In this document: one piece after another, positions 1-64,000 of the stretch
Layout: each line of letters starts with the position of its first letter
How positions within the stretch are numbered: the stretch's first letter is position 1
Source: an uncultured Acetobacteraceae bacterium
GTDB lineage: Bacteria; Pseudomonadota; Alphaproteobacteria; Acetobacterales; Acetobacteraceae
DNA: 64,000 nt
Reading direction: 5' to 3'
Assembly (NCBI GenBank): GCA_964244615.1
Contig: CAXTJP010000001.1
Location: 27,488 to 91,487, forward strand
Notes under the pieces: model-generated
Databases searched by the model: none
The model's input: the letters and a program-made list of their open reading frames with translations, nothing else
Told to the model about the DNA's origin: nothing
Position numbers and translations under genes: made by a program

Positions 1-362
1 ACCAGGGTCCCATCCGGCAGTTCCAGGAGCGGCGCCTCGGGAAAGCTGCCGCGGCGATCCTTGGTGCCTTGCAACAGCAGCAGATGGGCATGCGCGCCGC
101 CATCGTCGGGCGGTGCCAGCTCGTAGAGTGCGCCCTGCCGCGCCCGCCCGCCCTGCCGCGTGGTGCCGGCCAGGGCGCCCTGGCTGGTGACCAGGGGAGC
201 CGAACGCGGGCTGGCGCCACGCTCGCCATCGAAGGAGAAGATCGTGGCGAGCGGGTTCGCCTGGGCACGTGCAGCCAGAAGGATCTGTGCGCACAGCCAA
301 AGGTAGGGTCCGGCGCGGAGGCCAAACGATCCAGTCCTGGTGGAACGGCTACGTGAGAGCAT
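1..362 (-). CDS. Secreted tandem beta-repeat protein (GloVer-type repeat-like), 5' part only; runs off the left edge
   Basis: My translation from ATG at 362 (overlaps the upstream acyltransferase end by 14 nt): MLSRSRSTRTGSFGLRAGPYLWLCAQILLAARAQA-NPLATIFSFDGERGASPRSAPLVTSQGALAGTTRQGG...GALYELAPP...GSFPEAPLLELPDGTL. Signal-peptide-like N-terminus followed by a repeat unit of the F.G..GA.P...L....G.L.GTT..GG....G.LYEL type. Not in the ORF track because it has no stop in the window. Confidence 0.6.
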   Translation of the reverse strand, partial: MLSRSRSTRTGSFGLRAGPYLWLCAQILLAARAQANPLATIFSFDGERGASPRSAPLVTSQGALAGTTRQGGRARQGALYELAPPDDGGAHAHLLLLQGTKDRRGSFPEAPLLELPDGTL

Positions 363-1488
363 CGGCGCTGTTTCGCACGACGGGCGGCTCGACTGCGAGA
401 GATTTGCGCAACGAACGCAACAGTCGTTGGCATCGCCTGTCGAACAGTTGGTCGAACGCCACGCCGGCCGACACCGCCAGCAGGGCGATAACAAGGCAAG
501 TCTCGTCATTGCGGGGCAATACTCCCTGGTGGCTTATCAGAACAGTCAGCAGGTTTATCGCAGAGAAATGAACAAGGTAGATCGCGTAGGACGAGCGACC
601 GAGTCGCAGCAACAGGGTCGGCGCGCCAAGCCTGTCGCTGCTTTCCAGGAGCGCGCAGCCGGTCACGATCAACCATGCACCGCCGCCATAGACAGCGACG
701 CCCGACAGCGACTGCCCGCCCATCGTGGCAAACGCTTGCGTCAGAAAGGCGGTACCGAACAGCGCCGCGCCGGCCGACAGCCCGATGAGTGGTAGCGCCT
801 CGGCTTGCAGCAGCCGTGGCGGTCCGCCAGCCCGAATGTGCCGGACGAGCATTGCGCCCAGCATACCGAAGCCGAACTCGCAGCAGAGTGGATTGAAGCA
901 GATGCGTGCCCAGGGTTGGTCGAACTGTATGCCGCCGAGCGCCATGATCACGATCGTGACCTGCCAGAGGACCAGGCCCGCCATCCACCGGCGATCCAGG
1001 ATCAGCAAGCCGAAGACGGTGTAGAAAAACACCTCGAACTTGAGTGTCCATGTCACGTTGACGAGCGGCTCGGCTGCTTGCGGCAGCAGCAGGAAGCTGG
1101 CGGCGATGCTCCACGGCGTCGACTTGCCGGACGACTCCACGCCGGGGAAGTGGTAGCCTGTCTTGTAGACCGCCAGCGCCAGTAACGTCATGACAAAGAC
1201 AGCGGGGTATAAGCGCGCAGCGCGTGCCATCGCGTAGGATGTCAGGTGCCCGGGCTGTCCCCAGTCGGCGACGTGAGCGTAGGTGATGACGAAGCCGCTC
1301 AGCACGAAGAACAAGTCCACGCCACGATACCCCACGGCGAAAGTCCCGCCGAACACTTCGATGCCGAAGCGCTTGCCGCAGATGGATTGCGTGTGGAACA
1401 AGACGACGAGAAGTGCAGCAACAGCCCGCAGGGCATCGAGAGATCGGAAATGACCGCGGTCCGCCGGCAGCCGAGGCCGGTCAGACAT
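349..1488 (-). CDS. Acyltransferase family 3 (OafA-like) membrane O-acyltransferase
   Basis: Motifs SLDALRAVAALLVVLFH, GVDLFFVLSGFVI, RAARLYP, WTLKFEVFFY and GRSSYAIYLVH; multiple hydrophobic helices. Confidence 0.9.
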   Translation of the reverse strand: MSDRPRLPADRGHFRSLDALRAVAALLVVLFHTQSICGKRFGIEVFGGTFAVGYRGVDLFFVLSGFVITYAHVADWGQPGHLTSYAMARAARLYPAVFVMTLLALAVYKTGYHFPGVESSGKSTPWSIAASFLLLPQAAEPLVNVTWTLKFEVFFYTVFGLLILDRRWMAGLVLWQVTIVIMALGGIQFDQPWARICFNPLCCEFGFGMLGAMLVRHIRAGGPPRLLQAEALPLIGLSAGAALFGTAFLTQAFATMGGQSLSGVAVYGGGAWLIVTGCALLESSDRLGAPTLLLRLGRSSYAIYLVHFSAINLLTVLISHQGVLPRNDETCLVIALLAVSAGVAFDQLFDRRCQRLLRSLRKSLAVEPPVVRNSADALT

Positions 1489-2362
1489 ATCGGCTGCGAT
1501 TGCCGGAACAGGCGGCTATGTAGGAGAGCGACAGGAAAACCGTTCTGCTGAACGCCCGCAAACCCGACAGACGACGCGTCTTCAGGTAGTGGAGCAACAT
1601 ATGCGCATAGGCTAACAGCAGAAACAGCGCGGCTTTCGCCGGCTTGCGTTCGACCCAGTAGAACCGCTTGAATTGCACGTAGATCCGAGAGGCTTCCATG
1701 AACGGCGCGTAATAGTCTCGGTTCACCTCGGACGGGAAATGCAGGTTCGCCAAGTCGGGCAGGAAACGTACCCGGAAGCCGTGCAGCAGGATCGCACGTG
1801 CGGTCAGGTCCATCTCGTCGCAGCCATAGACGAGGCTCGGATCGAATTTCACATGGCCGAACAGGCCGATCGGAAAGACCGCCGAATTGATCACGATCGT
1901 TTCGTAGGCGTCCTGCGCTCGGTAGCCAACGGCCTGGTAGCCGAAAAAGCTCGGCCGGTGGGCTACGACGCGCCGTCCATGGTTTATTTCCGCGCCGGTC
2001 AGGATGGTGGCGTCAGCCGCCGTCCCCAGCCTGGCCACCTCGGCGGCGATGCCTTCGAGAAAGTGCTCCGACAGCATGACGTCGTCGTCGATGAACAGGA
2101 CGTGGCTGCCCGTCGCGTGGGCCAGGGCGTTGTTTCGATTGGCGCCCAGACCGAGGCGCGGTCCCTCTACGAAGATGATCTGAGGATAATCGCCCGTTAT
2201 CATCGCACGGGTGCGCCCATCGGTACTGTCGTCGGACACGACGACGCAGGACGCAGCAACCGTGGAAGCGGCGATCGACACCAGCGCCCGATGCAGGTCC
2301 TCCGGACGATTGCGCGTGCAGATGCAGATCGCGAAACGACACGTCTCCTCGGTCGGCGTCAT
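1481..2362 (-). CDS. Glycosyltransferase family 2
   Basis: C-terminal part of ORF 1481..3637, starting at ATG 2362 (ATGA overlap with the upstream gene). Motifs ICICTRNRPEDL, VVVSDDS, GLGANRN and LFIDDD. Confidence 0.9.
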   Translation of the reverse strand: MTPTEETCRFAICICTRNRPEDLHRALVSIAASTVAASCVVVSDDSTDGRTRAMITGDYPQIIFVEGPRLGLGANRNNALAHATGSHVLFIDDDVMLSEHFLEGIAAEVARLGTAADATILTGAEINHGRRVVAHRPSFFGYQAVGYRAQDAYETIVINSAVFPIGLFGHVKFDPSLVYGCDEMDLTARAILLHGFRVRFLPDLANLHFPSEVNRDYYAPFMEASRIYVQFKRFYWVERKPAKAALFLLLAYAHMLLHYLKTRRLSGLRAFSRTVFLSLSYIAACSGNRSRYV

Positions 2363-3840
2363 CCGGGGGCACCCAACGCACCGGCTGGCGCGCGTGTCCA
2401 AGACACCGGCCCTGGTCGCGCCAAGGCCGTGTTGCGGATGTCGATGGCCAAGACGTAGCCGAAGCATATCCACATCACGACGGCCGGGAACTGCAGCACG
2501 TTGATGGACGGAAATGTCGCCAGGGGACACAGGGCAGCAGCAGCCATCATGCAGCCGATCGGAGACTGCCACCGCTTGGCCAGTTGAAGCACCCGCATCT
2601 GCAGCAGCAACAAACCGACGATGTAGACGGTGCCGACGAGCCAGCCCAGTGCGATGTAGACGGAGAGAGGGCCGAAATCGATATTGATGTTGTATGAACT
2701 GGTTGACTCGGCCGCCAACCCGCGGCCCTGGCCGCCTATGCCCATGCCGAACGGATGCTGGTCCATGATGATGGGCGTCTGACCTATGATCTCCGCGCGC
2801 ACCTGCGCGCTGCCGTCGTTGGACAAGTGGCCGAACGATGAGAAACGCGTGCCAAGTTGGTCGAGGACGTTCGAGTCGAGCACGACTAGTCCGACGAGGA
2901 TCGCCACGACGGCGAAACCCGCCATTGTGGCCAGGCGCCCGACGCCGCCGCGGCCCAGCAACGCCCCGACCAGAAGTGCCAGCACCGTCGAACCGTAGAC
3001 GGAGCGCACCTGTGCGATGGCCAGAGCGGTCAGCAGCACCGGCGCCAGCAGCAACAGCAGCGTATTGCGAAAGTAGGACAGGAAGACCAGGCAGGTGCCC
3101 AGCCACACCGCCAGGAATTGCGGGCTGTTGGTCGGGCCGAACACGCGCGAGCCTTCCGGCAGCGGGTTTCCGACCGCGCCCATGCCGGACCCGACCATCC
3201 AGTCCGCATCCCAGCTGGGCATGACGAAAAACTGATAGAGCGTGTAAGGCACGATGACGAGCAGGCTCAAGGTGAGGAAGACGCGCACATGCGGCTCGGC
3301 TTCCTCGATGCGGTCCGCATGGCCGATGAAGTAGAACAGGTAGAATATCGGCCCGATCCAGTCGGCCGCGGCGAACAGGCCTCCAAGTACCTGGCCGTGC
3401 AGGAAGCTGACCGTCAGCCCGTAGAACGCGCAGCCCAGCAGCAGCAGCCCGTAGCCGCTGCCGCGTCGGGTGAACAGCCCACGCAGGGAGGCGACGTCGA
3501 GCGCGATGAACGCCGTCATGATGTTCGGCGTGCCCAGCACCAGGTCGGACGCGACAAACGGCGTGTGCCACTCCAGCAGACGCCGCACGAAGGCCGTGCC
3601 CAGCCAGAACCACAGGGTGGCGCTGAGCAGCAGCCATGGCGAGCGCCGGCGCGTGACGACGCAGAACGCAACGGCGCCGCCCATGTAGAGGATGCGGCCG
3701 ACGGCGCTGGCCCCTACCAGAGACAGGCCGACCACCAGGGCGACGAGACCGAGATAGGCCAGTGCCAGACGGATTTCGTCACGGATCGCATGGCCGTCCG
3801 GCGCGACCCGTGCGCCGAGGCGCGCGCGCGCGGCGATCAC
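2359..3840 (-). CDS. Multi-pass membrane protein, O-antigen polymerase/ligase (Wzy-like)
   Basis: About 10-12 hydrophobic segments with a large periplasmic loop (..SAQVRAEII...HPFGMGIGG..); located inside the EPS operon; GTG start overlaps the GT4 stop (GTGA). Confidence 0.75.
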   Translation of the reverse strand: MIAARARLGARVAPDGHAIRDEIRLALAYLGLVALVVGLSLVGASAVGRILYMGGAVAFCVVTRRRSPWLLLSATLWFWLGTAFVRRLLEWHTPFVASDLVLGTPNIMTAFIALDVASLRGLFTRRGSGYGLLLLGCAFYGLTVSFLHGQVLGGLFAAADWIGPIFYLFYFIGHADRIEEAEPHVRVFLTLSLLVIVPYTLYQFFVMPSWDADWMVGSGMGAVGNPLPEGSRVFGPTNSPQFLAVWLGTCLVFLSYFRNTLLLLLAPVLLTALAIAQVRSVYGSTVLALLVGALLGRGGVGRLATMAGFAVVAILVGLVVLDSNVLDQLGTRFSSFGHLSNDGSAQVRAEIIGQTPIIMDQHPFGMGIGGQGRGLAAESTSSYNINIDFGPLSVYIALGWLVGTVYIVGLLLLQMRVLQLAKRWQSPIGCMMAAAALCPLATFPSINVLQFPAVVMWICFGYVLAIDIRNTALARPGPVSWTRAPAGALGAPG

Positions 3841-5036
3841 GCCGGCAATCCCACTTCGCGCACGATGCCCTGCAGCATCTGGGGCAGGGTGAACAGCCGC
3901 ATGGCGCGCACGCGCGCCAGCGCTGTGCACCGGGCCAGCTCGCCGGCCGGCAGTGCCAGCACGTCATCGATGGCCCGTAGCAGCGCGCCCGCATCGTCGG
4001 CCGGCACCAGCCAGCGATAATCCGTGCCGAGCAGCTCGACGCTGGCGCCGTGGTTGCTGGCCACGACCGGACGGCCGGCCATGACACCTTCCACGATCAC
4101 CCGGCCGAACGGCTCGGGCGCGACCGAGGTGTGTACCACCACGTCGACGATCTGCATCAGTTGCGGCGTGTCGTGGCGGAAGCCGAGCCAGTGCAGCCGG
4201 TCGGCCACGCCAAGCTGCCTGGCCTGCTCGATCAGCCCTGCCTTGTAGGCCTGCTCGCCGAACAGGGCGTCGCCGACGATGATGGCGTGAACGCCGGGCA
4301 GACCCGCCAGGGCGCGGATCAGCACGTGCTGGCCTTTCCAGGGCGTGATGCGGCCGAACAGGCCCACGAGCGTCACGCCCGACAGGCCGAGCTTGTTCCG
4401 CAATGCCAGCGCGGCCTCTGCGTCCAGAGGCTCGAAGCGCGACGTATCGATGCCGTTTGGAACGACCGCGATCCGTCTCGGGTCGGCGCCGCAGGCGATC
4501 AGGCTGTCGCGGCTCACCCCGGAAATCGCGATGGTCTTGGTGGCGAACCGATTGGCCAACGTCACCACGCACCGGCGCTGCGCCCAGGCGAAATGTTCGG
4601 CCGACAGGATGTCGTGCAAGTGCCAGACGGCGCGACGGCGCGCGAGCGGCGCGGCCAGCAGCCCGACGATGGCAGCCTTTTGCGAGTTGAGGTAGAGCAC
4701 GTCGTAGTCCCGGCTGATCCTGGCCAGCCGAAGCACCATGCCGACCAGCGCCGGCACGGCGCGCAGCGCGCGCAGGCGGCCTGCCTCGCGCCGCATCCCC
4801 ATCACCCCCGTTCCACCCTCCATGACGGTCACGCCGATGCCGCTGGCCTCCAGTCGGTGCCGGACGGGACCATCGGCAAACAGGACGACGTGGCAGCGTT
4901 CGGGGCCATAATGCCTGGCGATGTCGATCAGGCCGTACTCGGCGCCGCCGAACTCCGCCGCATGATTGACCAGCAGCACGCGTGAAGCCGCGCCCGTGCG
5001 CCTGGAGGGTTCGTGGAACCGGCGCAAAAACCTCAT
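3837..5036 (-). CDS. Glycosyltransferase family 4 (GT-B)
   Basis: Motifs GGAEYGL, VVPNGID, GRITPWKGQ and EPFGRVIVEG. Confidence 0.92.
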   Translation of the reverse strand: MRFLRRFHEPSRRTGAASRVLLVNHAAEFGGAEYGLIDIARHYGPERCHVVLFADGPVRHRLEASGIGVTVMEGGTGVMGMRREAGRLRALRAVPALVGMVLRLARISRDYDVLYLNSQKAAIVGLLAAPLARRRAVWHLHDILSAEHFAWAQRRCVVTLANRFATKTIAISGVSRDSLIACGADPRRIAVVPNGIDTSRFEPLDAEAALALRNKLGLSGVTLVGLFGRITPWKGQHVLIRALAGLPGVHAIIVGDALFGEQAYKAGLIEQARQLGVADRLHWLGFRHDTPQLMQIVDVVVHTSVAPEPFGRVIVEGVMAGRPVVASNHGASVELLGTDYRWLVPADDAGALLRAIDDVLALPAGELARCTALARVRAMRLFTLPQMLQGIVREVGLPA

Positions 5037-6277
5037 CGTGCTGCCTCGCGGTAGATGCCGGCGACTGCAGCCGCGGCGCCGCTCGCGCTGTAGCGTGACA
5101 GCACGTAGCGTCTGCAGGCCTGCTCGTCGGGGAGCTGAACGGTCCCGCGGGTTACGGCGATCAGCCGGTCGGCCATGTCGGCGGCGGTGGCGGCACGAAA
5201 CACGAGAGCGGGCGAGAGATCGCCGACCACTTCCGGCAGGGCGCCCACGGGCGTCACGAGCGACGGCGTGCCCGAGGCCAGCGCCTCGACCGCGGTCAGT
5301 CCGAACCCCTCCAAGGCTGCCGTCGGGATCACGTTGAGATCTGCCGCGCGATAGACGAGCGGCAGGAGCGCGTCGGCGACGAAGCCCAGGAAACGCACGT
5401 GCTCGCCCAGGGACAGCGCTTCCACACGGGCGCGCAACGCCGCCTCCATGTGGCCGCGCCCGACGATCATCAGCATGGCGTCGGGGTTGGCGCGTATGAC
5501 GGCCGGCATCGCCTCGATCAGACGGTCCAGCCCCATGCGGCGCGCGAGGCGGCGGACGCTGACCAGGATTTTGCGGTCGTTGGGCCAGCCTAGGCGCATG
5601 CGCGCTTCCACCCGGCTGGCGTCCGTGTTGAAGCGGGCGGTGTCCACGCTGCCCGGGGCGTAGCGGATGCGGTCCTCCGGCACGCCGTAGGCCTGGTGCG
5701 CCACCGCCCCGAAGGCGCGGGACAGCACCACCACGCGGTCGGCCCGGCGGTAGACGTCACGCTCCAGCTGCCGCTTGGCGGCCACGACGAATGCGTGTCC
5801 GCCCTCCTCGGCCGACTCCGCCGCCCAGGGGCCGTGGAAGTGGAAAACGAACGGTACGTCGCGCAACAATGCCAGCCCGGGGCGGACGAACAGGGCGAAA
5901 TGCGCCGCCACGAGGTCGTATTGCTGCGCCTGCAACGCCGCCCGCAAGCCTGCCCGGGCACGCCACAGCCGCTCGGGAAGGCTCGCGCCGGGGCGGCCGA
6001 ACGCGGTCACCCGGTCACCCGTGCGCAGGGCCACGTCGGCAGGTCCTTGCACCAGCCCGGCCACGGCAATGCCCGCGTCGGGCAGCGCCTGCAGCAGATC
6101 GTGGAACACCCGGTCGAGCCCGCCGGAGCCGCTCTGGAACCAGTTCACGCCGAGGGCGAGCACGCGGAGCGCGGGACCGGGGCGCGACGTGGCCGCCGCC
6201 AGGCGGGGTTTCGGCGCCGTCACGGCCGTTTCTTGCCCGCTTCCTGCCATCGAGCGAAGGTCGAGCGCAGGGTGCAT
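5033..6277 (-). CDS. Glycosyltransferase family 4 (GT-B)
   Basis: Motifs GSGGLDRV, FHFHGPWAAES, VRRLARRMGL and EGFGLTAVEALASGTP; start placed at ATG 6277, which overlaps the GT2 stop (TGATG). Confidence 0.9.
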   Translation of the reverse strand: MHPALDLRSMAGSGQETAVTAPKPRLAAATSRPGPALRVLALGVNWFQSGSGGLDRVFHDLLQALPDAGIAVAGLVQGPADVALRTGDRVTAFGRPGASLPERLWRARAGLRAALQAQQYDLVAAHFALFVRPGLALLRDVPFVFHFHGPWAAESAEEGGHAFVVAAKRQLERDVYRRADRVVVLSRAFGAVAHQAYGVPEDRIRYAPGSVDTARFNTDASRVEARMRLGWPNDRKILVSVRRLARRMGLDRLIEAMPAVIRANPDAMLMIVGRGHMEAALRARVEALSLGEHVRFLGFVADALLPLVYRAADLNVIPTAALEGFGLTAVEALASGTPSLVTPVGALPEVVGDLSPALVFRAATAADMADRLIAVTRGTVQLPDEQACRRYVLSRYSASGAAAAVAGIYREAAR

Positions 6278-7293
6278 CAGCCCGGCTCCCGCTGGCTCAG
6301 GCGCACTGGCGGGATGCGCGAACCTGGCCCGATCAGAAGCCGGCAGGCCTGCATCACCGAGCGCTGCGCGATGGCGAATTTGCGCCAGGATATGATGCCC
6401 TGGGTCGGCGTAAGCCGGACCGCCTGCAACAGGCCCGGGCAGACCCGCATGCCGACCAGCGGCAGCCAGAACAGCGACGCCAGCCGGCCGAACAACGACA
6501 GGCTGCCCCAGATCGCCAGCACGTAGTTGTAGCACGCATCGGCGTAGGCTTGCGGGTCGTCCAACCGGCGCGTGGCCACGTAGGGCCGCGGCTGATCCTG
6601 GCGATACGCGTAGTGATCGAGCGTGACCAGCGGGTCGTAGACGAGCACCCAGCCGCGACGGGCCACGGCCAACGAGAAGGCCAGGTCGTCGTGCGGCTGC
6701 GCGCCCTGCCCGCGCAACCGGTCATCGAAGCGCAACGGGCCGATCGCCTCCATCTGGAAGCTCATGTTGGCGCCTTTGAGGAAATGAACGCGGCGCGGGG
6801 CGCCGAAGCCCAGGTGATGGTTGCCGATGGCGCGCCCGAACCACTGCAGGTATCCGACCGTGACGCGTCGCCTTTGATCGAACTTGGTGCCGTCATGGCA
6901 ATGGTCGCGGCCGCCGACACCGCCCAGTGTCGGCTCGCTTGCAAAACGTTTGAGGATGCGTGCCACCCACTCCGGATGCGCGCAGGTGTCGTCGTCGCAG
7001 AACGCGACGATGTCGGATTGGCAGGCCTGCAGGCCGGCATTGCGCGCGGCCACCAGCCCGGCCCGTGGGGATGGAACGATCCGCCAGGGCAGGTTGCGGC
7101 GGGGATGGGCTTCCAGCGCGGCGTGGGTGGCCACGTCCGTCGGCCTGACAACCAGCATCACGTCGTCCGGCAGGCGGGTCTGCCGGGCCAACGCCTCCAG
7201 GCAGGGGATCAGCGCGTCCGGGCGGCGATAAGTGCAGATCAGCACGGCGATGCGCACCGGCGGCGTGCGCGGCGTCGCCGGTGCGGCGTTCAC
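6277..7293 (-). CDS. Glycosyltransferase family 2
   Basis: Motifs VLICTYRRP, ARNAGL, AFCDDD and GANMSF; GTG start at 7293 overlaps the flippase stop (GTGA). Confidence 0.9.
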   Translation of the reverse strand: MNAAPATPRTPPVRIAVLICTYRRPDALIPCLEALARQTRLPDDVMLVVRPTDVATHAALEAHPRRNLPWRIVPSPRAGLVAARNAGLQACQSDIVAFCDDDTCAHPEWVARILKRFASEPTLGGVGGRDHCHDGTKFDQRRRVTVGYLQWFGRAIGNHHLGFGAPRRVHFLKGANMSFQMEAIGPLRFDDRLRGQGAQPHDDLAFSLAVARRGWVLVYDPLVTLDHYAYRQDQPRPYVATRRLDDPQAYADACYNYVLAIWGSLSLFGRLASLFWLPLVGMRVCPGLLQAVRLTPTQGIISWRKFAIAQRSVMQACRLLIGPGSRIPPVRLSQREPG

Positions 7294-8657
7294 GTGCCGG
7301 TCTCCAGGCCGGCCACCACGGCCGGTGCGGCCGGCACGCGGTCGCCAGGACCGAAAAGGCCGGTCCACACCGAGAGCACGTCGCGGTGGTCGGGCAGCAG
7401 GCGGGGACGCTTGCGCCCGTCCAGCACCAGGTGAAGCCCGGCAGCGGCGACGCCCAGCCGGAAGCAGGACGCTCCCACCATGGCGCAGGCCGCGCCGGCC
7501 GGGCCGATCAGCGGGACCAGCAGAAGCATCAGCAGCACGGAGGTGGTCACCGCCCCGACCTCGAAGAAGGTCACGATGCCCGGCCGGCCTGCGGCAGCAT
7601 ACCACTGGTAGAGGATTCGCGCGCCGTTCTCCAGCACCATGCCGGCCAGCAGCAACCGGAACGGCAGGATGCAGTCGTGAAAACGCGGGCCGTAGGCCAG
7701 CATCAGCAGGGTGGGGCCAACCAGAGCCAGCCCGGCGGCCAGCCCGGCGTTGAGCATGGTCGCGATCCGGAACGTGCCGGCCACCGTGCCGCTGACATCG
7801 GCGGCGCTGCCGGCGGCGATGCTGGGGAACAGCACGGTGATGATGCCGGTCTGCACCACCGTCAGCACGCGTGCCGAGCTGACGGCGACCACGTAGTTGC
7901 CGACCGTGTGCGGCGACAGGAAGGCCACGATCACGGTCTGGTCCAGCGTGCCGGCGACGGTGGCCAGCAGGTCGATGCCGCAGAACCGCACGCCGAAATG
8001 CAGCAGCTTGGCCACATGCGCCCGGCTGGGCCGGAACAGCGGGCGCAGCCGCACCAGCACGATCACGAAGATGGTCGCAAAGGCGGGCACCATCGGCAGG
8101 ACATAGGCCAGCGCCGCGGTGACCGGGGTCAGCAGATGCTGCCACGCCAGCAGGCCCAGGGCCGCCAGGGTCAGCAGGCTCTGCATGTAGAGCAGGCGGT
8201 TGCCCAACCCGAACCAGCCCTGCACTTCGGCCGCTCCAGTCAGCGACCACTGCACCACGATCAGCGGCGTGACCAGCAGCAACAGCCGGCCCACCTGCAC
8301 CGTGTGGCGGCTGTAGTGCGACAGCCAGTACGGTTCGAGCACCCAGCCGGCGAGCGCCCCCAGCACACCCAGGCAGAAGGTCAGCAGGATGCCGTTGCCG
8401 AGCGAGGCTCGCGCCTCGGCCGGATGCGCCTTCAGGTTGTAGATCAGCGACGCGTGCAGGCCGAGCGAGGCGACACCGCCGAGAAACGTGGGTGCCAGCA
8501 CCAGGGCCGACAGCTCGCCGCGCCCGCTCGGGCCGAGCAGGGAGGCGGTCAGCAGGCTGGTGCCGATATTGACCGCCAGCGCCACGGCTCTCAGCCCCGC
8601 CACGTGTGCCATGGAAGCGGCCCTGCCGTGTTCTGCCAGGAACGTGGCCCGACCCAT
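7290..8657 (-). CDS. Polysaccharide flippase (Wzx / MATE-like polysaccharide biosynthesis protein)
   Basis: About 12 TM helices; N-terminal LLTASLLGPSGRGEL and VGNYVVAVSSARVL are typical of the family; EPS context. Confidence 0.85.
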   Translation of the reverse strand: MGRATFLAEHGRAASMAHVAGLRAVALAVNIGTSLLTASLLGPSGRGELSALVLAPTFLGGVASLGLHASLIYNLKAHPAEARASLGNGILLTFCLGVLGALAGWVLEPYWLSHYSRHTVQVGRLLLLVTPLIVVQWSLTGAAEVQGWFGLGNRLLYMQSLLTLAALGLLAWQHLLTPVTAALAYVLPMVPAFATIFVIVLVRLRPLFRPSRAHVAKLLHFGVRFCGIDLLATVAGTLDQTVIVAFLSPHTVGNYVVAVSSARVLTVVQTGIITVLFPSIAAGSAADVSGTVAGTFRIATMLNAGLAAGLALVGPTLLMLAYGPRFHDCILPFRLLLAGMVLENGARILYQWYAAAGRPGIVTFFEVGAVTTSVLLMLLLVPLIGPAGAACAMVGASCFRLGVAAAGLHLVLDGRKRPRLLPDHRDVLSVWTGLFGPGDRVPAAPAVVAGLETGT

Positions 8658-8747
8658 CAGGCGACGCCGAAGGACTGCCGCAGGCAGGGCGCGCGGGCCC
8701 TGCCCCGGAACGCGGCCCGGCACCCGTCGAGGACGTCTGTCATCCCG

Positions 8748-11006
8748 TCAGACCGGACCGGCGATCGCGACGTGATAGTCGCGGTAGCTGCGTGTGTAGA
8801 AGCCGTCCTCCCCCACCATGCGGGCGTAGCGGCGCAGATCGACACGGCCCAGCACGATGCCGGTGACCTGCACCTGCGCGCGGCGCAACGCCCGCACGGC
8901 GGCGACGACCGCGTTTCGGGGCGTGGCCGGCCAGCTGGCCATCAGCACGACCTGGTCGGCGAAGTGGCCGAGCTTGATGGCGTCGGCCACCGCCAGCACC
9001 GGCGGGGTATCGAGGACGATCAGGTCGTAGTTCTCCCGCAGATGCGTCAGCAGCGTCGTCAGGGCGGGCCAGCCCAGCAGGCCTTGCGGGCTGCCGATGA
9101 AATCGGCCAGGCAGATGTGGCGCAGGCCCGACCGCGCGTCGACGCCCGCCGAGAGCGCGATGTCCTCCACGCTCATCGCAAGGCCGCCCTCCGTGACGGT
9201 CGCCCTTGAGGGCGCCGTGGCGCGCGGGATCGCGGGATCGATCAAGGTGCGGATCGACGGGCGGCGCACGTCGCAGTCCAGGACTATGCCGGAGAACCCG
9301 GATCGCATGGCCGAGCGTCCAAGCGCCACCGACAGGCTGGACTTGCCCTCCCGCGGCAGGGCCGAGGTTATCAGCACCACCTTCCCGACCCCCGACCGCG
9401 CGGTGCGGTCGCCCAGCAGGGTGGCCAGGGTGCCTTGCACGGCCTCCGCCTCGACACTGAGCGGGTGGTCCACGATCACGTCCTGCGGCGACACGCGCCG
9501 TGTCATCGGGTGGAGGCCGATGACCGGCAGACCGATCTCGTCTTCGACCTGGCTGGCGTCGCGAAAGCCGCGCGAGCCCATGTGCAGGGCGAAGGCCAGT
9601 CCGGTGGCCAAGCCCAGGGATCCCAGGAAGGCGCCGGCCACCATCAGCCGTGTCTTCGGGAAAGCCGGGAAGTCCGGCGGCACGGCCTCGACGGCGATGG
9701 CCACCGCAGGCGGTTGCAGGCGGCGTTCGGCGGCCACCTGCTTCTGTCGCAGGAACAGGTTTTCGTACAGCGTGCGGTCGGACTGCGCCTCGTTCTCCAA
9801 CTCGGCCAGGCTGACGGTGTTGCTGCTCTGTGTGGCGACGCCCGATTGCAGGACGGCCACGTCCGCCGCGATGGCGGCCCGGCGCGCTTCCAGGGCCGAG
9901 ACCTCCCCCGCCACGCTGGAGACCAACTTCAACGCCTCCGCGCGCGTCTGCTGCGCGTTGCGCGCCAGGGCCGCCTCGGCCGCCGCGACGCCCGGAAAGG
10001 CGCTGCCGTAGTTGGCGCGCAGCTCGGCGACGTTGGCGGCCAGTTCGCCGTGCCGCACCAGCAATTGCTGGATCACGGTGGAACTCAGCGCCGGCGCCAT
10101 CGCCTCCAGCCGGCCGGACGCGACGGCCGCGCGCACCAGTTGCAAGGTGCTGCGTCGCTCCGCCAGCAGGGCAGTGACCGAGCTCAGATCCTGGCTGCGC
10201 TGTTCCAGCTGCGCCTCGGCCACCGTGCTCGGGCCGCCGCCCATCTCGTGCGTGCGAAGCCCGACCAGGCCGTGCGACTGCCGGTAATGTTCGATGCCTG
10301 CGTCGGCCGCCAGCATCCGCGCGCGAATATCCGCGACGTCACGCCCGAGCCCCGCTTCGGCCTCCTCGCTCACGCCGCTGCGGAACGCATGTTCGCGGGC
10401 GACGAAGGCGGCGGCGAAGCCGTTGGCCAGCCGTGCCGCCAGATCCGCAGACGCGGCGCTCGCCTGGACCTGTATGATGAACGACGATCGGTCCGTGCCG
10501 ACGGTGATGTCCCGCTGCAGCGCCTTGCCGGCGATCTCGGGCGAGGCGGCGCAGGCAGGGGCGGCCGGGGCCGCGCCGCCCAGCCTGCCCAGCAGTGCTG
10601 CCAGGAACGGCTTGGGACATTTCTGGAAGGCGGGCAAGCCGACCAGGTTCATCGCCACCGCGGCGTCGCGGGCGAGCACCGGCGAGCCAAGTGCCGCGAG
10701 GTAGGTACGAACCACCTCGAGGGACGGCGCCTCGACAGGCAGGAAGGTCGTGTTCACGTCGGCCACCCGCGGCTGCGGCACGTCGATGCGCAGGTCGGCC
10801 TCTGCGGTGTAGATCGGCGTCATCAGCCTGGTTGCGGCCAGCATCAGGGCCGCGGCGGTGCCCGCCAGGATCAGGAGCATCCATTTGCGCTGCCAGGCGA
10901 TCTGCAAAGGGCTGAGATCGCCGCCCCTTGCCGGCTCGCGGAGCATGGCGGGCCTGGTCTGGCCGTCAGCCAGCGTATCGGGATCGATCGTGGTGGCCAG
11001 CGTCAT
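8748..11006 (-). CDS. wzc: Wzc/GumC-type polysaccharide co-polymerase with tyrosine kinase domain
   Basis: Two TM segments flank a coiled-coil periplasmic region; Walker A-like ALPREGKS, LDCDVRRP and Walker B VLDTPP; C-terminal Tyr cluster FYTRSYRDY; GAGGA RBS before ATG 11006. Confidence 0.88.
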   Translation of the reverse strand: MTLATTIDPDTLADGQTRPAMLREPARGGDLSPLQIAWQRKWMLLILAGTAAALMLAATRLMTPIYTAEADLRIDVPQPRVADVNTTFLPVEAPSLEVVRTYLAALGSPVLARDAAVAMNLVGLPAFQKCPKPFLAALLGRLGGAAPAAPACAASPEIAGKALQRDITVGTDRSSFIIQVQASAASADLAARLANGFAAAFVAREHAFRSGVSEEAEAGLGRDVADIRARMLAADAGIEHYRQSHGLVGLRTHEMGGGPSTVAEAQLEQRSQDLSSVTALLAERRSTLQLVRAAVASGRLEAMAPALSSTVIQQLLVRHGELAANVAELRANYGSAFPGVAAAEAALARNAQQTRAEALKLVSSVAGEVSALEARRAAIAADVAVLQSGVATQSSNTVSLAELENEAQSDRTLYENLFLRQKQVAAERRLQPPAVAIAVEAVPPDFPAFPKTRLMVAGAFLGSLGLATGLAFALHMGSRGFRDASQVEDEIGLPVIGLHPMTRRVSPQDVIVDHPLSVEAEAVQGTLATLLGDRTARSGVGKVVLITSALPREGKSSLSVALGRSAMRSGFSGIVLDCDVRRPSIRTLIDPAIPRATAPSRATVTEGGLAMSVEDIALSAGVDARSGLRHICLADFIGSPQGLLGWPALTTLLTHLRENYDLIVLDTPPVLAVADAIKLGHFADQVVLMASWPATPRNAVVAAVRALRRAQVQVTGIVLGRVDLRRYARMVGEDGFYTRSYRDYHVAIAGPV

Positions 11007-11016
11007 GGTGCGTTCC

Positions 11017-12198
11017 TCAGAGTGCCGGCGCATAGACGGCTTGCGCGATGCCGGGGTGCGGGGCTGCGACCGTTTTTTTCAGCTCGAACACGGACATCGC
11101 GTCCATGACGAAATCCTTGAACTCCATTTCGAACCGCGCCTCGGAGAAGCGTCGCGCATTGTCGTGGCAGGCCTGCGCCGTGAAATCGGCTTGTCGGCGC
11201 AGGAAGATGCGGATCGCCCCGGCGACCGCGTCGGGCGTGGCGGTGTCGAAGAACAGGCCGGTCGGCGACGGCCCGTTCGCCACCACCGTCTCGCGCACCC
11301 CGCCGCGGCCCAGGGCGATGACCGGGGTTCCGGCCGCCTGCGCTTCCACCGCAATGATGCCGAAATCCTCCTCTGCGGCGAACACGAAAGCCCGCGCCCG
11401 CTGCATCAGGTCGCGCAGGCGCGCATCCTCCACGAAACCGAGCAGTTCCACGTTCGGACCGGCCAGCTTGCGCAACCGCGGCAGTTCGGGGCCGTCACCC
11501 ACCACCACCAATCGCCGGTCGGGCAGGTCGCGGAACGCCTCGACGATGACGCGCGCGTTCTTGTAGGGAACGAGGCGCGAGGCCGTCAGGAAGAAATCTT
11601 CCCTGGCCACGTTCGGCAGGCACGGCGGCACCCGAACCGGCGGGTGGATCACGGCGGCGGCGCGCCCGTAGAGTTTCTGCACGCGACGGCCGACAAAATG
11701 GGAGTTGACGACGTAACGGTCGACACCGGCCGCCGTGCGGACGTCCCAGATACGCATGAAGTGCAGGATCGCCCGGGTGACCCAGCTGCCCACGCCGCGA
11801 CTCAACCGGCTTTCCTCCAGGTATTGCGCCTGGAGATCCCAGGCGTAGCGCATCGGCGAGTGCACGTAGCTGACGTGCAGCTGGTCCGGGCCGGTCAATA
11901 CGCCCTTGGCGACGGCATAGCTGCTGGAGATGACCAGGTCGTAGCCGCGCAGGTCGAACTGTTCGACGGCCAGGGGCATCAGCGGCAACCACATGCGGTG
12001 ATTGCGCCTGACGAGCGGGAATTTCTGCAGGAACGAGGTGTGGCTGTCGACGTAGCCGAGCTTGCGGCGGTCGTCCGGACCCAGCATGTCGAACAGCGAG
12101 AACAGCGTCGCGTCTGGAAAACAACGCAGGATGGACCGCAGCACGCGCTCGGCACCGCCGATCGTGTAAAGCCAGTCATGGACCACAGCAACGCGCAT
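11017..12198 (-). CDS. Glycosyltransferase family 4 (WbaZ-like)
   Basis: Motifs VVHDWLYTIGGAERVL, YVHSPMRYAWD, SRLVPYK and EDFGIIAVEAQAAGTPVIA. Confidence 0.92.
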   Translation of the reverse strand: MRVAVVHDWLYTIGGAERVLRSILRCFPDATLFSLFDMLGPDDRRKLGYVDSHTSFLQKFPLVRRNHRMWLPLMPLAVEQFDLRGYDLVISSSYAVAKGVLTGPDQLHVSYVHSPMRYAWDLQAQYLEESRLSRGVGSWVTRAILHFMRIWDVRTAAGVDRYVVNSHFVGRRVQKLYGRAAAVIHPPVRVPPCLPNVAREDFFLTASRLVPYKNARVIVEAFRDLPDRRLVVVGDGPELPRLRKLAGPNVELLGFVEDARLRDLMQRARAFVFAAEEDFGIIAVEAQAAGTPVIALGRGGVRETVVANGPSPTGLFFDTATPDAVAGAIRIFLRRQADFTAQACHDNARRFSEARFEMEFKDFVMDAMSVFELKKTVAAPHPGIAQAVYAPAL

Positions 12199-12382
12199 GT
12201 CCGCAGCTTCCTAGGCTAAATTGGCGTGTGTCAGAAACACATCCTGTCGCTCCCGGCACAAGGCAATCCGGGATTTAAAGATAGGCTCTGGCAAATACAG
12301 TTTTGTTTGTTATGAGTAATGGTCTGCGGGCATGTCCGGCGGAACGGACAGCCCGGCGCAGGACAGGGTGAAAGAACTCCGC

Positions 12383-12610
12383 CTACGAAGACTTGTCCTT
12401 GAGAAACAGGTCGAGCGCCGCCACCAAGATTTCCTGGTTGCTCTTGCGGGTTTTCAGGCCATAGATCTTGATCTGTTCATAGCGCGTCATGTCGAGCTTG
12501 ACAGTAACGGCCATCGGCTTCGGTCGCACTTCGCTTGCGTCCCACTCCAGGCTCCCGAAGGGACCGGCGTCGGGGTTGGCATCGAGCGACTCAGATGTCT
12601 GGCTTTTCAT
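12383..12610 (-). CDS. Small putative ribbon-helix-helix (CopG/ParG-like) DNA-binding protein
   Basis: 75 aa from ATG 12610; disordered N-terminus, then an alternating beta-strand MAVTVKLD and two helices MTRYEQIKIYGLKT / SNQEILVAALDLFL. Confidence 0.6.
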   Translation of the reverse strand: MKSQTSESLDANPDAGPFGSLEWDASEVRPKPMAVTVKLDMTRYEQIKIYGLKTRKSNQEILVAALDLFLKDKSS

Positions 12611-12672
12611 GGCTCTCGTTCGAAACCTGTTCCCGAGAGCTATTAGCACTTGCAGCAAACGTCAATAAAAAT

Positions 12673-12702
12673 CGTTAACGGACCCGTAACAACTAGTAGT
12701 TG
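12673..12702. promoter_or_regulatory. Adjacent palindromes CGTTAACG and CAACTA-G-TAGTTG in the divergent EPS promoter region
   Basis: Perfect dyads at 12673-12680 and 12690-12702 in an AT-rich intergenic stretch; the function is inferred. Confidence 0.35.
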
Positions 12703-12849
12703 CAGCGCGTCGCGTCGTCCTCGCGAGATGAACAACCTCGGGATCGCCAAGCAGCCGGCGTGTATCCGTCAGTTACCGGACGGCGTTTTCTACGCATTTG
12801 CGTAGGTGCGTAGTTGCTAATAGGGAAGGGTTCTGCCCTGACCACTTCG

Positions 12850-12871
12850 ACCGGGCGTTTACCGGGCGTTT
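12850..12871. repeat. Tandem 11-bp direct repeat ACCGGGCGTTT x2
   Basis: Exact copies at 12850-12860 and 12861-12871, about 100 bp upstream of the priming glycosyltransferase. Confidence 0.6.
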
Positions 12872-12969
12872 ATAGTTTGACAGCTTCAGTCATAACGCCT
12901 ACTTTCCTTACGGCAGGGGATCGACGCCGTTACAGCGCGTCCTTTGTTTATGAAATAAAGGGCGTGGTG

Positions 12970-14457
12970 ATGTCCCATTCATCGTCTTGCCTGGCACCCC
13001 CCGGTCTCGACGGGTTCGTCTCGACAAGCCCAACCTACAGAGAGGCGGCACGTCGTTGCTCACCGGCCCGGTTCGGCGCGCTCGTCGTGGCAGCCGACCC
13101 CGGCCTGATGATCCTTTCGGCCTTGCTGTCCATGCTGGCACTGCACATGATTTCCGGTGGCGCATGGCACGTCGGCGACATCGCTCTCGGTCCGGTCCCG
13201 GCGCTGATCACGCTTGCCGTCCTGGGTCGCCCCGACACCGGTGCGCTCGCCGAACTGCGCCGCACCATCCGCGTGCACAGCTCGGCACAGCTCGCCATAC
13301 CGGCAGGCGGGGCCGGGCTCGTCCTGGCCGCCATCGCGACCCATCACACCGCCGAAGACGCGATGCTCGGCGCCGCGGTGTGGCTGTTCAGTTCCACGGC
13401 CCTTCTCCTGTTCCGTTCCGTTGCAGCAAGGTTTTTCGCCGATCGCTGGTCGCGCAACGACTATCTCAGATTGTGCGTGGCGCTCGTCGGCACGCCCGAG
13501 GAGACAAGGATGCTTGCCGTCCAGCTGCCCGGCGCCGGTGCCGTGCCGCCGGTCAGCATCGTCGGCTGCTACGACGACACCGTCGTCAACCGCATCCAGC
13601 CACTCGGTGCGTCAGCCTGGCCGGGCGGGCTCGGCGCCCTGTTGAGCCTCGACCACGGCAGCGTGCCCGATGCCGTCCTGATCGGCGTGCCGGGCAGCGA
13701 CGCCGATCGCCTCTCACGGGCGCTGTCCGCGTTGGGCGGGCTCGCGACCACTCTCTGCGTGGCGGCACCCGCCGACGCCGCCGGCTACGGCCGAGCGCGC
13801 CTGGGCGACCTCGCACTCGGTGTCGTAGCGCGGCCGCTTTCCGGCTGGCAGACGACCCAGAAGGACATCTTCGACCGCGTCGGCGCGTTCCTGCTCCTGA
13901 TGCTGGCGCTGCCGTTCATGGCGGCGATTGCCGTGGCGATCCGTTGCGAAACGGCCGGTCCTGTCCTGTTCCGGCAGCAGCGGACCGGCCTCGGCAATCG
14001 ACCGTTCACCTGCCTGAAGTTCCGCACCATGCATCATCGCCCGCCTCTGGAGGGCCAGGCCGCCGCGTTCCAGCAGACCGTGCGCGGCGACCATCGCGTG
14101 ACGCGGGTCGGCGGATGGCTGCGCCGGACCAGCCTCGACGAGTGTCCGCAACTGCTGAACGTCCTGCGTGGCGACATGTCGCTGGTGGGCCCCCGGCCGC
14201 ACGCGCCGAACACCACGGCCGACGGGCGGTTGTTCCAGGACATCGTGACCGATTACGCCAGCCGTCATCGCGTCCGGCCGGGCATCACCGGTTGGGCGCA
14301 GGTCAACGGTTATCGTGGCGAAACCCCCGACGCCGCTTCGGTCGTCCAGCGCGTGCAGCACGACCTGTTCTACGTCGCGAACTGGTCGATGCTGCTCGAC
14401 CTGCGGATCCTGATGCGAACCGCACTCTGCGTCCTGCACGATCCGCAGGCCTTTTGA
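12970..14457 (+). CDS. Undecaprenyl-phosphate sugar-1-phosphate transferase (priming GT, WcaJ/GumD-like)
   Basis: N-terminal TM segments; C-terminal bacterial sugar transferase domain [55 protein letters not shown] and DLFYV. Confidence 0.92.
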
Positions 14458-14491
14458 ACGCGAAGACCCTTTCGAAGACAGGCAGGATTTC

Positions 14492-15754
14492 ATGAAGACC
14501 GACGTGATCATTATCGGAGCAGGGCCTTTCGGGTTGTCGCTGGCGGCGATGCTGCGGGAACGCGGCGTGAACCACCGCATCTTCGGAACGCCGATGCATA
14601 CCTGGCGCACGGCCATGCCCGCGGGGATGAACCTGAAATCGGAAGGCTTTGCCTCCGACCTCTACGGAGGCGGCGCCGGGCTGACCTTGCAAACCTATTG
14701 CGCCGCGCGCGGCATTCCATACCGGGCCGCCGGACTGCCGGTGAAGCTGGACGTCTTCACAGCCTATGGCGAAGCCTTCCAGCGCGGCCTCGTGCCGCAG
14801 CTCGAGAAACGCCAGGTGGTGGGCGTGCAACGCGCGCCGGGCGGCTACGCCGTCGAGATCGAGGGCGGCGAGCAATGCCGGGCCACCCGCGTCGTGGTGG
14901 CGGCCGGCATCACCCATTTCGCGCATCTCCCCGAGACGCTGCGCAGCCTGCCGCCCTCCCTCTGCGGCCATGCCTCGCGCTTTCCGGACCCGGCGCGCTT
15001 TGCCGGCCGGCGGCTGGCGGTGGTCGGTGCGGGTGCGTCGGCCACCGATTACGCGGCCCTTGCCGCAGAAGCGGGGGCGCAGGTCAGCATGATCGCGCGC
15101 GCGCCACGCGTGAACTTCTTGCAGCCGCCCTCCGGCCGGCCGAGGAGCCTGGCGGAGAGCCTGGCGGCGCCGCAATCGGGTCTGGGACCGGGGTGGCGTT
15201 CACGCATGGCCACGGACGCGCCGCTGGTGTTCCACCGCATGCCGGAGGCCTTTCGTCTGCTGGTGAACAAGCGCCATCTCGGCCCCGCCGGCGGCTGGTG
15301 GACCAGGGAGAGCATCGAGCAACGGGTCGACCTGCGGTCCGGCACCAGCGTGGTGGCAGCCCATCGGGCCGGCGAGAGCGTGGCGCTGGATCTGCTGCAC
15401 GCATCGGGGCAAACCAGCCGCCATGTCGTGGACCACGTCGTTGCGGCCACCGGCTACCGTCCGGACCTGCAGCGCCTGACGTTTCTCTCGCCCGAGCTGC
15501 GATGCCTGCGAACCGTGGCCGGCGCCCCGGCGCTGTCGTCCCAATTCGAATCATCGTCGCCCGGACTGCATTTCATCGGCCTGGCCTCGGTGCATGATTT
15601 CGGTCCGCTCGTGCGGTTTGCCTTCGGCGCCGATTTCTCGGCGAGCCGACTGTCGCGCTTCCTGGCCCGGCAGAGCCGTACCAGCGTGGCCGGCTACCGG
15701 GCGCCGTCCACCGTCGCCATCCCGGCCGACGCCATGGCCGGCGACCTCGCATGA
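14492..15754 (+). CDS. FAD/NAD(P)-dependent oxidoreductase (flavin monooxygenase-like)
   Basis: Two Rossmann motifs, IIGAGPFG and VVGAGASA, plus AATGY; AGGA RBS. Confidence 0.85.
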   Translation: MKTDVIIIGAGPFGLSLAAMLRERGVNHRIFGTPMHTWRTAMPAGMNLKSEGFASDLYGGGAGLTLQTYCAARGIPYRAAGLPVKLDVFTAYGEAFQRGLVPQLEKRQVVGVQRAPGGYAVEIEGGEQCRATRVVVAAGITHFAHLPETLRSLPPSLCGHASRFPDPARFAGRRLAVVGAGASATDYAALAAEAGAQVSMIARAPRVNFLQPPSGRPRSLAESLAAPQSGLGPGWRSRMATDAPLVFHRMPEAFRLLVNKRHLGPAGGWWTRESIEQRVDLRSGTSVVAAHRAGESVALDLLHASGQTSRHVVDHVVAATGYRPDLQRLTFLSPELRCLRTVAGAPALSSQFESSSPGLHFIGLASVHDFGPLVRFAFGADFSASRLSRFLARQSRTSVAGYRAPSTVAIPADAMAGDLA

Positions 15755-17067
15755 GGGCGGAGACGATCGTCCTGCACGAAGGCTGGAGCGGCGATCCCGA
15801 AACCCACGCCTGCGCGGTGCCGATCTACCAGACCGCCGCCTTCACCTTCGACAGCGCCGACCACGGCGCGGCGCTGTTCAACCTCGACGTTCCGGGCAAC
15901 ATCTATACCCGGATCGGCAATCCGACTTCCGCGGTGCTCGAGGCGCGCCTGACGGCCCTCGAGGGCGGCGTGGGGGCGTTGACGACAAGTTCCGGCGCGG
16001 CGGCGATCCACTACGCGCTGGACTGCCTCGTGCAGTCCGGCGACAACATCGTCTCCCTGCCGGAACTCTACGGCGCCACTTACACCCTGCTGGCCCATGT
16101 GATGCGCGCGCGCGGGGTGCAGGTGCGCTTCGCCGATTCCGACCGGGCGAATGACGTGGCCAGGCTGATCGACGAGCGGACACGCTGCGTCTACTGCGAA
16201 AGCGTCGGCAACCCGGCCGGCACCATCGCCGACCTCGCGACCCTGGCACGCGTGGCCCATGCCGGCGGCGTTCCGCTGATCGTGGACAACACGGTCGCCA
16301 CCCCCATCCTGTTGCGCCCCATCGAGTTCGGCGCCGACGTGGTGGTGCATTCGCTGACCAAGTTCATCGGCGGCCACGGGACGTCGCTCGGCGGCGCCAT
16401 CGTGGATGCCGGCAACTTCGACTGGGCGAGCCAGGGCGATCGCTTCGCGATGCTGGTCCAGCCAGAGCCCGCCTACCACAACGTGGTCTATACCGAGCAA
16501 TTCGGCCGCGCGGCTTTCGTCGCGCGCTGCCGTACCGTGGGGCAGCGCAACACGGGGGCGACGCTGTCGCCGTTCAACGCCTTTCTCATCCTGCAGGGTC
16601 TGGAGACGTTGCCGTTGCGGATCGAGCGGCATGTGAGCAACGCGCGGGCGGTTGCGGTTTTCCTGCGCGGGCACCGGCATGTCGCGTGGGTGAACTACGC
16701 GGGCTTCGCCGATTCGGTGCACAACGAGCGGCTTGTGGCGTATCTCGGCGGCCAGGCGCCGGCGCTGCTGACCTTCGGCGTGATCGGTGGTTGGGAGGCC
16801 GGCAAGCGCTTCCTCGATTCGCTGCGCATGTTCAAGCGGCTGGTGAACATGGGCGACGCGAAGTCGCTGGCCACGCATCCTGCGTCGACCACACACCGGC
16901 AGCTGTCGGGGCAGGAACTCGCACGGGCCGGGGTGGCGCCGGAGATGATCCGGCTGGCCATCGGACTCGAACACATCGATGACATCCTGGCGGATCTCGA
17001 CCAGGCGCTGCGGCACTCGGCCGCGACGCCGGCCGTGCAACTGCTCGAAGACGCGTTCGCACAGTGA
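15751..17067 (+). CDS. metY: O-acylhomoserine aminocarboxypropyltransferase (sulfhydrylase), MetY family
   Basis: Motifs [27 protein letters not shown] lysine [18 protein letters not shown] and IRLAIGLEH; ATGA overlap with the upstream gene. Confidence 0.88.
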
Positions 17068-18020
17068 ACGTGCTCGCGCCCATCAGGCTGTGGCCACGTC
17101 ACGACATCGAGGCCGGGCATGACCGGCCGCTGGTCATAGGATTGCTGAACAACGCGTCCGAGGCGGCGTTCCGCACGACCGAGCGCCAGTTCGCACGGCT
17201 GTTGAACAACGCGTCGCCGGGGCCGGCCGTCATCCTGCGCAGCTATGCCCTGCCGGAAATCCATCCCGACCCGATCGCCTGCCTGCGCCACAGCCACTCC
17301 CACCTCTCGATGGACATGCTGCGCTGCGTGCCGCCCGACGGTCTCATCGTCAGCGGCGCAGAACCCGGCTCCGCCAGCCTGAAGGACGAGCCTTACTGGC
17401 GATCGCTGGTGGCGGTGCTGGACTGGGCACGCGCCGCGCGCTTGCCGACGATACTGTCCTGCCTGGCCGCCCATGCCGCCGTGTTGCACGCATCAGGCAT
17501 CGAGCGGCGCCGGCTGGTGCGCAAATGCACCGGCATCTACCCGATCAGCGCGGCGGCAAACCACTGGCTGTTGCCCAAATTGGGGCCGAACCCCTGCATG
17601 CCGCACTCGCGCTGGCACGAGCTCGACGAGAGAGCCCTCGTCCAAGCCGGCTACGTGGTTCTCACGCGTTCGGCGCAGGCGGGGGTGGACATGTTCGCGT
17701 CACCCGACGAGGACGCCTGGCTTTTTTTCAACGGGCACCCCGAATACGACGAGGACACGCTGATGAAGCAGTATCGGCGCGACATCGGGCAGTTCCTGCG
17801 GGGCGAGCGCGCGGACTATCCGGACCTGCCGTGCCAGGACATGGCGCCGGCGACGGCTCGCCGTCTTGCCATGGTGCGTCGGCTGGCGCTGGCCGGCCTG
17901 CCGACACGGGCCATCGAGGCTTTCCCGGCGACGGAGCAGGCGGGAACGCCCGCCTGGCGGCAGATGGCGGCCGGCGTCGTCGGCAACTGGCTGATGAGGG
18001 TTCGTGACCGTGTGGCCTGA
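17064..18020 (+). CDS. metA: Homoserine O-succinyl/acetyltransferase family protein (MetA-like, divergent)
   Basis: Motifs TERQFARLL, DGLIVSGAEPG, nucleophile Cys in LSCLAAHAA, PHSRW and catalytic HPEY; GTGA overlap with metY. Confidence 0.8.
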   Translation: MNVLAPIRLWPRHDIEAGHDRPLVIGLLNNASEAAFRTTERQFARLLNNASPGPAVILRSYALPEIHPDPIACLRHSHSHLSMDMLRCVPPDGLIVSGAEPGSASLKDEPYWRSLVAVLDWARAARLPTILSCLAAHAAVLHASGIERRRLVRKCTGIYPISAAANHWLLPKLGPNPCMPHSRWHELDERALVQAGYVVLTRSAQAGVDMFASPDEDAWLFFNGHPEYDEDTLMKQYRRDIGQFLRGERADYPDLPCQDMAPATARRLAMVRRLALAGLPTRAIEAFPATEQAGTPAWRQMAAGVVGNWLMRVRDRVA

Positions 18021-19242
18021 AACCCCCGCCCTCGACTCCCGCCCGGCGACGGGCAGCCGGTTCTTGCCTGTCGTTCGGATGGCGTTTTGCACCGTGCTGG
18101 CGCGCGACGATGGCGGCGATGGCGACTTCTTCGACCTCGGCGGGGACTCGATCCTGGCGGTCGAACTGTTCCTGACGCTGCGTCGCCTGACGGGCATCGA
18201 GCTGCCGATCACCGCCATCTACGACGCATCCACCGTCGGCAGCCTGGCTGCACTTCTGGATGAGGGCGCGGTTGTCGGCCAGCGCTCCTGCGTGGTGGCG
18301 TTGCGGCCGGCGCGTGCCGGCTGCACCCTGCCCCCGCTCTTTGTGGTGCATGGCATGGGCGGGCTGGCGCTGACGTTCCGCGACATGGCGTCGCGCCTGG
18401 AAGACGGCCGCGCCGTCTATGGCATCGAACCGCAGGGACTGGACGGCACGCAAACCCCCTTGGAAACGGTCGAGTCGATGGCGGCGCTGTACCTCGACGC
18501 GGTTCGCGCCATCCAGCCCTGCGGCCCCTATGCCTTCGCCGGCTACTCCTTCGGCGGCCTGGTGGCCTTCGAGATGGCGTGCAGGCTGCACGAGCAGGGC
18601 TGCGTCGTCGAACCGCTCATCCTGCTGGACAGCTTCTCGCATCCGCAGCGCTGGCCGATGGACGCCCGCCTGTACGCGCTGCGTTCGCTGCTGCCGACCT
18701 ATCTCTCGGGCGGAGCCGTTCGGCGGCTGCTCGACTATTACGTCCGTCGCATCCGGGCGCTGCCGAAGGCCTCGGTTCCCGCCTACCTGGCGGGTGCCCT
18801 GTTGCGGGCCGTGCGGTCGCCCCTCGATGTCGGGCGAGCGGGGTTTGCGACGCGCATGGCAGCCTCGGCGCAGCGTTATGCGCCGCCCGACACGGCCGAA
18901 ACGGCGCTGCCGGCCTTGGCACAGGTGACACGCGCCTGCCATCGCGCGTTCCGCGCCTATGCACCCGGCTACCTTCCCGGGCCGTTGACGATCGTCAAGG
19001 CGGAGCAGGAGGATTTCCTGCCGTTCTCGCCAAGGCTGGTCTGGCGACGTCATTGCCTGCGCGTCACAGTCAGGCGCGTGCCGGGCGGCCACCAGCGTCT
19101 CGTCCGCCTGGGCTCGGCATCGCTCGCGGCCGAACTGTCCGCCTGCCTGGCGGCAGCAGCGGACGAGGCCGGCTCGGCAGCGATGCCCGATCGGACCGCG
19201 CTGCCAGCGGCCACCGGCTGGCCCGCCGGCCAGTGCGCATGA
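18004..19242 (+). CDS. Carrier protein (phosphopantetheine-binding) fused to thioesterase
   Basis: DFFDLGGDSILAVELF carries the Ppant Ser; the TE domain has LFVVHGMGG, GYSFGG (GxSxG), LLDS and a C-terminal GGH. Confidence 0.87.
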   Translation: MTVWPETPALDSRPATGSRFLPVVRMAFCTVLARDDGGDGDFFDLGGDSILAVELFLTLRRLTGIELPITAIYDASTVGSLAALLDEGAVVGQRSCVVALRPARAGCTLPPLFVVHGMGGLALTFRDMASRLEDGRAVYGIEPQGLDGTQTPLETVESMAALYLDAVRAIQPCGPYAFAGYSFGGLVAFEMACRLHEQGCVVEPLILLDSFSHPQRWPMDARLYALRSLLPTYLSGGAVRRLLDYYVRRIRALPKASVPAYLAGALLRAVRSPLDVGRAGFATRMAASAQRYAPPDTAETALPALAQVTRACHRAFRAYAPGYLPGPLTIVKAEQEDFLPFSPRLVWRRHCLRVTVRRVPGGHQRLVRLGSASLAAELSACLAAAADEAGSAAMPDRTALPAATGWPAGQCA

Positions 19243-20786
19243 TGCCGTGTCCCACGCTGGACGGGGGCGATGCCGCGGCGCTGCTGCGGACCTTGCCGGA
19301 CAGCATTTCCGAGATGCTGGCGGCATCGGTGCGGGAGGGGCCGCACCGGTTGGCCGTCACCGACGAGACTGGTCGCTGGACATACGCGGACCTTGCCGCC
19401 GGCGTGGACGCAGCGATGGCCGTATTGGCAGAAAACGGGCTCGGCAGCGGCATGCGGGTGCTGCTGCTGGGCGAGAACCGCCGCGCGACGGTGGCCATGC
19501 TGTTGGCCGTGCTGGCAGCGGGGGCCTGGGCCGTGCCGCTCAATCCCAGGATGGCGCAGGCGGAGCTCGACGGCATACGCGATCATGCCGACGCGTTCAT
19601 GGCGGTGTACTGCCTGGACGAAGCGCCGCAGGTGCGCGCGCATGCCGCGCGTTACGGCGCGGACCTGATCGACGTGCCGGGCGTGGGCAGGATCGGCCTC
19701 GAACGGATCGGCGGCGGCGATCAGGTGGCGGCAGCCAACGGACGCGTGGCCGTCCTGATCTACACGTCCGGCAGTTCCGGCACGCCGAAGGGCGTGATGC
19801 TGACGCACCGCAACCTGTTGTTCATGGCAGCCGCGTCGGGTGCGGTACGGACGCTGGGGCCGGCCGACCGGCTTTACCTCGTGCTGCCGCTTTCGCATAT
19901 CGTGGGGCTTGCGGTGATCCTGCTGGGCGGCCTGTTGCATGGCGCCACGGTGCAGCTTGCTTCACAGTTCCGGCCGCGCGAACTGTTCCGCGCGTTGGCG
20001 GAGGACGGCGTCACCATCCTGCTCGGCACGCCGGCGCTGCTGACGTTCCTGCTGGACCATGCGCGGACGCGGCCCGCGCCCTCGACACCGCGGCTGCGTA
20101 TCGTGTCGGTCTCCGGCGCGCCGCTGGACCAGGCCACCAAGGTGCGCGCCGAAGCCCTGTTCGGGCTGACCCTGCATCATGGCTACGGCATTACCGAATG
20201 CGCGCCCACCATCGCCCAGACACGCCCCGAGGCGCCGCGGTCCGACTGCTCGGTCGGCCGTCTGCTGCCGGGGATGCAGGCGCGCCTGGTCGACCCGGCC
20301 TCCGGCCTGGCGGCGCGCGACACCGGCGAACTGCACGTGCGGGGGCCAAACATCATGCTCGGCTACTTCCGCGCGGAGGAGGAGACCGCGCGCCTGTTGG
20401 ATCGGGACGGCTGGTTCAACACCGGCGACCTCGCGCGCGTCGAGGACGGACATCTGTTCATCGTCGGCCGCACCAAGGAGATGGTGATCCGCTTCGGGTT
20501 CAACGTCTATCCGGCTGAGATCGAGGCCGTGCTGGTAACGCATCCGGGCGTCAGGGCCTGCGCGGTCGTCGGGCACAGCGATGGCGGCGAGGAGCAACTG
20601 ATCGCGTTCGTCGAACCGCTTCCCGGTCGGGACGTGACCGCGGAGAGGCTGATGCGTCACGCGGCTGAGCATCTGGCCTCCTACAAGCGCCCGAGCCGGC
20701 TGGTGCTGCTGCCCGCCTTGCCGATGACACTCTCCGGCAAGGTGCGGAAGTCGGAGCTGATGCAGCTCGCCTGCGTGCCCGCGTGA
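19239..20786 (+). CDS. Stand-alone adenylate-forming enzyme (acyl-CoA/acyl-carrier ligase class)
   Basis: Motifs YTSGSSGTPKG, HGYGITE, NTGDL, GRTKE and SGKVRK; ATGA overlap with the carrier-TE gene. Confidence 0.9.
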   Translation: MMPCPTLDGGDAAALLRTLPDSISEMLAASVREGPHRLAVTDETGRWTYADLAAGVDAAMAVLAENGLGSGMRVLLLGENRRATVAMLLAVLAAGAWAVPLNPRMAQAELDGIRDHADAFMAVYCLDEAPQVRAHAARYGADLIDVPGVGRIGLERIGGGDQVAAANGRVAVLIYTSGSSGTPKGVMLTHRNLLFMAAASGAVRTLGPADRLYLVLPLSHIVGLAVILLGGLLHGATVQLASQFRPRELFRALAEDGVTILLGTPALLTFLLDHARTRPAPSTPRLRIVSVSGAPLDQATKVRAEALFGLTLHHGYGITECAPTIAQTRPEAPRSDCSVGRLLPGMQARLVDPASGLAARDTGELHVRGPNIMLGYFRAEEETARLLDRDGWFNTGDLARVEDGHLFIVGRTKEMVIRFGFNVYPAEIEAVLVTHPGVRACAVVGHSDGGEEQLIAFVEPLPGRDVTAERLMRHAAEHLASYKRPSRLVLLPALPMTLSGKVRKSELMQLACVPA

Positions 20787-20820
20787 GGACGTTTCGCGGC
20801 CGGCCCCGGCGAGCGCGGGC

Positions 20821-22152
20821 ATGACACCGCCGCCGAGCATGGGGGCTGCCACGCCGTTGGCATTGGCACGAACGGCCCCGGCCGCGAGCGAAGTCTCAAC
20901 GACGAGGCAGCGCCGTGGCCCTGTGGATGGCACGCCAGGCCAGCCCGGCTCCACGCCCGCCGACAGGCTCGCCTGGCTGGATGCCATGCGGCTGCTCACC
21001 ATGGTCGAGATCCTGGGCTTTCACTGGCTGAGAACGTGCCAGGAGAACGGCAGCTTCGGACTGACCTGGTCGCCAGGATACGAGGACGTGGGCAGGGGAT
21101 TGCACCAGATCGGTTACTTGCTGACCGACCAGACGGGTTTGTCGGCAGCGTCGTTCTGCAACAACCTGATCGGCCTTGTTTTCGGCTATGGCTGGGAGGC
21201 GGTGAACGTGTTCGTGATGCTGAGCGGCATCGGCCTGGCGCTCAGCTACCGTCGCGGCACGGCTCTGCGGCCCTGGTATGCGCGGCGATACCGACGCATT
21301 CTCGTGCCGTACTACCTGGCCTGCTTTCCGCTGATACTCGCAGCCGAAATGCTCAGGCAGGTCGGCAGCGGGCGTCCGGGCATGCTCGGTCATCTCGCCG
21401 CCAAGCTCACCGTCAAGAACCTGCCCGATCCGCTGGGCATCGAACTGGCCAAGCACCTGGTCCTGATCGACCCGCGGCAGTTTCTCGGCATCATCGACTT
21501 CTTCTCGCCGGCCTGGTGGTTCTTGCCGCCGATCCTGTTCGCCTACCTGCTGTTTCCAGGCCTCGTCTGGTTGTTCGACCGCCTGGGTGCTGCTCCCGTG
21601 CTGGCGGCGGCGTTCGTCATCTCACTGTCGGCGTACGAGCTCACCCATTTCGGCCTGCTGCCCGAGCACGGCTGGTACTTCGTGGCGCTGCACGAATGCT
21701 TCGACTTCAACCTTGCGATCTGGGTGGGCCTTCGTCTGCGCAGCGATGGCGGCCGGGCGCACATCGCGCGTTGGCTGCGCTCGCCCACGGCTTTGGCGAT
21801 CGGCGCGGCCGCTTTCGTGGCCGGCAACGTGTTGAGCTGGTTTTCGCCGACGCATTTCGTCGCCAGCTGCGTGTTCGCGCCCGGGCTTGCGATCCTGTTG
21901 GGCTGGATGTCGATCCATCTGACCCGCCTGCACTGGACGGCTGGCGCAGCCCGGAGGTGGGACACGTATTTCATCTATCTTCTGCACCAGTGGATCGCCT
22001 TTCCTCTTGTGCTTGCCACCGCGCTGCTGGCTGGTCCGTTGGCCCATTCCGTCGGCTTCGCGGCAGGAATGCTGGCCTATCTCTGCCTCGTGCTGCTCGT
22101 GGTGGCCGTGTTTTCCCGGACAGTGGCGTACCTGCCTGCAGCTTTGCGGTAA
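20821..22152 (+). CDS. Acyltransferase family 3 membrane protein (divergent)
   Basis: Motifs WLDAMRLL, AVNVFVMLSG, RRYRRILVPYY, WWFLPP and TYFIYLLH; multi-TM. Confidence 0.78.
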   Translation: MTPPPSMGAATPLALARTAPAASEVSTTRQRRGPVDGTPGQPGSTPADRLAWLDAMRLLTMVEILGFHWLRTCQENGSFGLTWSPGYEDVGRGLHQIGYLLTDQTGLSAASFCNNLIGLVFGYGWEAVNVFVMLSGIGLALSYRRGTALRPWYARRYRRILVPYYLACFPLILAAEMLRQVGSGRPGMLGHLAAKLTVKNLPDPLGIELAKHLVLIDPRQFLGIIDFFSPAWWFLPPILFAYLLFPGLVWLFDRLGAAPVLAAAFVISLSAYELTHFGLLPEHGWYFVALHECFDFNLAIWVGLRLRSDGGRAHIARWLRSPTALAIGAAAFVAGNVLSWFSPTHFVASCVFAPGLAILLGWMSIHLTRLHWTAGAARRWDTYFIYLLHQWIAFPLVLATALLAGPLAHSVGFAAGMLAYLCLVLLVVAVFSRTVAYLPAALR

Positions 22153-22167
22153 GCGACGCCACGGCGA

Positions 22168-23526
22168 TCAGAGAAAGGTGCTGGCCGTCTGTTCAAGCGG
22201 CCGCCGGGAGAGAGCGGCGTGCTTGGGGCCGGCGTCCACCATGCCGACATGCTTGGCCCTCCAGCGGGCGAGCATACGCGCCAGCAATCCACGGTCGGGC
22301 CACGGCAGACGCACCAGTTCGGCCAGCAAGCGCGGATCGTCCCAGGGGACGTCATGGAAGGCTTCGTGCAGGGCCGGCATGGTCGGGTCCTGCCGCCAGG
22401 CCTGGGGGAACAACGCGATCGTCTTGTTGACCGTCGACGGTTCGCTCGACACGGCGAGGCCGGTCATCGTGCCTGCCAAAGCCGACATGGGATCGCATCC
22501 CACCCCCAGGGCCAAGGATGCCAGCGGCGTGCTTCTGCCGTTCAACTCGATGAGATGTGCCCGGCCGGTGGCGGATTCCACGATGAAATCCAGGCCGCAA
22601 AACCCCGACAGGCCGAGCTGCCCGACGAGTTGCTCCGCCATGTCGCGCATCTCGGCGTTGTCGGTGACCTGCACCACGGTGGACGCACCGACTTCGGTTC
22701 TTGCCTTGAGGACGTTGACGTATATGCCGCCCAGCACACGCCCTCGCCTGCAGGACACCACGCAGTTTGCCGGATGACCCTCGACGTACCGTTGCAAACT
22801 GACGCGCGGCACGGCACGGGAAAGACAAGGCAGCACGTGAAACGCGTCGCGGTCGACAAGCAAGCGTTTGAGGGCGCGCACGACCGGCAACGGCCGCGAC
22901 AGCTTTTCGAAGGCTGCCTCGGCCTGGGCGGCGCTTCGAACGACCACCACACCCAGACCGCCCCAGGTCCCGTCCACCTTCATCACAGCCGCCGCGCCCA
23001 GCGCTTCGAACGCAACGCCGGCAGACGCGGCCGAGTTGACCTCCAACGTCTCAGGCGCACGCAGCCCGGCCGATCGCGCACAGCGTATGAGTTCGACCCG
23101 GCTGTCCACGATCGGGAAGCTCGCGGGAGAGCCCAGGGAACGCTCGAGAATATCGCGCCGATGTGTATCGGACCGTTCGTAGAGGCAGTGGAGATGCGAC
23201 AGCGCCCGGTCGTCGCACGGCACCACCAGATCGGGTCTCGCTGTCCCGATCGCCTTGCCAAGCGAACCGATGGGACGCACTGCAGAATAACGATGCAGCC
23301 GGTGCACGCCCCGGGTCTTGTAAAGCGGATGTCCGACCGGGCAAACCGCCTCGACGCGAAACCCCAGTTTGTTGAACCGCGCGGCCATGCGTGCAGCAAA
23401 CGCCCACCATACCGTCGTGGTGAGAAGGACGGTCGGCACTTTCGCTCCGACATGCAACAGGTCGCCACCGTGCGGTAGGTCCAGTTGCGCGTGCAGGTGT
23501 GCGAGCGAGCTCGAAAGCGAAGTCAT
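22168..23526 (-). CDS. ATP-grasp domain protein
   Basis: Motifs VVPCDD, VMKVDGTWGGLGV, LQRYVEG, GLSGFCGLDFI and LIELNGR; start placed at ATG 23526. Confidence 0.8.
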   Translation of the reverse strand: MTSLSSSLAHLHAQLDLPHGGDLLHVGAKVPTVLLTTTVWWAFAARMAARFNKLGFRVEAVCPVGHPLYKTRGVHRLHRYSAVRPIGSLGKAIGTARPDLVVPCDDRALSHLHCLYERSDTHRRDILERSLGSPASFPIVDSRVELIRCARSAGLRAPETLEVNSAASAGVAFEALGAAAVMKVDGTWGGLGVVVVRSAAQAEAAFEKLSRPLPVVRALKRLLVDRDAFHVLPCLSRAVPRVSLQRYVEGHPANCVVSCRRGRVLGGIYVNVLKARTEVGASTVVQVTDNAEMRDMAEQLVGQLGLSGFCGLDFIVESATGRAHLIELNGRSTPLASLALGVGCDPMSALAGTMTGLAVSSEPSTVNKTIALFPQAWRQDPTMPALHEAFHDVPWDDPRLLAELVRLPWPDRGLLARMLARWRAKHVGMVDAGPKHAALSRRPLEQTASTFL

Positions 23527-24030
23527 GGACGCGATACGCACCCTCTCACCAGTATACGGTATCGACAGCCTCCCCGGGGAGCGCGTCCCATGGGAGCTTT
23601 CTTCTTCAACCAGCCGCTTGACACGCCGACACGACAAACACCCTTCTGTCAGAAGACGTTGCCGACCGGACATGAAAGGACGAGGAGCCACTGCACGGCG
23701 CGATCCAGCGCAAGTCTGCTCGGAAGATCAATCCGGAGAAGCTGCGCCAAACCAAGTTCTACATGGCAAGATATCGTCGACAAAGTCAACGATTGTGGTG
23801 ATCCCGACGGCCAGGATTCGCAGGATCAAATAGTCCTTTGAGTCATGGCGGGCTCTGCATGCTGCCATCGACGGTTGCAGACTTTCCCGCTGAACCTGAA
23901 AAGTCGGCGTGTCCGAAGGGAGCGAGCCTGTTCACCGCCGGCGCCAGGACAGTCCAGCATGGTCGCCGGCTCACGATGTTCCGCGTCCGAAAGACCTGTA
24001 GTGTCCGCCTGCGCCATGCTATGCCAAGCA

Positions 24031-25134
24031 ATGGGAACCGCGACCCTTGCTTCTCTGCGCACCGGGCGACCGGACTTCCCGACGATCCAGGTTCTGCGAG
24101 CCCTGGCGGCCTTGATGGTCGTGGCCTTCCATGCCTTGGAAGCGTGGCAACGATTGCTGGATCCACGACACGCGACGGCCGCCTGGCCGAACGGGTCTGC
24201 CGGGGTCGATCTGTTTTTCGTCATCAGCGGCTTCGTCATCGCTATCGCCTCGCGCAGCCTGGCAGGCGGCCCGCTTGGCTGGCGCCTGTTTCTCATGCGG
24301 CGGTTGCAACGGATCGTCCCTCTGTACTGGCTGCTGACCACGTGCATGCTGGCCATGGTGCTCCTCGCGCCAGCGCTCGCGCCGCATATCCAGCCCGGTG
24401 TCTGGAACACCGCAGCGTCGTACCTGTTCGTCCCGTCTTACGACAGGGCAGGCCTGCTGCGGCCTGTGCTCACGGTGGGCTGGACCCTCAACTTCGAAAT
24501 GCTGTTCTACGTCCTGTTCGCAGCCGCCCTCGCCTGGCGGATTGCACCGCTCAAGCTGCTCCTGCCGATCCTGCTGCCGCTGGCGCTGCTCGGTTTCTTT
24601 CGCCTTGACAGCTGGCCGGCCGTGACGTCGCTCGCCAACAGCCTGGTGCTGGAGTTCTGCTTCGGGATCGTGGTGGCCCAGATCCACATGTCAGGCCGTC
24701 GCGTCTCGCCTGCCTGGGCCTGGTGTCTTTTGGTCGGTGGTTGCTGCCTGCTACCGACCTTGCCTGACGCGGGTGCTGCACGCGGGTTGGTTTGGGGCCT
24801 TCCGGCGGCCGCGATCGTGTTGGGCGCGACGATGCTGGAGCCTGTACTGGGGCCGTATATCCCGGTCCTCGCTCTTGAGCTCGGTGATGCCTCCTACGCC
24901 ATCTACCTGGTACACCCGTTCATCGTTCCGGCGCTGGCTCATGGGTTCCGACACCTGCCTGTGTCGCGCGGTGCGCTGCTGTTCATCGAAGTCGGCGCCT
25001 CGATACTGGCAAGCGGGCTCGCCGGCAGACTGCTCAACCAGCGTTTGGAACGGCCTATGCTGGCCTGGTTCAGGCGTGGACGCCCGCAGCGCAGCGTGGA
25101 GGCCGCTCAGCCTGTGCCAATGGGCACGGCCTGA
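24031..25134 (+). CDS. Acyltransferase family 3 (ExoZ/OafA-like)
   Basis: Motifs IQVLRALAALMVVAFH, GVDLFFVISGFVI, RRLQRIVPLYW, VGWTLNFEMLFY and GDASYAIYLVH. Confidence 0.88.
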   Translation: MGTATLASLRTGRPDFPTIQVLRALAALMVVAFHALEAWQRLLDPRHATAAWPNGSAGVDLFFVISGFVIAIASRSLAGGPLGWRLFLMRRLQRIVPLYWLLTTCMLAMVLLAPALAPHIQPGVWNTAASYLFVPSYDRAGLLRPVLTVGWTLNFEMLFYVLFAAALAWRIAPLKLLLPILLPLALLGFFRLDSWPAVTSLANSLVLEFCFGIVVAQIHMSGRRVSPAWAWCLLVGGCCLLPTLPDAGAARGLVWGLPAAAIVLGATMLEPVLGPYIPVLALELGDASYAIYLVHPFIVPALAHGFRHLPVSRGALLFIEVGASILASGLAGRLLNQRLERPMLAWFRRGRPQRSVEAAQPVPMGTA

Positions 25135-25211
25135 TCGTCGCGAGAAGTCCCAAAGACTCCGTCGCGGCCCATGGCCACCCTTGTCGAACCGTCGGTCAGG
25201 TCAGCCCGTCG

Positions 25212-27185
25212 TCAATCGGGCTTCGTCACGGCAAGGACGAGCGTGTCCCAGCGAGACAGCGAAACCGGCAGAGTGATCAGGCCGGCTTGCGCGTCGATGA
25301 CGGTGCTGGTTGCCTTGAACAAGTCCGAGACCTGGGCTCGTGCGATACCCAGATCGGCCAAGGTCACCGTGCCGGATGCGCTGTCAGCCATGGGCCCGGT
25401 CGAAGGATTGCTGATGACCAAGATCAGCCGCCCGTTCTGGTCATAGAACCCGAAGCAGGCCAGACCCGCGGACAGCTTGAGCGGCTGGTTGGTCAAGGCG
25501 GCAAACTCGCCGGGCGAGCTGACGACCGGCGCTATGGAAGTGAGCGCCTGCAGCTCGGATGGCGGCAGCAAGCTGGTGCCGCCGATCACCGCCCATGCCG
25601 AAGGTGCATTGTTCGTGCCGGCTTTGATGCTGCCGAGCGCTGCATCGGAGACGTAGTAGCCGACCGGACCGCCGCCATCGATGAAGGTCTGCAGGTCCGT
25701 CGCGGACAGGTAGCCACCGACCGAGAGGCCCGCACCGTGGCTGGCGGCGCCGGCCCGTTCGACGGCACGCTCGATGGCGGCCGAGTAGTACAGAGCCGCC
25801 CCGAACGGCCGGGTCGGCACGATGGACTGTATCAAGGAGGTGAGAGGGTCCAACGCGCTGAGCGTTCCGACATCCCAGTAATCGCGTGTGGTGTAGGCAA
25901 GCGCCCGCCGCACCCGGCCAGCTTGGTCGGCGACATGCGCCCAGGCCGACCACAGCCACAGGCGCTTCATTAGCTTGTAGCCGACCTCCTGCCGCGTCGC
26001 CTGGTCCAGCGTGGGGTAGAATTGCGCGATGGCCTGCCAGTAGGCGCTGTCATCGGCCTCCAGGTTGGCGCCGTTTCGCAATCTCGGCTCGCGTGCGGCA
26101 GCGACGGCGAAGCCGGAAAGCTCGCCTACGGGAGAGACCGCGACCGGCCCCTGGCGATCGGCCTGGATCAGGTGATCGTCCCATGTGCACAGGTATGATC
26201 TCGGGTTTATATGAGCCACGAGAATGCGCTCGTCATTGCCGACCATGCGGCGATAGGACGGAGTCTCCGCACATTGATCGACGACCAGCCCGGTCCGGCC
26301 CGCGGCGCCGCCTACGCGCAGGGCCAGTGCTCGGTAGAAGGCGCCGTAGCCCGCCGAGAGGAAGTCGTTCCACTGGTTGAACGCATTCCGTACGATCCAG
26401 TCTGCCTGGGCCGGTACCGTGGCGCCCTGGATCGTCAGCGACGGGTAGGCCTTGGCGAACGCGGACACGATGCGCGGGTTGAAGCTTTGGAAGCTGGAGG
26501 GCCGGTCGGGCTGGCTGTCGGTGAAATCCGAAAGGATCAGGCCGTAGGCGCCGGACAATGCCGATGTCAGGGACCAACGATAGGCATAATCGTCGCCCCA
26601 GTCGCACGCCGTCATGCCAGGCGGACAATCGGCCGTGTCGAGCGGCGTGAGCGGGCTGATGTGGCCCCACTGACCGCCCCAGGATCTGTAGTAGCTCTCC
26701 GTCGGCATGGCGCCTCCGTCGAAGCCAAGATCCCAATATTGCGGGTGCGTGGCTACGAAGTTCCGCCAGGCCACAAATTCCGGCTTGTTGTAGAAGCCAA
26801 GGTTGAGATCGTTGACGACGAAGTCAGGTGGGTTCTGGAACGTCCCCGGTGGAAACGAGGCCGCGTACGTGTCTTCCCAACGCTGCAGGCCGGCGGCGGG
26901 AACGATACCGGCGGCTTCGAGCGAAGCGGCAGCATGTTTCGCAGACGCAATATCGTCCGGATTGTCGTAGAACGAACTCGGATTCGCCTGGTAGAACAGG
27001 TTGCCCGGTTCCAGCCCGACTGCGGCCCCGTAGGAATACTGGAAGATGCTGTTTTGGAAAGGCAGTGTTCTGTAGCTGGTCATGCCCACTTGCCCGGCCG
27101 CATCCACCGGCTGACTCATCGCCGCCTGGCACCAGGCGGCCGCTGCTATGCTGATGGGAACGATGTATCGACGAAAATCCGACAT
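25212..27185 (-). CDS. Large secreted protein of unknown function, possibly glycoside-hydrolase-like
   Basis: 657 aa from ATG 27185 with a signal-peptide-like MSDFRRYIVPISIAAAAWCQA; rich in Trp/Tyr/Asp; the GH assignment is only an impression. Confidence 0.65.
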   Translation of the reverse strand: MSDFRRYIVPISIAAAAWCQAAMSQPVDAAGQVGMTSYRTLPFQNSIFQYSYGAAVGLEPGNLFYQANPSSFYDNPDDIASAKHAAASLEAAGIVPAAGLQRWEDTYAASFPPGTFQNPPDFVVNDLNLGFYNKPEFVAWRNFVATHPQYWDLGFDGGAMPTESYYRSWGGQWGHISPLTPLDTADCPPGMTACDWGDDYAYRWSLTSALSGAYGLILSDFTDSQPDRPSSFQSFNPRIVSAFAKAYPSLTIQGATVPAQADWIVRNAFNQWNDFLSAGYGAFYRALALRVGGAAGRTGLVVDQCAETPSYRRMVGNDERILVAHINPRSYLCTWDDHLIQADRQGPVAVSPVGELSGFAVAAAREPRLRNGANLEADDSAYWQAIAQFYPTLDQATRQEVGYKLMKRLWLWSAWAHVADQAGRVRRALAYTTRDYWDVGTLSALDPLTSLIQSIVPTRPFGAALYYSAAIERAVERAGAASHGAGLSVGGYLSATDLQTFIDGGGPVGYYVSDAALGSIKAGTNNAPSAWAVIGGTSLLPPSELQALTSIAPVVSSPGEFAALTNQPLKLSAGLACFGFYDQNGRLILVISNPSTGPMADSASGTVTLADLGIARAQVSDLFKATSTVIDAQAGLITLPVSLSRWDTLVLAVTKPD

Positions 27186-27557
27186 TGCTGTTTCCCGAAT
27201 GGGGGTCGACCGGAGCCTGCCCCTGAACAGATCGATCTCGTTGCGGACACGCCCTTGGACTCGTCGAACATCTGGCTGGACGACGCGCGCCATCCGGCCG
27301 ATCAGGGCCGTTCCGCGCAGCGCTGACACGGCTGATCGCGGCGCGGCATTCTGCATTGCTGGCAAGCCTGGCACAGTGACATGACTATCGGTCTGTAGCA
27401 GGCTCCACGGAAGCTTACAACCTTAAGCTGTCATATGATGACTTATTCTACTCAAGGTAGCGTCTTCTTGTTGCTGCCCATCGTTGCCAGTTGACGTCGT
27501 TTTGCTTAGTCACTATCGTTCCATCAGGGTACAGGTACCAGGGCTCGGTAAGCACTG

Positions 27558-27749
27558 ATGGCGAGGCTTGAAGGTCGTCGCTTCTTGACCCGTCTGATCA
27601 GGGCGCTGTCGGTGCTGATCAGGGCCATACTCCTGACGCCGATCATACTCTGCCTGGCTTTTGCGTGGCTCGTGGCTGCCGCCCTGGCGATGATCGGCAA
27701 CCTTCTCCGCCTGACCCGCAAGTCCGACGCTTCCGGCATGGATCCCTAG
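27558..27749 (+). CDS. Small basic/hydrophobic membrane protein
   Basis: 63-aa ORF with an Arg-rich N-terminus and a long hydrophobic stretch, lying after an AT-rich promoter-like region. Confidence 0.4.
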   Translation: MARLEGRRFLTRLIRALSVLIRAILLTPIILCLAFAWLVAAALAMIGNLLRLTRKSDASGMDP

Positions 27750-27857
27750 CAGCCTGCGGGGACGGCAAACACTGGCGAACTTGGCTGGGCCGGTGAGTTG
27801 GCCGACTTTAGCGAAGCGCTTGCGATCGGCCGCATCACCATGCCGGAGGAGTTGAGC

Positions 27858-29279
27858 ATGGACGGGCGGGACATCGTGACGGAGAACAGCGTATTGCAGC
27901 GCGCGCAGGCGCACGCGGAACGATTCCTCGCAAGCCTTTCCACGGCACCGTTATCGGCCACCAAGGATGCAGCCGCATTGCGGCAGGCGCTCGGCGGTCC
28001 GATGCCGGAGACGGGGACGCCGCCGGAGGAGGTCATCGATGCACTCGTGGCAGCGGTCGAGGGCGGCCTGCTTCGCTCCGGGTCCGGGCGCTTTTTCGGC
28101 TGGGTCATCGGCGGCACGCTGCCGGTGGCGCTCGCGGCCGACTGGATGACCGCCGTCTGGGATCAGAACGCGGCCTCCTATGCCACCAGCCCGGCCGCAT
28201 CGGTGGCGGAGGAGGTCTGCGGCACGTGGCTGAAGGACGTGCTGATGCTGCCGCCGGACGCGTCGTTCGCCATCGTCACAGGATGTCAGATGGCGCATGC
28301 CACCGCGCTTGCGGCCGCCCGACACCGGCTGCTGCAGCGCCGTGGCATCGATGTGGAGGCCGACGGGCTCGCGGGTGCACCGCGCATACGGATCCTCACC
28401 GGGGCGCACAGGCACGAATCCCTGCTGCGCGCGGCCAGGCTGCTCGGGCTGGGATCGCGCTGCGTCGAACTGGTCGCCTGCGATCCCGACGGCAGGCTGT
28501 CGATGGCCGCCCTGGCTCGGGCGCTGGCTGCCGACGCGGGACCGACCATCGTCGTGCTGCAGGCCGGCGACATGAACACCGGCAGGTTCGACGATTTCGG
28601 ACAGGCCTGTGCGCTGGCGCACGCGGCCGGCGCCTGGGTGCATGTGGACGGCGCCTTCGGCCTCTGGGCGGCCGTCAGCGAACGAACGCGTCACCTGCTG
28701 AACGGCGCGTCGCAAGCCGATAGCTGGGTGACCGACGGGCACAAATGGCTGAACCAGGGTTTCGATTCGGGCTACGTGTTCGTCGCGGATGCGGTCGCGC
28801 ACCGGGCCGCCTTCGCCTTGGAAACCCAATACAGCCACGCCGTGGAAGGCACGCGTCGGCAGATCGACTGGAACCCGGAATGGTCGCGCCGTGCGCGCGT
28901 GTTCTCGGTGTACGCGTCGTTGCGCGGCCTGGGGCGCAGCGGTTTGTGCGAGCTGATCGAACGGTGCTGCGACATGACGCGCCGGCTCGTGGCGGCCCTG
29001 GAGCAGCTGCCTGGCGTGGTGGTGCTGGCGGCGCCGGTCATCAACCAGGCGCTCGTCTGTTTCACCGCGCCAGACGGCCAGGACGACGAGAGGACCGATC
29101 GGGTGATCGCCGAATTGCAGGCGTCGGGCGAGGCGTGGTTCGGCGGCACGACGTGGCGTGGCCGCCGGGCGATGCGGATATCGGTCTGCAACTGGAGTAC
29201 CAACGAGAGCGATGTCGGTCGCGCCGTGCAATCCATCCGTTGCGCCATACGTGACGTGGCAGCGCAGGGCAGTCGGTAA
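27858..29279 (+). CDS. PLP-dependent group II amino acid decarboxylase (aromatic-L-amino-acid decarboxylase-like)
   Basis: Motifs RFFGWVIGG, HVDGAFG, PLP lysine TDGHKWLN and WSRRAR; GGAG RBS before ATG 27858. Confidence 0.9.
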   Translation: MDGRDIVTENSVLQRAQAHAERFLASLSTAPLSATKDAAALRQALGGPMPETGTPPEEVIDALVAAVEGGLLRSGSGRFFGWVIGGTLPVALAADWMTAVWDQNAASYATSPAASVAEEVCGTWLKDVLMLPPDASFAIVTGCQMAHATALAAARHRLLQRRGIDVEADGLAGAPRIRILTGAHRHESLLRAARLLGLGSRCVELVACDPDGRLSMAALARALAADAGPTIVVLQAGDMNTGRFDDFGQACALAHAAGAWVHVDGAFGLWAAVSERTRHLLNGASQADSWVTDGHKWLNQGFDSGYVFVADAVAHRAAFALETQYSHAVEGTRRQIDWNPEWSRRARVFSVYASLRGLGRSGLCELIERCCDMTRRLVAALEQLPGVVVLAAPVINQALVCFTAPDGQDDERTDRVIAELQASGEAWFGGTTWRGRRAMRISVCNWSTNESDVGRAVQSIRCAIRDVAAQGSR

Positions 29280-29388
29280 GCGATTCTTTTCTAAAAACAA
29301 ACAAAGAACTTTGCCTCTTGAGTCGCGCGTTGCGGAGAGTCCCGCGACAGCACGAGCAGTTTTCGCTGCTCAAAGCAGGCCTTTGCCT
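29275..29388 (-). repeat. AT-rich MITE/REP-like element, copy A (degenerate)
   Basis: Ends GGTAAG...CTTTGCCT; its reverse complement shares the core CGTGCTGTCGCGG..CAACGCGC with the copy at 61691; contains the TAA stop of the decarboxylase. Confidence 0.65.
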
Positions 29389-29400
29389 CACCAACGCGCG

Positions 29401-31461
29401 TCAGACATCCTTGGCCAATCGCAGCGCATCAAAGACGGCGGCGTGGATGTTGCGGCTGGACACCGCGTCGCCGATGCGGAACAGCTGGTAGCGCGCCTGA
29501 ACGTTGCGCACCACGGTCTGGGCGCGGCCGGCGAGCAGGGCCGCGTGGTCCACCTCGCCGCCGTTGCGCGAGCCGGGCTTCAGCGCTTCGTACAGCTCGT
29601 CGAGCGGCAACGTGCCGTGCTCGATCACCACCTGATCGACACACCGCTCCTCCGTCTGCGTCCCGTAATCGCTGCCCAGCACGGCCACCAGCGCGTTGCC
29701 GTGTCGGCGCACCGAATGCAGCCGGGTGTTGACCGTCACCCGCACGCCGCAGCGATGAAAGATGCGGGCGTAGGCGGCGTGGTTCAGGCCGCCGATCTCC
29801 GGTGCCAGCATGCGCTCGGGCGTCACGAGTTCCACCGAGGCGCCGGCTTCGGCCAGCATCTCGGCCGCCTGCATGCCGGGATGCGCCCCGTTGTCGTCGT
29901 AGACCAGCACCCGGCCCGACAATGCGGCAGCGCCACCCAGCACGTCCCAGCTCGAGACGACGAGGTCGCGGCCGTCCTGCAGCACCGCCGTGTCCGGCAC
30001 ACCGCCGGTGGCGACGAACACGGTGTCCGGGGCCAGCGCCAGCACGTCTTCGGCACCCGCATAGGTGTCGAAGCGGATCGTGGCACCCATCCGCGCCAGC
30101 TCGGACAGCCGCCAGTCCACGATGCCGATCAGTTCGCGGCGGCGCGGCGCGCGGGCCGCCAGCAGGATCTGCCCGCCGGCACGCGCGGTCGCTTCCAGCA
30201 CCGTCACCCGGTGCCCGCGCTCGGCGGACACGCGTGCCGCTTCCAGCCCGGCGGGACCGGCGCCCACCACCACCACGTGGCGCGTCGGGCCGTCGGCGCG
30301 CGGGATCACGTGCGGCATGCTGGCTTCCCGCCCGGTCGCGGCGTTGTGCACGCATAGCGCCTCGTTACCCTCGTAGATGCGGTCCAGGCAGTAGGTGGCC
30401 CCGACGCAGGGGCGTATGCGGTCTTCCTGGCCCGACAGGACCTTGCGCACGATGTGCGGCTCGGCGATGTGCGCGCGGGTCATGCCGACCATGTCGAGCT
30501 TGCCCTCGGCGATCGCGTGCCGGGCGGTCGCCACGTCGTTGATGCGGGCGGCGTGGAAGGTGGGAAAGCCGGTCGCCGCGCGCACTTCGCCGGCGAAGTC
30601 CAGGTGCTGCGCCGTGCCCATGCCGTGGATCGGGATGACGTGCGAGAGCGCGTTGTCGGTGTCCATGTGCCCGCGGATGATGTTGAGGAAGTCCACCACG
30701 CCGCCACCGGCGAAGCGGCGGGCGATCTCCACCCCGTCCGTGCGGCTCAGGCCGCTCTCCCAGTCCTCGTCGGCAACCATGCGCACGCCGATCAGGAAAT
30801 CGGGCCCCACCGCGTCGCGCATCGCCTGCAGCACGCGCACGGAGAAGCGCATGCGGTTCTCCAGCGTGCCGTTGTACTCGTCGTCGCGGTGGTTGGTGGC
30901 GGGCGACCAGAACTGGTCCGGCAGGTGGCCGTAGGCGTCGATCTCGAACCCGTCGAGCCCTGCCGCCTGCATGCGCTGTGCCGCCGCCGCGTAGTCGGCG
31001 ACGATACGGTCGAGGTCCCAGCGCTCCGCCGCCTTGGGGAAACCGCGATGCGCCGCCTCCCGCACGCGCGAGGGGGCCAGCACCGGCAGCCAGTCCGCCT
31101 TGTTCCACGCGGTACGGCGGCCGAGATGGGTGAGCTGGATCATCACCGCCGAGCCGTGCTCGTGGCACTCGTCGGACAGGCGGCGCAGCCAGGGCACGAT
31201 CTCGTCACTATAGGCGAGCAGATTGCCGAACACCGGCGGGCTGTCCGGCGAGACCACGGCGGACCCCGCCGTCATCGTCAGGGCGATGCCGCCGCGCGCT
31301 TTCTCGACATGGTAGAGCCGGTAGCGGTCCTTCGGCATGCCGTCTTCGGAGTAGGACGGCTCGTGCGCGGTGCTCATCACACGGTTGCGCAGCGTCAGGT
31401 GCCGCAACTGGTACGGCTGCATCAAGGGATCGCGGCTGATCGGCGTGGCGCTCGCGTGCAT
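29401..31461 (-). CDS. stcD: NADH:flavin oxidoreductase, StcD/HpbA-like (probable N-methylproline demethylase)
   Basis: N-terminus DPLMQPYQLRHLTLRNRVMSTAHEPSYSEDGMPKDRY, RPCVGATYCLDRIY, VVGAGPAGLEAA and C-terminus IGDAVSSRNIHAAVFDALRLAKD closely match the rhizobial stachydrine-utilisation flavoenzyme as I recall it. Confidence 0.8.
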   Translation of the reverse strand: MHASATPISRDPLMQPYQLRHLTLRNRVMSTAHEPSYSEDGMPKDRYRLYHVEKARGGIALTMTAGSAVVSPDSPPVFGNLLAYSDEIVPWLRRLSDECHEHGSAVMIQLTHLGRRTAWNKADWLPVLAPSRVREAAHRGFPKAAERWDLDRIVADYAAAAQRMQAAGLDGFEIDAYGHLPDQFWSPATNHRDDEYNGTLENRMRFSVRVLQAMRDAVGPDFLIGVRMVADEDWESGLSRTDGVEIARRFAGGGVVDFLNIIRGHMDTDNALSHVIPIHGMGTAQHLDFAGEVRAATGFPTFHAARINDVATARHAIAEGKLDMVGMTRAHIAEPHIVRKVLSGQEDRIRPCVGATYCLDRIYEGNEALCVHNAATGREASMPHVIPRADGPTRHVVVVGAGPAGLEAARVSAERGHRVTVLEATARAGGQILLAARAPRRRELIGIVDWRLSELARMGATIRFDTYAGAEDVLALAPDTVFVATGGVPDTAVLQDGRDLVVSSWDVLGGAAALSGRVLVYDDNGAHPGMQAAEMLAEAGASVELVTPERMLAPEIGGLNHAAYARIFHRCGVRVTVNTRLHSVRRHGNALVAVLGSDYGTQTEERCVDQVVIEHGTLPLDELYEALKPGSRNGGEVDHAALLAGRAQTVVRNVQARYQLFRIGDAVSSRNIHAAVFDALRLAKDV

Positions 31462-31481
31462 GGTCTGCTCCTGCGGCCTGC

Positions 31482-33071
31482 CTAACGGTCGATAGTCAGG
31501 TCGCTGGTCGGGCGGGCGCAGCACAGCAGCGCGAAGCCCTCGTCGATCTCGCTTTGCAGGATGCCGCCGTCATGGCGCATCTCGACCGTGCCGGACAGGA
31601 TGCGGCTCTTGCAAGTGCCGCAGACGCCCTTGCCGCAGGCGTAGGGCAGCCGCACGCCGGCGGCGCGGGCGGCCTCCAGCACGGTCGTGTCGCTGGGGCA
31701 GGTCACGTCGCGATCGCGGCGGGCGAAGCGAATGGCGAACACACCCGAGGCGATCCGGTCGTGAACCGGCGCGGCAGGCGCGTCACGCCGCGGCGCCGGC
31801 CCGGCGGGCGCTGCGGGTTCGCGGCGAAGCTGCAGCCCGGCACTCATGCGTTCCCCGTACCACCGGCAGAAATCGTCCACCAACCCCTCGGTGTACGGCG
31901 AGTAGGGGCCGGGCTCGTAGGCCGGGCTCACGACCCCTTGCTGGGTGATCTCCACCAGGTGGGCGTCCTGTCGGTTGGTCGCCTGCCAGACGGCCACCAG
32001 GTTGTCCGGGTCGTAATCCACGCCCTCCACCGCGTCCCTGTGCACCAGCCAGGTGGTGCGCAGCAGCGTGCGGCCGGGCTCCAGCGGCAGGACGCAGAAA
32101 GTGACCGCGTGGTCGGCCATCACGTGGTGCCAGGAGTTCGGCTGGGTCCAGAAGGTGAGCCCGCCCAGCCGCGTGTCCTTGAGGCCGCCCAGCAGCACCC
32201 GGCAGGCGCTCCTGGTGTCGCTCGTCTGGCTCTCCCCTGTCTGGTCCAGCGGCAGGCGCTCGGTCCGGTAACCGGTCGGGCGTCCGGTCAGCCGCTCGAT
32301 CCGGCGCGACGGCAGGCCGGAGGCCTCCCACCGCCCATGCATCTCCTGCACCAGCGTGTCGTAGCGCGCGGCCTGGTCCCGTTCGGCCTGGTTCAGCGAC
32401 GAGGGCGCGAAGCCGAAGCCGTAGGCGAAGAGCGGGACGGTCAGCTCCGGGTGGTTCGCCGCGCAGTGGTAGCACTCGCGGTTGTTCTCCATCGTGAGCT
32501 TCCAGTTGCCGCGCTCCACCAGATCCACCTGCCGCGCCACCTTCGCGTGACGCAGCCCGTGCGGCAGCAGGTACGGTTCCATCTCCGCCGCCATCGCCTC
32601 GATGTCGTCGGGCGGGTCCGCCGCCAGGCACACGAACAGCAGGCCGGCGACGGCGCGCAGCGCCACCGGGCGCAGCCCGCGGCAGGACGGATCGAAACCG
32701 TCGCCCATGTGGTCGGCGAACAGCAGCGCGCCGTCCAGGCCGTAGGTCCAGCTGTGGTAGCGGCACACCAGGTTGCCCACCCGGCCGGCGCCGTCCGCCA
32801 CGAGCTGCGCGCCGCGATGGCGGCAGACGTTGTGGAAGGCGCGCACCTCGCCCGAGCGGTCCCGCAGGATCAGGATCGGCGCGCGGCCGATGCGGATCGC
32901 CATCAAATCGCCCGGCTCCGGCACGTCGGGTTCCTGCCCGACGAAGATCCAGTGGCGGCCGAAGATCAGATCCATGTCGGCCTGGAACACCGCGGCGTCG
33001 GTGTAGAACGCGGCGTCGAGGCTGTGGCCGGGCCGCCGGTCGGCCAGCAGGCGCGGGAGATGGTCGGACAC
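31482..33071 (-). CDS. Rieske oxygenase alpha subunit (GbcA/Stc2-like) fused to a C-terminal plant-type [2Fe-2S] ferredoxin domain
   Basis: Rieske motifs CRHRG and CRYHSW; mononuclear Fe ligands NRECYHCAANH and QD; Pro/Ala linker; ferredoxin motif CGKGVCGTC...LLCC; GTG start at 33071. Confidence 0.9.
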   Translation of the reverse strand: MSDHLPRLLADRRPGHSLDAAFYTDAAVFQADMDLIFGRHWIFVGQEPDVPEPGDLMAIRIGRAPILILRDRSGEVRAFHNVCRHRGAQLVADGAGRVGNLVCRYHSWTYGLDGALLFADHMGDGFDPSCRGLRPVALRAVAGLLFVCLAADPPDDIEAMAAEMEPYLLPHGLRHAKVARQVDLVERGNWKLTMENNRECYHCAANHPELTVPLFAYGFGFAPSSLNQAERDQAARYDTLVQEMHGRWEASGLPSRRIERLTGRPTGYRTERLPLDQTGESQTSDTRSACRVLLGGLKDTRLGGLTFWTQPNSWHHVMADHAVTFCVLPLEPGRTLLRTTWLVHRDAVEGVDYDPDNLVAVWQATNRQDAHLVEITQQGVVSPAYEPGPYSPYTEGLVDDFCRWYGERMSAGLQLRREPAAPAGPAPRRDAPAAPVHDRIASGVFAIRFARRDRDVTCPSDTTVLEAARAAGVRLPYACGKGVCGTCKSRILSGTVEMRHDGGILQSEIDEGFALLCCARPTSDLTIDR

Positions 33072-33259
33072 GGAGGCACCTTGGTGTTTGCGGCGCATCA
33101 TTGCCCGATGGCGGGCGTGCCGGCCAACGGAAACCGGCAGGTTCGGGTCGTTTTACGCCAACTTCGTGCTGCGTCGCGAAAACGGCCTCCCACGCCGCTT
33201 CAGGGTGGTGTTACGCTCCCCAGACGTCAACGAAGGGGCACGACCTGACCACGGCACCG

Positions 33260-34348
33260 ATGATCGCGATCGAGGGCGTGAGCTGCGTGTTCGGCGCGCG
33301 CGAGCGAGAGGCGCTGGCCATGATGCGCGCCGGCGAGAGCCGCGCCGCCATCCTGGAGCGCACCGGCGCGGTGGTGGCCCTTCGCGACGTGGCGCTGCGC
33401 GTGGACGAGGGCGAGCTTCTGGTCGTCATGGGCCTGTCCGGCAGCGGCAAGAGCACGCTGCTGCGCTGCCTGAACCGCCTGGTCACGCCGGCCTGCGGCA
33501 GCATACGCGTCGCCGGCCAGGATGTGATGGCGATGGGCGATCGCCAGCTCCGCGCGTTCCGGCGGCGCAGCTTCGGCATGGTGTTCCAGCATTTCGCCCT
33601 GCTGCCGCACCGCACCGTGCTGCAGAACGTGGAGTTCGGCCTGGAGGTCCAGGGGGTGGGCCGCGCCGCCCGCCGCCGCTCGGCCGAGCAGGCCCTGGCG
33701 CTGGTGGGCCTGGCCGGCTGGGAGGGCAAGTGGCCGAGCCAGCTCTCCGGCGGCATGAAGCAGCGCGCGGGCCTGGCCAGGGCGCTGGCCGCCGACGCCA
33801 GCGTGCTGCTGATGGACGAGGCGTTCAGCGCGCTCGACCCGCTGATCCGGCGCGAGATGCAGACCGAGCTGGTTGCCCTGCAGAGGCGCGTGCGCAAGAC
33901 GATCGTCTTCGTCAGCCACGACCTGGACGAGGCCGTGGCACTCGGCGGGCGCATCGCGCTGATGATGGACGGCGTCATCGTCCAGGACGGCACGGCGGAG
34001 GGCATCCTGACCGCGCCGAAAACCCCCTATGTCCGGCGGTTCCTCGAGCACATCGACGTGGCCGGCGTGCTTCGGGTGGGAACGCTCGCCGATCGCGCCC
34101 CGCCGCCGCCCGGGCCGCGCGCCGTGCTGCGCGCCGAGATGACGCTGCGCGAGGCGCTGCCGCTGCTGGCGGACGGACCCGACGGGCTACCGGTCCAGGA
34201 TGCGGCCGGGCGTCACGTCGGCGTGCTGTCGCGCACCGCGGCACTGTCCGCCCTGGCCGGGCGGCCGAACAAGGAGGAGCCTGCGTGGCCACCGCCATCC
34301 CCCGCTTCCCGCTCGACGATCTATGCGACCGCGCCCTCGATTGGCTGA
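33260..34348 (+). CDS. proV: Glycine betaine/proline-type ABC transporter ATP-binding subunit (ProV/OpuAA-like)
   Basis: Walker A GLSGSGKS, FQHFALLPH, LSGGMKQR, DEAFSALDP and a C-terminal CBS-like segment. Confidence 0.88.
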   Translation: MIAIEGVSCVFGAREREALAMMRAGESRAAILERTGAVVALRDVALRVDEGELLVVMGLSGSGKSTLLRCLNRLVTPACGSIRVAGQDVMAMGDRQLRAFRRRSFGMVFQHFALLPHRTVLQNVEFGLEVQGVGRAARRRSAEQALALVGLAGWEGKWPSQLSGGMKQRAGLARALAADASVLLMDEAFSALDPLIRREMQTELVALQRRVRKTIVFVSHDLDEAVALGGRIALMMDGVIVQDGTAEGILTAPKTPYVRRFLEHIDVAGVLRVGTLADRAPPPPGPRAVLRAEMTLREALPLLADGPDGLPVQDAAGRHVGVLSRTAALSALAGRPNKEEPAWPPPSPASRSTIYATAPSIG

Positions 34349-35127
34349 CCGCGAACGGCGCCGGGACCACGCGTGTCCTGAGCCACGTCGTGTCTGCCTG
34401 GGTGGGCGGGCTGACCGGGGCGCTGCAGGCAGTGCCGCCGCTGCTGTTCGTCGGTGTGGCGGGCCTGCTGGCCTGGCGCGCGGCGGGCTGGCGGCTGGGG
34501 TTGCTGACGCTGGCCGGGCTGCTGTTCCTGTGGAATCTCGGCCTGTGGACGCCGATGATCGCGACGCTGGTGCTGGTGACGGTCTCGACGCTCGCCGCCG
34601 TGCTGATCGGGCTGCCGCTCGGCATCGCCGCCGCGCTGAGCCGGCGCACCTGGCGCCTGGTGTCGCCCTGCCTGGACGTGATGCAGACGATGCCGAGCTT
34701 CGTCTACCTGATCCCGGCCATCCCGTTCTTCGGCCTGGGCGCGGTTTCGGCCTGTTTCGCCACCATCATCTTCGCCGCACCGCCCACGATTCGGCTGACC
34801 GCGCTGGGCATCCTGCAGGTGCCGCACGAGCTGAGCGAGGCCGCCGACGCGTTCGGGTGCACGCCCTGGCAGAAGCTGCTGAAGGTGCAGTTGCCGCAGG
34901 CGCTGCCCACCATCATGGCGGGGATCAACCAGACGATCATGCTGGCCCTGTCGATGGTGGTGATCGCCGCGATGATCGGCGCCGGCGGGCTTGGCCGGGA
35001 GGTCTGGAGCGCCATCCAGCGGCTGCAGGCCGGGCGCGGCTTCCAGGCGGGCATCGCCATTGCCATACTGGCGGTGATCTTGGATCGGGTGACGAATGCG
35101 CTGTCGCGACGGTTGCGGACGGCTTGA
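34285..35127 (+). CDS. proW: Glycine betaine/proline-type ABC transporter permease (ProW-like)
   Basis: Motifs LDVMQTMPSFVYLIP, EAADAFG and GINQTIMLALSMVVIAAMIGAGGLG; AAGGAGG RBS before GTG 34285. Confidence 0.9.
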   Translation: MATAIPRFPLDDLCDRALDWLTANGAGTTRVLSHVVSAWVGGLTGALQAVPPLLFVGVAGLLAWRAAGWRLGLLTLAGLLFLWNLGLWTPMIATLVLVTVSTLAAVLIGLPLGIAAALSRRTWRLVSPCLDVMQTMPSFVYLIPAIPFFGLGAVSACFATIIFAAPPTIRLTALGILQVPHELSEAADAFGCTPWQKLLKVQLPQALPTIMAGINQTIMLALSMVVIAAMIGAGGLGREVWSAIQRLQAGRGFQAGIAIAILAVILDRVTNALSRRLRTA

Positions 35128-35251
35128 AAAAAAGTCTTCTTCGAGAAGAAGCAGGCTTTTATCTGCGCTGTCGCGGACAGCTGAAACGTCACTGCGACGT
35201 ATCGTATCCGAACGAAGGTTTTTCGTTCTTTTCAAAACAGCCTCCTTGCCT
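35125..35251 (+). repeat. AT-rich MITE/REP-like element, copy B
   Basis: AAGTCTTCTTCGAGAAGAAGCAGG...GCGCTGTCGCGG...GGTTTTTCGTTCTTTTCAAAACAGCCTCCTTGCCT, lying between proW and proX; left boundary approximate. Confidence 0.65.
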
Positions 35252-35268
35252 TCTCGGGACACATCGCC

Positions 35269-36108
35269 ATGAACCGCAGAGACCTGCTCATCGGCGCCGC
35301 AGCCCTTGCCGCCTCGCCCGCCCGCGCCGCCGGCAAGACGCCGGTGCGGATCGCCTATGTCGAATGGTCGGACGCGATCGTTTCCAGCAACATCCTGGCC
35401 GCCGTGCTGCAGGACATGGGGCACGAGGTCACGCTGCTTCCGGTCTCGGGTGCGGCGATGTGGCAGGCCGTGGCGTCGGGCGATGCCGACTGCATGCTGG
35501 CAGGCTGGCTGCCGACGACCCATGCCGCCTACTACGCGAAGCTGCGAGACCAGGTGGACCTGATCGGCCCCAACTTCACCGGTGCCCGGATCGGCTGGGC
35601 GACGCCGGACTACGCGCCGCTGAACGCGATCCCCGACCTCAAGACCGAGGGCGAGCTGGTGGGCAACACCGTGATCGGGATCGACGCCGGTGCGGGGATG
35701 ATGCGCGCGTCCGAACATGCGATCGAGGTGTACGGGCTCAGCAGCATCACGCTGGTCGATGGCAGCGAGGCGACCATGGTCGGTGCGCTGAAGGAGGCCA
35801 TCGCCCGCAAGCAGGCCGTCGTTGTGACCATCTGGACGCCGCACTGGATGTTTGCGGCCTGCAAGCTAAAGTTCCTTGCCGATCCGAAGGGATGTTTCGG
35901 TGGGGCCGAGACGGTGAACACGGTCGCGCGCCTCGGCCTGAAGGCCGACATGCCGGACGTCCACGCCGTGCTCAGCCGCTTTCGGCTGTCCGCGGCCGAC
36001 GAGCAGGCGGTGATGATGCAGAACCAGGCGCGCGGCGCCGACCCCGCGAAAACCGCCGCCGCCTGGGTTGCGGCCAACGCCACGCTGGTCAGGTCCTGGC
36101 GTAGCTGA
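35269..36108 (+). CDS. Glycine betaine-type ABC substrate-binding protein (OpuAC/ProX-like)
   Basis: Tat-like signal MNRRDLLIGAAALAASPARA; motifs YVEWSD, GWLPTTH, IGIDAGAG and WTPHWMF. Confidence 0.9.
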   Translation: MNRRDLLIGAAALAASPARAAGKTPVRIAYVEWSDAIVSSNILAAVLQDMGHEVTLLPVSGAAMWQAVASGDADCMLAGWLPTTHAAYYAKLRDQVDLIGPNFTGARIGWATPDYAPLNAIPDLKTEGELVGNTVIGIDAGAGMMRASEHAIEVYGLSSITLVDGSEATMVGALKEAIARKQAVVVTIWTPHWMFAACKLKFLADPKGCFGGAETVNTVARLGLKADMPDVHAVLSRFRLSAADEQAVMMQNQARGADPAKTAAAWVAANATLVRSWRS

Positions 36109-36124
36109 GCGGGGTGCCGGGCCG

Positions 36125-37288
36125 ATGATCTTCGACGTCATCGTGGTGGGCGGCGGCGGCATGGGCAGCGCCGCCGCGTGGCAACTGGCCAGACGCGGCC
36201 AGCGCGTGCTGGTGCTGGAACGTTACGACGTGCCGCACGCGCACGGCTCCTCGCACGGCATCAGCCGCATCATCCGCCTGCCCTATTACGAGAACCCCGC
36301 CTACGTCCCCCTGCTGCACCGGGCCTACGCGCTTTGGCGAGAGGCGGAGGCGGCGAGCGGCTGCGAGCTGCTGGTCACCACCGGGTCGGTCGATGCCAGC
36401 CCGGAATGGGATCCGCTGTTCCAGGGCGCGCTCGCCTCGGCCCGGCTGCACGGTCTGCGGCACGAGGTGCTGACCGGTGCCGAGGTCAACGCCCGTTTTC
36501 CCGGCTACCGGCTGCCGGAGCGCCACCGCGCGGTGTTCCAGCCCGATGGCGGCCTGATCGCGAGCGAGCGCGCCGTGGTGGCTCACATCGCCCTCGCCCA
36601 GGCGAACGCCGCCGTGGTCCGGGCGCGCGAGAAGGTGCTGGGCTGGGAGGCGGCCGGCGGCGGCGAAGGGGTGACCGTGACCACGAGCCGCGGCCGCTAC
36701 CAGGCCGGCCGGCTAGTGCTGACAGCCGGCGCCTGGATGGGCGAGCTGGTTCCCCTGCTGGCCGGGCGGGCGGTTGCCGAACGCCAGGTGCTGGCCTGGC
36801 TGCAGCCGCACGAGCCCGCGCTGTTCAGCCCCGGCCGGTTCCCGGTGTTCAACCTTCAGGTGGAGGAAGGCCGCTACTACGGCCTGCCGATCTACGAGGT
36901 GCCGGGCTTCAAGTTCGGCCGCTACCACCACCAGGGGGAGAGCGGCCACCCGGAGGCGCTGCTGCGCGAGCCGGACGACGCCGACGAGCGCCTGCTGCGC
37001 GCCTTTGGCGAGCGCTACTTCCCGGCGGGGTCGGGACCCGTGATGGCGCTGCGTGCCTGCCTGTTCACCAACACGCCCGACGAGCACTTCATCCTCGACC
37101 ACCATCCGCATTACGGGCAGGTCGTGCTCGCCTCGCCGTGCAGCGGCCACGGCTACAAGTTCTGCAGCGTGGTCGGAGAGATCCTGGCGGACCTCGCCAC
37201 TGGAGACGGCACCACCCGGCACGACATCGGTTTCCTGCGTCTGAACCGTCCCAGCCTGGCCGAACACCCGGCGCTCGGCGTTGCGTAG
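36125..37288 (+). CDS. solA: Monomeric sarcosine oxidase / N-methyltryptophan oxidase family flavoenzyme
   Basis: Motifs VVGGGGMGSA, HAHGSSHGISRIIR, CLFTNTPDEHF and SPCSGHGYKF. Confidence 0.85.
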   Translation: MIFDVIVVGGGGMGSAAAWQLARRGQRVLVLERYDVPHAHGSSHGISRIIRLPYYENPAYVPLLHRAYALWREAEAASGCELLVTTGSVDASPEWDPLFQGALASARLHGLRHEVLTGAEVNARFPGYRLPERHRAVFQPDGGLIASERAVVAHIALAQANAAVVRAREKVLGWEAAGGGEGVTVTTSRGRYQAGRLVLTAGAWMGELVPLLAGRAVAERQVLAWLQPHEPALFSPGRFPVFNLQVEEGRYYGLPIYEVPGFKFGRYHHQGESGHPEALLREPDDADERLLRAFGERYFPAGSGPVMALRACLFTNTPDEHFILDHHPHYGQVVLASPCSGHGYKFCSVVGEILADLATGDGTTRHDIGFLRLNRPSLAEHPALGVA

Positions 37289-39299
37289 CGCGGACACGCA
37301 GGACGCGGCCGAGAGACCATCTCCGATAGAGGCGGAGGTGCTGCGCATACGATCGCTGCTGCAGCTTGGCGACCATCGTCAGGCGCTGCAGGCCGGGTTC
37401 GCCCTGTGCGCCCGCGTGCCAGAAAACCGTGACGTGCTCTACATGATCGCCGTCGCGCAGCGGTACCTGCGGCTTCATGCCGACGCGCTGCAGACGCTGG
37501 CACGGCTGCAGGCAGCGCATCCCGCCTACAGCCGTCTCTACCAGGAGCGCGGCCATTGTTTCGCCGCCGCCGGCGATCCCGCCGCGGCCCTCGCGGCGTA
37601 TCTCGACGCGGTGAACCTCAACGCGGCGCTGCCGGCGAGCTGGCAGGCGCTGGCCGTGTTGTTCCGCGCCGCGGGCCGGACCGAAGAGGCGGGCATGGCG
37701 GCGGGCCACGTGGCCAAGCTCCGCCAGCTGCAGCCTGCGGTCGTGACGGCATCCAGCCTGTTTGCCGACGGCGAGGTGAACGAGGCCGAGCGGGTGATAC
37801 GGCAGTTCCTGCGCGAGCACCCACGCGACGTGGAGGGCATGCGGTTGCTCGCACGCATCGGCATGAAGCTCGACGGGCTGGAGGATGCCGAGTTCCTGCT
37901 GGAGAGCGTGCTGGCTTTCTCGCCCGGCTACCATCTCGCGCGCTACGACTACGTGCGCGTCCTGCTGCAACGCCATCGCAACGCCAAGGCATTGGAAGAA
38001 GCCAGGGTGCTGCTGCAGGCGGAGCCGGCCAACCGGGACTACCGTGCGGTTTACGCGACCGCCTGCCTGGCGCTGTCCGATTACGACGAGGCGATCCGCA
38101 CCTATCGCCAGCTTCTGGAAGAAGCACCGGCGGCGGCAGACCTGCATCTGTCGATCGGCCACGCCCTCAAGACGCTCGGGCGCCAGCAGGACGCGATCGC
38201 ATCCTATCGCGCGGCCGCTGCCGTCAAGCCCGGGTTCGGCGACGCCTACTGGAGCCTCGCGAACCTGAAGACCTACCGGTTCACCGACGACGAGATCGCC
38301 CGCATGCGGCAACAGGAGGCCGATCCGGCGGCGTCGGCGGTCGACCGCGCTCACCTGTGTTTCGCGCTGGGCAAGGCGCTGGAGGATCGCGCCTCCTACG
38401 CCGAGTCGTTCGGCTACTACGAGCGCGGCAACGCGCTGAAAAGGACCGAGACGCAGTACCGCCCGGACGCGATCGAGGGGAGCGCCCGACAGCAGGTGGC
38501 GCTGTTCACGCCGGCGTTCTTCGCCGCCCGTCCGGATTGGGGCTGCCCCAGCAACGAGCCGATCTTCGTGGTGGGGTTGCCGCGCGCGGGATCGACGCTG
38601 ATCGAACAGATCCTCGCCTCGCACTCGCAGGTCGAGGGCACGATGGAACTGGCCGACATCCCGCGCCTGGTGCTGCGCCTGCAGGGGCGCGCGCACGACG
38701 AGACCGCGCCCGCCTACCCGGCGGCGCTCGCCGACCTGTCTGCGGCGCAACTGCGCCGGCTGGGCGAAAGCTACCTGGCCGACACGCGCGTCTATCGCAC
38801 CGGCCGCGCGTTCTTCATCGACAAGAACCCGAACAATTTCCGCCATCTCGGGCTGATCCACCTCATGTTGCCGAACGCGCGCATCATCGACGCGCGGCGC
38901 GACCCGATGGCGTGCTGTTTCAGCAACTTCAAGCAGCTCTTCGCCTTCGGTCAGGAATTCACCTACGATCTGCGCGACATCGCCCGCTACTACCGCTCCT
39001 ACGTGGCGCTGATGGCGCATTGGGAGGCGGTGATGCCGCGGCACATCCTGCGCGTGCAGCACGAGGACGTGGTTGCGGACCTGGAGGGCAGCGTGCGACG
39101 CCTGCTCGATTTCTGCGGCCTGGCTTACGAGCCGGGCTGCGTCCTGTTCCACAGGACCGAGCGCAGCGTGCGCACCGCGAGCTCCGAACAGGTGCGTCGG
39201 CCCATCAACGCGGATGGGCTGTCGCAATGGACGCATTTCAGGCCCTGGCTCGGTGTGCTTGAGGATGCGCTGAAAGGCAGGGAAGGCCTTCTTTTTTGA
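37281..39299 (+). CDS. Tetratricopeptide-repeat protein with C-terminal sulfotransferase domain
   Basis: Several TPR-like helical repeats; PAPS-binding motif FVVGLPRAGSTLIEQIL, FIDKNP, RRDPMACCFS and VRTASSEQVR; the last 8 residues come from repeat copy C. Confidence 0.9.
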   Translation: MRSADTQDAAERPSPIEAEVLRIRSLLQLGDHRQALQAGFALCARVPENRDVLYMIAVAQRYLRLHADALQTLARLQAAHPAYSRLYQERGHCFAAAGDPAAALAAYLDAVNLNAALPASWQALAVLFRAAGRTEEAGMAAGHVAKLRQLQPAVVTASSLFADGEVNEAERVIRQFLREHPRDVEGMRLLARIGMKLDGLEDAEFLLESVLAFSPGYHLARYDYVRVLLQRHRNAKALEEARVLLQAEPANRDYRAVYATACLALSDYDEAIRTYRQLLEEAPAAADLHLSIGHALKTLGRQQDAIASYRAAAAVKPGFGDAYWSLANLKTYRFTDDEIARMRQQEADPAASAVDRAHLCFALGKALEDRASYAESFGYYERGNALKRTETQYRPDAIEGSARQQVALFTPAFFAARPDWGCPSNEPIFVVGLPRAGSTLIEQILASHSQVEGTMELADIPRLVLRLQGRAHDETAPAYPAALADLSAAQLRRLGESYLADTRVYRTGRAFFIDKNPNNFRHLGLIHLMLPNARIIDARRDPMACCFSNFKQLFAFGQEFTYDLRDIARYYRSYVALMAHWEAVMPRHILRVQHEDVVADLEGSVRRLLDFCGLAYEPGCVLFHRTERSVRTASSEQVRRPINADGLSQWTHFRPWLGVLEDALKGREGLLF

Positions 39300-39414
39300 A
39301 AAAAAAAGCAAAGAACTTCTGGTCGTGCTGTCGCCGAGGCTACAGATACCCGACCAATGATCAGAAGTTTTTTGGTCCTTTTTCTCAAAAAAGGACTGCT
39401 TGCTTTCCTTGCCT
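39275..39414 (+). repeat. AT-rich MITE/REP-like element, copy C (140 bp, best preserved)
   Basis: Terminal inverted repeats AGGCAGGGAA / TTCCTTGCCT; sub-terminal CTTTTTTGAAAAAA palindromic arms; separates two convergent genes and overlaps both stop codons. Confidence 0.85.
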
Positions 39415-42001
39415 AGTTGAAGCTGTAGCTGACCTTCAAACCCGCCGTCAGCGGCCGGGTCACGATGATCGACTGCACGAACTGCGCGGCGCTGATGAAC
39501 TCCTGGCCGCGCTCGTTGGTCAGGTTGTTGACGTAGAGCTGCGCCCGCCACGAATCCTTGGTCACGCCGACCGCTGCGTTCACCGTGGTGATCGGTGATT
39601 CGTAGAAATTGTTGAAGTTCGCTACCGCCGAGTGCGTGTGCGAGGAATGCGAGATGTTGGCCTGCACGAAGCAGAGATAGTCGTTCACGCTGAATTCGTA
39701 GCGCCCCAGGAGATCGCCCTTGAACGCCGGCGATTGTGCGAGCGTGTCTCCGACCTCGCCGAAAATGCCCACCGAACCCGGCAGGGCCGCCCCTGTCGCA
39801 CTGGTGACGGGCGGCGAGGTCAACTGCCTGGTGTCGTTGGCGGCGAAGCCGCCCGAAAGCGTCAGCCCGTCGAGCGGCACGGCACTCACCTGCACCTCCG
39901 CCCCGCGCACACGATAGTTCGGGCCGTTCACCGTGAAGGCCAGGTTGCCGAACGCGCCGGGATCAAACAGCCGGTCCTGCACGTTGTTCCAGTCTTCCTG
40001 GTAGAACGCGCCGTTCACCGTCAGCCTGCGCTGCAGGAACTGCATTTTGTAGCCGACCTCGTTGTTGGTCAGCGAGTCGGACTGGTAGCCGATCTGGCCC
40101 ACGAACGCGCCGTGATCGGTGCTCGGTGCGCGTCGGTTGAAGCCCGCCGGCCGGTAGCCCTGCGACCACGTGTAGTACAGCATGATGTCGGGCGTGACCT
40201 TCCAGGTCACGTTCGCACGGCTCTTGAAACCGTAATCGGCGCTCTTGAGGTTCTTGGCGTCCAGGTTGGTGGCGCCGGCGGTGCAGGGTACGCCGCCGGT
40301 GTAGAACACGCTGCAGCCGAAGCCGCTGACGACCGAGCCTTTCTCGAAATTGTGGAAGTCGTACCAACGCGTGCCCCCCGTGACCGTCAGGACATGCGGG
40401 ATGATGTCGAAATCGGCCGATCCGAAGATCGCGTACTGGGTGTAGCCGCGCGTTATGTCGTTGAAGAAGCCCGTCTGTGGCCCTCTCGGGTTCGGATCGG
40501 CGACCGTGCTACCGGGCGACGGCCCGAGCTGGGTGAAGCCGGGCGCGGTCAGATAGTTGAAGTTGGTCCGGTTCTGAATCTCGAAATCCTCGTAGAAGAA
40601 TCCTCCGATCGCCCGCAGCCGCCAGTTGTCCGGCGTGCTGATACGCGCCTCCTGGCTCAGATGCGTGTCGTGCTCGATATCCTGCCAGGTCGAGCCCGGC
40701 GAGTAGCATTGCGACTTGGCAAAGCCCTTGGCCGGGTTGGCCGGCTGGCACTGGTAGTAATCCGCGTAGAGGCCGCGCGCGTAGGCGGTGTAATCCTGTA
40801 TCTGGTCGGTGTTGCGTATCAGGTAGGCGCCGTCATAGACGACCTTCAGCGGGCCGACCCGCCCATCGATGGTCAGCGCGGTGTTCTCGAAGAAATCCCT
40901 GTCCGTGGTCGGCTCATAGAGCTGGACCGACAGGTCGGGCAGCTTGACCGGGCTGGAGCCGGAGCTCTGCGGCGTCTCGTAGAACACGCCGTCCGCGTCC
41001 AGGTTCTGCACCGATTGCGACAGCAGCGCGCTCCAATCGTCGCTGAACTTCCACAGCAGCTCGCCGCGGGTGCCCACGTAGTTCACCGGGTTGATGTTGT
41101 TCTGCACCAGCGATGCGTTGTTGATCGAGTTCGTGGCCGTGGCCGGTCCGGGGATGTTGTTGGTGTAGCCGGCATAGTGGATGCCGCGATCGGTGCTCTG
41201 GCGCACGAAGGTGCCGGGCACGTTGTCGATGTAGCCGCCGCGCTGGTCGTCGTACACCGTCAGGCGCAGCGCCATCTCGTTCGTCACGAGCGGGACGTTG
41301 ACGGTGGCGTCAACGTTCTTGCTCAGCGCGCCGTGCACCGTGCCGGCGATGCCGGTGTCCACGGTGGCGCTGAACCGGTCGAGCACCGGCTTGTTGGTGA
41401 TGTAGCGAAGCACGCCGCCCTGCGCGCCGGACCCGAACAGCGTGCCCTGCGGACCCTCGAGCACTTCGACCTGCTGCAGGTCAGCCGTGTAGATGTCGAG
41501 GTTGCGTCCGGGAACCTGGGCGGACTGGTCGTCGAGGTAGACGGCCACGTTGGGAAACGAGCCGACGCCGCCGCCGCCCTGGCCGCCTTCGTCACCGCCG
41601 ATGCTGAGGCCGCGCATATAGACGTTGACCTGCCCGGGGCCGAAGCCGCCCTGCGTGACGTTGGGCAGAACCCTGATCAGATCGTCGAAGTTCTCGATGC
41701 TCTGCCGCTTCAGCGCGGCGCCGCTCAGCACCTGTATGGAAATCGGAACGTCCTGCAGGTTCTGTACACGCCGCTGCGCCGTCACGATGACGCTTTCGGT
41801 CGCCGATGTGCTCTTCGGTGTCTTGTTCGGCGCCGCCTTCGTCGTGGCCCCCGTGCTTGCCGGCGCCTGATCGGCGGCGGGCTGTTGGGCTCGGGATGCG
41901 ACCGTGCACACCACGCTCAGGGCCACGCCCGACAGAAGCGCCCTTCGCATGCCCAGCCAGATCGGCCTCTTGTGAAAGCGCTCGGTCGTGATCGCAGCCA
42001 T
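39413..42001 (-). CDS. TonB-dependent outer-membrane receptor
   Basis: Signal peptide; TonB box/plug ESVIVTAQRRVQNLQDVPISI and VEVLEGPQGTLFG; beta-barrel; C-terminal YVNNLTNE...GLKVSYSFN. Confidence 0.95.
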   Translation of the reverse strand: MAAITTERFHKRPIWLGMRRALLSGVALSVVCTVASRAQQPAADQAPASTGATTKAAPNKTPKSTSATESVIVTAQRRVQNLQDVPISIQVLSGAALKRQSIENFDDLIRVLPNVTQGGFGPGQVNVYMRGLSIGGDEGGQGGGGVGSFPNVAVYLDDQSAQVPGRNLDIYTADLQQVEVLEGPQGTLFGSGAQGGVLRYITNKPVLDRFSATVDTGIAGTVHGALSKNVDATVNVPLVTNEMALRLTVYDDQRGGYIDNVPGTFVRQSTDRGIHYAGYTNNIPGPATATNSINNASLVQNNINPVNYVGTRGELLWKFSDDWSALLSQSVQNLDADGVFYETPQSSGSSPVKLPDLSVQLYEPTTDRDFFENTALTIDGRVGPLKVVYDGAYLIRNTDQIQDYTAYARGLYADYYQCQPANPAKGFAKSQCYSPGSTWQDIEHDTHLSQEARISTPDNWRLRAIGGFFYEDFEIQNRTNFNYLTAPGFTQLGPSPGSTVADPNPRGPQTGFFNDITRGYTQYAIFGSADFDIIPHVLTVTGGTRWYDFHNFEKGSVVSGFGCSVFYTGGVPCTAGATNLDAKNLKSADYGFKSRANVTWKVTPDIMLYYTWSQGYRPAGFNRRAPSTDHGAFVGQIGYQSDSLTNNEVGYKMQFLQRRLTVNGAFYQEDWNNVQDRLFDPGAFGNLAFTVNGPNYRVRGAEVQVSAVPLDGLTLSGGFAANDTRQLTSPPVTSATGAALPGSVGIFGEVGDTLAQSPAFKGDLLGRYEFSVNDYLCFVQANISHSSHTHSAVANFNNFYESPITTVNAAVGVTKDSWRAQLYVNNLTNERGQEFISAAQFVQSIIVTRPLTAGLKVSYSFN

Positions 42002-42307
42002 GGCTCAGGCACCCCCTCGATGGACCTCCGAGCACAGGCCAGGCCTGATGCCCTCTTGAATGCCGGCCGCCCCCCCGGGCACTCGCTGGCTTCTGAAAAG
42101 CCGAGATCCGGACACCGGACTCGGCCTGTCGGCAGGCACGGACCGCCTGGCACGCCAAGCCGGTCGTGCGCCGGATCATTCTACGTTGAACATGGTTGCC
42201 TGACATCCGGGCGAACAAGCAATCGCTAATCGTCATCAGCCTGTCGCTTTTTCGACGGTGTTGCACGGGCGGGAGCAGGCAGGGCGCAACGCCTGTCGGG
42301 CAGCCCG

Positions 42308-43219
42308 TTACGGCTGCGTCGCCGGGTGGGGTCCGGGGTGGTGCGGCTGCCACGCGTATCGCGCGGCCACGTCCCGGTAGCCGCGATAGACCGGCCCGCG
42401 CCGTGTCGAGATCATGCGCGCGCGCGCCAGACGCCATTGGGCGGGAAGCTCGTACCACGGAACGGACGGGCGCTCGTGATGCAAGACATGCAGGTTGTTG
42501 TTGAGGTAGAGCAGACCCAGCAGGCCCGCGCGTTCGACCACGGCGGTGCGGTCCTCCTGTCGCTCCGCGGCGTGATGTTCGACCAGCGATCGCAGCAGGA
42601 TCAGCGCGGCGCCCGGATAGACGAAGCACGCGACGTAGCCCAGCAGGTCTATACGGCAAACGCCGCACACCCAGCCGAGGACCAGGGCCACCCCCGACGC
42701 GTGCGCCAGCCAGACGCGCCAGAACGCGCCATCCCGGGTTCGGCGCAGCTGGCTCCGCCCGAACAGGACGATGGTGCAGGCGGGGCCCAGCAACAGGCGG
42801 CCGGACAGCGTGTTGCACGCACCGTGCAGCCCACGCCGGACCCGCCCGGCCCGGGCCCAGGCCGCAGGCGTCATGTAGGTGCTCTCCGGGTCTTCGAACG
42901 GATCCGTCAGTTCGGCCTGGTGGTGCTTCAGGTGGGAAAGCCGGTAAAGCGGGTAGGGCAGCCAAAGGTTGAGCGGCGGCCAGGCAAGCAGGCCGTTGAT
43001 ACGCTCGCTGCGCGTCGGGTGGCCGTGCATCAGCTCGTGCTGCAGGGACATGTGCCAGGCGCAGAGCCAGGCCGCTGCGGGCAGGACCACCCAGACCGGC
43101 AAGGTGTTCCAGCAGACGGTCAGTGCCAGCCAGCCACCATATATGGTGAAGGCGAGGATCCAGGTCGGCGCCTCCAGCCGCCGCGCCGTCCGCCGCGCCG
43201 CTTTGAACCACTGAACCAT
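42308..43219 (-). CDS. Membrane fatty-acid-desaturase-family di-iron enzyme
   Basis: Three His boxes QHELMH, SHLKHH and LHVLHH, plus TM segments; start at ATG 43219. Confidence 0.88.
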   Translation of the reverse strand: MVQWFKAARRTARRLEAPTWILAFTIYGGWLALTVCWNTLPVWVVLPAAAWLCAWHMSLQHELMHGHPTRSERINGLLAWPPLNLWLPYPLYRLSHLKHHQAELTDPFEDPESTYMTPAAWARAGRVRRGLHGACNTLSGRLLLGPACTIVLFGRSQLRRTRDGAFWRVWLAHASGVALVLGWVCGVCRIDLLGYVACFVYPGAALILLRSLVEHHAAERQEDRTAVVERAGLLGLLYLNNNLHVLHHERPSVPWYELPAQWRLARARMISTRRGPVYRGYRDVAARYAWQPHHPGPHPATQP

Positions 43220-43308
43220 CTGCTCTCCCGGCACCCGCGTTTTCCAAAACCCGGCATGAACATAGGGGAAGATGCGTCGGCTTGGCCCTGCCGCGTTTGC
43301 GGAGAAAT

Positions 43309-43363
43309 TGCGGCATTTAAGCACGTCACAACCCACATGTTGTGTTCACGCAGCATTTGCCGC
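43309..43363. promoter_or_regulatory. Nested dyad (TGCGGCA...CACAAC-N5-GTTGTG...TGCCGCA), putative XRE operator
   Basis: Inner perfect inverted repeat at 43327-43343 and outer 7-bp arms at 43309-43315 and 43357-43363, with nearly the same centre, between the divergent desaturase and XRE genes. Confidence 0.5.
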
Positions 43364-43392
43364 ATATCTTGCCTCCTATGAGGTGAGAACGC

Positions 43393-44259
43393 ATGCCGCC
43401 TTCGACCGCTCTGGACCGCCGCGAAATCCTGCCGCGCTTCCAGCAGCGGCTGCGGCAGGTCCTGGCCCGATCCGAGATGAGCCAGACCGATTTCGCCCTG
43501 GCCGCGGGGATCGACCGGAGCACCCTCTCCCAGCTGCTGGCCGCAGGGGCGGACCGGCTGCCGAGGGTCGAGTCGGTCGCCGCCATCGCGCAGATCGGCA
43601 ACACCTCGATGGACTGGTTGCTCGGCCTGAGCCAGGGCGAGCAGCCGGGGTCGAACATGGTGTCCGAGAGCCTGCAGATCGAACGCGACGCGCCGAGCCC
43701 GCTCGACGAGCGCCTGCTCGGCTGGCTGAAGGAGGCCTCCGGCTACCGGATACGGCACATCCCCACCACCTTCCCGGACGTGCTCAAGACCGATGCGGTG
43801 ATCGAGGACGAGTACAGCCACTACGCGGCACTGGGGCCGCGCCGCCGGATCGAGATCACCCAGTCCCGCCTGGAGTATCTCCGCCAGCCGGAGACCGAGA
43901 TCGAGTGCTGCACCGCCATCCAGACCTTCGAGGCCCTGGCGCGCGGCGAGGACATCTGGCGCGGCATCAGGCCGGCACAACGGCGCGCGCAGCTGGAGCA
44001 GATCGTCTCGCTGTGCGACGAGTTCTACCCGCGCCTGCGGCTGTTCCTCTACGACCGCAAGGAGCTGTTCTCGATCCCGCTGACCGTGTTCGGGCCGTTG
44101 CGTGCGGCGATCTATCTCGGCCAGACCTACTTCGTGTTCCACTCGACGGAGCACATACGCGCGCTGACCCGCCACTTCGACCAGATCGTGCGCGGCGCCA
44201 TCGTCCAGCCGACCGGCATCGCCGACTACATGGCGAAGTTGCTGGGGCGGAGTTCCTGA
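43393..44259 (+). CDS. XRE/Cro-C1 family transcriptional regulator with C-terminal ligand-binding-like domain
   Basis: N-terminal HTH MSQTDFALAAGIDRSTLSQLL...SMDWLLGL; GAGG RBS. Confidence 0.85.
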   Translation: MPPSTALDRREILPRFQQRLRQVLARSEMSQTDFALAAGIDRSTLSQLLAAGADRLPRVESVAAIAQIGNTSMDWLLGLSQGEQPGSNMVSESLQIERDAPSPLDERLLGWLKEASGYRIRHIPTTFPDVLKTDAVIEDEYSHYAALGPRRRIEITQSRLEYLRQPETEIECCTAIQTFEALARGEDIWRGIRPAQRRAQLEQIVSLCDEFYPRLRLFLYDRKELFSIPLTVFGPLRAAIYLGQTYFVFHSTEHIRALTRHFDQIVRGAIVQPTGIADYMAKLLGRSS

Positions 44260-44361
44260 AGGCAAGCAGCCCGCTACCGGTCGGGTGTCTGTGGAAACTC
44301 CGCGCCAGCACGACCAAAAGTCTTTTGCTTCTTTTCTTCAGAAAAGAAGGCCTTCCTTACC
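44260..44361 (-). repeat. AT-rich MITE/REP-like element, copy D (one arm reduced)
   Basis: The minus strand GGTAAGGAAGGCCTTCTTTTCTGAAGAAAAGAAGCAAAAGACTTTTGGTCGTGCTGGCGCGGAG...CACAGACACCCGACC aligns with copy C; the other end is CTGCTTGCCT. Confidence 0.8.
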
Positions 44362-45138
44362 CGCCCCGATGGCCAGCACCGCGTCGTAGGCGCCCGGTTC
44401 GAACACCGCGACTCCGTCCAGCAACAACGCGTCCCGAACAGCCGCCAGCGCCGGGTCGCCGGCAACCTCATCGATGGCCTGCCGCAGAGCCGCCAGGGTG
44501 GGCGCGTCCGTGCCGGCGCCGGTGATCAGCGGCAGGCCCGGGCTGGCGGCGGTCCAGGCCAGCACGCGCAGCCCGGCGGTCAAGTTCGGGCGCAGACGCT
44601 GCAGCTGCGCCCAGGTGACGCAGTCGATCGCCGCCACGTCGGCGCGGCCCTCCGCCACCGCGCGGATGCTGGCCGCGTGGGCGCCGGTCCAGACGATTTC
44701 GCCGAAGAACGGGGCACGGCCGGGGAGCGCCGCCACCGCTTGGCGCAACAGGTTCATGCCGCTGTTGGAGGCGGCGTCGTTCACCGCGCAGCGCCGCCCG
44801 CGCAGCGCGGCCAGCGTGCGGGCGGGCTCGGCCGCGCGCACCACGATGGCGCTACGATAGGACGCGCCCTGGCAGCCCAACGCGCGGTAGCAGGGCGTGG
44901 CGACGACGGTGACGCGGCCTCTCAGCGCGGTCGCCAGCGGGTAGCCGCAGGTCTGCGCCAACAGCAGGCCGGAATCGGTCCACAACGCATCGGGGGACGG
45001 TCCTCGCGTCAGCGACGCCGGCGCCTCGACCCCGAGCCGCGTCAGGCGCCCGGCGATGGCGGCCCACAGCGCGTCGGTCGCCGGACGCAGCTCCTCGAAA
45101 TCGTACATCGGCAAGGCGGCGAGACGGGGCGGGTTCAC
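44338..45138 (-). CDS. PhnD/SsuA/transferrin-like periplasmic-binding-fold protein without a signal peptide
   Basis: N-terminus LAALPMYD, LAQTCGYPL, YRSAIVVR, SNSGMN, AHAASI and ADVAAIDCVT; GTG start overlaps the LysR stop (GTGA). Confidence 0.78.
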   Translation of the reverse strand: MNPPRLAALPMYDFEELRPATDALWAAIAGRLTRLGVEAPASLTRGPSPDALWTDSGLLLAQTCGYPLATALRGRVTVVATPCYRALGCQGASYRSAIVVRAAEPARTLAALRGRRCAVNDAASNSGMNLLRQAVAALPGRAPFFGEIVWTGAHAASIRAVAEGRADVAAIDCVTWAQLQRLRPNLTAGLRVLAWTAASPGLPLITGAGTDAPTLAALRQAIDEVAGDPALAAVRDALLLDGVAVFEPGAYDAVLAIGAGKEGLLF

Positions 45139-46052
45139 GGCGGGACGTCGCGCGCGAAGTTGCGGATCATCCACGCGCGAAACACCGCGATGACCGGGTC
45201 GGCCAGGTCGTCGGCCGCGAGATGGAGGAAGTAGCCGTAGCCGTCCTCGAACGTCTCGGCGAAGGGTGTGACGAGGATGCCGGCGGCGATGTCCGGCGCG
45301 AACAGGTCGCGGTCGAGCAGCACCACGCCCTCGCCGCCGGCGGCGTATTGCGCGGCCAGCGCGGCGGTGTCGAAGGCGAGCCCCCGGTTCGTTTGCATGT
45401 CCAGGCCGAAATGCCGGGAGAACGCCTGCCAGATCATGCCCGGCGGCTCGCCCTCGAGCTTGACGTGCAGCAGCTCGTTATCCGCGATGAAGCGGGCTAG
45501 CGCGCGGCCCGGCTGGGCTGCGGCCAGCGCCGGGCTGCAGCCGGGCGTCACGCGCGACATCCACAGCAGGTCCGACACCGCCTCTCCGCTGCGCGGCCGG
45601 TCGTAGACGACGGCCACGTCGGTCTTCGTGGGCGGCGCGCCGGTCATGCCGAGGCTGGAGATCTCGATGAAGATGTCGGGGAAGTCCTTCCGAAACGCCT
45701 GCAGGATGGGCAGGGCCAGCTTCTGCGCGAACGAGGGCGGCAGCTGCAGGCGCAGCGTGCGCAGGCCGCCGCCGTCGCGCACCACGTCGTTCAGCGCGTG
45801 CTCGATCCGGTCGAAGGATCCGCGCACCGTCGGCAGCAGCGCGCCGCCCGCCTTGGTCAGCGCCAGCGATTGCGGGCGCCGCTCGAACAATGCGTGGCCC
45901 AGCAGCTCCTCCAGCCCGATCACGTGCCGGCTGACGGCGCTCTGCGACACGCCGAGCGCCTGTGCGGCCGCCGTGAAGCTGAGGTGGCGCCCGACCGCGT
46001 CGAAGGCGCGAAGCGCGTTCAGCGGCAGCCAGCGCCTGTCGAACGTGACCAA
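45135..46052 (-). CDS. LysR family transcriptional regulator (GcvA-like)
   Basis: HTH LPLNALRAFDAVGRHLSFTAAAQALGVSQSAVSRHVIGLEELLG; start (TTG 46052) uncertain. Confidence 0.9.
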   Translation of the reverse strand: MVTFDRRWLPLNALRAFDAVGRHLSFTAAAQALGVSQSAVSRHVIGLEELLGHALFERRPQSLALTKAGGALLPTVRGSFDRIEHALNDVVRDGGGLRTLRLQLPPSFAQKLALPILQAFRKDFPDIFIEISSLGMTGAPPTKTDVAVVYDRPRSGEAVSDLLWMSRVTPGCSPALAAAQPGRALARFIADNELLHVKLEGEPPGMIWQAFSRHFGLDMQTNRGLAFDTAALAAQYAAGGEGVVLLDRDLFAPDIAAGILVTPFAETFEDGYGYFLHLAADDLADPVIAVFRAWMIRNFARDVPP

Positions 46053-46117
46053 AGGGTGGGGCCTTCCCGGACGATGCCGCCCATCATCGGCCAACACCCC
46101 GGAATACCAAATAGCCC

Positions 46118-46134
46118 AATGCCGATTAGGCATT
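46118..46134. promoter_or_regulatory. Putative LysR recognition site AATGCC-N5-GGCATT (T-N11-A)
   Basis: Perfect inverted repeat containing T46120-N11-A46132, between the divergent LysR and Rieske genes. Confidence 0.65.
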
Positions 46135-46200
46135 ATCGCGCGTCGCCGGGCTGTGCCATGCGGTTTGATGCGGCCGCACACACACGGCCCGGAGGTGGCG

Positions 46201-47409
46201 ATGTCGGAGTTCAGCCGGGTCAGAGCATCGCTGCAATCCCGCCTGCCCGGCCATGCGCTGCCGCAGGCGCTCTACGCCACCGAGGAAGCCTACGAATTCG
46301 ACCTGCGCGCGATCTTCGGGCGCGCTTGGGTGCTGGCCGGCCTGGAATCGGAGCTGCCCGCGCCCGGCTCGGCGCTGGCGCTCACCATCGGCACCTCGCC
46401 CATCGTGGTGCTGCGCGACAAGGCGGGCACGATACGCGGCTTCCACAATTCCTGCCGGCACCGCGGCGCGATGGTCTGCCCGCCCGGCCGCAGCCAGCGG
46501 CCGGTGCTGGTCTGCCCATACCACCAGTGGAGCTACGACCTGACTGGCCGCCTCGTGAGTGCCCGGCGCATGCAGGACGATTTCGACAAGGCCACCCATG
46601 GCCTGCGGCCGATCGAGGTGCGCAACGTCGCCGGCTGCCTGTATGTGAGCCTGTCGGAGGATCCGCCGCCCTTCGACGCGTTCAGCGCCGGCCTGGCCCC
46701 CCTGCTGGCGCCGCACGATCTGGCGAACGCGAAACTGGCGCACGAGGCGGTGTTCATCGAGCGCGCGAACTGGAAGCTGGTGATGGAGAACGCGCGCGAG
46801 TGCTACCACTGCGCGGTGCGCCACCCGGACCTGTCGATCGCCTTCCCGACCGAGGTGCGCGCCCATTTCGAGGGCGACGAGGAGGGCCGCGTAGAGCGTT
46901 TCAACGCCCGCATGGAACGCGCCGGCCTGCCGGTCGGACCCTCCCTGGGCGACTGGTGGGGTGCCGTCCGCTTCCCGCTCAACGACGGCGTGGTGTCGCT
47001 CACCATGGACGGCAAGCACGCCGTCTCCCGCCTGATGATCGAGCAGGAGGCGGGCGATGTCGGATCGGTGCGCTGGGCCGGCGAGCCGAACAGTTTCTGC
47101 CACGCGGTGGCCGACCACGTGTTCGTCTTCACCGCCGAGCCGACCGGGCCGCAGGAGACGCTGGTGACCGCCAAGTGGTTCGTCCACAAGGACGCCGTCG
47201 AGGGCACGGACTACCATCTGGAGAACCTGGTGGCGCTGTGGATGACGACCAACCAGCAGGACATAGAGCTGGTGGAGAACAACCAGCGCGGCGTGAACTC
47301 GATGGGCTACCTGCCGGGGCCATACTCGGAGGAGGCGGAAGCGCTGGTCGGCCGCTTCACGAACTGGTACTGCGCGCAGGCCGAACAGGCGTTGGAGCGG
47401 ATGGACTGA
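46201..47409 (+). CDS. Rieske oxygenase alpha subunit (GbcA/Stc2/CntA-like quaternary amine oxygenase family)
   Basis: Motifs CRHRG, CPYHQW, ENARECYHCAVRH and QQDIELVE; GGAGG RBS before ATG 46201. Confidence 0.92.
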   Translation: MSEFSRVRASLQSRLPGHALPQALYATEEAYEFDLRAIFGRAWVLAGLESELPAPGSALALTIGTSPIVVLRDKAGTIRGFHNSCRHRGAMVCPPGRSQRPVLVCPYHQWSYDLTGRLVSARRMQDDFDKATHGLRPIEVRNVAGCLYVSLSEDPPPFDAFSAGLAPLLAPHDLANAKLAHEAVFIERANWKLVMENARECYHCAVRHPDLSIAFPTEVRAHFEGDEEGRVERFNARMERAGLPVGPSLGDWWGAVRFPLNDGVVSLTMDGKHAVSRLMIEQEAGDVGSVRWAGEPNSFCHAVADHVFVFTAEPTGPQETLVTAKWFVHKDAVEGTDYHLENLVALWMTTNQQDIELVENNQRGVNSMGYLPGPYSEEAEALVGRFTNWYCAQAEQALERMD

Positions 47410-47410
47410 C

Positions 47411-48673
47411 ATGGACGGTCCGGCCGGCAGGTTCCTGCATCGCGAAACGCTGACGGTGACCGCCGGCTACGATGCGGCCCAGCATCACGGGTCGATCAAG
47501 CCGCCGCTGTTCGCCAGCTCCACCTTCGCCTATCGCAGCGCGCAGCACGCCAAGGACGTGCACCAGGCCTATTTCCGCGCCACACCGCCAGAGGCAGGCG
47601 CCGAGCCGGGCTACATCTACGCCCGGCTGGACCACCCGAACATGGCGATGCTGCAGGCCAGGCTGGCCGTGCTGGACGGCGCCGAGGATTCGGCGGTGTT
47701 CAACTGCGGCATGGCGGCCATCAACGCCATCGCCCAGGCGTTCCTGCGGCCGGGGGACACGGTGCTGCACACCAGGCCGCTGTACGGCGGCACCGACGGG
47801 CTGCTCTACAGCCACCTCGCGGCGTTCGGCGTGACACCCGTGGGCATCGCCGACGCGCTGGACGCGGACAGCATACGGGCCGCCGCCCACGAGGCCGCGT
47901 CGCGCGGCCGCATCGGGCTGGTGATGGTGGAGACGCCGGCAAACCCCACCAGCGGCATCGCCGACATCGCGCTGATCGCCGAGGTCGCGTCCGAGATCGG
48001 GCGCGCGCAGGCAACCCGGCCGCTGGTGGTGGTGGACAACACGTTCCTGGGGCCGTTCCAGCAGAACCCGCTGGCCCAGGGTGCCGACCTCTGCGTGACG
48101 TCGCTGACGAAATACGCGGGCGGGCACAGCGATCTTCTGGCCGGCGGAATCAGCGGCGCCGCCGCCCCGATCCACACCCTGAAGCAGCTGCGCACCCTGC
48201 TGGGCAGCCAGCTGGACGGTCATTCGTGCTGGATGGTGCTGCGGTCGCTGGAGACGATGCATTTGCGCACCGAGCGGGCCGGGCGCAACGCCCTGGCGGT
48301 GGCGGACTTCCTGCGCGGCCACCCGGCCGTCGCTTCGGTCAACTACGTGGGCTTCCAGGCGCCCGGCAGCCGCGCGCACGCCGTGTTCGCGCGCCAGTGC
48401 GGCGGGGCGGGTTCGACCTTCACCTTCCGCATCCATGGCGGGGAGCCGGCAGCGTTCCGCATGCTCGACCGGCTGCGTGTCATTCAGATGGCGGTCAGCC
48501 TGGGCGGCACCGAAACACTGATCTGCCATTCGGCCACCACCACCCACGCCAACGTGCCCGCCGCGCGACGGCTGGATGTGGGGATCGACGACAGCTCGCT
48601 GCGCATCTCCGTGGGCGTGGAGCACCAGGACGACCTGATCGAGGACCTGCGCCAGGCGCTGGAGGCGGTCTGA
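47411..48673 (+). CDS. PLP-dependent Cys/Met metabolism enzyme (cystathionine gamma-synthase / methionine gamma-lyase family)
   Basis: Motifs KPPLFASSTF, YIYARL, GMAAI, PLYGGT, VVDNT, PLP lysine SLTKYAGGHSD, VSLGGTETL and RISVGVE. Confidence 0.9.
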   Translation: MDGPAGRFLHRETLTVTAGYDAAQHHGSIKPPLFASSTFAYRSAQHAKDVHQAYFRATPPEAGAEPGYIYARLDHPNMAMLQARLAVLDGAEDSAVFNCGMAAINAIAQAFLRPGDTVLHTRPLYGGTDGLLYSHLAAFGVTPVGIADALDADSIRAAAHEAASRGRIGLVMVETPANPTSGIADIALIAEVASEIGRAQATRPLVVVDNTFLGPFQQNPLAQGADLCVTSLTKYAGGHSDLLAGGISGAAAPIHTLKQLRTLLGSQLDGHSCWMVLRSLETMHLRTERAGRNALAVADFLRGHPAVASVNYVGFQAPGSRAHAVFARQCGGAGSTFTFRIHGGEPAAFRMLDRLRVIQMAVSLGGTETLICHSATTTHANVPAARRLDVGIDDSSLRISVGVEHQDDLIEDLRQALEAV

Positions 48674-50223
48674 TGGACGCGACACCAGAATCGCTGCGCG
48701 GCACCGACCCTTGCGCCATCGACGGCAAGTTCGTGGCCCCGGACGAGCATGCCCAGCTGCTCGTGGTGGGGGCGGGCCCGGCCGGGATCGCCGCGGCGCT
48801 GGAGGGGGCGCGGCTCGGCCTGCGCGTGGTGCTGGTGGACGAGAACCCGGTTTCGGCCTCGCTGATGGGGCTGGACGTGCCGCTGTTCTACGGCCAGCGC
48901 ATGACGGCGTCGGTGCAGGAGCCGGCCCGGATGATCGGGCGCCTGGTCGCATCCACACCCGGCCTGGAAGCGGCGTTCGACGCCGGCGTGGACGTGCGGC
49001 TCGGCATCACCGTCTGGGGCGTGTTCGTCAACGGCGCGGCCCTGAGCGCCCTGCCCGTCCGGGTCGCCGGCCTGTCGGACGGAACAAGAAGCTGGATGTG
49101 CGGCTTCGACGCGCTGATCCTGGCCACCGGCGCGCGCGACCTGGTGCTGGGCTTCCCCGGCGTGGACATCCCCGGCGTGATGGGTGCCCGCGCGCTGCAC
49201 AGCCTGCTGGCCCGCTACGACGCGTTTGACGGCCACCGGCTGCTGATCCTCGGCTCCGGCGACCTGGCCGTGCAGACCGCCCTGCTCGCGCTGGATCGCG
49301 GGCTGCAGGTGGCGGCCCTGGTCGAGGTGTTGCCCGAGGCGCAGGCCGCCCCGGCGTGGGCGGCCTCGCTCACGGCACGGGGGGTTGCGATCCTGACAGG
49401 GGCCACGGTCCTGCGGGCGGAAGGCGTGGGACTAGGCCTGGCCGCGGCGGTGGTCCGCCGGGACGGCGTGGAGCAGCGCCTGGCGTGCGATACCGTCTGC
49501 CTGGCCATCGATGCCGTGCCGGCGATCGAGCTGGCGGGGGCCGCGGGCTGCCGCCTCACCTATCGCGGCGACCTGGGCGGCCACGTGCCGCTTTTGTCGG
49601 CGGACGGCGCAACCTCGCTGCCCGGGACGTTCTGCGCCGGCGACTGTGCCGGCCTGGCCGACGATGCCGCGTGCGAAGACCAGGGCCGCGCGTCCGCACG
49701 CGCCGCCGCACGATGGCTGGAAACCCGCGCGCCGACACAGGCGGCGCCCGCATCCTCACTTGGCCAGGACGGCACGGCGTATCGCCTGGCGTGGATGCGC
49801 GCGCTGCTGATCGAGGAGAGCGTGTCGGCGCCGGTCTGCCTGTGCGAGGAGGTGAGCCGTGCCGAGCTGCTCGGCCTCAAGCCGCCGCGCTACCTCGGCT
49901 GCGCGTCCGAACGGATGGCGGCGCGCGACGGCGCCAGCCTGCTGCGCGACGGGCCGCTGCACCCGGACCAGGTCAAGCGGCTGACCCGCGCCGGCATGGG
50001 CGTGTGCCAGGGCAGGCGGTGCCGCGAACAGATCGCGCTGCTGCTGGCACTGACCTCCGGCGCCTCGCCCGCGGACATCCCGCTGGCGAGCTATCGTGCG
50101 CCGGTGCGGCCGTTGCCGTTGGGCGTGCTGGCCGATCACGCCACGATGCGCGATGGATGGGACGTCTGGTTCGGGATAGGGACGCAGTGGGTGCCGTATG
50201 ACGTGATAGAGACAGGCAAGTGA
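48673..50223 (+). CDS. FAD-dependent oxidoreductase with C-terminal BFD-like [2Fe-2S] domain (opine oxidase A / HcnB-like)
   Basis: Motifs VVGAGPAG, LATGARD, FPGVDIPGV, AGD, VCLCEEV and KRLTRAGMGVCQGRRC; TGATG overlap with the upstream gene. Confidence 0.85.
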   Translation: MDATPESLRGTDPCAIDGKFVAPDEHAQLLVVGAGPAGIAAALEGARLGLRVVLVDENPVSASLMGLDVPLFYGQRMTASVQEPARMIGRLVASTPGLEAAFDAGVDVRLGITVWGVFVNGAALSALPVRVAGLSDGTRSWMCGFDALILATGARDLVLGFPGVDIPGVMGARALHSLLARYDAFDGHRLLILGSGDLAVQTALLALDRGLQVAALVEVLPEAQAAPAWAASLTARGVAILTGATVLRAEGVGLGLAAAVVRRDGVEQRLACDTVCLAIDAVPAIELAGAAGCRLTYRGDLGGHVPLLSADGATSLPGTFCAGDCAGLADDAACEDQGRASARAAARWLETRAPTQAAPASSLGQDGTAYRLAWMRALLIEESVSAPVCLCEEVSRAELLGLKPPRYLGCASERMAARDGASLLRDGPLHPDQVKRLTRAGMGVCQGRRCREQIALLLALTSGASPADIPLASYRAPVRPLPLGVLADHATMRDGWDVWFGIGTQWVPYDVIETGK

Positions 50224-50326
50224 AGCACTCCTTTTTTGAAAAGGAGCAGAAGACTCTTGTCCGTTTGGCGCGCGACAGCCGGACAAAAGTTCTTTGGTTC
50301 TTTCTTTCAAGAAAGAACTCTTGCCT
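50214..50326 (+). repeat. AT-rich MITE/REP-like element, copy E (113 bp)
   Basis: Exact terminal inverted repeats AGGCAAG / CTTGCCT; internal TTGTCCG...CGGACAA stem; fills the whole gap between two operon genes. Confidence 0.85.
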
Positions 50327-51457
50327 ATGATCGCCGTCATCGGCGGCGGCGTCACCGGCCTCAGCGCCGCCTGGTGGCTCGCCCGCGCCGGCCACGACGT
50401 GACCGTGTTCGAGCGCTTCATCGTCGGCTGGGAAGCGTCCGGCCGCAACGGCGGCGGCGCCACACACTACCAGAGCCCGCTGTTCCACGAGGAGCAGCGC
50501 CTGTGGCCGATGATGGACGACCTGCTCGGCTACCCGACCGAGTACCAACGCCGGCGTATCGTCATCAACCTGACGCCGGAGGACGAGGCACGCTACCGGG
50601 CCATGGCGACGCTCACGCGCACGATGGGCTACGAATCCGAAGAGCTCGACGTGAAGCAGTTGCGCGAGCTGGCGCCCTTGGCCACCGAGCAGGCGCTCAG
50701 CGCGCAGTATTTTCGTTTCGGCGGCCACGCCAACCCGCAGCGCACCGTGCAAGCCTATGCCTGGGCGCTGCAGGACCATGGCGGCCGCATCCTGCAGCAC
50801 ACCGACGTGCACGGTTTGAAGACCCGAAACGGCCGCGTCACCGAGATCCTTGCCGGTGGCGACAGGCACGGTTGCGATGCCGTCGTCATCGCGGCGGGGC
50901 CGCAGACCGCGTCCCTGCTGGCGCAACTGGGCGTGGACCTGCCGCTGGCCGCGGCACGGGCCGAAATGATCGTGACCGAGGCGCTGCCGCTGATGCCGGT
51001 GGGCGGCGTGGACGGCAACGGGCTTTACGGCCGGCAGACACGACGCGGCAACCTCGCCTATGGCGGCGGCCCGCATGAGTGGCTGGAGGACGACGCCCAC
51101 CTGCAAGCGGCGCGGCCGACCACGCCGCTGCTGCGCAACCTGGCGGCACGGCTGGCGACGCTGTTCCCGCGCGCCGCGCATGCGCGCGTGCTGCGAAGCT
51201 GGGCCGGCATCGTCGAGAACACGCCGGATGGCCGCCCGGTGCTCGACCGGCTGAGCGCGCCCGACAACGTCACGGTGGCCACGATGTCCAGCGTCGGCTT
51301 CGGGCTGTCGCCGGCGACCGGCCGCGCGGTCGCCGACCTGGTGACGACCGGCGCTTGCAGCTTCACCGACATCGCCAAGCTCGGCATCGGACGGTTCGCC
51401 GGGCTGCCGGCGGATTGGCGCGCGGCGCGTGGATGGCAGGCGCTGGTTCCCGCGTGA
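50327..51457 (+). CDS. D-amino-acid oxidase family FAD-binding oxidoreductase (opine oxidase B / HcnC-like)
   Basis: Motifs VIGGGVTG, ASGRNGGG, HANPQ, RSWAG..TPDGRP and GFGLSPATG; ATG 50327 directly follows element E. Confidence 0.88.
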   Translation: MIAVIGGGVTGLSAAWWLARAGHDVTVFERFIVGWEASGRNGGGATHYQSPLFHEEQRLWPMMDDLLGYPTEYQRRRIVINLTPEDEARYRAMATLTRTMGYESEELDVKQLRELAPLATEQALSAQYFRFGGHANPQRTVQAYAWALQDHGGRILQHTDVHGLKTRNGRVTEILAGGDRHGCDAVVIAAGPQTASLLAQLGVDLPLAAARAEMIVTEALPLMPVGGVDGNGLYGRQTRRGNLAYGGGPHEWLEDDAHLQAARPTTPLLRNLAARLATLFPRAAHARVLRSWAGIVENTPDGRPVLDRLSAPDNVTVATMSSVGFGLSPATGRAVADLVTTGACSFTDIAKLGIGRFAGLPADWRAARGWQALVPA

Positions 51458-52710
51458 CGCGGCGGTTTTCGATCGTCTCGCTGCTCGCCCAGGCGGCGAA
51501 GGGGCAGAAGGGCTGGGCGCCGCAATGGCGGTCGCCCGAGCCCAAATCCGAGTACGACGCGCTGATCGTGGGCGGCGGCGGGCATGGTCTGGCCTGCGCC
51601 TACTACCTGGCGAAGACCTACGGGTTGAAGAACGTCGCGGTCATCGAAAAAGGCCTGGTCGGCTCTGGCAATGTCGGGCGCAACACCACCATCATCCGGT
51701 CGAACTACTTACTGCCGGGCAACATCCCGTTCTACGAAAAGTCTTTGAGTTTGTGGGAGGGGCTGGAGCAGGAGATCAACTACAACGCGATGATCAGCCA
51801 GCGCGGCGTGCTGAACCTGTTCCATTCCGACGGCCAGCGCGATGCGGCGATCCGGCGCGGCAACGCGATGCTGCTGCACGGCATCGACGCGCGATTGCTG
51901 AGCCGCGACGAGATACGCGCGCGCCACCCGTTCCTGGATTTCGACACCGCGCGCTTCCCGATCATGGGCGGCCTGCTGCAGCAGCGCGGCGGCACCGTGC
52001 GGCACGACGCCGTCGCCTGGGGCTATGCGCGCGCGGCGGACAGGCTCGGCGTGGACATCTTGCAGCATTGCGAGCTGACGGGGCTGCGCATCGAGGGCGG
52101 CCGGGTGATCGGTGCGGAAACCTCGCGCGGGTTCATCGGCGCCAGAAAGATCGGTCTGTCGGTCGCCGGCAACTCGTCGCGCGTGGCCGCCATGGCAGGC
52201 TTGCGCTTGCCGATAGAGAGCCACGTGCTGACCGCCTTCGTGAGCGAGGGCATAAAGCCGATGATCGACTGCGTGATCACCTTCGGCGCGGGGCATTTCT
52301 ACATCAGCCAGTCGGACAAAGGCGGTCTGGTGTTCGGCGCCAGCGTGGACGGCTACAACTCCTACGCCCAGCGCGGCAACCTGCCGTGCATGGAGGAGAC
52401 CTGCGAGGAGGCGATGGCGTTGATGCCGTCGATCGGCCGGCTGCGCATGCTGCGCAGCTGGGGCGGTGTCATGGACATGACGATGGATGGCAGCCCGATC
52501 ATCGACCGCACGCCGGTCGAGGGTCTTTACTTCAACGGCGGCTGGTGCATCGGCGGCTTCAAGGCGACACCCGCCGCCGGCCTGTGCCTTGCCCACCTGA
52601 TGGCAAAAGACGAGCCGCACCCAGTGGCAACGAAGTACCGCCTGGACCGCTTCGCCACCGGCCACCTGCTCGACGAAACCGGCGGCGGCACCAACATGGC
52701 ACTCCATTGA
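51454..52710 (+). CDS. soxB: Heterotetrameric sarcosine oxidase beta subunit
   Basis: Motifs GGGGHGLACAYYLAK, GNVGRNTTIIRSNY, RHDAVAWGYA and GWCIGGFKATP; GTG start. Confidence 0.92.
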   Translation: MTRRFSIVSLLAQAAKGQKGWAPQWRSPEPKSEYDALIVGGGGHGLACAYYLAKTYGLKNVAVIEKGLVGSGNVGRNTTIIRSNYLLPGNIPFYEKSLSLWEGLEQEINYNAMISQRGVLNLFHSDGQRDAAIRRGNAMLLHGIDARLLSRDEIRARHPFLDFDTARFPIMGGLLQQRGGTVRHDAVAWGYARAADRLGVDILQHCELTGLRIEGGRVIGAETSRGFIGARKIGLSVAGNSSRVAAMAGLRLPIESHVLTAFVSEGIKPMIDCVITFGAGHFYISQSDKGGLVFGASVDGYNSYAQRGNLPCMEETCEEAMALMPSIGRLRMLRSWGGVMDMTMDGSPIIDRTPVEGLYFNGGWCIGGFKATPAAGLCLAHLMAKDEPHPVATKYRLDRFATGHLLDETGGGTNMALH

Positions 52711-52750
52711 TAAAGATCTTCCGGTTCTTTTCTTCAGAGAACGCCTGTCC
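52711..52750 (+). repeat. Right-arm remnant of the AT-rich element
   Basis: AAAGATCTTCCGGTTCTTTTCTTCAGAGAACGCCTG resembles the right arm GGTTCTTT(C)TTCAAGAAAGAAC..CTTGCCT. Confidence 0.5.
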
Positions 52751-52996
52751 ATGCGCCTGACCTGCCCTTTCTGCGGCGAACGCGGCCTGGAAGAATTCGT
52801 GTACGCAGGCGACGCAACCCTCTCCCGTCCCGGCTCGAACGCCGAGCCTTCTGCCTGGGTGGACTACGTGTATTTCCGGGACAACCAAGCAGGCCCGCAC
52901 AGCGAACTCTGGTACCACGCCGCCGCGTGCCGGCAGTTCCTGACGGTGGAACGCGACACGCGCACGCATGAAGTGCTCTCGACGGTCGTCCGGTGA
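52751..52996 (+). CDS. soxD: Sarcosine oxidase delta subunit
   Basis: Zn-binding pattern CPFCGER..EEF, YVYFRDN, WYHAAACRQF and RDTRTHE. Confidence 0.92.
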   Translation: MRLTCPFCGERGLEEFVYAGDATLSRPGSNAEPSAWVDYVYFRDNQAGPHSELWYHAAACRQFLTVERDTRTHEVLSTVVR

Positions 52997-55914
52997 CACA
53001 GGCGTTTCGCAGTGAAACAGGCGGCCGGATCGACCGGGCGCGTCCTGTCGCGTTCACGTTCGACGGCAAGCGGCTCGAGGGGTTCGAGGGCGACACGCTG
53101 GCCTCCGCCCTGCTCGCCAACGGCGTGCGGCTGGTCGGCCGGTCGTTCAAGTATCATCGGCCGCGCGGCGTCCTGTCGGCCGGGCCGGAGGAGCCGAACG
53201 CGCTGGTCGAGTTGCGCGAAGGTGCCGCACGCGAGCCGAACACGCGGGCGACGACCGCGGAACTGTTCGAAGGCTTGCGGGCGAAGAGCCAGAACCGTTT
53301 TCCCAGCCTGCGACACGATTTTCTCGCGATCAACGGCGTGCTGGCTCCGGTGTTGGGGGCGGGCTTCTACTACAAGACGTTCATGTGGCCCGCGGCGTTC
53401 TGGGAGCGTGTTTACGAGCCGCTGATCCGTCGGGCCGCCGGGCTCGGCCGCGCTTCCGGGTTGCCCGACCCGGATGCCTACGAGAAGCAGACGGCTTTTG
53501 CCGACGTGCTCATCATCGGCGCGGGTCCGGCCGGTCTGGCGGCCGCCCTGGCGGCGGCCGATGGCGGTGCGCGGGTGGTGCTGGCGGAGCAGGATTTCGC
53601 CATCGGCGGCCGGCTGCTGTCGGACCGCCGGACGATCGCCGGGCAGCCCGCCAGCGTGTGGCTCGCCGAAGCCGAGGCGAGGTTGCGCGCGGCCCCTGGC
53701 GTGCGGCTCCTGACACGCACGACCATCACCGGCGTCTACGACGGTGGCACCTATGCCGGCGTGGAGCGTGTGAGCGACCATCTGGCGCAGCCCGGCACGC
53801 TGCCGAGGCAGCGTCTGTGGCGCATCGTGGCGCCGCGCGCGGTGCTGGCGACCGGCGCCATCGAACGGCCGCTGGTGTTCGGCGGCAACGACCTGCCGGG
53901 CGTGATGCTGGCCGGCGCGGTGCGCAGCTACGTCAACCGCTTCGGTGTCAGGCCGGGCACGCGCGCCGTGGTGTTTGCCAACAACGACGATGCTGCCGGC
54001 ACGATTGGGGATCTCGCTCAGGCGGGCATCGAAGTCGCAGGCCTCGTCGATGCGCGGCCGGAGACGCCGCCTGCGTTGCGGGCGTGGGCGAAGTCGTTCG
54101 GGGTTCCGGTGTTCGGCGGGGCGACGGTCCAGCAGGCGGTGGGCGGTGCAGCGCTGAAGGGCGTGGTGCTCGGCGGCGACGCTGCGGGCACCAGGCTCGC
54201 CTGCGACCTGCTCGCAATGTCCGGCGGGTGGAACCCCGCGGTCCACCTCGCCTCGCATCATGGCGGCAAGCCCGTGTGGCAGGAGGCACTCGCAGCCTTC
54301 GTGCCTGGCCCCATGCCCCCCGGCATGCAGGCGGCCGGTGCGGCGGCCGGGCATTTCTGCCTGCGCGACGCGCTCGCGACCGGTGCGGCGGCGGGTGGCG
54401 GCGCGGCCGATGTGGCGCCATCGACGGGTGAGGAGAATGCGGCGGTGACGCCGCTCTGGGAGGTGCCCGACGCGACCGGGAAGGCGTTCGTGGATTTCCA
54501 GAACGACGTCATCGCGTCCGACGTGGCGCTCGCCGCGCGTGAGGGTTTCACCGCGGTCGAGCACCTCAAGCGCTACACCACGCTCGGCATGGCGACGGAC
54601 CAGGGCAAGACGTCCAATGTGACGGGCCTGGCGATGATGGCGGCGCTGACCGGGCGGACGATCGCCCAGACCGGCACGACCGTGTTCCGGCCGCCCTACA
54701 CGCCCGTCGCCATCGGGGTGATGGCGGGCCCGCATCGCGGCGCGCATTGGCGGCCGACGCGTCGCACGCCCGCGCATGAATGGGCGCTGGCGCAGGGCGC
54801 GGCCTTTGTCGAGGCGGGCGAGTGGCTGCGCGCGACGCATTTCGCCCAGCCCGACGAGACGATGCAGCAGAGCGTAAACCGCGAGGTGCGCCTGGTGCGG
54901 CGATCGGCGGGGTTCTGCGACGTGTCCACGCTCGGGAAGATCGACGTGCAGGGCCCCGATGCCGCGGCGTTTCTTGACTTCGTCTATGCAAACACCATCG
55001 CCAGCCTGGCGCCCGGCCGGGTGCGTTACGCGCTGATGCTGCGCGAGGATGGGTTTGCCTTCGACGACGGCACCGTGGCAAGGCTGTCGGACACGCATTT
55101 CGTGGCGACCATGACGACGGCCAACGCGTGGCGCGTGCTGCAACACCTGGATTTCTGCCGGCAAAGGCTCAAGCCGGAGCTCGATGTCTGCGTGGAGCCG
55201 GTCACCGACCAGTGGGCGCAGTTCGCGTTGGCGGGACCGCAGGCGCGCTCGGTGCTCGAGACGGTTGTCGGCACTGCCGATGTCAGCGATGGCGGGTTGC
55301 CGTTCATGGCGATGACCGAGGCGATCGTCTGCGGCGTTCCCGCCCGGATTTTCCGCATCTCGTTCTCCGGCGAACTGGCCTACGAAGTCGCGGTCGGCGC
55401 CTCGCACGCCGCGGCCCTGGCGGGGGCGTTGCAGGCGGCCGGCGCCGTCCCTTACGGGGTGGAGGCGTTGAACGTCTTGCGCCTGGAGAAGGGCCATCCC
55501 GTGGGCGCGGAGCTGAACGGGCAGACCACCGCGGCCGATCTGGGGCTGGGCCGCATGCTGAAGAAGAAGGATTTCATCGGCCGCGCGCTGTCGGCACGTC
55601 CGGCGCTGCTGGACCCCGAACGGCCGGCGCTGGTCGGGCTGCGCCCCCGTGCGCCGGGTGCTGTGCTGCAGGCGGGCGCACATCTGGTCCCGGCCGGTGC
55701 TGCCGGGCACAGCGCGAACGATCATGGCACCGTCACGTCCGCCGCCTACTCGGCCACGTTGGGATGCTGGATCGGCCTTGGTCTGCTGGCGGGTGGCCAG
55801 CGGCGCGTGGGCGAAGTGTATCGCGCCGTCAACCCGCTGCAGAAGACGGCGACGGAGGTGGACATCGTGTCCCAGATGTTCCACGACCCGGCGGGGCTGT
55901 CGCTGCGTGGCTGA
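52993..55914 (+). CDS. soxA: Sarcosine oxidase alpha subunit
   Basis: Motifs GRSFKYHRPRG, VDFQNDV, HLKRYTTLGMATDQGK, DVSTLGKID and a GcvT-like C-terminus. Confidence 0.94.
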   Translation: MTQAFRSETGGRIDRARPVAFTFDGKRLEGFEGDTLASALLANGVRLVGRSFKYHRPRGVLSAGPEEPNALVELREGAAREPNTRATTAELFEGLRAKSQNRFPSLRHDFLAINGVLAPVLGAGFYYKTFMWPAAFWERVYEPLIRRAAGLGRASGLPDPDAYEKQTAFADVLIIGAGPAGLAAALAAADGGARVVLAEQDFAIGGRLLSDRRTIAGQPASVWLAEAEARLRAAPGVRLLTRTTITGVYDGGTYAGVERVSDHLAQPGTLPRQRLWRIVAPRAVLATGAIERPLVFGGNDLPGVMLAGAVRSYVNRFGVRPGTRAVVFANNDDAAGTIGDLAQAGIEVAGLVDARPETPPALRAWAKSFGVPVFGGATVQQAVGGAALKGVVLGGDAAGTRLACDLLAMSGGWNPAVHLASHHGGKPVWQEALAAFVPGPMPPGMQAAGAAAGHFCLRDALATGAAAGGGAADVAPSTGEENAAVTPLWEVPDATGKAFVDFQNDVIASDVALAAREGFTAVEHLKRYTTLGMATDQGKTSNVTGLAMMAALTGRTIAQTGTTVFRPPYTPVAIGVMAGPHRGAHWRPTRRTPAHEWALAQGAAFVEAGEWLRATHFAQPDETMQQSVNREVRLVRRSAGFCDVSTLGKIDVQGPDAAAFLDFVYANTIASLAPGRVRYALMLREDGFAFDDGTVARLSDTHFVATMTTANAWRVLQHLDFCRQRLKPELDVCVEPVTDQWAQFALAGPQARSVLETVVGTADVSDGGLPFMAMTEAIVCGVPARIFRISFSGELAYEVAVGASHAAALAGALQAAGAVPYGVEALNVLRLEKGHPVGAELNGQTTAADLGLGRMLKKKDFIGRALSARPALLDPERPALVGLRPRAPGAVLQAGAHLVPAGAAGHSANDHGTVTSAAYSATLGCWIGLGLLAGGQRRVGEVYRAVNPLQKTATEVDIVSQMFHDPAGLSLRG

Positions 55915-56398
55915 CGCGGGCGTCACGATCGGCGAGGCTCCGCCCGGGTCGCTGGCGGGGATCGCCGCGTTCCGGGATCGTGCGCGACTGATGGCGGCGT
56001 TGCGGGCGGCGTTCGGCGTGGACGTGCCGGTCACGTCGCGTTACGTGCAGGCTGGCGGTGTTGCATTGTCCTGCCTGGCGCCCGGACGTTTTCTCGCGAG
56101 CGGCGCGCGTGATGCGGATCTGCCGGCGAGGCTGGCCCGAAGCCTGGCCGGCCTGGCGGCCGTGACGGACCAGAGCGACATGTGGGCGGTCTTCGTCGTG
56201 TCCGGTGCGTCGGTGCGCGAGGTCCTGGCGAAAGTGGTGCCGGTCGATCTCGGTGACGACCAGTTCCGCACAGGCGACGTGGCGTTGACGCGCGCCGGCC
56301 ACCTGGACGTCCGATTATGGCGCATGACGGAACACAGCTACGAGATATCCACAACCCGCTCCTTCGGAACCGACCTGCGCCACCTGCTCCGACGATGA
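55907..56398 (+). CDS. soxG: Sarcosine oxidase gamma subunit
   Basis: Position after soxA; motifs LAPGRF, AVTDQS and REVLAKVVPVDL. Confidence 0.8.
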   Translation: MADAGVTIGEAPPGSLAGIAAFRDRARLMAALRAAFGVDVPVTSRYVQAGGVALSCLAPGRFLASGARDADLPARLARSLAGLAAVTDQSDMWAVFVVSGASVREVLAKVVPVDLGDDQFRTGDVALTRAGHLDVRLWRMTEHSYEISTTRSFGTDLRHLLRR

Positions 56399-56400
56399 CC

Positions 56401-56437
56401 GAAAGTTCCTTGCGCCTTCAGGAAAGATGGCCTGCCT
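56401..56437 (-). repeat. Left-arm remnant of the AT-rich element
   Basis: The minus strand AGGCAGGCCATCTTTCCTGAAGGCGCAAGGAACTTT resembles the left arm of copy G and encodes the last codons and stop of the ABC ATPase. Confidence 0.45.
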
Positions 56438-58376
56438 TTGGCAACTCATGAGCCGGCAAGTGGCACCGGACAGGATGCGCATCCCCCGCCACAAACGCGG
56501 GCGCCACCGTTTCGCAAACGGGCCCGATCTTCCGCGGACAGTTGAGCTGAAAGATGCACCCAGCAGCCACCGTGCCGGGCGCCGGAATGTCGCCCTTCAG
56601 CCGGATCCGCGTGGAGGCCGTGGCGGCCGACACGAGGGCCGCGGTGTAGGGGTGGTGCGGGCCGGCGAGCACGTCCTCGGCCGGGCCGATTTCCAGCATC
56701 TGGCCCAGGTACATCACGGCGATGCGGTCGGCCAGGTAGCGCACCACCGCGAGGTCGTGGGAGATGAACACGTAGCAGACGTGCTCGCGCACCTGCAGCC
56801 CGGCGAGCAGGTTGAGGATGGCGGCCTGGACGGAGACGTCGAGCGCGGAGGTGGGTTCGTCGCAGATCACCACGCGCGGCCGGCCGGCAAAGGCGCGCGC
56901 GATGGCGGCGCGCTGCTTCAGCCCGCCCGAGAGCGCGCGCGGGCGCATGGCGAGGTGGGCCTCGCCCAGGCGCACGCCCTGGGCCAACTCGGACAGCGCG
57001 GCGTTCAGCGTGCGGCCGGACAGGCCTGCGAGGCGGGCCAGGGGGCGCGACAGGATGTGCCGGATGCGGTGCGCGCGGTTCAGCGCGGAATCGGGGTTCT
57101 GGAAGATGATCTGGATGGCGCGGCGGTCCGCGCGGCTGCGGGCCTTCATCGTCGGGCCGAGGGCCGCCCCGTCGAGCGTGAGCGTGCCGCCCGGATCGGG
57201 CGCGGTCAGGCCCAGCAGCATGCGCGCCAGCGTGGTCTTGCCGCTGCCCGACTCGCCGACCAGGCCCAGCGTCTCGCCAGCCGACAGCGTGAGCGTGACG
57301 TCGTCCACGGCGCGCACCGTGCCGCCCGCGCCGGCGTAGGTCTTGGACAGATGGCGCGCCACCAGCACAGGTGCGCCCGCGGTGCGCGGCTGAACCGCGC
57401 CGGCAGCGGCATCCAGCGAGGCCGGAAACGGCGGGGTGAAGTGGCAGCGCGCCATGTGGGCGCCGGTCCAGCGCGCCGGGGGCGGCGTGGCCCCGCAGAT
57501 CGCTTCCCGGCGGTCGCAGCGCGGGGCGAACACGCACGGGTCCAGCTTCGCGCCCGGCGCGGGAAGCCCGCCCGCGATGGTCTGCAGCGCGCCGTCCTGC
57601 TTGCGTCGCCCGGCGCCCGGCAGGCAGGCGACCAGGCGCGCCGTGTAGGGGTGTGCCGGCGCGCGCAGCACGTCCTGCGCGGCGCCCTGCTCCACCAGGG
57701 TGCCGGCGTAGAGCACGCCTATGCGGTCGCACATGCGCGCCACCATCGGCAGGTTGTGGCTGATCAGCAGCACGGCGGTGCCCTGCTCGCGGCGCAGCGC
57801 GTCCACCAGGTCGAGGATCTCGGCCTCCACCGTCGCGTCCAGCCCGGTCGTCGGCTCGTCCAGCACGAGGAGATGCGGGTTCTTGGCCAGTGCCATCGCG
57901 ATCACCACGCGCTGCTGCGTGCCGCCGGAGAGCTGGTGCGGGTAGGCGGACAGCACGCGGTCGGGCGACGGGATCTGCACGCGGGCGAGCATCGCCGCCG
58001 CCCTGGCTCGGACCGACGATACGCCCAGCACCGTAAAGGCCTCGGCCAGCTGGTCGCCGACCGTCAGGGTGGGGTTCAGCGCGCGGCTGGGGTCCTGGTA
58101 GACCATCGAGACGCGAAGCGCCCAAAGCTGGCGCAGCCCGGCGCGCGACAACGCCAGCACATCCTGCCCGTCGATGGTGATGCTGCCGGCGGTGACACGC
58201 CCCGCCGGCGGCAAGGCGCGCAGGGCGGCGAAAGCGGCGGTGGATTTGCCGCAGCCGGATTCGCCCACCAGGCCGAAACACTCGCCGGGCGCCACGTCGA
58301 ACGACACGCGATGCAGGATGGCCGTGTTCCCGTAGGACACCGACAATTCGGCGAGCGACAGCGCGGGCGCGGTCAC
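56418..58376 (-). CDS. Peptide/nickel-type ABC transporter ATP-binding protein with two fused NBDs (DppD/F-like)
   Basis: Two Walker A motifs, GESGCGKS and GESGSGKT; LSGG signatures; DEPTT/DEPTS; HPYT oligopeptide-transporter C-terminal motifs. Confidence 0.92.
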
Positions 58377-59188
58377 CGCAACGCGTCCTGCAGACCCTCG
58401 GCCACCAGGTTGACGCCGACCACCAGCGATGCCGTGGCCAGGGCGGCGAAACCCACCGTCCAGCCGTAGCCGCCGACGATCAGCCCGTAATTCTCAGCGA
58501 TCGACAGGCCCCAATCCGGCGAGGGCGGCTGTATGCCGAAGCCCAGGAAACTTAGCGAAGCGACGGTGAAGATGGCGTAGCCCAGGCGCACCGTCACCTC
58601 CACCAGGATCGGCGGCAGGATGTTGGGCAGTATCTCCACGAACATGATGTGCAGCGCACCCTCGTTGCGCAGTTGCGCGGCCGGAACGTAATCCAGCTTG
58701 CACTCCGCCAGCACGGCGCTGCGCACGGTGCGCGCGATGATCGGCGTGAACACCAGCGCGATCACCAGCGTGACGTTGAACGACGACGGCCCGAGCGCCA
58801 CCAGCACCAGCAACGCCACCACGATCAGCGGCAGCGCCAGTATCACCTCGATCAGCCGGCTCAGCACCGTGTCGACCCAGCCGCCGGCATAGCCGGTGAC
58901 CAGGCCCAGCGTGGTGCCGCACAGCATGGCCAGCAGCGTGGCGGCAGGAGCGACCGACAGGATGGGCCGGGCGCCGGCGATGACGCGGGAGAACACATCC
59001 CGGCCGATCTGGTCGGTGCCGAACCAGTGTTGCGCGGAGGGCGGGGCCAGCGCGTTCATCAGGTCGTCAGCGTAGGGATCTTGCGGGGCCAGGTGACCAC
59101 CGAAGATGGCGCAAATCGCCCAGAAGCCCACCACCATCAAGCCAAGAAAGAAAGGCGTTCTTTTTCGAGAAAAAGAAACAAGGTTCAT
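58373..59188 (-). CDS. Peptide ABC transporter permease (DppC-like)
   Basis: Motifs HWFGTDQIGRDVFSR and PPSPDWG; ATG 59188 overlaps the upstream stop (ATGA). Confidence 0.9.
   Translation of the reverse strand: MNLVSFSRKRTPFFLGLMVVGFWAICAIFGGHLAPQDPYADDLMNALAPPSAQHWFGTDQIGRDVFSRVIAGARPILSVAPAATLLAMLCGTTLGLVTGYAGGWVDTVLSRLIEVILALPLIVVALLVLVALGPSSFNVTLVIALVFTPIIARTVRSAVLAECKLDYVPAAQLRNEGALHIMFVEILPNILPPILVEVTVRLGYAIFTVASLSFLGFGIQPPSPDWGLSIAENYGLIVGGYGWTVGFAALATASLVVGVNLVAEGLQDALR
59144..59188 (+). repeat. Element-like arm embedded in the 5' end of the DppC-like gene
   Basis: AAGAAAGAAAGGCGTTCTTTTTCGAGAAAAAGAAACAAGG matches the left-arm pattern GGAAGGC.TTCTTTTT.GA.AAAAAGAAGCAAA; strongly AT-rich within a GC-rich operon. 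Confidence 0.5.
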
Positions 59189-60129
59189 CTTGGGTCCAGC
59201 AGCGTGACTAGCGTGTCGGCCAGGATGGCGGAGAGGATGTAGGCGGTGCCTACCGTCAGGATGCCGGCTTCCAGCATCGGGTAGTCCTTGCCGTGCGCGG
59301 CGGTCAGGATCAGGCTGCCGATGCCCTGGTAGCGGAACAGGGTTTCCACCACGACCAGGCCGCCCAGCAGGTAGCTCGTCTGCGCGGCGATCACCGTGAT
59401 CGTGGGCAGCAGCGCGTTGCGCAGCACATGATGCAAAATCACCCGACGCCGCCGCAGGCCTTCCAGCGTGGCGGTGCGCGTGTAGTCGGCCTCCAGCGCG
59501 TCGATCATGCCGGCGCGGGTGATCCTGGCGATGTAGCCGAACAGGATCAGCACCAGCGGCAGCGCCGGCAGGATCAGGTGGCGCAACTGCTCCGGCACGC
59601 TGGTGCCGGGCCTGGTGTTGGCGGAGATCGGCAACCAGCGCAGCCACACGCCGAACACCAGGATCAGCAGGATGCCGGAGACGAACTCCGGCACCACGGT
59701 CAGCGACAGGCCGCCCAGGTTGATCAGCCGGTCCGGCCAGCGCCCGCGATACAGCGCCGCCAGCACGCCGGCCCCGATCGACAGCGGCACCACGATCGTC
59801 AGCGTGATCGCCGCCAACGCCAGCGACCTGCCGAGCGCGCGCAGGATGAACGGCGCCACCGGACTGCGATAGGCGTAGGAGATCCCCATGTCACCCTGCA
59901 CGAGGTGGCCGATCCAGCGCGCGTACATCAGCAGCGGCGGCGCGTCGGTGCCGAGCTGGTGGTTCAGCACGGCCACCGCGCGCGCATCGGCCAGCGGTCC
60001 CAGGATCGAGCGCCCGACATCGCCCGGCAGCACCTGGCCGGCGGCGAACACCACCGCGCTCAGCAGCAGCAGCGTCAGCAGGCTGAGCGCGAGGCGGACC
60101 AGAACCGGGCGGACACCGCCGCGCGTCAC
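59185..60129 (-). CDS. Peptide ABC transporter permease (DppB-like)
   Basis: Motifs LPGDVGRSILG, GDMGISY, PEFVSG, DYTRTA..EG and HVLRNALLP; GTG start at 60129. Confidence 0.9.
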   Translation of the reverse strand: MTRGGVRPVLVRLALSLLTLLLLSAVVFAAGQVLPGDVGRSILGPLADARAVAVLNHQLGTDAPPLLMYARWIGHLVQGDMGISYAYRSPVAPFILRALGRSLALAAITLTIVVPLSIGAGVLAALYRGRWPDRLINLGGLSLTVVPEFVSGILLILVFGVWLRWLPISANTRPGTSVPEQLRHLILPALPLVLILFGYIARITRAGMIDALEADYTRTATLEGLRRRRVILHHVLRNALLPTITVIAAQTSYLLGGLVVVETLFRYQGIGSLILTAAHGKDYPMLEAGILTVGTAYILSAILADTLVTLLDPR

Positions 60130-61664
60130 GACAGCGCCGCGTCCTGCAGGAAAATCTGCGACAGGCCGCTGACGGCGACGCCGGTGACCGTCGGGCCGGT
60201 GGCGCACAGGTAGTCGTAGAAATAGGGGATGATCACCGGCGTCTCGTCCAGCAGCAGGGTCTGTATCCTGCCCGCAAGCACGCGCTGTGCCGCAAGATCG
60301 GTGGCGGCGATGTACTCCGCCACCAGACGGTCGTAATCCGGGTTCCTGAAATGCGCGGCGTTCCAGGCGCCCTGGCTGAGATAGGGTGCGGCGAGGTTCA
60401 CGTTCGGCACGCCGCGATGGCCGTAATCGGTGATGCCCATCGTGCTGTCGAGCCAGTCCGAACGGCCGAACTGCGCGGTGCCGTAATAGGTGCCGGCATC
60501 CTCGATGCGCAAATTGAGCCGTATGCCGATCTGCGCGCAGGCGTTCTGTACCAGCACGGCGAGGTCGGGGATCTCCTGCTGGCGCTCGGTGGTCAGCGTG
60601 GTTTCGAACCCCTCGGCGTGGCCGGCCTCGCGCATCAGCGCGCGGGCGCGGGCCAGGTCGCGGGCGCGCTGCGGCACCGAACGGTCGGTCGATGCGAACA
60701 GCGGGTCGAACGGGGAATCGTTGGCCAGCCTGGCGCGGCCCTGGAACAGGCCGTGCACCAGGCCGGGTCGATCGAGGCTCAGGGCGATGGCCTGGCGCAC
60801 GCGCCGGTCGGCGAGCGGCCCCTCGTCGCAGCGCAGATGGATCTGGCGATGGGTGGAAGCCGGGATGTCGATGATGCGCACGTCCGGGTCGCGCAGCAGG
60901 CCCTGCGCGCCCTGCACGGAGATCTGCACGATGACGTCGACCTGGTCGTCTTCCAGCGCCAGTATCTGCGGCTGCTGGTCGGTGAAGAACGAGAACTCGG
61001 TGCGCGCCGGCAAGGCCGGACGGCCCCAATAAGCCGGGTTGCGAACGAAGCTCGCGCCCTGCTTCGGCGCGTAACGCTCCAGCCGGAACGGTCCGGTGCC
61101 GTTGAAATCGGTCTCGAAATCGCCCGCGTACTTCGCCGGCAGCATGATGGCGTTGTAGTTGTCCGACGACACGTAGAACGGGAAGTTTCCGTTCGGCGCG
61201 TCCAGCTCGAAACGCACCGTGAGGTCGTCGATCCGCCTGGTGCCGCCGGGCGACAGCACGCCGCGCAGGACGGAGAGCGCGTTGGAGCCCTGTTTTGGGT
61301 CGCACAGCCGATCCATCGTGGCCACCACGTCGGCCGCGCCGAAGCCCTGCCCGTCGTGGAATCTCACGCCCGGGCGCAGCTTGAACACCCAGGCCGAGCA
61401 ATCCGCGTTCGGATACCAACCGAGTGCCAGCGAGGGGCGCAGCACCAGGTCGGACCCGTCGTCGATGAGGAACTCGCCGGTCTGGCACAGCATCGCCAGG
61501 CCGCCGATCTCGGAGACCGTCAGCGGCTCGATGGCGCCCGCCGGCACCTGGCTGGCGACGCGGATTGTGGCACCGGGCCGCCCAAGCGACGCCGGCACGG
61601 CGGCGAGCAGGCCGATGCGGGCGGCGTGGCGGATGAACAGCCTACGGCTGAGCCGTCTGACGAT
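60126..61664 (-). CDS. Peptide ABC transporter substrate-binding protein (family 5) with Tat-like signal; apparent ATC start
   Basis: Motifs LRPGVRFHDG, GTGPF, DRRVRQAI and EGFE; the frame extends upstream of GTG 61598 through LSRRLFIRHAARIGLLAAVPA to ATC 61664, which follows AGGAG; an in-frame TAG lies just upstream. Confidence 0.85.
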   Translation of the reverse strand: MVRRLSRRLFIRHAARIGLLAAVPASLGRPGATIRVASQVPAGAIEPLTVSEIGGLAMLCQTGEFLIDDGSDLVLRPSLALGWYPNADCSAWVFKLRPGVRFHDGQGFGAADVVATMDRLCDPKQGSNALSVLRGVLSPGGTRRIDDLTVRFELDAPNGNFPFYVSSDNYNAIMLPAKYAGDFETDFNGTGPFRLERYAPKQGASFVRNPAYWGRPALPARTEFSFFTDQQPQILALEDDQVDVIVQISVQGAQGLLRDPDVRIIDIPASTHRQIHLRCDEGPLADRRVRQAIALSLDRPGLVHGLFQGRARLANDSPFDPLFASTDRSVPQRARDLARARALMREAGHAEGFETTLTTERQQEIPDLAVLVQNACAQIGIRLNLRIEDAGTYYGTAQFGRSDWLDSTMGITDYGHRGVPNVNLAAPYLSQGAWNAAHFRNPDYDRLVAEYIAATDLAAQRVLAGRIQTLLLDETPVIIPYFYDYLCATGPTVTGVAVSGLSQIFLQDAALS

Positions 61665-61690
61665 GGTTGACTCCTGCTAGGCTACGCTTA

Positions 61691-61814
61691 AGGCAAGGCC
61701 TGCTTTTTTGAAAAGCGACAAAAAACTTCGGGTCATGCTGTCGCGGAGGTTTCCACAACGCGCAACCAGGCAACAAAAGTTTTTTGGTTCTTTTCAAAAA
61801 AGAACCGCTTGCCT
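61691..61814 (+). repeat. AT-rich MITE/REP-like element, copy G (124 bp)
   Basis: Exact terminal inverted repeats AGGCAAG / CTTGCCT; core GGTCATGCTGTCGCGGAGGTTTCCAC is shared with copies C and D; contains the TTG start of the MFS gene. Confidence 0.85.
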
Positions 61815-63167
61815 TCTGCAACGCCGAACCTGGTCCTAGCAACCTGCATCCTCGCATCCAGCCTGGCATTCGTGGACGGCTCGGTGGTCAATGTCGGCCT
61901 GCCGGCGATCGGCCGGGACCTGCAGGTCGATTCCGAGGCGCTGCAATGGGTGGTCAACGCCTATTTGCTGCCGCTCAGCGCGCTGCTGCTGCTCGGTGGT
62001 GCTGCCGGCGACCGTTACGGGCGCCGCCGGCTGCTGATCGCCGGGACCATCCTGTTCGCGGCCGCATCGCTCGCCTGCGCCCTCGCCCCTACCCTGGCAG
62101 TTCTGCTGGGTGGACGGGGGCTGCAGGGCGTGGGTGCGGCGATGCTGATGCCGAACAGCCTTGCCATTCTCGGTGCCGCGTTCAGCGGCGAGTCCAAGGG
62201 ACGGGCGATCGGCATCTGGGCCGCCACCGGCGCCGCCATGGGCGCGCTGGGGCCGGTGCTGGGCGGTTTGCTGATCGACACCATCGGCTGGCGTGCGATC
62301 TTCCTGATCAACCTGCCGCTGGCCGCCGGTGCGGTCCTGCTCGCCTGGCGCTTCGTGCCCCTCGATACCGACGGGCGGGATCGTCCGCTCGATGTGTGGG
62401 GCGGGTTGCTGGCCACGTCAGGCCTGGCCACGGCCACCTGGGCGCTGACGGTGGGCTCCGGCCCGGCGGGTTGGACCACGGCCGCCCTGGTGGCCGCCGC
62501 CACCGCCGCGGTGCTGATGGCGGGTTTCGCGGCGCTGGAGCGTCGGCTGGGCGAGGCTGCGACGACCCCGCTCGCCCTGTTCGGGTCCAGAACCTTCGTC
62601 GGCCTGACCGTGCTGACGCTGCTGCTCTACGGCGCGCTGGGCGGCCTGTTCGTGCTGCTGCCGTTCCTGCTGATCCAGGCAGCCGGCTATTCCGGCACCC
62701 AGGCCGGCGCGGCGCTGCTGCCGCTGCCGCTCATCCTGGCGGGCCTGTCGCCGACGATGGGTGCGCTGGCCGGGCGCATCGGCCCGCGCCTGCCCCTGGC
62801 TGTCGGACCGCTGGTCGTCGCGTGCGGCTTCGCCCTGCTGACCCGGATCGGCGAGCGGGCCGGCTACTGGACCGAGGTCTTCCCCGCCTTGCTGGTGATC
62901 GCCGTCGGGCTGAGCGGGGCGGTCGCACCGTTGACCGCGGCGGTGCTGCAGTCGGTGGACGATCGCCATGCCGGCTCGGCGTCCGGGCTGAACAGCGCCG
63001 TTGCCCGCACCGGTGGCCTGGTTGCGACCGCACTGGTCGGCGCCGTGCTGGCGGCGCGTGGTGCGGACCTGCTCGCCGGCTTCCACCTCGCCGCATCGGT
63101 CGGCGCCTGTGCCTGCCTGCTGGCGGGCCTGACCGCTTTCTGCCTCGTCGGCCGCGTCGCACCATGA
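61809..63167 (+). CDS. MFS transporter, DHA2 (drug:H+ antiporter-like) family
   Basis: Motifs LAFVDGSVVNVGLP, GAAGDRYGRRR, GRGLQGVGAA, GPVLGG and WRAIFLINLP. Confidence 0.92.
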   Translation: MPSATPNLVLATCILASSLAFVDGSVVNVGLPAIGRDLQVDSEALQWVVNAYLLPLSALLLLGGAAGDRYGRRRLLIAGTILFAAASLACALAPTLAVLLGGRGLQGVGAAMLMPNSLAILGAAFSGESKGRAIGIWAATGAAMGALGPVLGGLLIDTIGWRAIFLINLPLAAGAVLLAWRFVPLDTDGRDRPLDVWGGLLATSGLATATWALTVGSGPAGWTTAALVAAATAAVLMAGFAALERRLGEAATTPLALFGSRTFVGLTVLTLLLYGALGGLFVLLPFLLIQAAGYSGTQAGAALLPLPLILAGLSPTMGALAGRIGPRLPLAVGPLVVACGFALLTRIGERAGYWTEVFPALLVIAVGLSGAVAPLTAAVLQSVDDRHAGSASGLNSAVARTGGLVATALVGAVLAARGADLLAGFHLAASVGACACLLAGLTAFCLVGRVAP

Positions 63168-63460
63168 TCGTGTCACCGGATAGGGCATGACACGCGCGTG
63201 GACAGCACATTTCCGCCTGGATGCTTGGCCAGCATTGCGGCTGATTCAACCGCAGGTGGAACGAGGTCGAGCATGACCAGCCCTGTTTGGCGGCAACCCA
63301 GCACGCTTCGAATGCTGAGTGTTGCTGAACAGGTTCGTTCCGCACTCTGTCGAAGGCTCGGTCGATCGGCATTTCATGAGCGAAAGAAATTTTTCGCGAT
63401 TGCGCTTCGGCGCAAAACCGTTTCAGTGTGCCGCCGCCACAGAAGCGAGCTCCCTCAAAA

Positions 63461-64000
63461 ATGAAAATCACGCATTTATCGGCATTGTTCGCCCTGCCTT
63501 GTGCCGCACTCTTCGCGAGTGCAGGCGCTTCGGCTGCCACGCCCGACACCGTGTTTGCCGCAATAGCGGCGCCGGCCGGCGTGAGCCTTTCCGCGGTGGC
63601 CGACGCGACGCCGATGACCGTAGTACTCGCGGTGCCGATGCGCGACCGCGCGGGCGCGGAGGCCTATGCCGCCGCCGTCTCGCAGCCCGGCAACGCGCTG
63701 TACGGACATTATCTGACGCCGAAGCAATTCGGCGCGCGCTTTGGTGGCGATGCCGCCAACTACGAATTCCTGCGCAACTGGGCGGCCGCCCAGGGTCTGA
63801 CGGTCGGTGAGCGCATGGACGCGCGGACCAGCCTGTCGGTCGAAGGCACGGCGGCCCAGTTCGCCAGCCTGTTCAGCACCAGCTTCGCCCGGTTCGAGAC
63901 GGCCGAGCACGGCGACGGCCAGGTGACGCTCTCGCCGCCGCGCCTGCCCTCCGTGCTGGCCGGTCGCGTCGAAGGCGTGGTCGGCCTGGACAGCGCCGGC
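63461..64000 (+). CDS. Secreted S53 (sedolisin/kumamolisin) peptidase, signal and pro-domain; truncated by the window end
   Basis: My translation from ATG 63461: signal peptide MKITHLSALFALPCAALFASAGASAA, then the activation-domain pattern VSQPGNALYGHYLTPKQFGARF...WAAAQGL...VEGT..FASLF...LP..L...VEGVVGL. Confidence 0.8.
   Translation, partial: MKITHLSALFALPCAALFASAGASAATPDTVFAAIAAPAGVSLSAVADATPMTVVLAVPMRDRAGAEAYAAAVSQPGNALYGHYLTPKQFGARFGGDAANYEFLRNWAAAQGLTVGERMDARTSLSVEGTAAQFASLFSTSFARFETAEHGDGQVTLSPPRLPSVLAGRVEGVVGLDSAG

Follow-up and report, generated by a model that had tools for sequence, protein, structure and literature searches.

A conserved thiotemplate cassette that may tailor an exopolysaccharide in a soil alphaproteobacterium

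Why would an exopolysaccharide (EPS) locus carry a pair of methionine-type enzymes coupled to a carrier protein and a ligase? An uncultured soil alphaproteobacterium is the host of such a locus, found in the 64,000-nucleotide stretch of DNA analysed here (the window). The reading favoured here, held at about even strength, is that the cassette serves as a modular pathway for tailoring the polymer of a Wzx/Wzy-type EPS locus. Its basis is what was observed: the gene set, intact catalytic motifs, conservation in two phyla and a recurrent position within polysaccharide or exosortase loci. The cassette probably builds an unusual, homoserine-derived and possibly sulfur-containing side group that is attached to the slime polymer.

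Gene layout of the locus

349..12198, minus: divergent EPS operon (GT4, Wzc-like, Wzx, GT4, GT4, an unknown 523-aa protein, GT2, acyltransferase-3 [AT3])
12970..14457, plus: priming polyprenyl-phosphate glycosylphosphotransferase (PGT), first gene of the plus-strand operon (Bac_transf, 212 bits)
14492..15754, plus: class-B flavin monooxygenase, N-hydroxylase-like (Pyr_redox_3, Pyr_redox_2, partial Lys_Orn_oxgnase)
15751..17067, plus: MetY-like PLP gamma-replacement enzyme, O-acylhomoserine sulfhydrylase family (Cys_Met_Meta_PP, 396 bits)
17064..18020, plus: HTS, a MetA-like homoserine O-acyltransferase (PF04204, 161 bits)
18004..19242, plus: carrier protein (PCP) fused to a type-I thioesterase, PCP-TE (PP-binding, 53.9 bits; Thioesterase, 96.5 bits)
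19239..20786, plus: stand-alone acyl-AMP ligase (AMP-binding, 246 bits; AMP-binding_C)
20821..22152, plus: membrane acyltransferase-3, AT3a (Acyl_transf_3, 52.8 bits)
22168..23526, minus: ATP-grasp ligase, inverted here (weak CPSase_L_D2 match)
23845..25134, plus: second acyltransferase-3 (Acyl_transf_3, 84 bits)
25212..27374, minus: unassigned large protein at the locus edge
27798..29279, plus: group-II PLP-dependent amino-acid decarboxylase (Pyridoxal_deC, 122 bits)

The original prediction described seven tightly packed plus-strand genes at 12970-22152. All seven are present as described, and the packing is borne out, with junctions that are either overlaps of 4–17 bp or gaps of 34 bp. Gaps of 34 bp separate the PGT from the flavoprotein and the ligase from AT3a. 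Overlaps of 4 bp join the flavoprotein to the MetY-like gene (ATGA), the MetY-like gene to HTS (GTGA) and PCP-TE to the ligase (ATGA, the ligase ATG overlapping the PCP-TE stop codon), and HTS overlaps PCP-TE by 11–17 bp. Judged by this spacing, the seven genes would form a single transcript; promoter and terminator scans of the locus gave matches at chance level. The predicted span was nevertheless too short, since the conserved set also includes the ATP-grasp gene, which probably starts at Met56 of a 507-aa ORF, and the decarboxylase gene. Homologues of the unassigned protein flank the cassette in two related loci (L001 and L003; cluster 45), and Pfam and NCBIfam searches with it gave no match.

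The conserved cassette and its neighbourhoods

The core of the cassette, consisting of the MetY-like enzyme, HTS, PCP-TE and the ligase, forms a contiguous block in about 25 loci, both alphaproteobacterial and acidobacterial. By synteny, the gene set proposed as undescribed is thus a real, conserved and uncharacterised unit, although its boundaries have shifted: the four-gene core stands, acyltransferase-3 falls outside, and a decarboxylase branch and the ATP-grasp enzyme are added. Many loci pair the core with the N-hydroxylase-like flavin monooxygenase and the ATP-grasp ligase.

About half of the loci, every close relative included, have the cassette in Wzx/Wzc/glycosyltransferase operons (L001, L002, L003, L004, L086, L114 and L146) or beside an exosortase, and in L011, L012 and L027 it lies beside Wzc. 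In L011, the cassette is followed by genes for MsrB and MsrA, a possible hint of sulfur. Co-occurrence with EPS loci in other genomes had been set beforehand as the test of the original prediction, and homologues do recur inside polysaccharide loci, many of which are related to one another and hence are not independent observations. The PGT exceeds the cut-off of the EPS_sugtrans model TIGR03025 (319.7 versus 295.55 bits), and a PGT adjoins the cassette in L001, L002, L003, L086 and L146. In L001 and L146 the cassette is in mid-operon between the PGT and GT4-Wzc-Wzx, all on the same strand. The closest relative (G011, L114) has Wzx-Wzc-GT4 followed by ATP-grasp-flavoprotein-MetY-HTS-PCP-TE-Abh2-ligase-decarboxylase, and G011 also repeats the GT4-Wzc-Wzx-GTs-AT3 order of the divergent operon (L137).

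Parts of the cassette also occur separately in polysaccharide loci. The ATP-grasp gene is directly upstream of the flavoprotein gene in seven loci (L001, L003, L086, L114, L139, L145 and L146), and in L145 this pair stands alone beside a PGT, which is an independent link to EPS. Trios of MetY, HTS and decarboxylase are found in other EPS loci of the same genus (L116–L119). Since L118 and L139 are EPS loci with MetY-HTS that lack the carrier and ligase, the thiotemplate part is a separable module.

The Dlt-like final step by acyltransferase-3 that was originally proposed is not supported by conservation: no AT3a homologue occupies the matching position in any related locus examined, and members of its family of 11 proteins sit elsewhere in EPS loci (G011 and L139). 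By gene order, AT3a is part of the locus and not of the conserved cassette. An AT3 pair similar to that of the window locus is present in L139.

A possible but doubtful alternative is that the cassette is a free-standing small-molecule pathway of the NRPS-like A / T-TE type that merely tends to be carried in variable surface-polysaccharide islands. Its diffusible product (metallophore, signal or osmolyte) would be a thiol, a hydroxamate or a metabolite of the N-acyl-homocysteine type. The core, with a BCAT-like aminotransferase and a ThDP decarboxylase, also occurs in about 11 Rhizomicrobium-type loci where the neighbours are MarC, a cupin and an amino-acid permease and EPS genes are absent within 10 kb; the core can therefore serve a purpose unconnected with any EPS locus nearby. 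The cassette has a patchy distribution and has moved between phyla. Hydroxamate siderophore pathways open in the same way, with a decarboxylase and an N-hydroxylase-like flavoenzyme, and minimal thiotemplate release units typically consist of a T-TE protein and a stand-alone ligase. However, the closest relatives hold the cassette inside a one-strand EPS operon, the ATP-grasp–flavoprotein pair is linked to EPS even without the core, and the trios lie in several different EPS loci of the genus, and the window locus showed neither an IucA/IucC-type synthetase nor a TonB receptor or dedicated exporter. Counting against EPS tailoring, the only kind of phosphopantetheinyl transferase found in the 92%-complete genome is the AcpS type.

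A proposed pathway and its chemistry

The MetY-like enzyme passes the cut-off of TIGR01326 (576 versus 495 bits). Solved O-acetylhomoserine sulfhydrylases match it at 464 bits and FUB7, which forms C-C bonds, at 414 bits. With FUB7 almost level with true sulfhydrylases, these scores count against the favoured reading. HTS scores below the cut-off of NF003776 (303 versus 358 bits), and alignment to Escherichia coli MetA (7cbe) shows that it keeps the active-site Cys, the GHPEYD His/Glu motif and the Gly at the acyl-selectivity position.

PCP-TE belongs to a rare family (82 matches), and an alignment of 27 homologues shows conservation of the GGDS serine and the Ser182/Asp209/His363 triad. One relative (P0016) is fused to HTS, and fused A-T-TE proteins are distant relatives. 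The ligase, which adjoins PCP-TE in about 20 loci, is presumed to load the carrier, since the two genes are neighbours with overlapping start and stop codons and distant homologues are A-T-TE fusions. The stand-alone adenylation enzyme of the original prediction is present, but resembles an acyl-CoA-type rather than an aminoacyl-activating enzyme. It falls under the cut-off of the amino-acid adenylation model TIGR01733 (192.6 versus 317 bits), its top family matches are acyl-CoA ligases (NF004837, 332 bits), and its nearest PDB entries are fatty-acyl/feruloyl-CoA and malonyl-CoA synthetases (8weu, 8wev and MatB 4fuq).

The flavoprotein comes from a large family (1451 homologues at E<1e-20) and is found with the core in at least 13 loci. 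Its AlphaFold model is of moderate quality (pLDDT 69.5); the best Foldseek matches are DesB, KtzI, PvdA, DfoA and putrescine N-hydroxylase (TM about 0.6), with YpdA and SMFMO close behind. The ATP-grasp model (pLDDT 81.5) has a fold like PurK, biotin carboxylase and L-amino-acid ligases, matches that are generic.

The core is always accompanied by a carboxyl-removing branch. In the window locus, L001, L003 and L114 this is the group-II PLP decarboxylase; elsewhere it is the BCAT-like aminotransferase and ThDP decarboxylase, with an adjacent aldehyde dehydrogenase in L020, L029, L039 and L067. The decarboxylase has weak matches to DABA and aspartate decarboxylase models, and its PDB relatives are DOPA decarboxylase, GADL1, CSAD and DfoJ. 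Its orthologues in the other three cassettes are 60–71% identical, and in L114 the gene directly follows the ligase.

In the proposed tailoring pathway, HTS would O-acylate L-homoserine, probably with succinyl, and the MetY-like enzyme would exchange the acyl group at C-gamma, most likely for sulfide, to give a dedicated homocysteine pool. The carboxyl-removing branch would shorten the homocysteine-type amino acid to a C3 unit, which would be an amine (3-mercaptopropylamine, for instance) in the window locus and the corresponding aldehyde or acid in relatives with the transaminase, ThDP decarboxylase and sometimes aldehyde dehydrogenase. The flavoenzyme may oxygenate a heteroatom (N or S) of this unit. 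The ligase would place a carboxylic acid on the PCP, from which the fused thioesterase would free it by acyl transfer rather than hydrolysis, and the ATP-grasp enzyme would form an amide bond, such as one to a sugar carboxylate. No transferase joining the product to the sugar was identified. The PGT would prime the decorated repeat unit, the divergent Wzx/Wzc operon would flip and export it, and the AT3 enzymes would add ordinary O-acyl groups.

An unlikely variant keeps the EPS location but has the MetY-like enzyme form a C-O, C-N or C-C bond. By cycloserine logic, a hydroxylamine made by the flavoenzyme would attack O-acylhomoserine and the ATP-grasp enzyme would close or ligate the product; by FUB7 logic, an aldehyde from the ThDP decarboxylase, which would be provided in the relatives, would be added at C-gamma. 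The small distance between the FUB7 and sulfhydrylase scores and the N-hydroxylases among the flavoprotein's best fold matches favour such chemistry, as does the D-cycloserine system DcsE/DcsD/DcsG, whose logic is mirrored by the ATP-grasp enzyme, O-acyltransferase and PLP replacement enzyme. However, the enzyme passes the curated sulfhydrylase subfamily cut-off, Rhizomicrobium-type loci keep MetY-HTS but lack the flavoprotein, the aldehyde dehydrogenase next to BCAT in Acidobacteria suggests that the aldehyde becomes an acid for the ligase rather than a substrate for MetY, and MsrA and MsrB are neighbours in L011.

It is improbable that the product modifies a non-glycan target, such as exosortase-sorted PEP-CTERM proteins or a lipid anchor. 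An exosortase gene directly adjoins the cassette in L029, L039, L067, L032 and L033, the acidobacterial loci lie next to an exosortase, and TIGR03098 is a curated family of exosortase-A-associated acyl-CoA ligases. However, the L086 ligase scores only 217 bits against its cut-off of 592, the host's exosortase is on another contig, and alphaproteobacterial loci have no exosortase nearby.

That MetY and MetA do no more than supply the organism with methionine by direct sulfhydrylation, with unrelated neighbours, is barely credible: although they are catalytically intact and the genome's sole HTS and sole close MetY, a MetX-type homoserine acetyltransferase (466 bits) and three other Cys/Met PLP enzymes are encoded elsewhere, and coupling to PCP-TE and the P0016 fusion tie the pair to the thiotemplate genes. 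The pair occurs in 11–12 of 24 genomes of the genus, and complete genomes are among those lacking both genes. The cassette MetYs form their own clade (support 99/96) that includes acidobacterial sequences and is apart from other alphaproteobacterial MetYs. From this distribution, the clade and the MetX elsewhere, the pair is judged accessory, not housekeeping.

Comparison with known systems

The closest precedent appears to be the tetronate branch of Vibrio cholerae O1 (VC0248–VC0252), where an AMP-forming ligase (RfbL/WbeL) and a carrier (RfbK) likewise lie in a surface-polysaccharide locus; the V. cholerae pathway is itself mostly homology-based. The V. cholerae pair activates 2,4-dihydroxybutanoate, which has the carbon skeleton of homoserine and ends up amide-linked to a sugar (PMC3441752, PMC12208996). 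Unlike the cassette, this branch lacks the MetA/MetY pair, fused thioesterase, flavin monooxygenase, ATP-grasp enzyme and decarboxylase.

D-alanylation of teichoic acids by DltA/DltC/DltB/DltD likewise modifies a polymer of the cell surface by means of a carrier protein and an adenylating enzyme that stands alone. However, the cassette carrier is fused to a thioesterase, its ligase resembles acyl-CoA ligases, and the membrane acyltransferase of the locus is an AT3 rather than an MBOAT and is not conserved with the cassette; no DltD was found.

Hydroxamate siderophore starters (DesA/DesB, RhbB/RhbE) share a group-II PLP decarboxylase and a flavoenzyme like those matched here (DesB, PvdA, DfoA). 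However, the locus lacks an NIS synthetase, an IucB-type acyltransferase and uptake genes, and many loci have BCAT and the ThDP enzyme in place of the decarboxylase while retaining the flavoenzyme.

In fusaric acid synthesis, Fub5/Fub7 similarly combine a dedicated O-acyltransferase with a PLP replacement enzyme to make a non-proteinogenic amino acid, and FUB7 is a close structural relative of the MetY-like enzyme. D-cycloserine DcsE/DcsD/DcsG is the serine analogue of such pairs, and includes an ATP-grasp enzyme. However, these are diffusible metabolites of fungi and actinomycetes, not products of EPS loci.

Direct-sulfhydrylation methionine synthesis (MetA/MetX with MetY) uses the same enzyme families, with intact catalytic residues and TIGR01326 passed, but the accessory pair of the cassette makes up a clade of its own, moves between phyla and shows translational coupling to thiotemplate genes.

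The exopolysaccharide locus

The window (G+C about 69%) carries several features of a Wzx/Wzy-type exopolysaccharide (EPS) locus: a priming phosphoglycosyltransferase (PGT), a Wzx flippase, a Wzc co-polymerase/kinase, several GT4 glycosyltransferases and a GT2. For the Wzy polymerase and the outer-membrane exporter Wza, neither Wzy_C nor Poly_export had a match among the window ORFs scanned; Poly_export is found in L001, L002 and L086, three related loci from other genomes or metagenomic contigs. The seven forward-strand genes of the original prediction were confirmed, each with a clear family assignment.

Genes of the locus, with position, strand and family matches
349-1488, reverse: membrane acyltransferase-3 (AT3)
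2359-3930, reverse: 523-aa protein without family match
7290-8747, reverse: Wzx (Polysacc_synt and Polysacc_synt_3 matches)
8748-11033, reverse: Wzc-like (TIGR01005, 161 bits; Wzz, GNVR and kinase-domain matches)
11017-12198, reverse: GT4
12970-14457, forward: PGT (Bac_transf, 212 bits; TIGR03025, 319.7 bits, above the cut-off of 295.55)
14492-15754, forward: flavoprotein with two dinucleotide folds
15751-17067, forward: MetY-like PLP enzyme (TIGR01326, 576 bits, above the cut-off of 495)
17064-18020, forward: MetA-like acyltransferase (HTS)
18004-19242, forward: PP-binding and Thioesterase didomain, PCP-TE (PP-binding, 53.9 bits)
19239-20786, forward: AMP-binding enzyme (ligase)
20821-22152, forward: Acyl_transf_3 protein (AT3a)
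22168-23526, reverse: ATP-grasp gene, convergent with the seven genes
23845-25134, forward: second AT3, downstream of the seven genes
25212-27374, reverse: 720-aa protein without family match
27798-29279, forward: group-II PLP decarboxylase

Four junctions in the seven-gene stretch are overlaps of start and stop codons (ATGA at 15751 and 19239), and the two remaining ones are gaps of 34 bp. This spacing suggests that the seven genes would be co-transcribed; a scan for consensus promoters and terminators gave matches at chance level. The divergent operon on the opposite strand is a typical EPS operon, in the order GT4, Wzc-like, Wzx, two GT4, the 523-aa protein, GT2 and AT3. The control region between the two operons (12199-12969, 770 bp) holds a lone promoter-like site at 12847-12876 and two small ORFs (12332-12646, forward; 12383-12658, reverse) without Pfam match. 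The EPS locus has three AT3 genes in all, and the AT3a family consists of only 11 known proteins. ORFs homologous to the 720-aa protein are found at the edges of L001 and L003, and the protein therefore probably belongs to the EPS locus type that the window shares with these two.

Distribution and modules of the cassette

To collect related loci, the contexts of homologues were combined with a scan of GTDB genomes that covered 80 loci and with counts from tblastn and clustering. Of the markers, PCP-TE is the rarest: 5.8 billion clusters contain 82 homologues of it. The four-gene core of MetY-like enzyme, HTS, PCP-TE and ligase is found in about 25 loci, which fall into five groups.

Locus groups of the cassette (core plus partners)
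Group 1, alphaproteobacterial EPS type (window, L001/L146, L002, L003, L004, L086, G011/L114): ATP-grasp and flavoprotein precede the core, into which genes for an LCM-type methyltransferase and an Abhydrolase_2 (Abh2) esterase are often interspersed
Group 2 (L011/L012): core with a BCAT-like aminotransferase and a ThDP enzyme, then flavoprotein, ATP-grasp, Wzc, MsrB and MsrA
Group 3, Acidobacteria (L020, L027, L029, L039, L067; partial views in L032 and L033): exosortase, aldehyde dehydrogenase, BCAT, PCP-TE and ThDP enzyme, facing ligase, HTS, MetY and flavoprotein
Group 4, Rhizomicrobium type (about 11 loci): cupin, MarC, BCAT and ThDP enzyme, facing MetY, HTS, PCP-TE and ligase
Group 5, EPS loci from the window's own genus with reduced versions (L116, L118, L139; also L145): TE-decarboxylase-MetY-HTS-ligase in L116; PGT-Wzc-decarboxylase beside MetY-HTS-WecG in L118; ATP-grasp-flavoprotein-MetY-HTS-Abh2 in L139, without PCP-TE or ligase

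In L001 and L146, the cassette sits in the middle of the operon, with PGT on one side and GT4-Wzc-Wzx on the other, and in L027 Wzc genes adjoin it. The closest relative, G011, has the order ATP-grasp-flavoprotein-MetY-HTS-PCP-TE-Abh2-ligase-decarboxylase. The window therefore holds a rearranged copy, in which the ATP-grasp gene has been inverted, the decarboxylase displaced and an AT3 inserted.

Across the five groups, the cassette thus proves modular. In module one, MetY-HTS is never without a branch that removes a carboxyl group: the PLP decarboxylase in some loci and, in others, BCAT plus ThDP decarboxylase, with or without aldehyde dehydrogenase. Module two is PCP-TE plus ligase, and module three is ATP-grasp plus flavoprotein. 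One version of the cassette is present on at least 24 metagenomic contigs. The cassette is real and conserved across Alphaproteobacteria and Acidobacteria.

In a PMSF maximum-likelihood tree, all 34 cassette-linked MetYs fall into one group (support 99/96). Of the 11 alphaproteobacterial MetYs without link to the cassette, ten stand apart from this group, and the remaining one, the long-branched L124, is the nearest sequence outside it. The acidobacterial MetYs are sister to those of the alphaproteobacterial EPS type, which indicates that the cassette has moved between phyla.

Two neighborhoods deserve separate mention. Directly 3′ of the ATP-grasp and Wzc genes that trail the cassette in L011 (17600-18958), and also in L012, lie msrB and msrA, which could point to thioether or sulfoxide chemistry or be a coincidence. 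In one Rhizomicrobium MAG (L084:12585-21113), the gene after the ligase encodes a protein longer than 2,800 aa, whose GH94 and glycoamylase domains resemble cyclic beta-1,2-glucan synthase.

The enzymes of the cassette

Aligned to 7cbe and 2h2w, HTS keeps the catalytic Cys-His-Glu; at the acyl-selectivity position it has Gly, as E. coli MetA does. In the carrier part of PCP-TE, 24 of 27 homologues keep the serine for phosphopantetheine attachment (GGDS), and the thioesterase triad S182 (GYSFGG), D209 and H363 is invariant in the same alignment. No protein of the locus has a match to a condensation domain.

The ligase was originally predicted to be an adenylation enzyme, a description that needs amending: it is closer to acyl-CoA ligases, its best family matches, than to amino-acid adenylation domains (TIGR01733, 192.6 bits, below the cut-off of 317.4). 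Its PDB neighbors are acyl-, feruloyl- and malonyl-CoA synthetases. The remoter homologues of PCP-TE are A-T-TE fusions, in line with a role of the ligase in loading the carrier. These relatives of about 890 aa (L031, L046, L049, L061, L065, L069 and L081, around 8300-11000) come from Cyanobacteria, Alphaproteobacteria and Acidobacteriota and have no MetY or HTS nearby. In the proteins P0045-P0057, PF21394 stands in front of PCP-TE.

On one metagenomic contig, HTS, carrier and thioesterase form a single 711-aa protein (P0016, L002:10001-12136), and the homoserine acyltransferase is thus physically linked to the thiotemplate part; what looked like a fusion in G011 was an artefact of the open frame. 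P0016 prompted the idea that the acyl donor of HTS is the PCP rather than CoA. It was not adopted as obligatory because L139, L118 and L119 have MetY-HTS without PCP-TE or ligase.

The source genome is a 3.07-Mb MAG, 92% complete. Searched for an Sfp-type phosphopantetheinyl transferase, it gave a single PF01648 match, a 140-aa AcpS-like ORF on contig 59 (818-1096); it has four carrier domains in all, including those on contigs 3, 11 and 48. PCP-TE must be served either by AcpS or by a transferase within the missing 8% of the genome.

The flavoprotein belongs to a large family with generic names only. The closest matches of its model (pLDDT 69.5) are the N-hydroxylating monooxygenases DesB, KtzI, PvdA and DfoA, followed narrowly by YpdA and a bacterial FMO. 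The ATP-grasp model (pLDDT 81.5) matches generic ATP-grasp enzymes, L-amino-acid ligases among them. The window decarboxylase is a generic group-II enzyme, and in alignment one of its Tyr residues falls on the Tyr by which the variants 4riz and 4rj0 depart from 4rit. The idea that it is an aldehyde synthase equivalent to BCAT plus the ThDP decarboxylase was, on weak evidence, not supported. The relatives' ThDP enzyme and aminotransferase score above the NCBIfam models PRK07586 and PRK13356, and benzoylformate decarboxylase is the ThDP enzyme's next best match.

Possible products and known systems

In the proposed pathway, homoserine would be O-acylated and then turned into homocysteine or another gamma-substituted amino acid, whose alpha-carboxylate would be removed. 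The window version would yield an amine, and in the relatives decarboxylation would lead to an aldehyde or acid usable by the adjacent aldehyde dehydrogenase and ligase. The flavoenzyme would oxygenate N or S of the unit, the ATP-grasp enzyme would make an amide, and the ligase and PCP-TE would deliver an acyl group by transfer, so that the product decorates the lipid-linked repeat unit ahead of export. Read broadly, as a cassette for polysaccharide tailoring, the proposal is about as likely as not. Sulfur-specific chemistry is a tentative suggestion, between doubtful and unlikely. The fullest version, a mobile cassette of peat- and soil-dwelling Alphaproteobacteria and Acidobacteria that puts a homocysteine-derived thiol unit on the EPS by a carrier-protein route, is unlikely as it stands; the unit would be 3-mercaptopropylamine or 3-mercaptopropionyl, possibly oxygenated at N or S. 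If true, it would mean a redox-active or metal-binding glycan substituent without described precedent.

A diffusible small-molecule pathway instead of a polysaccharide decoration is doubtful. In group 1, PGT, GT4, Wzc, Wzx and Poly_export genes surround the core, and in group 4 EPS genes are absent within 10 kb. The window shares a decarboxylase and an N-hydroxylase-like fold with the NIS hydroxamate siderophore pathway, but membership in such a pathway was rejected, as neither an IucA/IucC synthetase nor an uptake receptor was found among the scanned neighbors.

Non-sulfur chemistry, which overlaps with polysaccharide tailoring, is rather unlikely. The MetY-like enzyme scores 464 bits to solved sulfhydrylases and also 414 bits to FUB7, which forms C-C bonds, so sulfide is a likely but not certain nucleophile. 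An exosortase-linked, non-glycan target, for which group 3 provides the exosortase, is improbable. Membership in the exosortase-A-associated ligase family TIGR03098 was rejected, with 217.3 bits for the L086 cassette ligase, far below the cut-off of 592.35; it is absent from the best 25 matches of the window ligase, and the 2006 PEP-CTERM paper makes no mention of exosortase-associated ligase genes. Housekeeping methionine synthesis is very improbable and was rejected: the source genome encodes, on another contig, a MetX-type acetyltransferase (and elsewhere three further Cys/Met PLP enzymes), the pair is patchy in the genus (HTS in 11 and MetY-like in 12 of 24 other genomes, always near each other, with complete genomes lacking both), and the cassette MetYs form a separate clade.

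Among known systems, Dlt resembles polysaccharide tailoring by the cassette only insofar as a ligase and a carrier decorate a surface polymer. Dlt uses the MBOAT protein DltB and a free DltC carrier, whereas the window has an Acyl_transf_3 protein, unconserved with the cassette, and a carrier fused to a thioesterase. No DltD-like protein was found among the scanned neighbors, and the D-alanine-specific ligase DltA has no model among the ligase's best 25 NCBIfam matches. The predicted Dlt-like end step through AT3 was rejected as a conserved trait, since an AT3a homologue follows the ligase in no related locus; AT3 genes belong to the usual content of these EPS operons.

Carrier-protein chemistry within polysaccharide loci is rare and poorly understood. 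We know of no description of a dedicated homoserine-to-homocysteine branch tied to a PCP-thioesterase inside an EPS operon. Full-text searches turned up no report of such a gene combination or of an exosortase-linked ligase/carrier set, and a search on DiatB (PDB 8z12) gave nothing relevant. The nearest precedent, with ligase and carrier in a polysaccharide locus, is the tetronate branch of the Vibrio cholerae O1 O-antigen, in which the ligase RfbL/WbeL and the carrier RfbK handle 2,4-dihydroxybutanoate (PMC3441752, PMC12208996). The cassette would be a new form of polysaccharide tailoring by way of a carrier protein.

The two phyla that carry the cassette dominate acidic soils and peat. Given this span and the version repeated across metagenomic contigs, its product may be common, though unseen, in the matrix of soil biofilms; metal binding, cross-linking or redox behavior may be affected, for example, by a thiol or a hydroxamate. 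MetY-HTS, PCP-TE plus ligase, ATP-grasp plus flavoenzyme and both alternative carboxyl-removing branches are defined as separable modules, each open to ordinary enzymology. In L145 (5311-10239), the ATP-grasp and flavoprotein pair lies by the PGT of an EPS locus without MetY, HTS or PCP-TE. With over 1,400 members in the family of the flavoprotein, such a pair may be widespread as a unit for EPS tailoring.

Follow-up and report, generated by a model that had tools for sequence, protein, structure and literature searches.

A carrier-thioesterase didomain and its adenylating enzyme are the tail of a conserved five-gene run with MetY-like and MetA-like enzymes

A carrier (T)-thioesterase (TE) didomain encoded beside an acyl-CoA-ligase-type adenylating enzyme, with no condensation (C) domain, raises the question of which group is loaded and where it goes. 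This pair was found in 64,000 nt of DNA from an uncultured Acetobacteraceae bacterium (the window; contig CAXTJP010000001.1). A preliminary description treated positions 18004-20786 as a minimal unit and proposed that the TE passes its acyl group to the acyltransferase-3 (AT3) encoded downstream. Both genes are real, but this unit is too short, as three upstream genes overlap in the same chain and the pair is the tail of a conserved five-gene run. The run and its neighbours are as follows.

12814..14457, +, WcaJ-like priming glycosyltransferase (TIGR03025, 319 bits, cut-off 296)
14492..15754, +, FAD/NAD(P)H oxidoreductase, class B flavin-monooxygenase-like, first gene of the run (Pyr_redox_3, Lys_Orn_oxgnase)
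15751..17067, +, MetY-like O-acylhomoserine gamma-replacement enzyme, carrier-linked clade (TIGR01326, 7KB0 alignment, tree)
17064..18020, +, MetA-like homoserine O-acyltransferase (PF04204, alignments)
18004..19242, +, carrier-thioesterase didomain, T-TE (PP-binding and Thioesterase domains)
19239..20786, +, acyl-CoA-ligase-type adenylating enzyme, cassette-specific clade (AMP-binding)
20821..22152, +, AT3, divergent and local to this genome (PF01757, E 4e-14)
22168..23691, -, ATP-grasp protein, start codon uncertain (PF02786, weak)
27798..29279, +, group II PLP decarboxylase, cassette-linked (comparison with cassette copies)

The five genes, in the order flavin oxidoreductase (flavoprotein), MetY-like, MetA-like, T-TE and ligase, are joined by chained overlaps, namely ATGA at 15751, GTGA at 17064, the MetA stop inside the T-TE start, and the ATGA coupling already described, in which the ligase ATG (19239-41) overlaps the T-TE TGA stop (19240-42). 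A promoter and terminator scan found nothing above chance level. In 9/9 close relatives, T-TE has the MetY-MetA pair immediately upstream or is fused to it, a count that is not circular because these were selected by T-TE likeness and contig size. One of the nine has a MetA-T-TE fusion, and the fusion proteins (P0016 and P0203) are near-identical and represent one lineage. Over 44 loci, T-TE has MetA as its immediate upstream neighbour in 33 and the ligase as its immediate downstream neighbour in only 17, while the presence of MetA in 44/44 is partly circular, as MetA or MetY served to select the loci. We note that the loci are related to one another, and counts do not equal independent events. 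A plasmid search with MetA gave zero matches.

The T-TE open reading frame encodes 412 aa, and the public gene call starts at GTG 18010 (410 aa). As first described, an intact GGDS carrier (PF00550, residues 24-85, E 2e-14) is fused to a thioesterase (residues 111-211, E 4e-27). Among 36 homologues, the carrier Ser49 (codon 18148-50) is near-invariant, and in the TE triad Ser182-Asp209-His363, Ser182 (codon 18547-49) and His363 are invariant and Asp209 nearly so. Structure prediction, an earlier suggestion, agreed, with an AF2 model (pLDDT 86.8) closest to the NRPS T-TE termini of AB3403 (4ZXH) and EntF (3TEJ). The carrier Ser, type I TE fold and triad are those of an NRPS T-TE didomain. T-TE matches were found in 59 of 301 Acetobacteraceae genomes, and the free-standing type is a minority of these. 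JGI labels T-TE homologues 'acetoacetyl-CoA synthetase', probably on account of ligase-T-TE fusions of ~1000 aa; the single one inspected sits in an unrelated context. A predicted complex of the MetA-like protein and the T domain scored 0.00, which is uninformative in either direction.

The reported lack of a C domain extends from the window to the whole host genome (G000, 92 % complete), and none was found in G571, G450 or G671; in G467 and G337, the C domain is far from the cassette. The only strong KS in G000 is next to the FAS ACP on contig C3, and the lone PPTase, a 140-aa frame on contig C59, is of AcpS size. G571, G337 and G450 likewise yielded only an AcpS-sized PPTase. With no C domain near the cassette in these genomes, it does not qualify as a peptide-forming NRPS.

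The ligase (515 aa; AMP-binding, E 3e-73) has PRK06187 as its best NCBIfam match (332 bits, under the 476 cut-off), and scored 193 bits against the amino-acid adenylation model TIGR01733 (cut-off 317). Its A4 motif is Ser-His (His220) and lacks the amino-acid-binding Asp of NRPS A domains, and the ANL fold, motifs A3/A5/A7/A10 and the A4 His are those of acyl-CoA ligases. The pocket analysis proposed earlier was informative to this extent, but the residues name no substrate. No FAAL was among the best 50 fold matches, and there is no insertion relative to feruloyl-CoA synthetase 8WEU, the structure used for this comparison. A single fused gene in the long frame 18579-20786 (735 aa) was considered and rejected, as homologues align only from about Met 19239.

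The cassette ligases (n=31) form one clade (support 100/96). Their A8-loop residue at 419 (Phe419 here) is bulky in 31/31, versus 0/18 in stand-alone kin, which have Ser or Gly, and the C-terminal YKRP motif of CoA ligases is retained. EntE loads carriers despite Gly at the equivalent position, and 4CL uses CoA despite Lys. The A8 motif forms a wall of the CoA pocket (PMC8460268), and residue 419 is a candidate switch from CoA to carrier, not a proven one. An NRPS-type A domain replaces the ligase beside the same T-TE in five loci (L132 and L137-L140), and the copies inspected carry the amino-acid-binding Asp. The bulky residue across the clade and this replacement together favour carrier loading in trans. 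The ligase derives from stand-alone enzymes that adjoin SDR, acyl-CoA dehydrogenase and P450 genes; five of the stand-alone loci were covered for 1.5 kb to each side.

The MetY-like enzyme scored 576 bits against TIGR01326 (cut-off 495). Aligned to 7KB0, it retains Lys204, Tyr52/Arg54/Ile55 and Arg266, the equivalent of TmMetY Arg270, which selects acetylhomoserine and bisulfide (PMC8191291). This score, the PLP Lys and the Arg270 equivalent place it with MetY (OAH sulfhydrylase). Gly109 is replaced by Ala. The carrier-linked MetYs (n=36) form one clade (SH-aLRT 100) with Ala or Thr at 109, whereas Gly is found there in the 30 others and in the solved MetY structures, and the nearest outgroup of the clade in the tree is gammaproteobacterial metY-metA operons. 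The MetA-like enzyme did not reach the cut-off of the equivalog NF003776 (303 bits versus 358). It retains the Cys133-His225-Glu227 triad and the homoserine-binding Lys154/Ser182/Arg239 in alignments, as expected of a MetA (HTS). A housekeeping MetX is encoded elsewhere in the host genome and in 5/5 relatives, and the cassette MetY and MetA are spare copies of methionine-pathway enzymes, additional to that MetX.

The WcaJ-like gene ends 34 bp upstream of the run and ties the cassette to a Wzx/Wzc exopolysaccharide (EPS) locus; GT4, Wzc-like and Wzx genes are further neighbours. However, EPS genes are within 10 kb in only 8/28 wide loci. The flavoprotein, present in 9/9 EPS-type relatives, has FMOs/BVMOs as its closest structures (weak match, E about 1e-6). 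The ATP-grasp protein is 47-51 % identical to the ATP-grasps of L007-L016, L234 and L235; its gene lies directly upstream of the flavoprotein in relatives but is displaced onto the opposite strand here.

Among nine EPS-type loci, five include a PLP decarboxylase, three a ThDP decarboxylase with aminotransferase IV, and a fourth a lone aminotransferase; the PLP decarboxylase and the ThDP/aminotransferase module never co-occur. The PLP decarboxylase gene overlaps the ligase gene in L235. Phe replaces the catalytic Tyr in 7/9 cassette PLP decarboxylases (two groups ~28 % alike) versus 0/7 non-cassette ones, and this change yields aldehyde synthases in plants (10.1101/404970). These interchangeable modules point to an amino-acid-to-aldehyde step. 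An aldehyde dehydrogenase adjoins the aminotransferase in exosortase-linked loci.

Taken together, the run probably makes a small homoserine-derived acyl group, as judged from its enzyme families. Our best explanation, which we put forward tentatively, is that T-TE and the ligase load and off-load the acyl group at the end of a dedicated homoserine-derived pathway. Equally tentative is the nature of the group, which may be a 3-substituted propionyl, probably sulfur-bearing, carried on T until the TE releases it or transfers it. From its family function and the residues checked, the MetA-like enzyme would O-acylate homoserine. The MetY-like enzyme would then swap the acyl group for a small nucleophile X, taken as sulfide or methanethiol by default; the exchange follows from family function, and the nucleophile is presumed. 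Loss of C1 and the amino group, suggested by the interchangeable modules, would give 3-X-propanal and then 3-X-propionate, which the ligase would adenylate and load in trans onto the phosphopantetheine at Ser49. Finally, in what is the weakest step, X may be oxidised by the flavoprotein, and the TE may free the unit or pass it to a soluble acceptor. In the EPS subtype, the unit would probably end on or with the exopolysaccharide via the conserved ATP-grasp and an esterase, not AT3. Several points count against this explanation. The host PLP decarboxylase, 7 kb off, keeps the catalytic-loop Tyr of the amine-forming type, and a search of G000 found no close aminotransferase, ThDP enzyme or LCM methyltransferase. 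The retained YKRP would also suit a CoA ligase, some other amino acid could be the source of the aldehyde, and the AcpS-sized PPTases and the few loci with nearby EPS genes fit less well.

The hand-off from TE to AT3, with AT3 acylating the EPS repeat unit, appears very improbable. The AT3 gene does start 34 bp after the ligase gene, as the next one on that strand, two further AT3 genes are in this EPS locus, and local recruitment may have occurred. However, no AT3 was found in the Pfam-annotated flanks of the nine close T-TE relatives, or by tblastn or HMM in any other fetched locus. Because the HMM missed the host's divergent AT3 in a leave-one-out run, this absence is also based on Pfam and on tblastn searches with that AT3 gene. 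Five relatives that carry the cassette have their nearest Pfam AT3 at least 94 kb away or on another contig. With eight AT3 genes in G000, an AT3 neighbour in an EPS locus is expected, and AT3 enzymes normally draw acyl-CoA directly from the cytoplasm. By these comparisons AT3 is not a conserved cassette partner, and no Dlt-like conserved membrane transferase is apparent; the conserved partners, MetY and MetA, were absent from the preliminary description. Its C-domain-free carrier pathway, ligase acting in trans and EPS setting are supported here.

It is unlikely, though less so, that the ligase works as a CoA ligase or charges T merely to give the MetA-like enzyme its acyl donor. In that case the real product would be what MetY forms, or the corresponding amine, which the ATP-grasp would attach to uronic acids as an amide. 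The MetA-T-TE fusion, the closer association of T-TE with MetA than with the ligase, the stand-alone ancestry of the ligase and the Tyr-type host decarboxylase would all suit such a role. Nevertheless, it is wasteful to tether an acyl group that serves solely to leave, the amino-acid A domain found in the ligase's place is easier to reconcile with a pathway intermediate on T, and the fusion is a single lineage. A quite unlikely route is Fub7-like C-C coupling, in which the module's aldehyde is the MetY nucleophile. The resulting 5-substituted pipecolate or picolinate would be oxidised by the flavoprotein or a P450 and loaded on T by the ligase, with a methyltransferase-esterase pair to mask and unmask it. 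The linked aldehyde-forming module and an esterase with a weak match to FSH1, the family of Fub4, are in keeping with this. The MetY homologue Fub7 (414 bits) joins carbon nucleophiles to O-acetylhomoserine and so forms pipecolates (PMC11331486); it also has the Arg270 equivalent, and the same residues would thus suit a nucleophile other than bisulfide. Against this, the in-operon aldehyde dehydrogenase would consume the aldehyde, the carrier takes an alpha-amino acid in the A-domain subtype, and the cassette MetYs group with gammaproteobacterial metY-metA operons and lack the Gly109 of Fub7. Distinctly improbable is N-oxygenation, in which the flavoprotein, or elsewhere a DUF3050 di-iron enzyme, makes an N-hydroxy compound. 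This would either arise on the carrier or be joined to homoserine by MetY, yielding an aminooxy-type amino acid. The flavoprotein has a Lys/Orn N-hydroxylase Pfam match, and it (10 loci) and DUF3050 (8 loci) never occur together in 32 loci. But class B flavoproteins oxygenate sulfur as readily as nitrogen, DUF3050 loci lack the decarboxylation module, which DUF3050 may replace instead, and many loci have neither enzyme.

Known families are involved throughout, but the combination is kept in many environmental bacteria, and no relevant paper turned up in a literature search for the combination itself, for DUF3050 or for an EPS substituent of the methylthiopropionyl type. In the cassette, the shift of a CoA ligase towards a protein acceptor can be put to the test at one candidate residue, and a so far unknown polysaccharide substituent may emerge. 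A MetY-like clade with possibly new nucleophiles matters for biocatalysis. Of low probability is the further proposal that this clade abandoned methionine synthesis and now joins O-acylhomoserine to a nucleophile other than sulfur (an amino-acid-derived aldehyde, as in Fub7, or an N-hydroxy compound), the product being tethered on the free T-TE by a CoA ligase turned carrier loader and ending as an undescribed cell-surface polysaccharide decoration. If MetY is ordinary, a modest methionine-derived acylation pathway would be left.

Among known systems, the burkholderic acid/malleicyprol Bur pathway similarly shortens methionine to a sulfur-containing C3 acid for adenylation and loading on a carrier, but via S-methylmethionine and feeding a PKS-NRPS, neither of which the cassette has. 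NRPS termination T-TEs (EntF 3TEJ/2ROQ, AB3403 4ZXH, SulM 8W2D) share the fold, carrier Ser motif and Ser-Asp-His triad; in contrast, the cassette T-TE is free-standing, fed by a CoA-ligase-type enzyme and coupled to MetA/MetY, in a searched genome without a C domain. Stand-alone acid:carrier ligases (DhbE/EntE, CahJ, PchD; CahJ and PchD are among the ligase's structural matches) and Dlt-type carrier-to-envelope systems also combine an adenylating enzyme and a carrier without condensation. However, the cassette carrier is fused to a type I TE, the ligase is of another clade, and there is no conserved membrane transferase, with no MBOAT among the annotated recurring ORF families of cassette loci. 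Direct-sulfhydrylation metY-metA operons (TmMetY 7KB0; gammaproteobacterial) have the same gene pair and catalytic residues, but the cassette pair is extra to MetX, forms its own clade with Gly109 changed to Ala/Thr, and is overlapped with or fused to a carrier. The fungal Fub5/Fub7 (fusaric acid) and CndF (citrinadin) systems likewise use a MetY homologue and O-acetylhomoserine in specialised metabolism (PMC11331486), whereas the cassette is bacterial, has a carrier-TE and ligase and no PKS, and C-C coupling here is hypothetical.

The unit is larger than the two genes of the preliminary description, a carrier-thioesterase didomain (T-TE) and an overlapping acyl-CoA-ligase-type enzyme. Three further genes lie upstream, followed by T-TE:

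start 14492, flavin oxidoreductase
start 15751, MetY-like
start 17064, MetA-like
18004-19242, T-TE, PP-binding and thioesterase domains

Both ORFs described previously were borne out, the ligase start (ATG 19239) overlapping the T-TE stop, and gene overlaps chain all five members. Within a Wzx/Wzc EPS locus, a WcaJ-like priming transferase precedes the cassette, and a 34-bp gap separates the cassette from the acyltransferase-3 (AT3) gene behind it. Two more AT3 genes (349-1488 and 23845-25134) lie within this EPS locus, and the genome has eight. At the far end of the locus, 1-3 kb before the window (L151:16456-18526, contig C1), are a GNAT (Acetyltransf_6) and a cassette-type esterase 45 % identical to that of locus L007; in relatives, the esterase is directly 3' of T-TE. 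A secreted-looking protein of ~660 aa (25212-27374, minus strand), with no Pfam or NCBIfam match, has homologues (35-52 %) adjoining the cassette in L008, L009, L011, L016 (two copies) and L234, and may be a glycoside hydrolase or a protein associated with EPS. Beyond, genes for an FMN oxidoreductase, an ABC transporter and a Rieske oxygenase with a fused ferredoxin domain (29401-36104) look like a betaine-type catabolic cluster, and 37281-42001 holds a TPR-sulfotransferase convergent with a TonB-dependent receptor.

Among 36 homologues, the carrier Ser49 and TE Asp209 are nearly invariant, and TE Ser182 and His363 invariant; the T-TE structure model best matches NRPS T-TE termini. The ligase has the A4 His, lacks the amino-acid-binding Asp, and is structurally closest to oxalyl-, malonyl- and feruloyl-CoA ligases. 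In the genome (3.07 Mb, 92 % complete), no C domain was found, and there is one AcpS-sized PPTase and one strong KS. Two further carrier-protein loci are present: an ACP adjoins an FkbH-like protein at L155:2795-5013 (contig C11), and at L154:2229-7847 (contig C48) a carrier lies close to an AMP-binding enzyme.

Contigs were read for nine close T-TE homologues, chosen by similarity and contig size. MetY-MetA is directly 5' of T-TE in all nine, with MetA fused to T-TE in one (P0016), as also in P0203. The ligase is within the flank in eight, behind T-TE, behind an esterase and methyltransferase, or upstream. In a wider set of 44 loci with T-TE and MetA, MetA is directly upstream of T-TE in 33 and the ligase directly downstream in 17. 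Loci with wide flanks (28) include MetY (27), CoA-type ligase (23), ThDP decarboxylase (15), aminotransferase IV (11), flavoprotein (9) and EPS markers (8). EPS genes occur in 8/9 loci of the closest subtype. The EPS link is firm for this subtype and for exosortase-linked loci, and not firm for the group including Rhizomicrobium-like T-TEs.

The cassette MetA and MetY are dedicated copies, with the housekeeping MetX located elsewhere in this genome and in five relatives. MetA retains its triad and homoserine-binding residues. Thirty cassette MetYs and six from sister MetY-MetA cassettes form one clade (SH-aLRT 100, quick tree) adjoining gammaproteobacterial metY-metA operons, and Gly109, next to the PLP-stacking Tyr, is replaced by Ala or Thr in all 36. 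The sister cassettes (L145-L148, L208, L209; T-TE not in the fetched flank) are partnered by a Phe-type decarboxylase, two ligases and an SDR, or by an amino acid:[carrier protein] ligase and acyl-CoA dehydrogenase. Equivalents of TmMetY Tyr58, Arg60, Ile61 and Arg270 are retained. As Arg270 makes the enzyme favour acetylhomoserine and bisulfide rather than cysteine (PMC8191291), the nucleophile is predicted to be small, or to reach the site through a tunnel.

Genes, motifs, overlaps, co-occurrence and clades were observed directly; the chemistry is proposed. From family knowledge, homoserine would be O-acylated and the O-acylhomoserine would undergo gamma-replacement, attaching a group X. The product may then be trimmed to 3-X-propionate, the acid loaded onto T, X oxidized, and the result released or transferred by the TE. 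The whole outline is tentative, somewhat below an even chance; within it, X would be sulfur with roughly two chances in three. It is unlikely that T or CoA instead serves as acyl donor for MetA. Slightly less probable is C-C coupling as in Fub7, which has the same Arg as the cassette MetY yet uses carbon nucleophiles. N-oxygenation, with which the mutual exclusion of flavoprotein and DUF3050 (32 loci) is consistent, is rated lower again.

The preliminary description suggested that the TE may hand its activated group to the adjacent AT3. This found no comparative support, because no AT3 was seen beside the cassette in relatives: it does not appear in the flanks of any of the nine close homologues, was not found by tblastn or HMM in related cassette loci, and by Pfam the nearest is at least 94 kb off or on another contig in five related genomes. 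We consider such a hand-off very improbable.

The ligase probably loads the T-TE carrier in trans, judging from sequence comparisons. NRPS-type A domains load carriers. One replaces the ligase in L132 and L137-L140, the copies read keeping the amino-acid-binding Asp, and therefore T-TE would be loaded in trans there. On one side, the CoA pocket is walled by the A8 motif (PMC8460268). The 31 cassette ligases make up a single clade (100/96) that nests within stand-alone relatives. They differ from these most sharply at residue 419 of the A8 loop, which is Phe, His, Tyr or Arg in 31/31 cassette ligases versus Ser or Gly in 18/18 stand-alone relatives. As a sign of carrier loading this is suggestive only, because the C-terminal CoA-ligase motif is retained and position 419 is, to our knowledge, not a known switch. 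In L132-L135 and L137-L140, a DUF3050 (haem-oxygenase-like) gene is joined to MetY-MetA-T/TE, and five of these loci have an A domain pocket starting Asp-Val-Trp.

Among nine EPS-type loci, five carry a PLP decarboxylase and three carry aminotransferase IV with a benzoylformate-decarboxylase-like ThDP enzyme, none having both; in L235, the decarboxylase and ligase genes overlap. Alignment to 4RIT and 7XIN located the catalytic-loop Tyr, which is Phe in 7/9 cassette decarboxylases, from two distant groups, and Tyr in seven non-cassette ones. As Tyr-to-Phe changes yield aldehyde synthases in plants (10.1101/404970), both modules point to an aldehyde. Exosortase-linked loci additionally have an aldehyde dehydrogenase. 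The window encodes:

27798-29279, PLP decarboxylase, catalytic Tyr kept

This Tyr weakens the aldehyde step for this genome.

The cassette is real, conserved and uncharacterized, and a literature search found no paper on its gene combination. It falls outside Dlt-like systems; it resembles a minimal thiotemplated pathway, but is not an NRPS proper.

Follow-up and report, generated by a model that had tools for sequence, protein, structure and literature searches.

A dispersed AT-rich palindromic repeat of the REP/BIME/MITE-like kind at gene 3′ ends in Acetobacteraceae

Correia elements end in repeats of 26 bp and show a duplicated TA, and an ERIC element forms one long imperfect palindrome. 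REP sequences are extragenic imperfect palindromes of 20–40 nt, enriched at gene 3′ ends and often arranged in inverted doublets, and BIMEs are mosaics of palindromic units that alternate in orientation and are joined by defined linkers; those of E. coli are bound by gyrase, IHF or DNA polymerase I. One end of a REP palindrome carries a conserved tetranucleotide, GTAG or CGTC, and CGTC repeats are reported to be missing in Acetobacteraceae (PMC3733652). The repeat described here was found in a 64,000-nt stretch of the draft genome of an uncultured Acetobacteraceae bacterium (the window), and it is a non-coding, high-copy, interspersed palindromic repeat, REP/BIME/MITE-like and therefore of an already familiar kind. 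A full-text literature search found no published description of it; Rfam covariance models gave no match in the window at the gathering score, and none around copy F (listed below) at E values up to 1.

The first-pass annotation had listed six near-complete copies and three arm remnants in the window, with AGGCAAG/CTTGCCT ends, sub-terminal arms and a core. Alignment shows that all six copies fit a single 130-nt architecture, and a profile derived from the alignment recovers each of them in place; the ends, T-run/A-run arms and the core GTGCTGTCGCGGAG stand as the consensus. The order is purine end motif, AT-rich hairpin, A/T linker and GC-rich core, followed by the mirror order. Each arm is a unit of ~45 nt, made of a 9-nt purine end motif (AARGMAAGS), a perfect AT-rich hairpin of 20–24 nt with arms of 8–11 bp, and a 13-nt linker consisting of an A-run/T-run. 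Two inverted arms flanking a variable GC-rich core give the ~130-nt form, six of which lie in the window, and the same arm also occurs solo and in back-to-back pairs (arm-GC-arm). Hairpins are thus of REP size and stand in inverted doublets, and the full, solo and back-to-back arrangements built from one arm form a mosaic of the BIME type. The end motifs are the least conserved part, and conservation fades at most 9 nt outside the hairpins. The features in the window are as follows.

29272–29388, minus strand: copy A, full but degenerate element in the stop-to-stop spacer of two convergent genes (profile hit 29272–29385, model positions 11–138, 62 bits)
35125–35254, plus strand: copy B, full but degenerate element that follows an ABC permease gene's stop and precedes the next gene (profile hit 35126–35254, model positions 8–139, 39 bits)
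39274–39414, plus strand: copy C, full element filling the spacer of two convergent genes (profile hit 39274–39408, 117 bits)
44260–44362, minus strand: copy D, end-core-linker-hairpin-end, with one linker-plus-hairpin module deleted (profile hit 44277–44362, model positions 5–89)
50214–50326, plus strand: copy E, full element inside an operon (profile hit 50216–50326, 74 bits)
52711–52750, plus strand: decayed solo arm consisting of linker, hairpin and end motif, preceded by a TGA stop and followed by the next ATG
56401–56437, no strand assigned: possible decayed arm, under the profile threshold
59144–59188, minus strand: solo arm that provides the ATG and first ~15 codons of a minus-strand membrane-protein gene
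61689–61817, plus strand: copy F, full element (profile hit at the same coordinates, 113 bits)
61690–61698, plus strand: end motif of copy F
61702–61716, plus strand: left hairpin of copy F
61719–61731, plus strand: linker of copy F
61732–61773, plus strand: core of copy F
61774–61787, plus strand: second linker of copy F
61786–61806, plus strand: right hairpin of copy F
61807–61815, plus strand: second end motif of copy F

Several of these copies are interwoven with the ends of their neighbouring genes. The upstream gene's TAA (29277–29279) falls within an end motif of copy A, the loop of the left hairpin of copy C contains the upstream gene's TGA (39297–39299), and the left end of copy E holds the upstream stop (TGA, 50221–50223), with the next ATG at 50327. 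Both hairpins of copy B are shortened and palindromic nonetheless, and copy D has a clean 31-nt alignment gap in place of its second hairpin. The native sequence of copy C is predicted to fold into a four-way junction at −61.5 kcal/mol (z −7.4), and a four-way junction is also the predicted fold of copy E. At the copy E junction, the two nearest genomes have an orthologous element, G010 has a different element and seven other genus genomes have none. The idea of an ATGA overlap that reappears once copy E is taken out was rejected, since orthologs have a longer C-terminus and a spacer of 25–30 nt. Copy F marks a synteny break, its two flanks lying on different replicons in the nearest complete genome.

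Two of the three arm remnants could be confirmed by orthologous arms in two related genomes, and the third could not. The site at 52711–52750 has clear arms in the G016 and G014 orthologs and full or half elements in other species at the same junction. The arm at 59144–59188 is found again in G016 and G014, in G008 and G017 a full element fits exactly into the stop-to-start gap, and six other species lack the element at this site. For 56401–56437, the sole ortholog recovered has an unrelated GC-rich spacer.

A profile search of the 3.07-Mb draft genome gave ~202 loci, 71 of them full copies, and some 200 loci of an AT-rich repeat against a 69% GC background exclude chance. The proposal of a genome-wide REP/MITE-like family holds: the loci are non-coding, with no transposase of their own in view. 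The repeat is present in 24 of 24 genus genomes and in 42 of 143 sampled Acetobacteraceae genera; other alphaproteobacterial families, sampled with about 298 genomes, gave no instance of it. As far as searched, it is confined to the family Acetobacteraceae. Copy numbers vary widely; first-look candidates range from 31 to 1,873 per genome in the 24 genus genomes, and locus numbers in related genomes from tens to ~2,000, the upper figure being extrapolated. The richest genome, G008, has 192 loci in 400 kb, which make up roughly 5% of those 400 kb. A plasmid collection contained two short matches, one of them between convergent genes on a Pseudoroseomonas cervicalis plasmid, and viral contigs had no match to one exact arm pattern.

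The positions of the copies relative to genes are strongly biased. The repeat occupies 103 of 443 convergent junctions (23%), 90 of 1,768 tandem junctions (5%) and 5 of 438 divergent junctions (1%), which is the extragenic location and 3′-end enrichment known from REP sequences. At 61 of 77 stop-side ends, the stop codon lies 2–21 nt from the hairpin base. Orientation relative to transcription is unbiased, both for the core (25:27) and for solo arms (12:16), and some copies lie inside operons and others inside coding starts. Placement at gene ends or starts, as first described, is correct within the window, and genome-wide it becomes essentially gene 3′ ends. The junction location also stands, and the further claim that junctions are targeted is indistinguishable from survival at junctions only.

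Hairpin arms are 98.9% paired while the copies are only ~78% alike. In the two local hairpins of 20–24 nt, pairing holds in 97% and 95% of cells, compensatory pair types are numerous, and the observed covariation score was reached by none of 500 shuffles. The hairpins are kept paired through compensatory change. The first-pass annotation had supposed one long RNA hairpin joining the two arms; this model was rejected, because left-arm/right-arm pairing does not covary beyond shuffles. Among 25 orthologous pairs of G008 and G017, identity is 92–94% in the arms, 85% in the core and 90–92% in the flanks, and arms evolve at the pace of neighbouring genes. The compensatory changes across copies descend from few subfamilies and thus represent few independent events. 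Correction of imperfect palindromes at replication could also keep hairpins perfect without selection.

In the present genome, the repeat is old and no longer moving: its copies are at most 89.5% identical to their nearest neighbours, and copies in G008 reach 98.6%. Comparisons between genomes show apparent gains at sites empty in sister species and an unequal multiplication by lineage. At the sites of seven full copies, the element is missing from both nearest genomes, or from the single one of them that was recovered. At the empty sites compared, the element takes the place of the whole stop-to-stop spacer, for which the sister has an unrelated GC-rich spacer, instead of splitting it, and a simple insertion is therefore not demonstrated by these comparisons, which were made between species 8–25% diverged. 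No target-site duplication was found at the seven empty sites, at the window junctions, where its absence had already been noticed, or at the G008/G017 polymorphism, although in comparisons between species short duplications could have decayed. This polymorphism is a single site with a full element in G008 and a solo hairpin in G017. Almost every other mappable copy is common to the two genomes, so that no recent insertion event was caught, and a metagenome scan for conspecific insertion polymorphism gave nothing closer than 83% protein identity.

Taken together, these data make it probable, in our judgement, that the repeat is a non-autonomous REP/BIME-like element, once mobile, which survives downstream of genes and whose arms are kept for a hairpin role at gene ends. 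It would have spread through recognition of the folded arm hairpin in trans, in the mode of REP and IS200/IS605-type ends, by an enzyme that would not be encoded in this genome. Only copies downstream of genes would then have survived, and their arms may be retained because the hairpin has an effect there, most plausibly by hindering transcription or RNA decay from either side. On this reading, which fits best, the repeat is a formerly mobile orphan whose arms are now under selection.

The bias to gene 3′ ends and convergent junctions is so extreme that the repeat could instead be primarily a host gene-end signal, a two-way terminator or mRNA 3′-end protector that was copied around and kept. 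Replacement of the sister species' unrelated GC-rich spacer, arm conservation equal to that of coding DNA, sites filled in several species and a symmetric layout of A-run, core hairpin and T-run are all consistent with this explanation, which we regard as possible and somewhat doubtful. The core and its flanking A- and T-runs are terminator-like in layout only, however. Intrinsic (Rho-independent) terminators have a GC-rich stem that leads directly into a U-run; here the stems are A/U-rich and no clean U-run follows them, the tail being GCUUGCCUU, and a terminator scan performed at chance (8 sites vs 8.4 expected), with one arm flagged. Moreover, a required signal would not be expected to show a ~50-fold spread of copy number among close species. 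Copies also stand within operons and coding starts, and solo arms have no orientation preference.

A different role for the conserved arm, as a triple-helix module, is suggested by a correlation within the arm itself. The order of parts would be a Hoogsteen pyrimidine run, a 5-nt linker, a Watson–Crick pyrimidine run, a loop and a purine run; the upstream pyrimidine run would be the Hoogsteen third strand for the six loop-proximal base pairs, with C+.G-C replacing T.A-T. The product could be intramolecular H-DNA at gene ends or an RNA triplex of U.A-U and C+.G-C. In 374 arms from three genomes, the single C of the upstream run, the C of the 5′ stem strand and the G of the 3′ stem strand occur at matching positions, as seen in three variant haplotypes (68, 30 and 23 arms); among arms with a stem C-G pair, 121 have the matching upstream C, six have it together with an extra C, and two are without it. 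Replication-based copying does not generate such a mirror-repeat relation, and a protein reading the duplex would not require it. However, no more than three haplotypes are independent, the triples are only six, and C+.G-C requires protonation. The 5-nt "linker" is itself paired, with covariation, to the distal end of the hairpin, so that triplex and full hairpin are mutually exclusive, and the unbiased orientation of solo arms argues against a role in mRNA. We consider a triplex module unlikely.

Still less likely is a classical MITE, that is, a deletion derivative of a DDE-type insertion sequence sharing its terminal inverted repeats and a target-site duplication. Inverted-repeat structure, a length of <200 bp, a variable core and lineage-specific bursts are as this explanation predicts, but the ends are the least conserved part, and no compared site shows a duplication. 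No IS transposase or RAYT (REP-associated tyrosine transposase) with matching ends, for which the first-pass annotation proposed a search, emerged from the arm pairs, IS110 copies and RAYT loci read; matches to DDE and rve transposases are present in five genomes. Searches of this genome and of 400 kb of the G008 sequence found no transposase bounded by arms; the only arm pair spaced 150 to 5,000 bases apart encloses an acyl-CoA dehydrogenase and recO. In G008, the hairpins of the repeat are insertion sites for IS110-family elements and for another small inverted-repeat element. The two IS110 copies examined lie within the repeat, at one fixed position in the 5′ arm of the hairpin, so that IS110 uses the repeat and did not make it, and it was rejected as mobiliser. 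The repeat thus serves at least two other mobile elements as a landing site.

A RAYT mobiliser would suit the REP-like hairpin size, inverted doublets, 3′-end bias and targeting by IS110-family elements, and weak Y1-transposase matches are more frequent among those family members that carry the element (14 of 21 genomes vs 63 of 250 overall, uncorrected for relatedness). However, Y1 transposase (PF01797) has no match in this genome, which has only a RAYT gene fragment (C106:5533-5774), or in G008, and the genomes with intact RAYTs, G016 and G014, have few AT-rich copies. RAYT-like genes exist in 14 of 26 genus genomes; at the four loci read, the flanking repeats are of the classical GC-rich GTAG kind, for example GTAGGGCGGAAAAGCGAAGCGCCTTCCGCC, and the examined flanks have no AT-rich element at five of six loci, the sixth having one arm ~470 bases downstream. 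As Y1 matches are lacking in this genome and in G008, the RAYTs read in the genus are flanked by another repeat and the arms, headed by AARGMAAGS, have no GTAG or CGTC head, a RAYT-mobilised REP/REPIN family is effectively refuted.

Across the family, including acetic acid bacteria, the repeat separates a large share of convergent genes, and annotation pipelines give it no name. It shapes gene ends directly, by donating stop codons and C-terminal residues and, for one gene in the window, the start codon and N-terminus, and it marks synteny breaks. If the hairpin or triplex acts on transcription, RNA decay or DNA topology, the repeat would be a family-wide regulatory layer; if neither is active, it would be a clean case of an orphan REP-like element outliving its mobiliser. 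If the triplex is real, selection would be acting on an intramolecular triplex carried by a dispersed bacterial repeat.

Among known systems, the repeat resembles REP, BIME and REPIN sequences of Escherichia coli, Pseudomonas and Stenotrophomonas in having short hairpins as singles, inverted doublets and mosaics with linkers, in its extragenic location biased to gene 3′ ends and convergent junctions, in its hundreds to thousands of copies with maintained hairpins, and in the insertion of IS110-family elements into the hairpin. Unlike them, it is AT-rich, has neither a GTAG/CGTC head nor a RAYT partner, and has a conserved 13-nt A/T linker that covaries with the stem; in this genus, the RAYT genes are surrounded by another REP family, which is GC-rich and of the GTAG type. 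Like Correia elements of Neisseria and ERIC/IRU elements of enterobacteria, it consists of imperfect palindromes of 100–150 nt, dispersed beside genes and with no known transposase, but its ends are fuzzy, no duplication is seen, and two local hairpins are conserved instead of a long one. Correia and ERIC/IRU elements are co-transcribed and form stable hairpins. IS-derived MITEs are likewise small and non-coding, with inverted arms, a variable middle and lineage-specific bursts, but here there is no target-site duplication, no parent with matching ends was found, and conservation is lower at the terminal bases than in the sub-terminal hairpins. With palindrome-associated elements of the IS200/IS605 type, the repeat shares sub-terminal hairpins in place of terminal repeats; those elements insert without duplication, and none was seen here. 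It differs from them in that Y1 has no match in this genome and G008 and TnpB none in the five genomes tested, no conserved short target is evident beside one end, and its arms are inverted copies of each other.

All six near-complete copies that the first-pass annotation listed in the window (A–F, starting at 29275, 35125, 39275, 44260, 50214 and 61691) were found at those coordinates and align on one common plan; its observation is confirmed. In the six-copy alignment, a purine-rich outer end, AAGGCAAGG, is followed by the first AT-rich palindrome, of which CTGCTTTTTTGAAAAAAGCAG is an example, then by the linker CAAAAAACTTTTGG and a GC-rich core in which GTGCTGTCGCGGAG is nearly invariant. 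The second half has the reversed order of linker, second palindrome GGTTCTTTTTTCAAAAAAGAACC and end GCTTGCCTT. Copies A and B are degenerate, and copy D has lost one linker-plus-hairpin module. Among the three proposed remnants, those at 52711 and 59144 are true single arms (an arm being ~45 nt of end motif, hairpin and linker), because orthologous sites in the two nearest genomes (G016 and G014) have clear arms; the one at 56401 was not confirmed. The first 29 kb of the window contain no copy. A different arrangement, linker–hairpin–GC–hairpin–linker, was seen at C1:14406-14533 of the same draft genome, 13 kb before the window start, and at five similar loci. Most of these back-to-back loci have ATGAAC...GTTCAT-like ends, resembling a full element turned inside out, and the ends carry TGA or TAA triplets when read inward.

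Palindromes are near-perfect within each copy, with 98.9% of arm positions paired, although pairwise identity between copies has a median of 78% and complementarity between the left and right palindromes of an element is just 72%. A 50-copy alignment was tested for covariation under a model that combines two local hairpins with a central and a terminal stem. The local hairpins showed 97% and 95% pairing, and two-sided changes were frequent (one pair was G-C in 24 copies and U-A in 22, another U-A in 32 and C-G in 14). The covariation score of the two-local-hairpin model exceeded all 500 shuffles, whereas the single long hairpin of the first-pass annotation did no better than shuffles, so that its interpretation was supported in part but not on this point. 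Folds of single copies are predicted to be four-way junctions or rods, with z-scores down to -7.4. Because subfamilies inherit the changes, independent compensatory events number perhaps a dozen, not hundreds. Alternatively, replication-based correction of imperfect palindromes, instead of selection, may keep the hairpins paired.

A further pattern involves three strands. In 374 arms from three genomes, a six-base pyrimidine run upstream of the hairpin changes in concert with the six stem bases nearest the loop, on both the 5′ and the 3′ strand, and the upstream run mirrors the 5′ strand. Among arms with a stem C-G, a matching upstream C was present in 121, a matching C plus another in 6 and none in 2.

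Arm haplotypes (upstream run / 5′ strand / 3′ strand)
TTTTTT / TTTTTT / AAAAAA: 184 arms
TCTTTT / TTTTCT / AGAAAA: 68 arms
CTTTTT / TTTTTC / GAAAAA: 30 arms
TTCTTT / TTTCTT / AAGAAA: 23 arms

The mirror relation is what a parallel pyrimidine third strand requires (T.A-T, C+.G-C), and an intramolecular triplex is normally laid out in the order found here: third strand, five bases, Watson-Crick strand, loop and purine strand. Nevertheless, we consider it unlikely that the arm would form such a triplex with the upstream run as third strand. The pattern comprises just three variant haplotypes and six triples, and the five-base 'linker' itself pairs with the hairpin end in a pairing that also co-varies; hence full hairpin and triplex would be mutually exclusive. 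Moreover, an mRNA triplex predicts that solo arms lie one way relative to the upstream gene, but 12 and 16 were found in the two orientations, in a set that includes some back-to-back halves.

The two-hairpin element is abundant. A profile made from the six window copies was iterated over the entire draft genome (3.07 Mb, 180 contigs, 69.2% GC) and found 206 loci, 71 of them full length. All 24 other genomes of the genus carry the repeat, with 31 to 1,873 first-look candidates per genome. In 400 kb examined of the complete genome G008 (OZ240673.1), 192 loci (113 full) give a density of ~1 per 2 kb, roughly 5% of the DNA. The family sample covered 251 genomes and 143 genera, of which 64 and 42, respectively, had the repeat. 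No match came from 300 further genomes drawn across the class, about 298 of which belong to other alphaproteobacterial families. In many other genera the ~45-nt arm is 93-98% identical to the draft-genome consensus and the core is unmatched. Carriers of the exact pattern were, by record title, uncultured Acetobacteraceae or Rhodospirillales genomes assembled from metagenomes, and one plasmid of Pseudoroseomonas cervicalis has an arm between two convergent genes.

With gene calls from a codon-usage model trained on the draft genome itself, occupied junctions were 103 of 443 convergent, 90 of 1,768 tandem and 5 of 438 divergent. Of 77 ends facing a gene 3′-end, 61 have the stop codon within or directly next to the 9-nt end motif, at 2-21 nt from the hairpin base; sequence conservation is gone outside this motif. 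The asymmetric core showed no preferred orientation relative to transcription (25 versus 27), and a simple terminator scan was at chance level. At several window sites the repeat enters coding sequence, as follows.

39275-39299 and 44338-44361: two unrelated genes end within element arms, both at the hairpin-loop TGA, and therefore share element-encoded last residues
50200-50330: the gene before copy E lacks ~13 C-terminal codons (...GNMHA* end) kept in G016 and other species, and it now ends at a stop within the end motif; the orthologs do not support the idea that an ATGA overlap would return if the element were removed
59137-59188, minus strand: a solo arm supplies the ATG and ~15 N-terminal codons of a membrane-protein gene (MNLVSFSRKRTPFFLG...), replacing the MRRLLRPGFLAG-type start of orthologs in species without the arm

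Full copies in the draft genome have nearest-neighbour identities of at most 89.5% (median 85%), so there has been no recent movement there; in G008 the values reach 98.6% (median 91.7%). The joined flanks of 41 full copies were searched in the two nearest genomes, and 8 of the sites were then aligned. The element was missing at seven, in both genomes or the one recovered, and the eighth was unreadable. At those seven sites the ancestral spacer is not split: the element replaces it from stop codon to stop codon, in some cases also altering the last few codons. Between G008 and its relative G017, with flanks ~90% identical, 51 of 88 loci in a syntenic stretch were mappable; 31 were unchanged and the other 20 showed mostly partial differences or complex indels. 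At one site a full element of G008 corresponds to a solo hairpin flanked by the two end motifs in G017, which fits a deletion between the two near-identical palindromes. Identity across 25 orthologous pairs was 92-94% in the arms and 85% in the core, compared with 90-92% in the flanks, which are mostly coding; thus, arms evolve no faster than genes. Judged from these sequence comparisons, the element in the draft genome is old and immobile, with its arms under constraint.

Several other copies, including copy F, are at synteny breaks, and at one pair the two nearest genomes both differ by a reciprocal rearrangement. The flanks of the copies at C67:10083-10218 and C5:51494-51628 and of copy F (61689-61817) are joined otherwise in both; in G016 the right flank of the C67 copy and the left flank of the C5 copy adjoin at C2:742321-742830, and the two flanks of copy F are on separate replicons. 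Elements therefore lie at rearrangement breakpoints.

Other mobile elements enter the hairpin in G008. An IS110-family element (326-aa DEDD transposase, 11 matches) seems, from its insertion points, to take the repeat as a specific target: both copies read interrupt the 5′ arm of a full element's right hairpin at an identical point. In several copies the hairpin loop houses a second small element, 112-200 nt long, which has the terminal repeats TTGAGTGTCCGTTTGAAAAG...CTTTCAAAACGGACAC and may have a TGA duplication; the orthologous G017 site and the draft genome lack it.

L265:9297-10671 (G008 chromosome 3469297-3470671): IS110 copy in an AT-rich element
near G008 3529200-3530780: IS110 copy in an AT-rich element
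L270:10185-10296 (G008): second small element; the 400 kb contain six further partial matches

The AT-rich hairpin therefore serves, like REP sequences, as an insertion target for other elements.

As to a mobiliser, the Y1 transposase family had no match in the draft genome or G008, and TnpB none in five genomes tested. DDE and rve transposases are present in these five, and IS110 transposase has matches in three, the draft genome not among them. Only one outward-facing pair of solo arms in the draft genome encloses a gene block (acyl-CoA dehydrogenase and recO). A RAYT (REP-associated tyrosine transposase)-like protein taken from the genus has relatives in 14 of 26 genomes, with only a fragment in the draft genome (C106:5533-5774). 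It was rejected as mobiliser: at four loci whose flanks were read, classical GC-rich GTAG-headed repeats, not the AT-rich element, flank the genes, and AT-rich copies are few in genomes whose RAYTs are intact. When six RAYT loci were scanned with the AT-rich profile, five gave nothing and the other a single arm, ~470 bases downstream. A REP system of the classical kind exists separately in the genus, with RAYT-like genes of ~180 aa and GC-rich GTAG-headed palindromes such as GTAGGGCGGAAAAGCGAAGCGCCTTCCGCC.

L299 (G022): RAYT-like locus
L300 (G016): RAYT-like locus
L297 (G013): RAYT-like locus
L296 (G003): RAYT-like locus
L159:1000-2100 (G023 contig C4): RAYT-like gene amid low-complexity DNA that is strikingly rich in A and C (with runs like CCCAACCTAACAACAAACAACAC)

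The element had no match in Rfam, full-text literature searches found no published description, and a palindromic-repeat survey places Acetobacteraceae among families without CGTC repeats (PMC3733652). The repeat is a real member of a familiar class, undescribed as far as could be found. In contrast to MITEs, no target duplication was seen at the sites compared, and no parent element was found in the draft genome or in 400 kb of G008. It resembles REP, BIME and REPIN sequences in unit size, mosaic use, location, hairpin maintenance and targeting by IS110-family elements, but lacks the GTAG/CGTC head and the RAYT association, two defining features of the REP/REPIN family. Like Correia and ERIC elements it is an orphan palindromic repeat; unlike them, its conserved structures are two local hairpins, not one long one.
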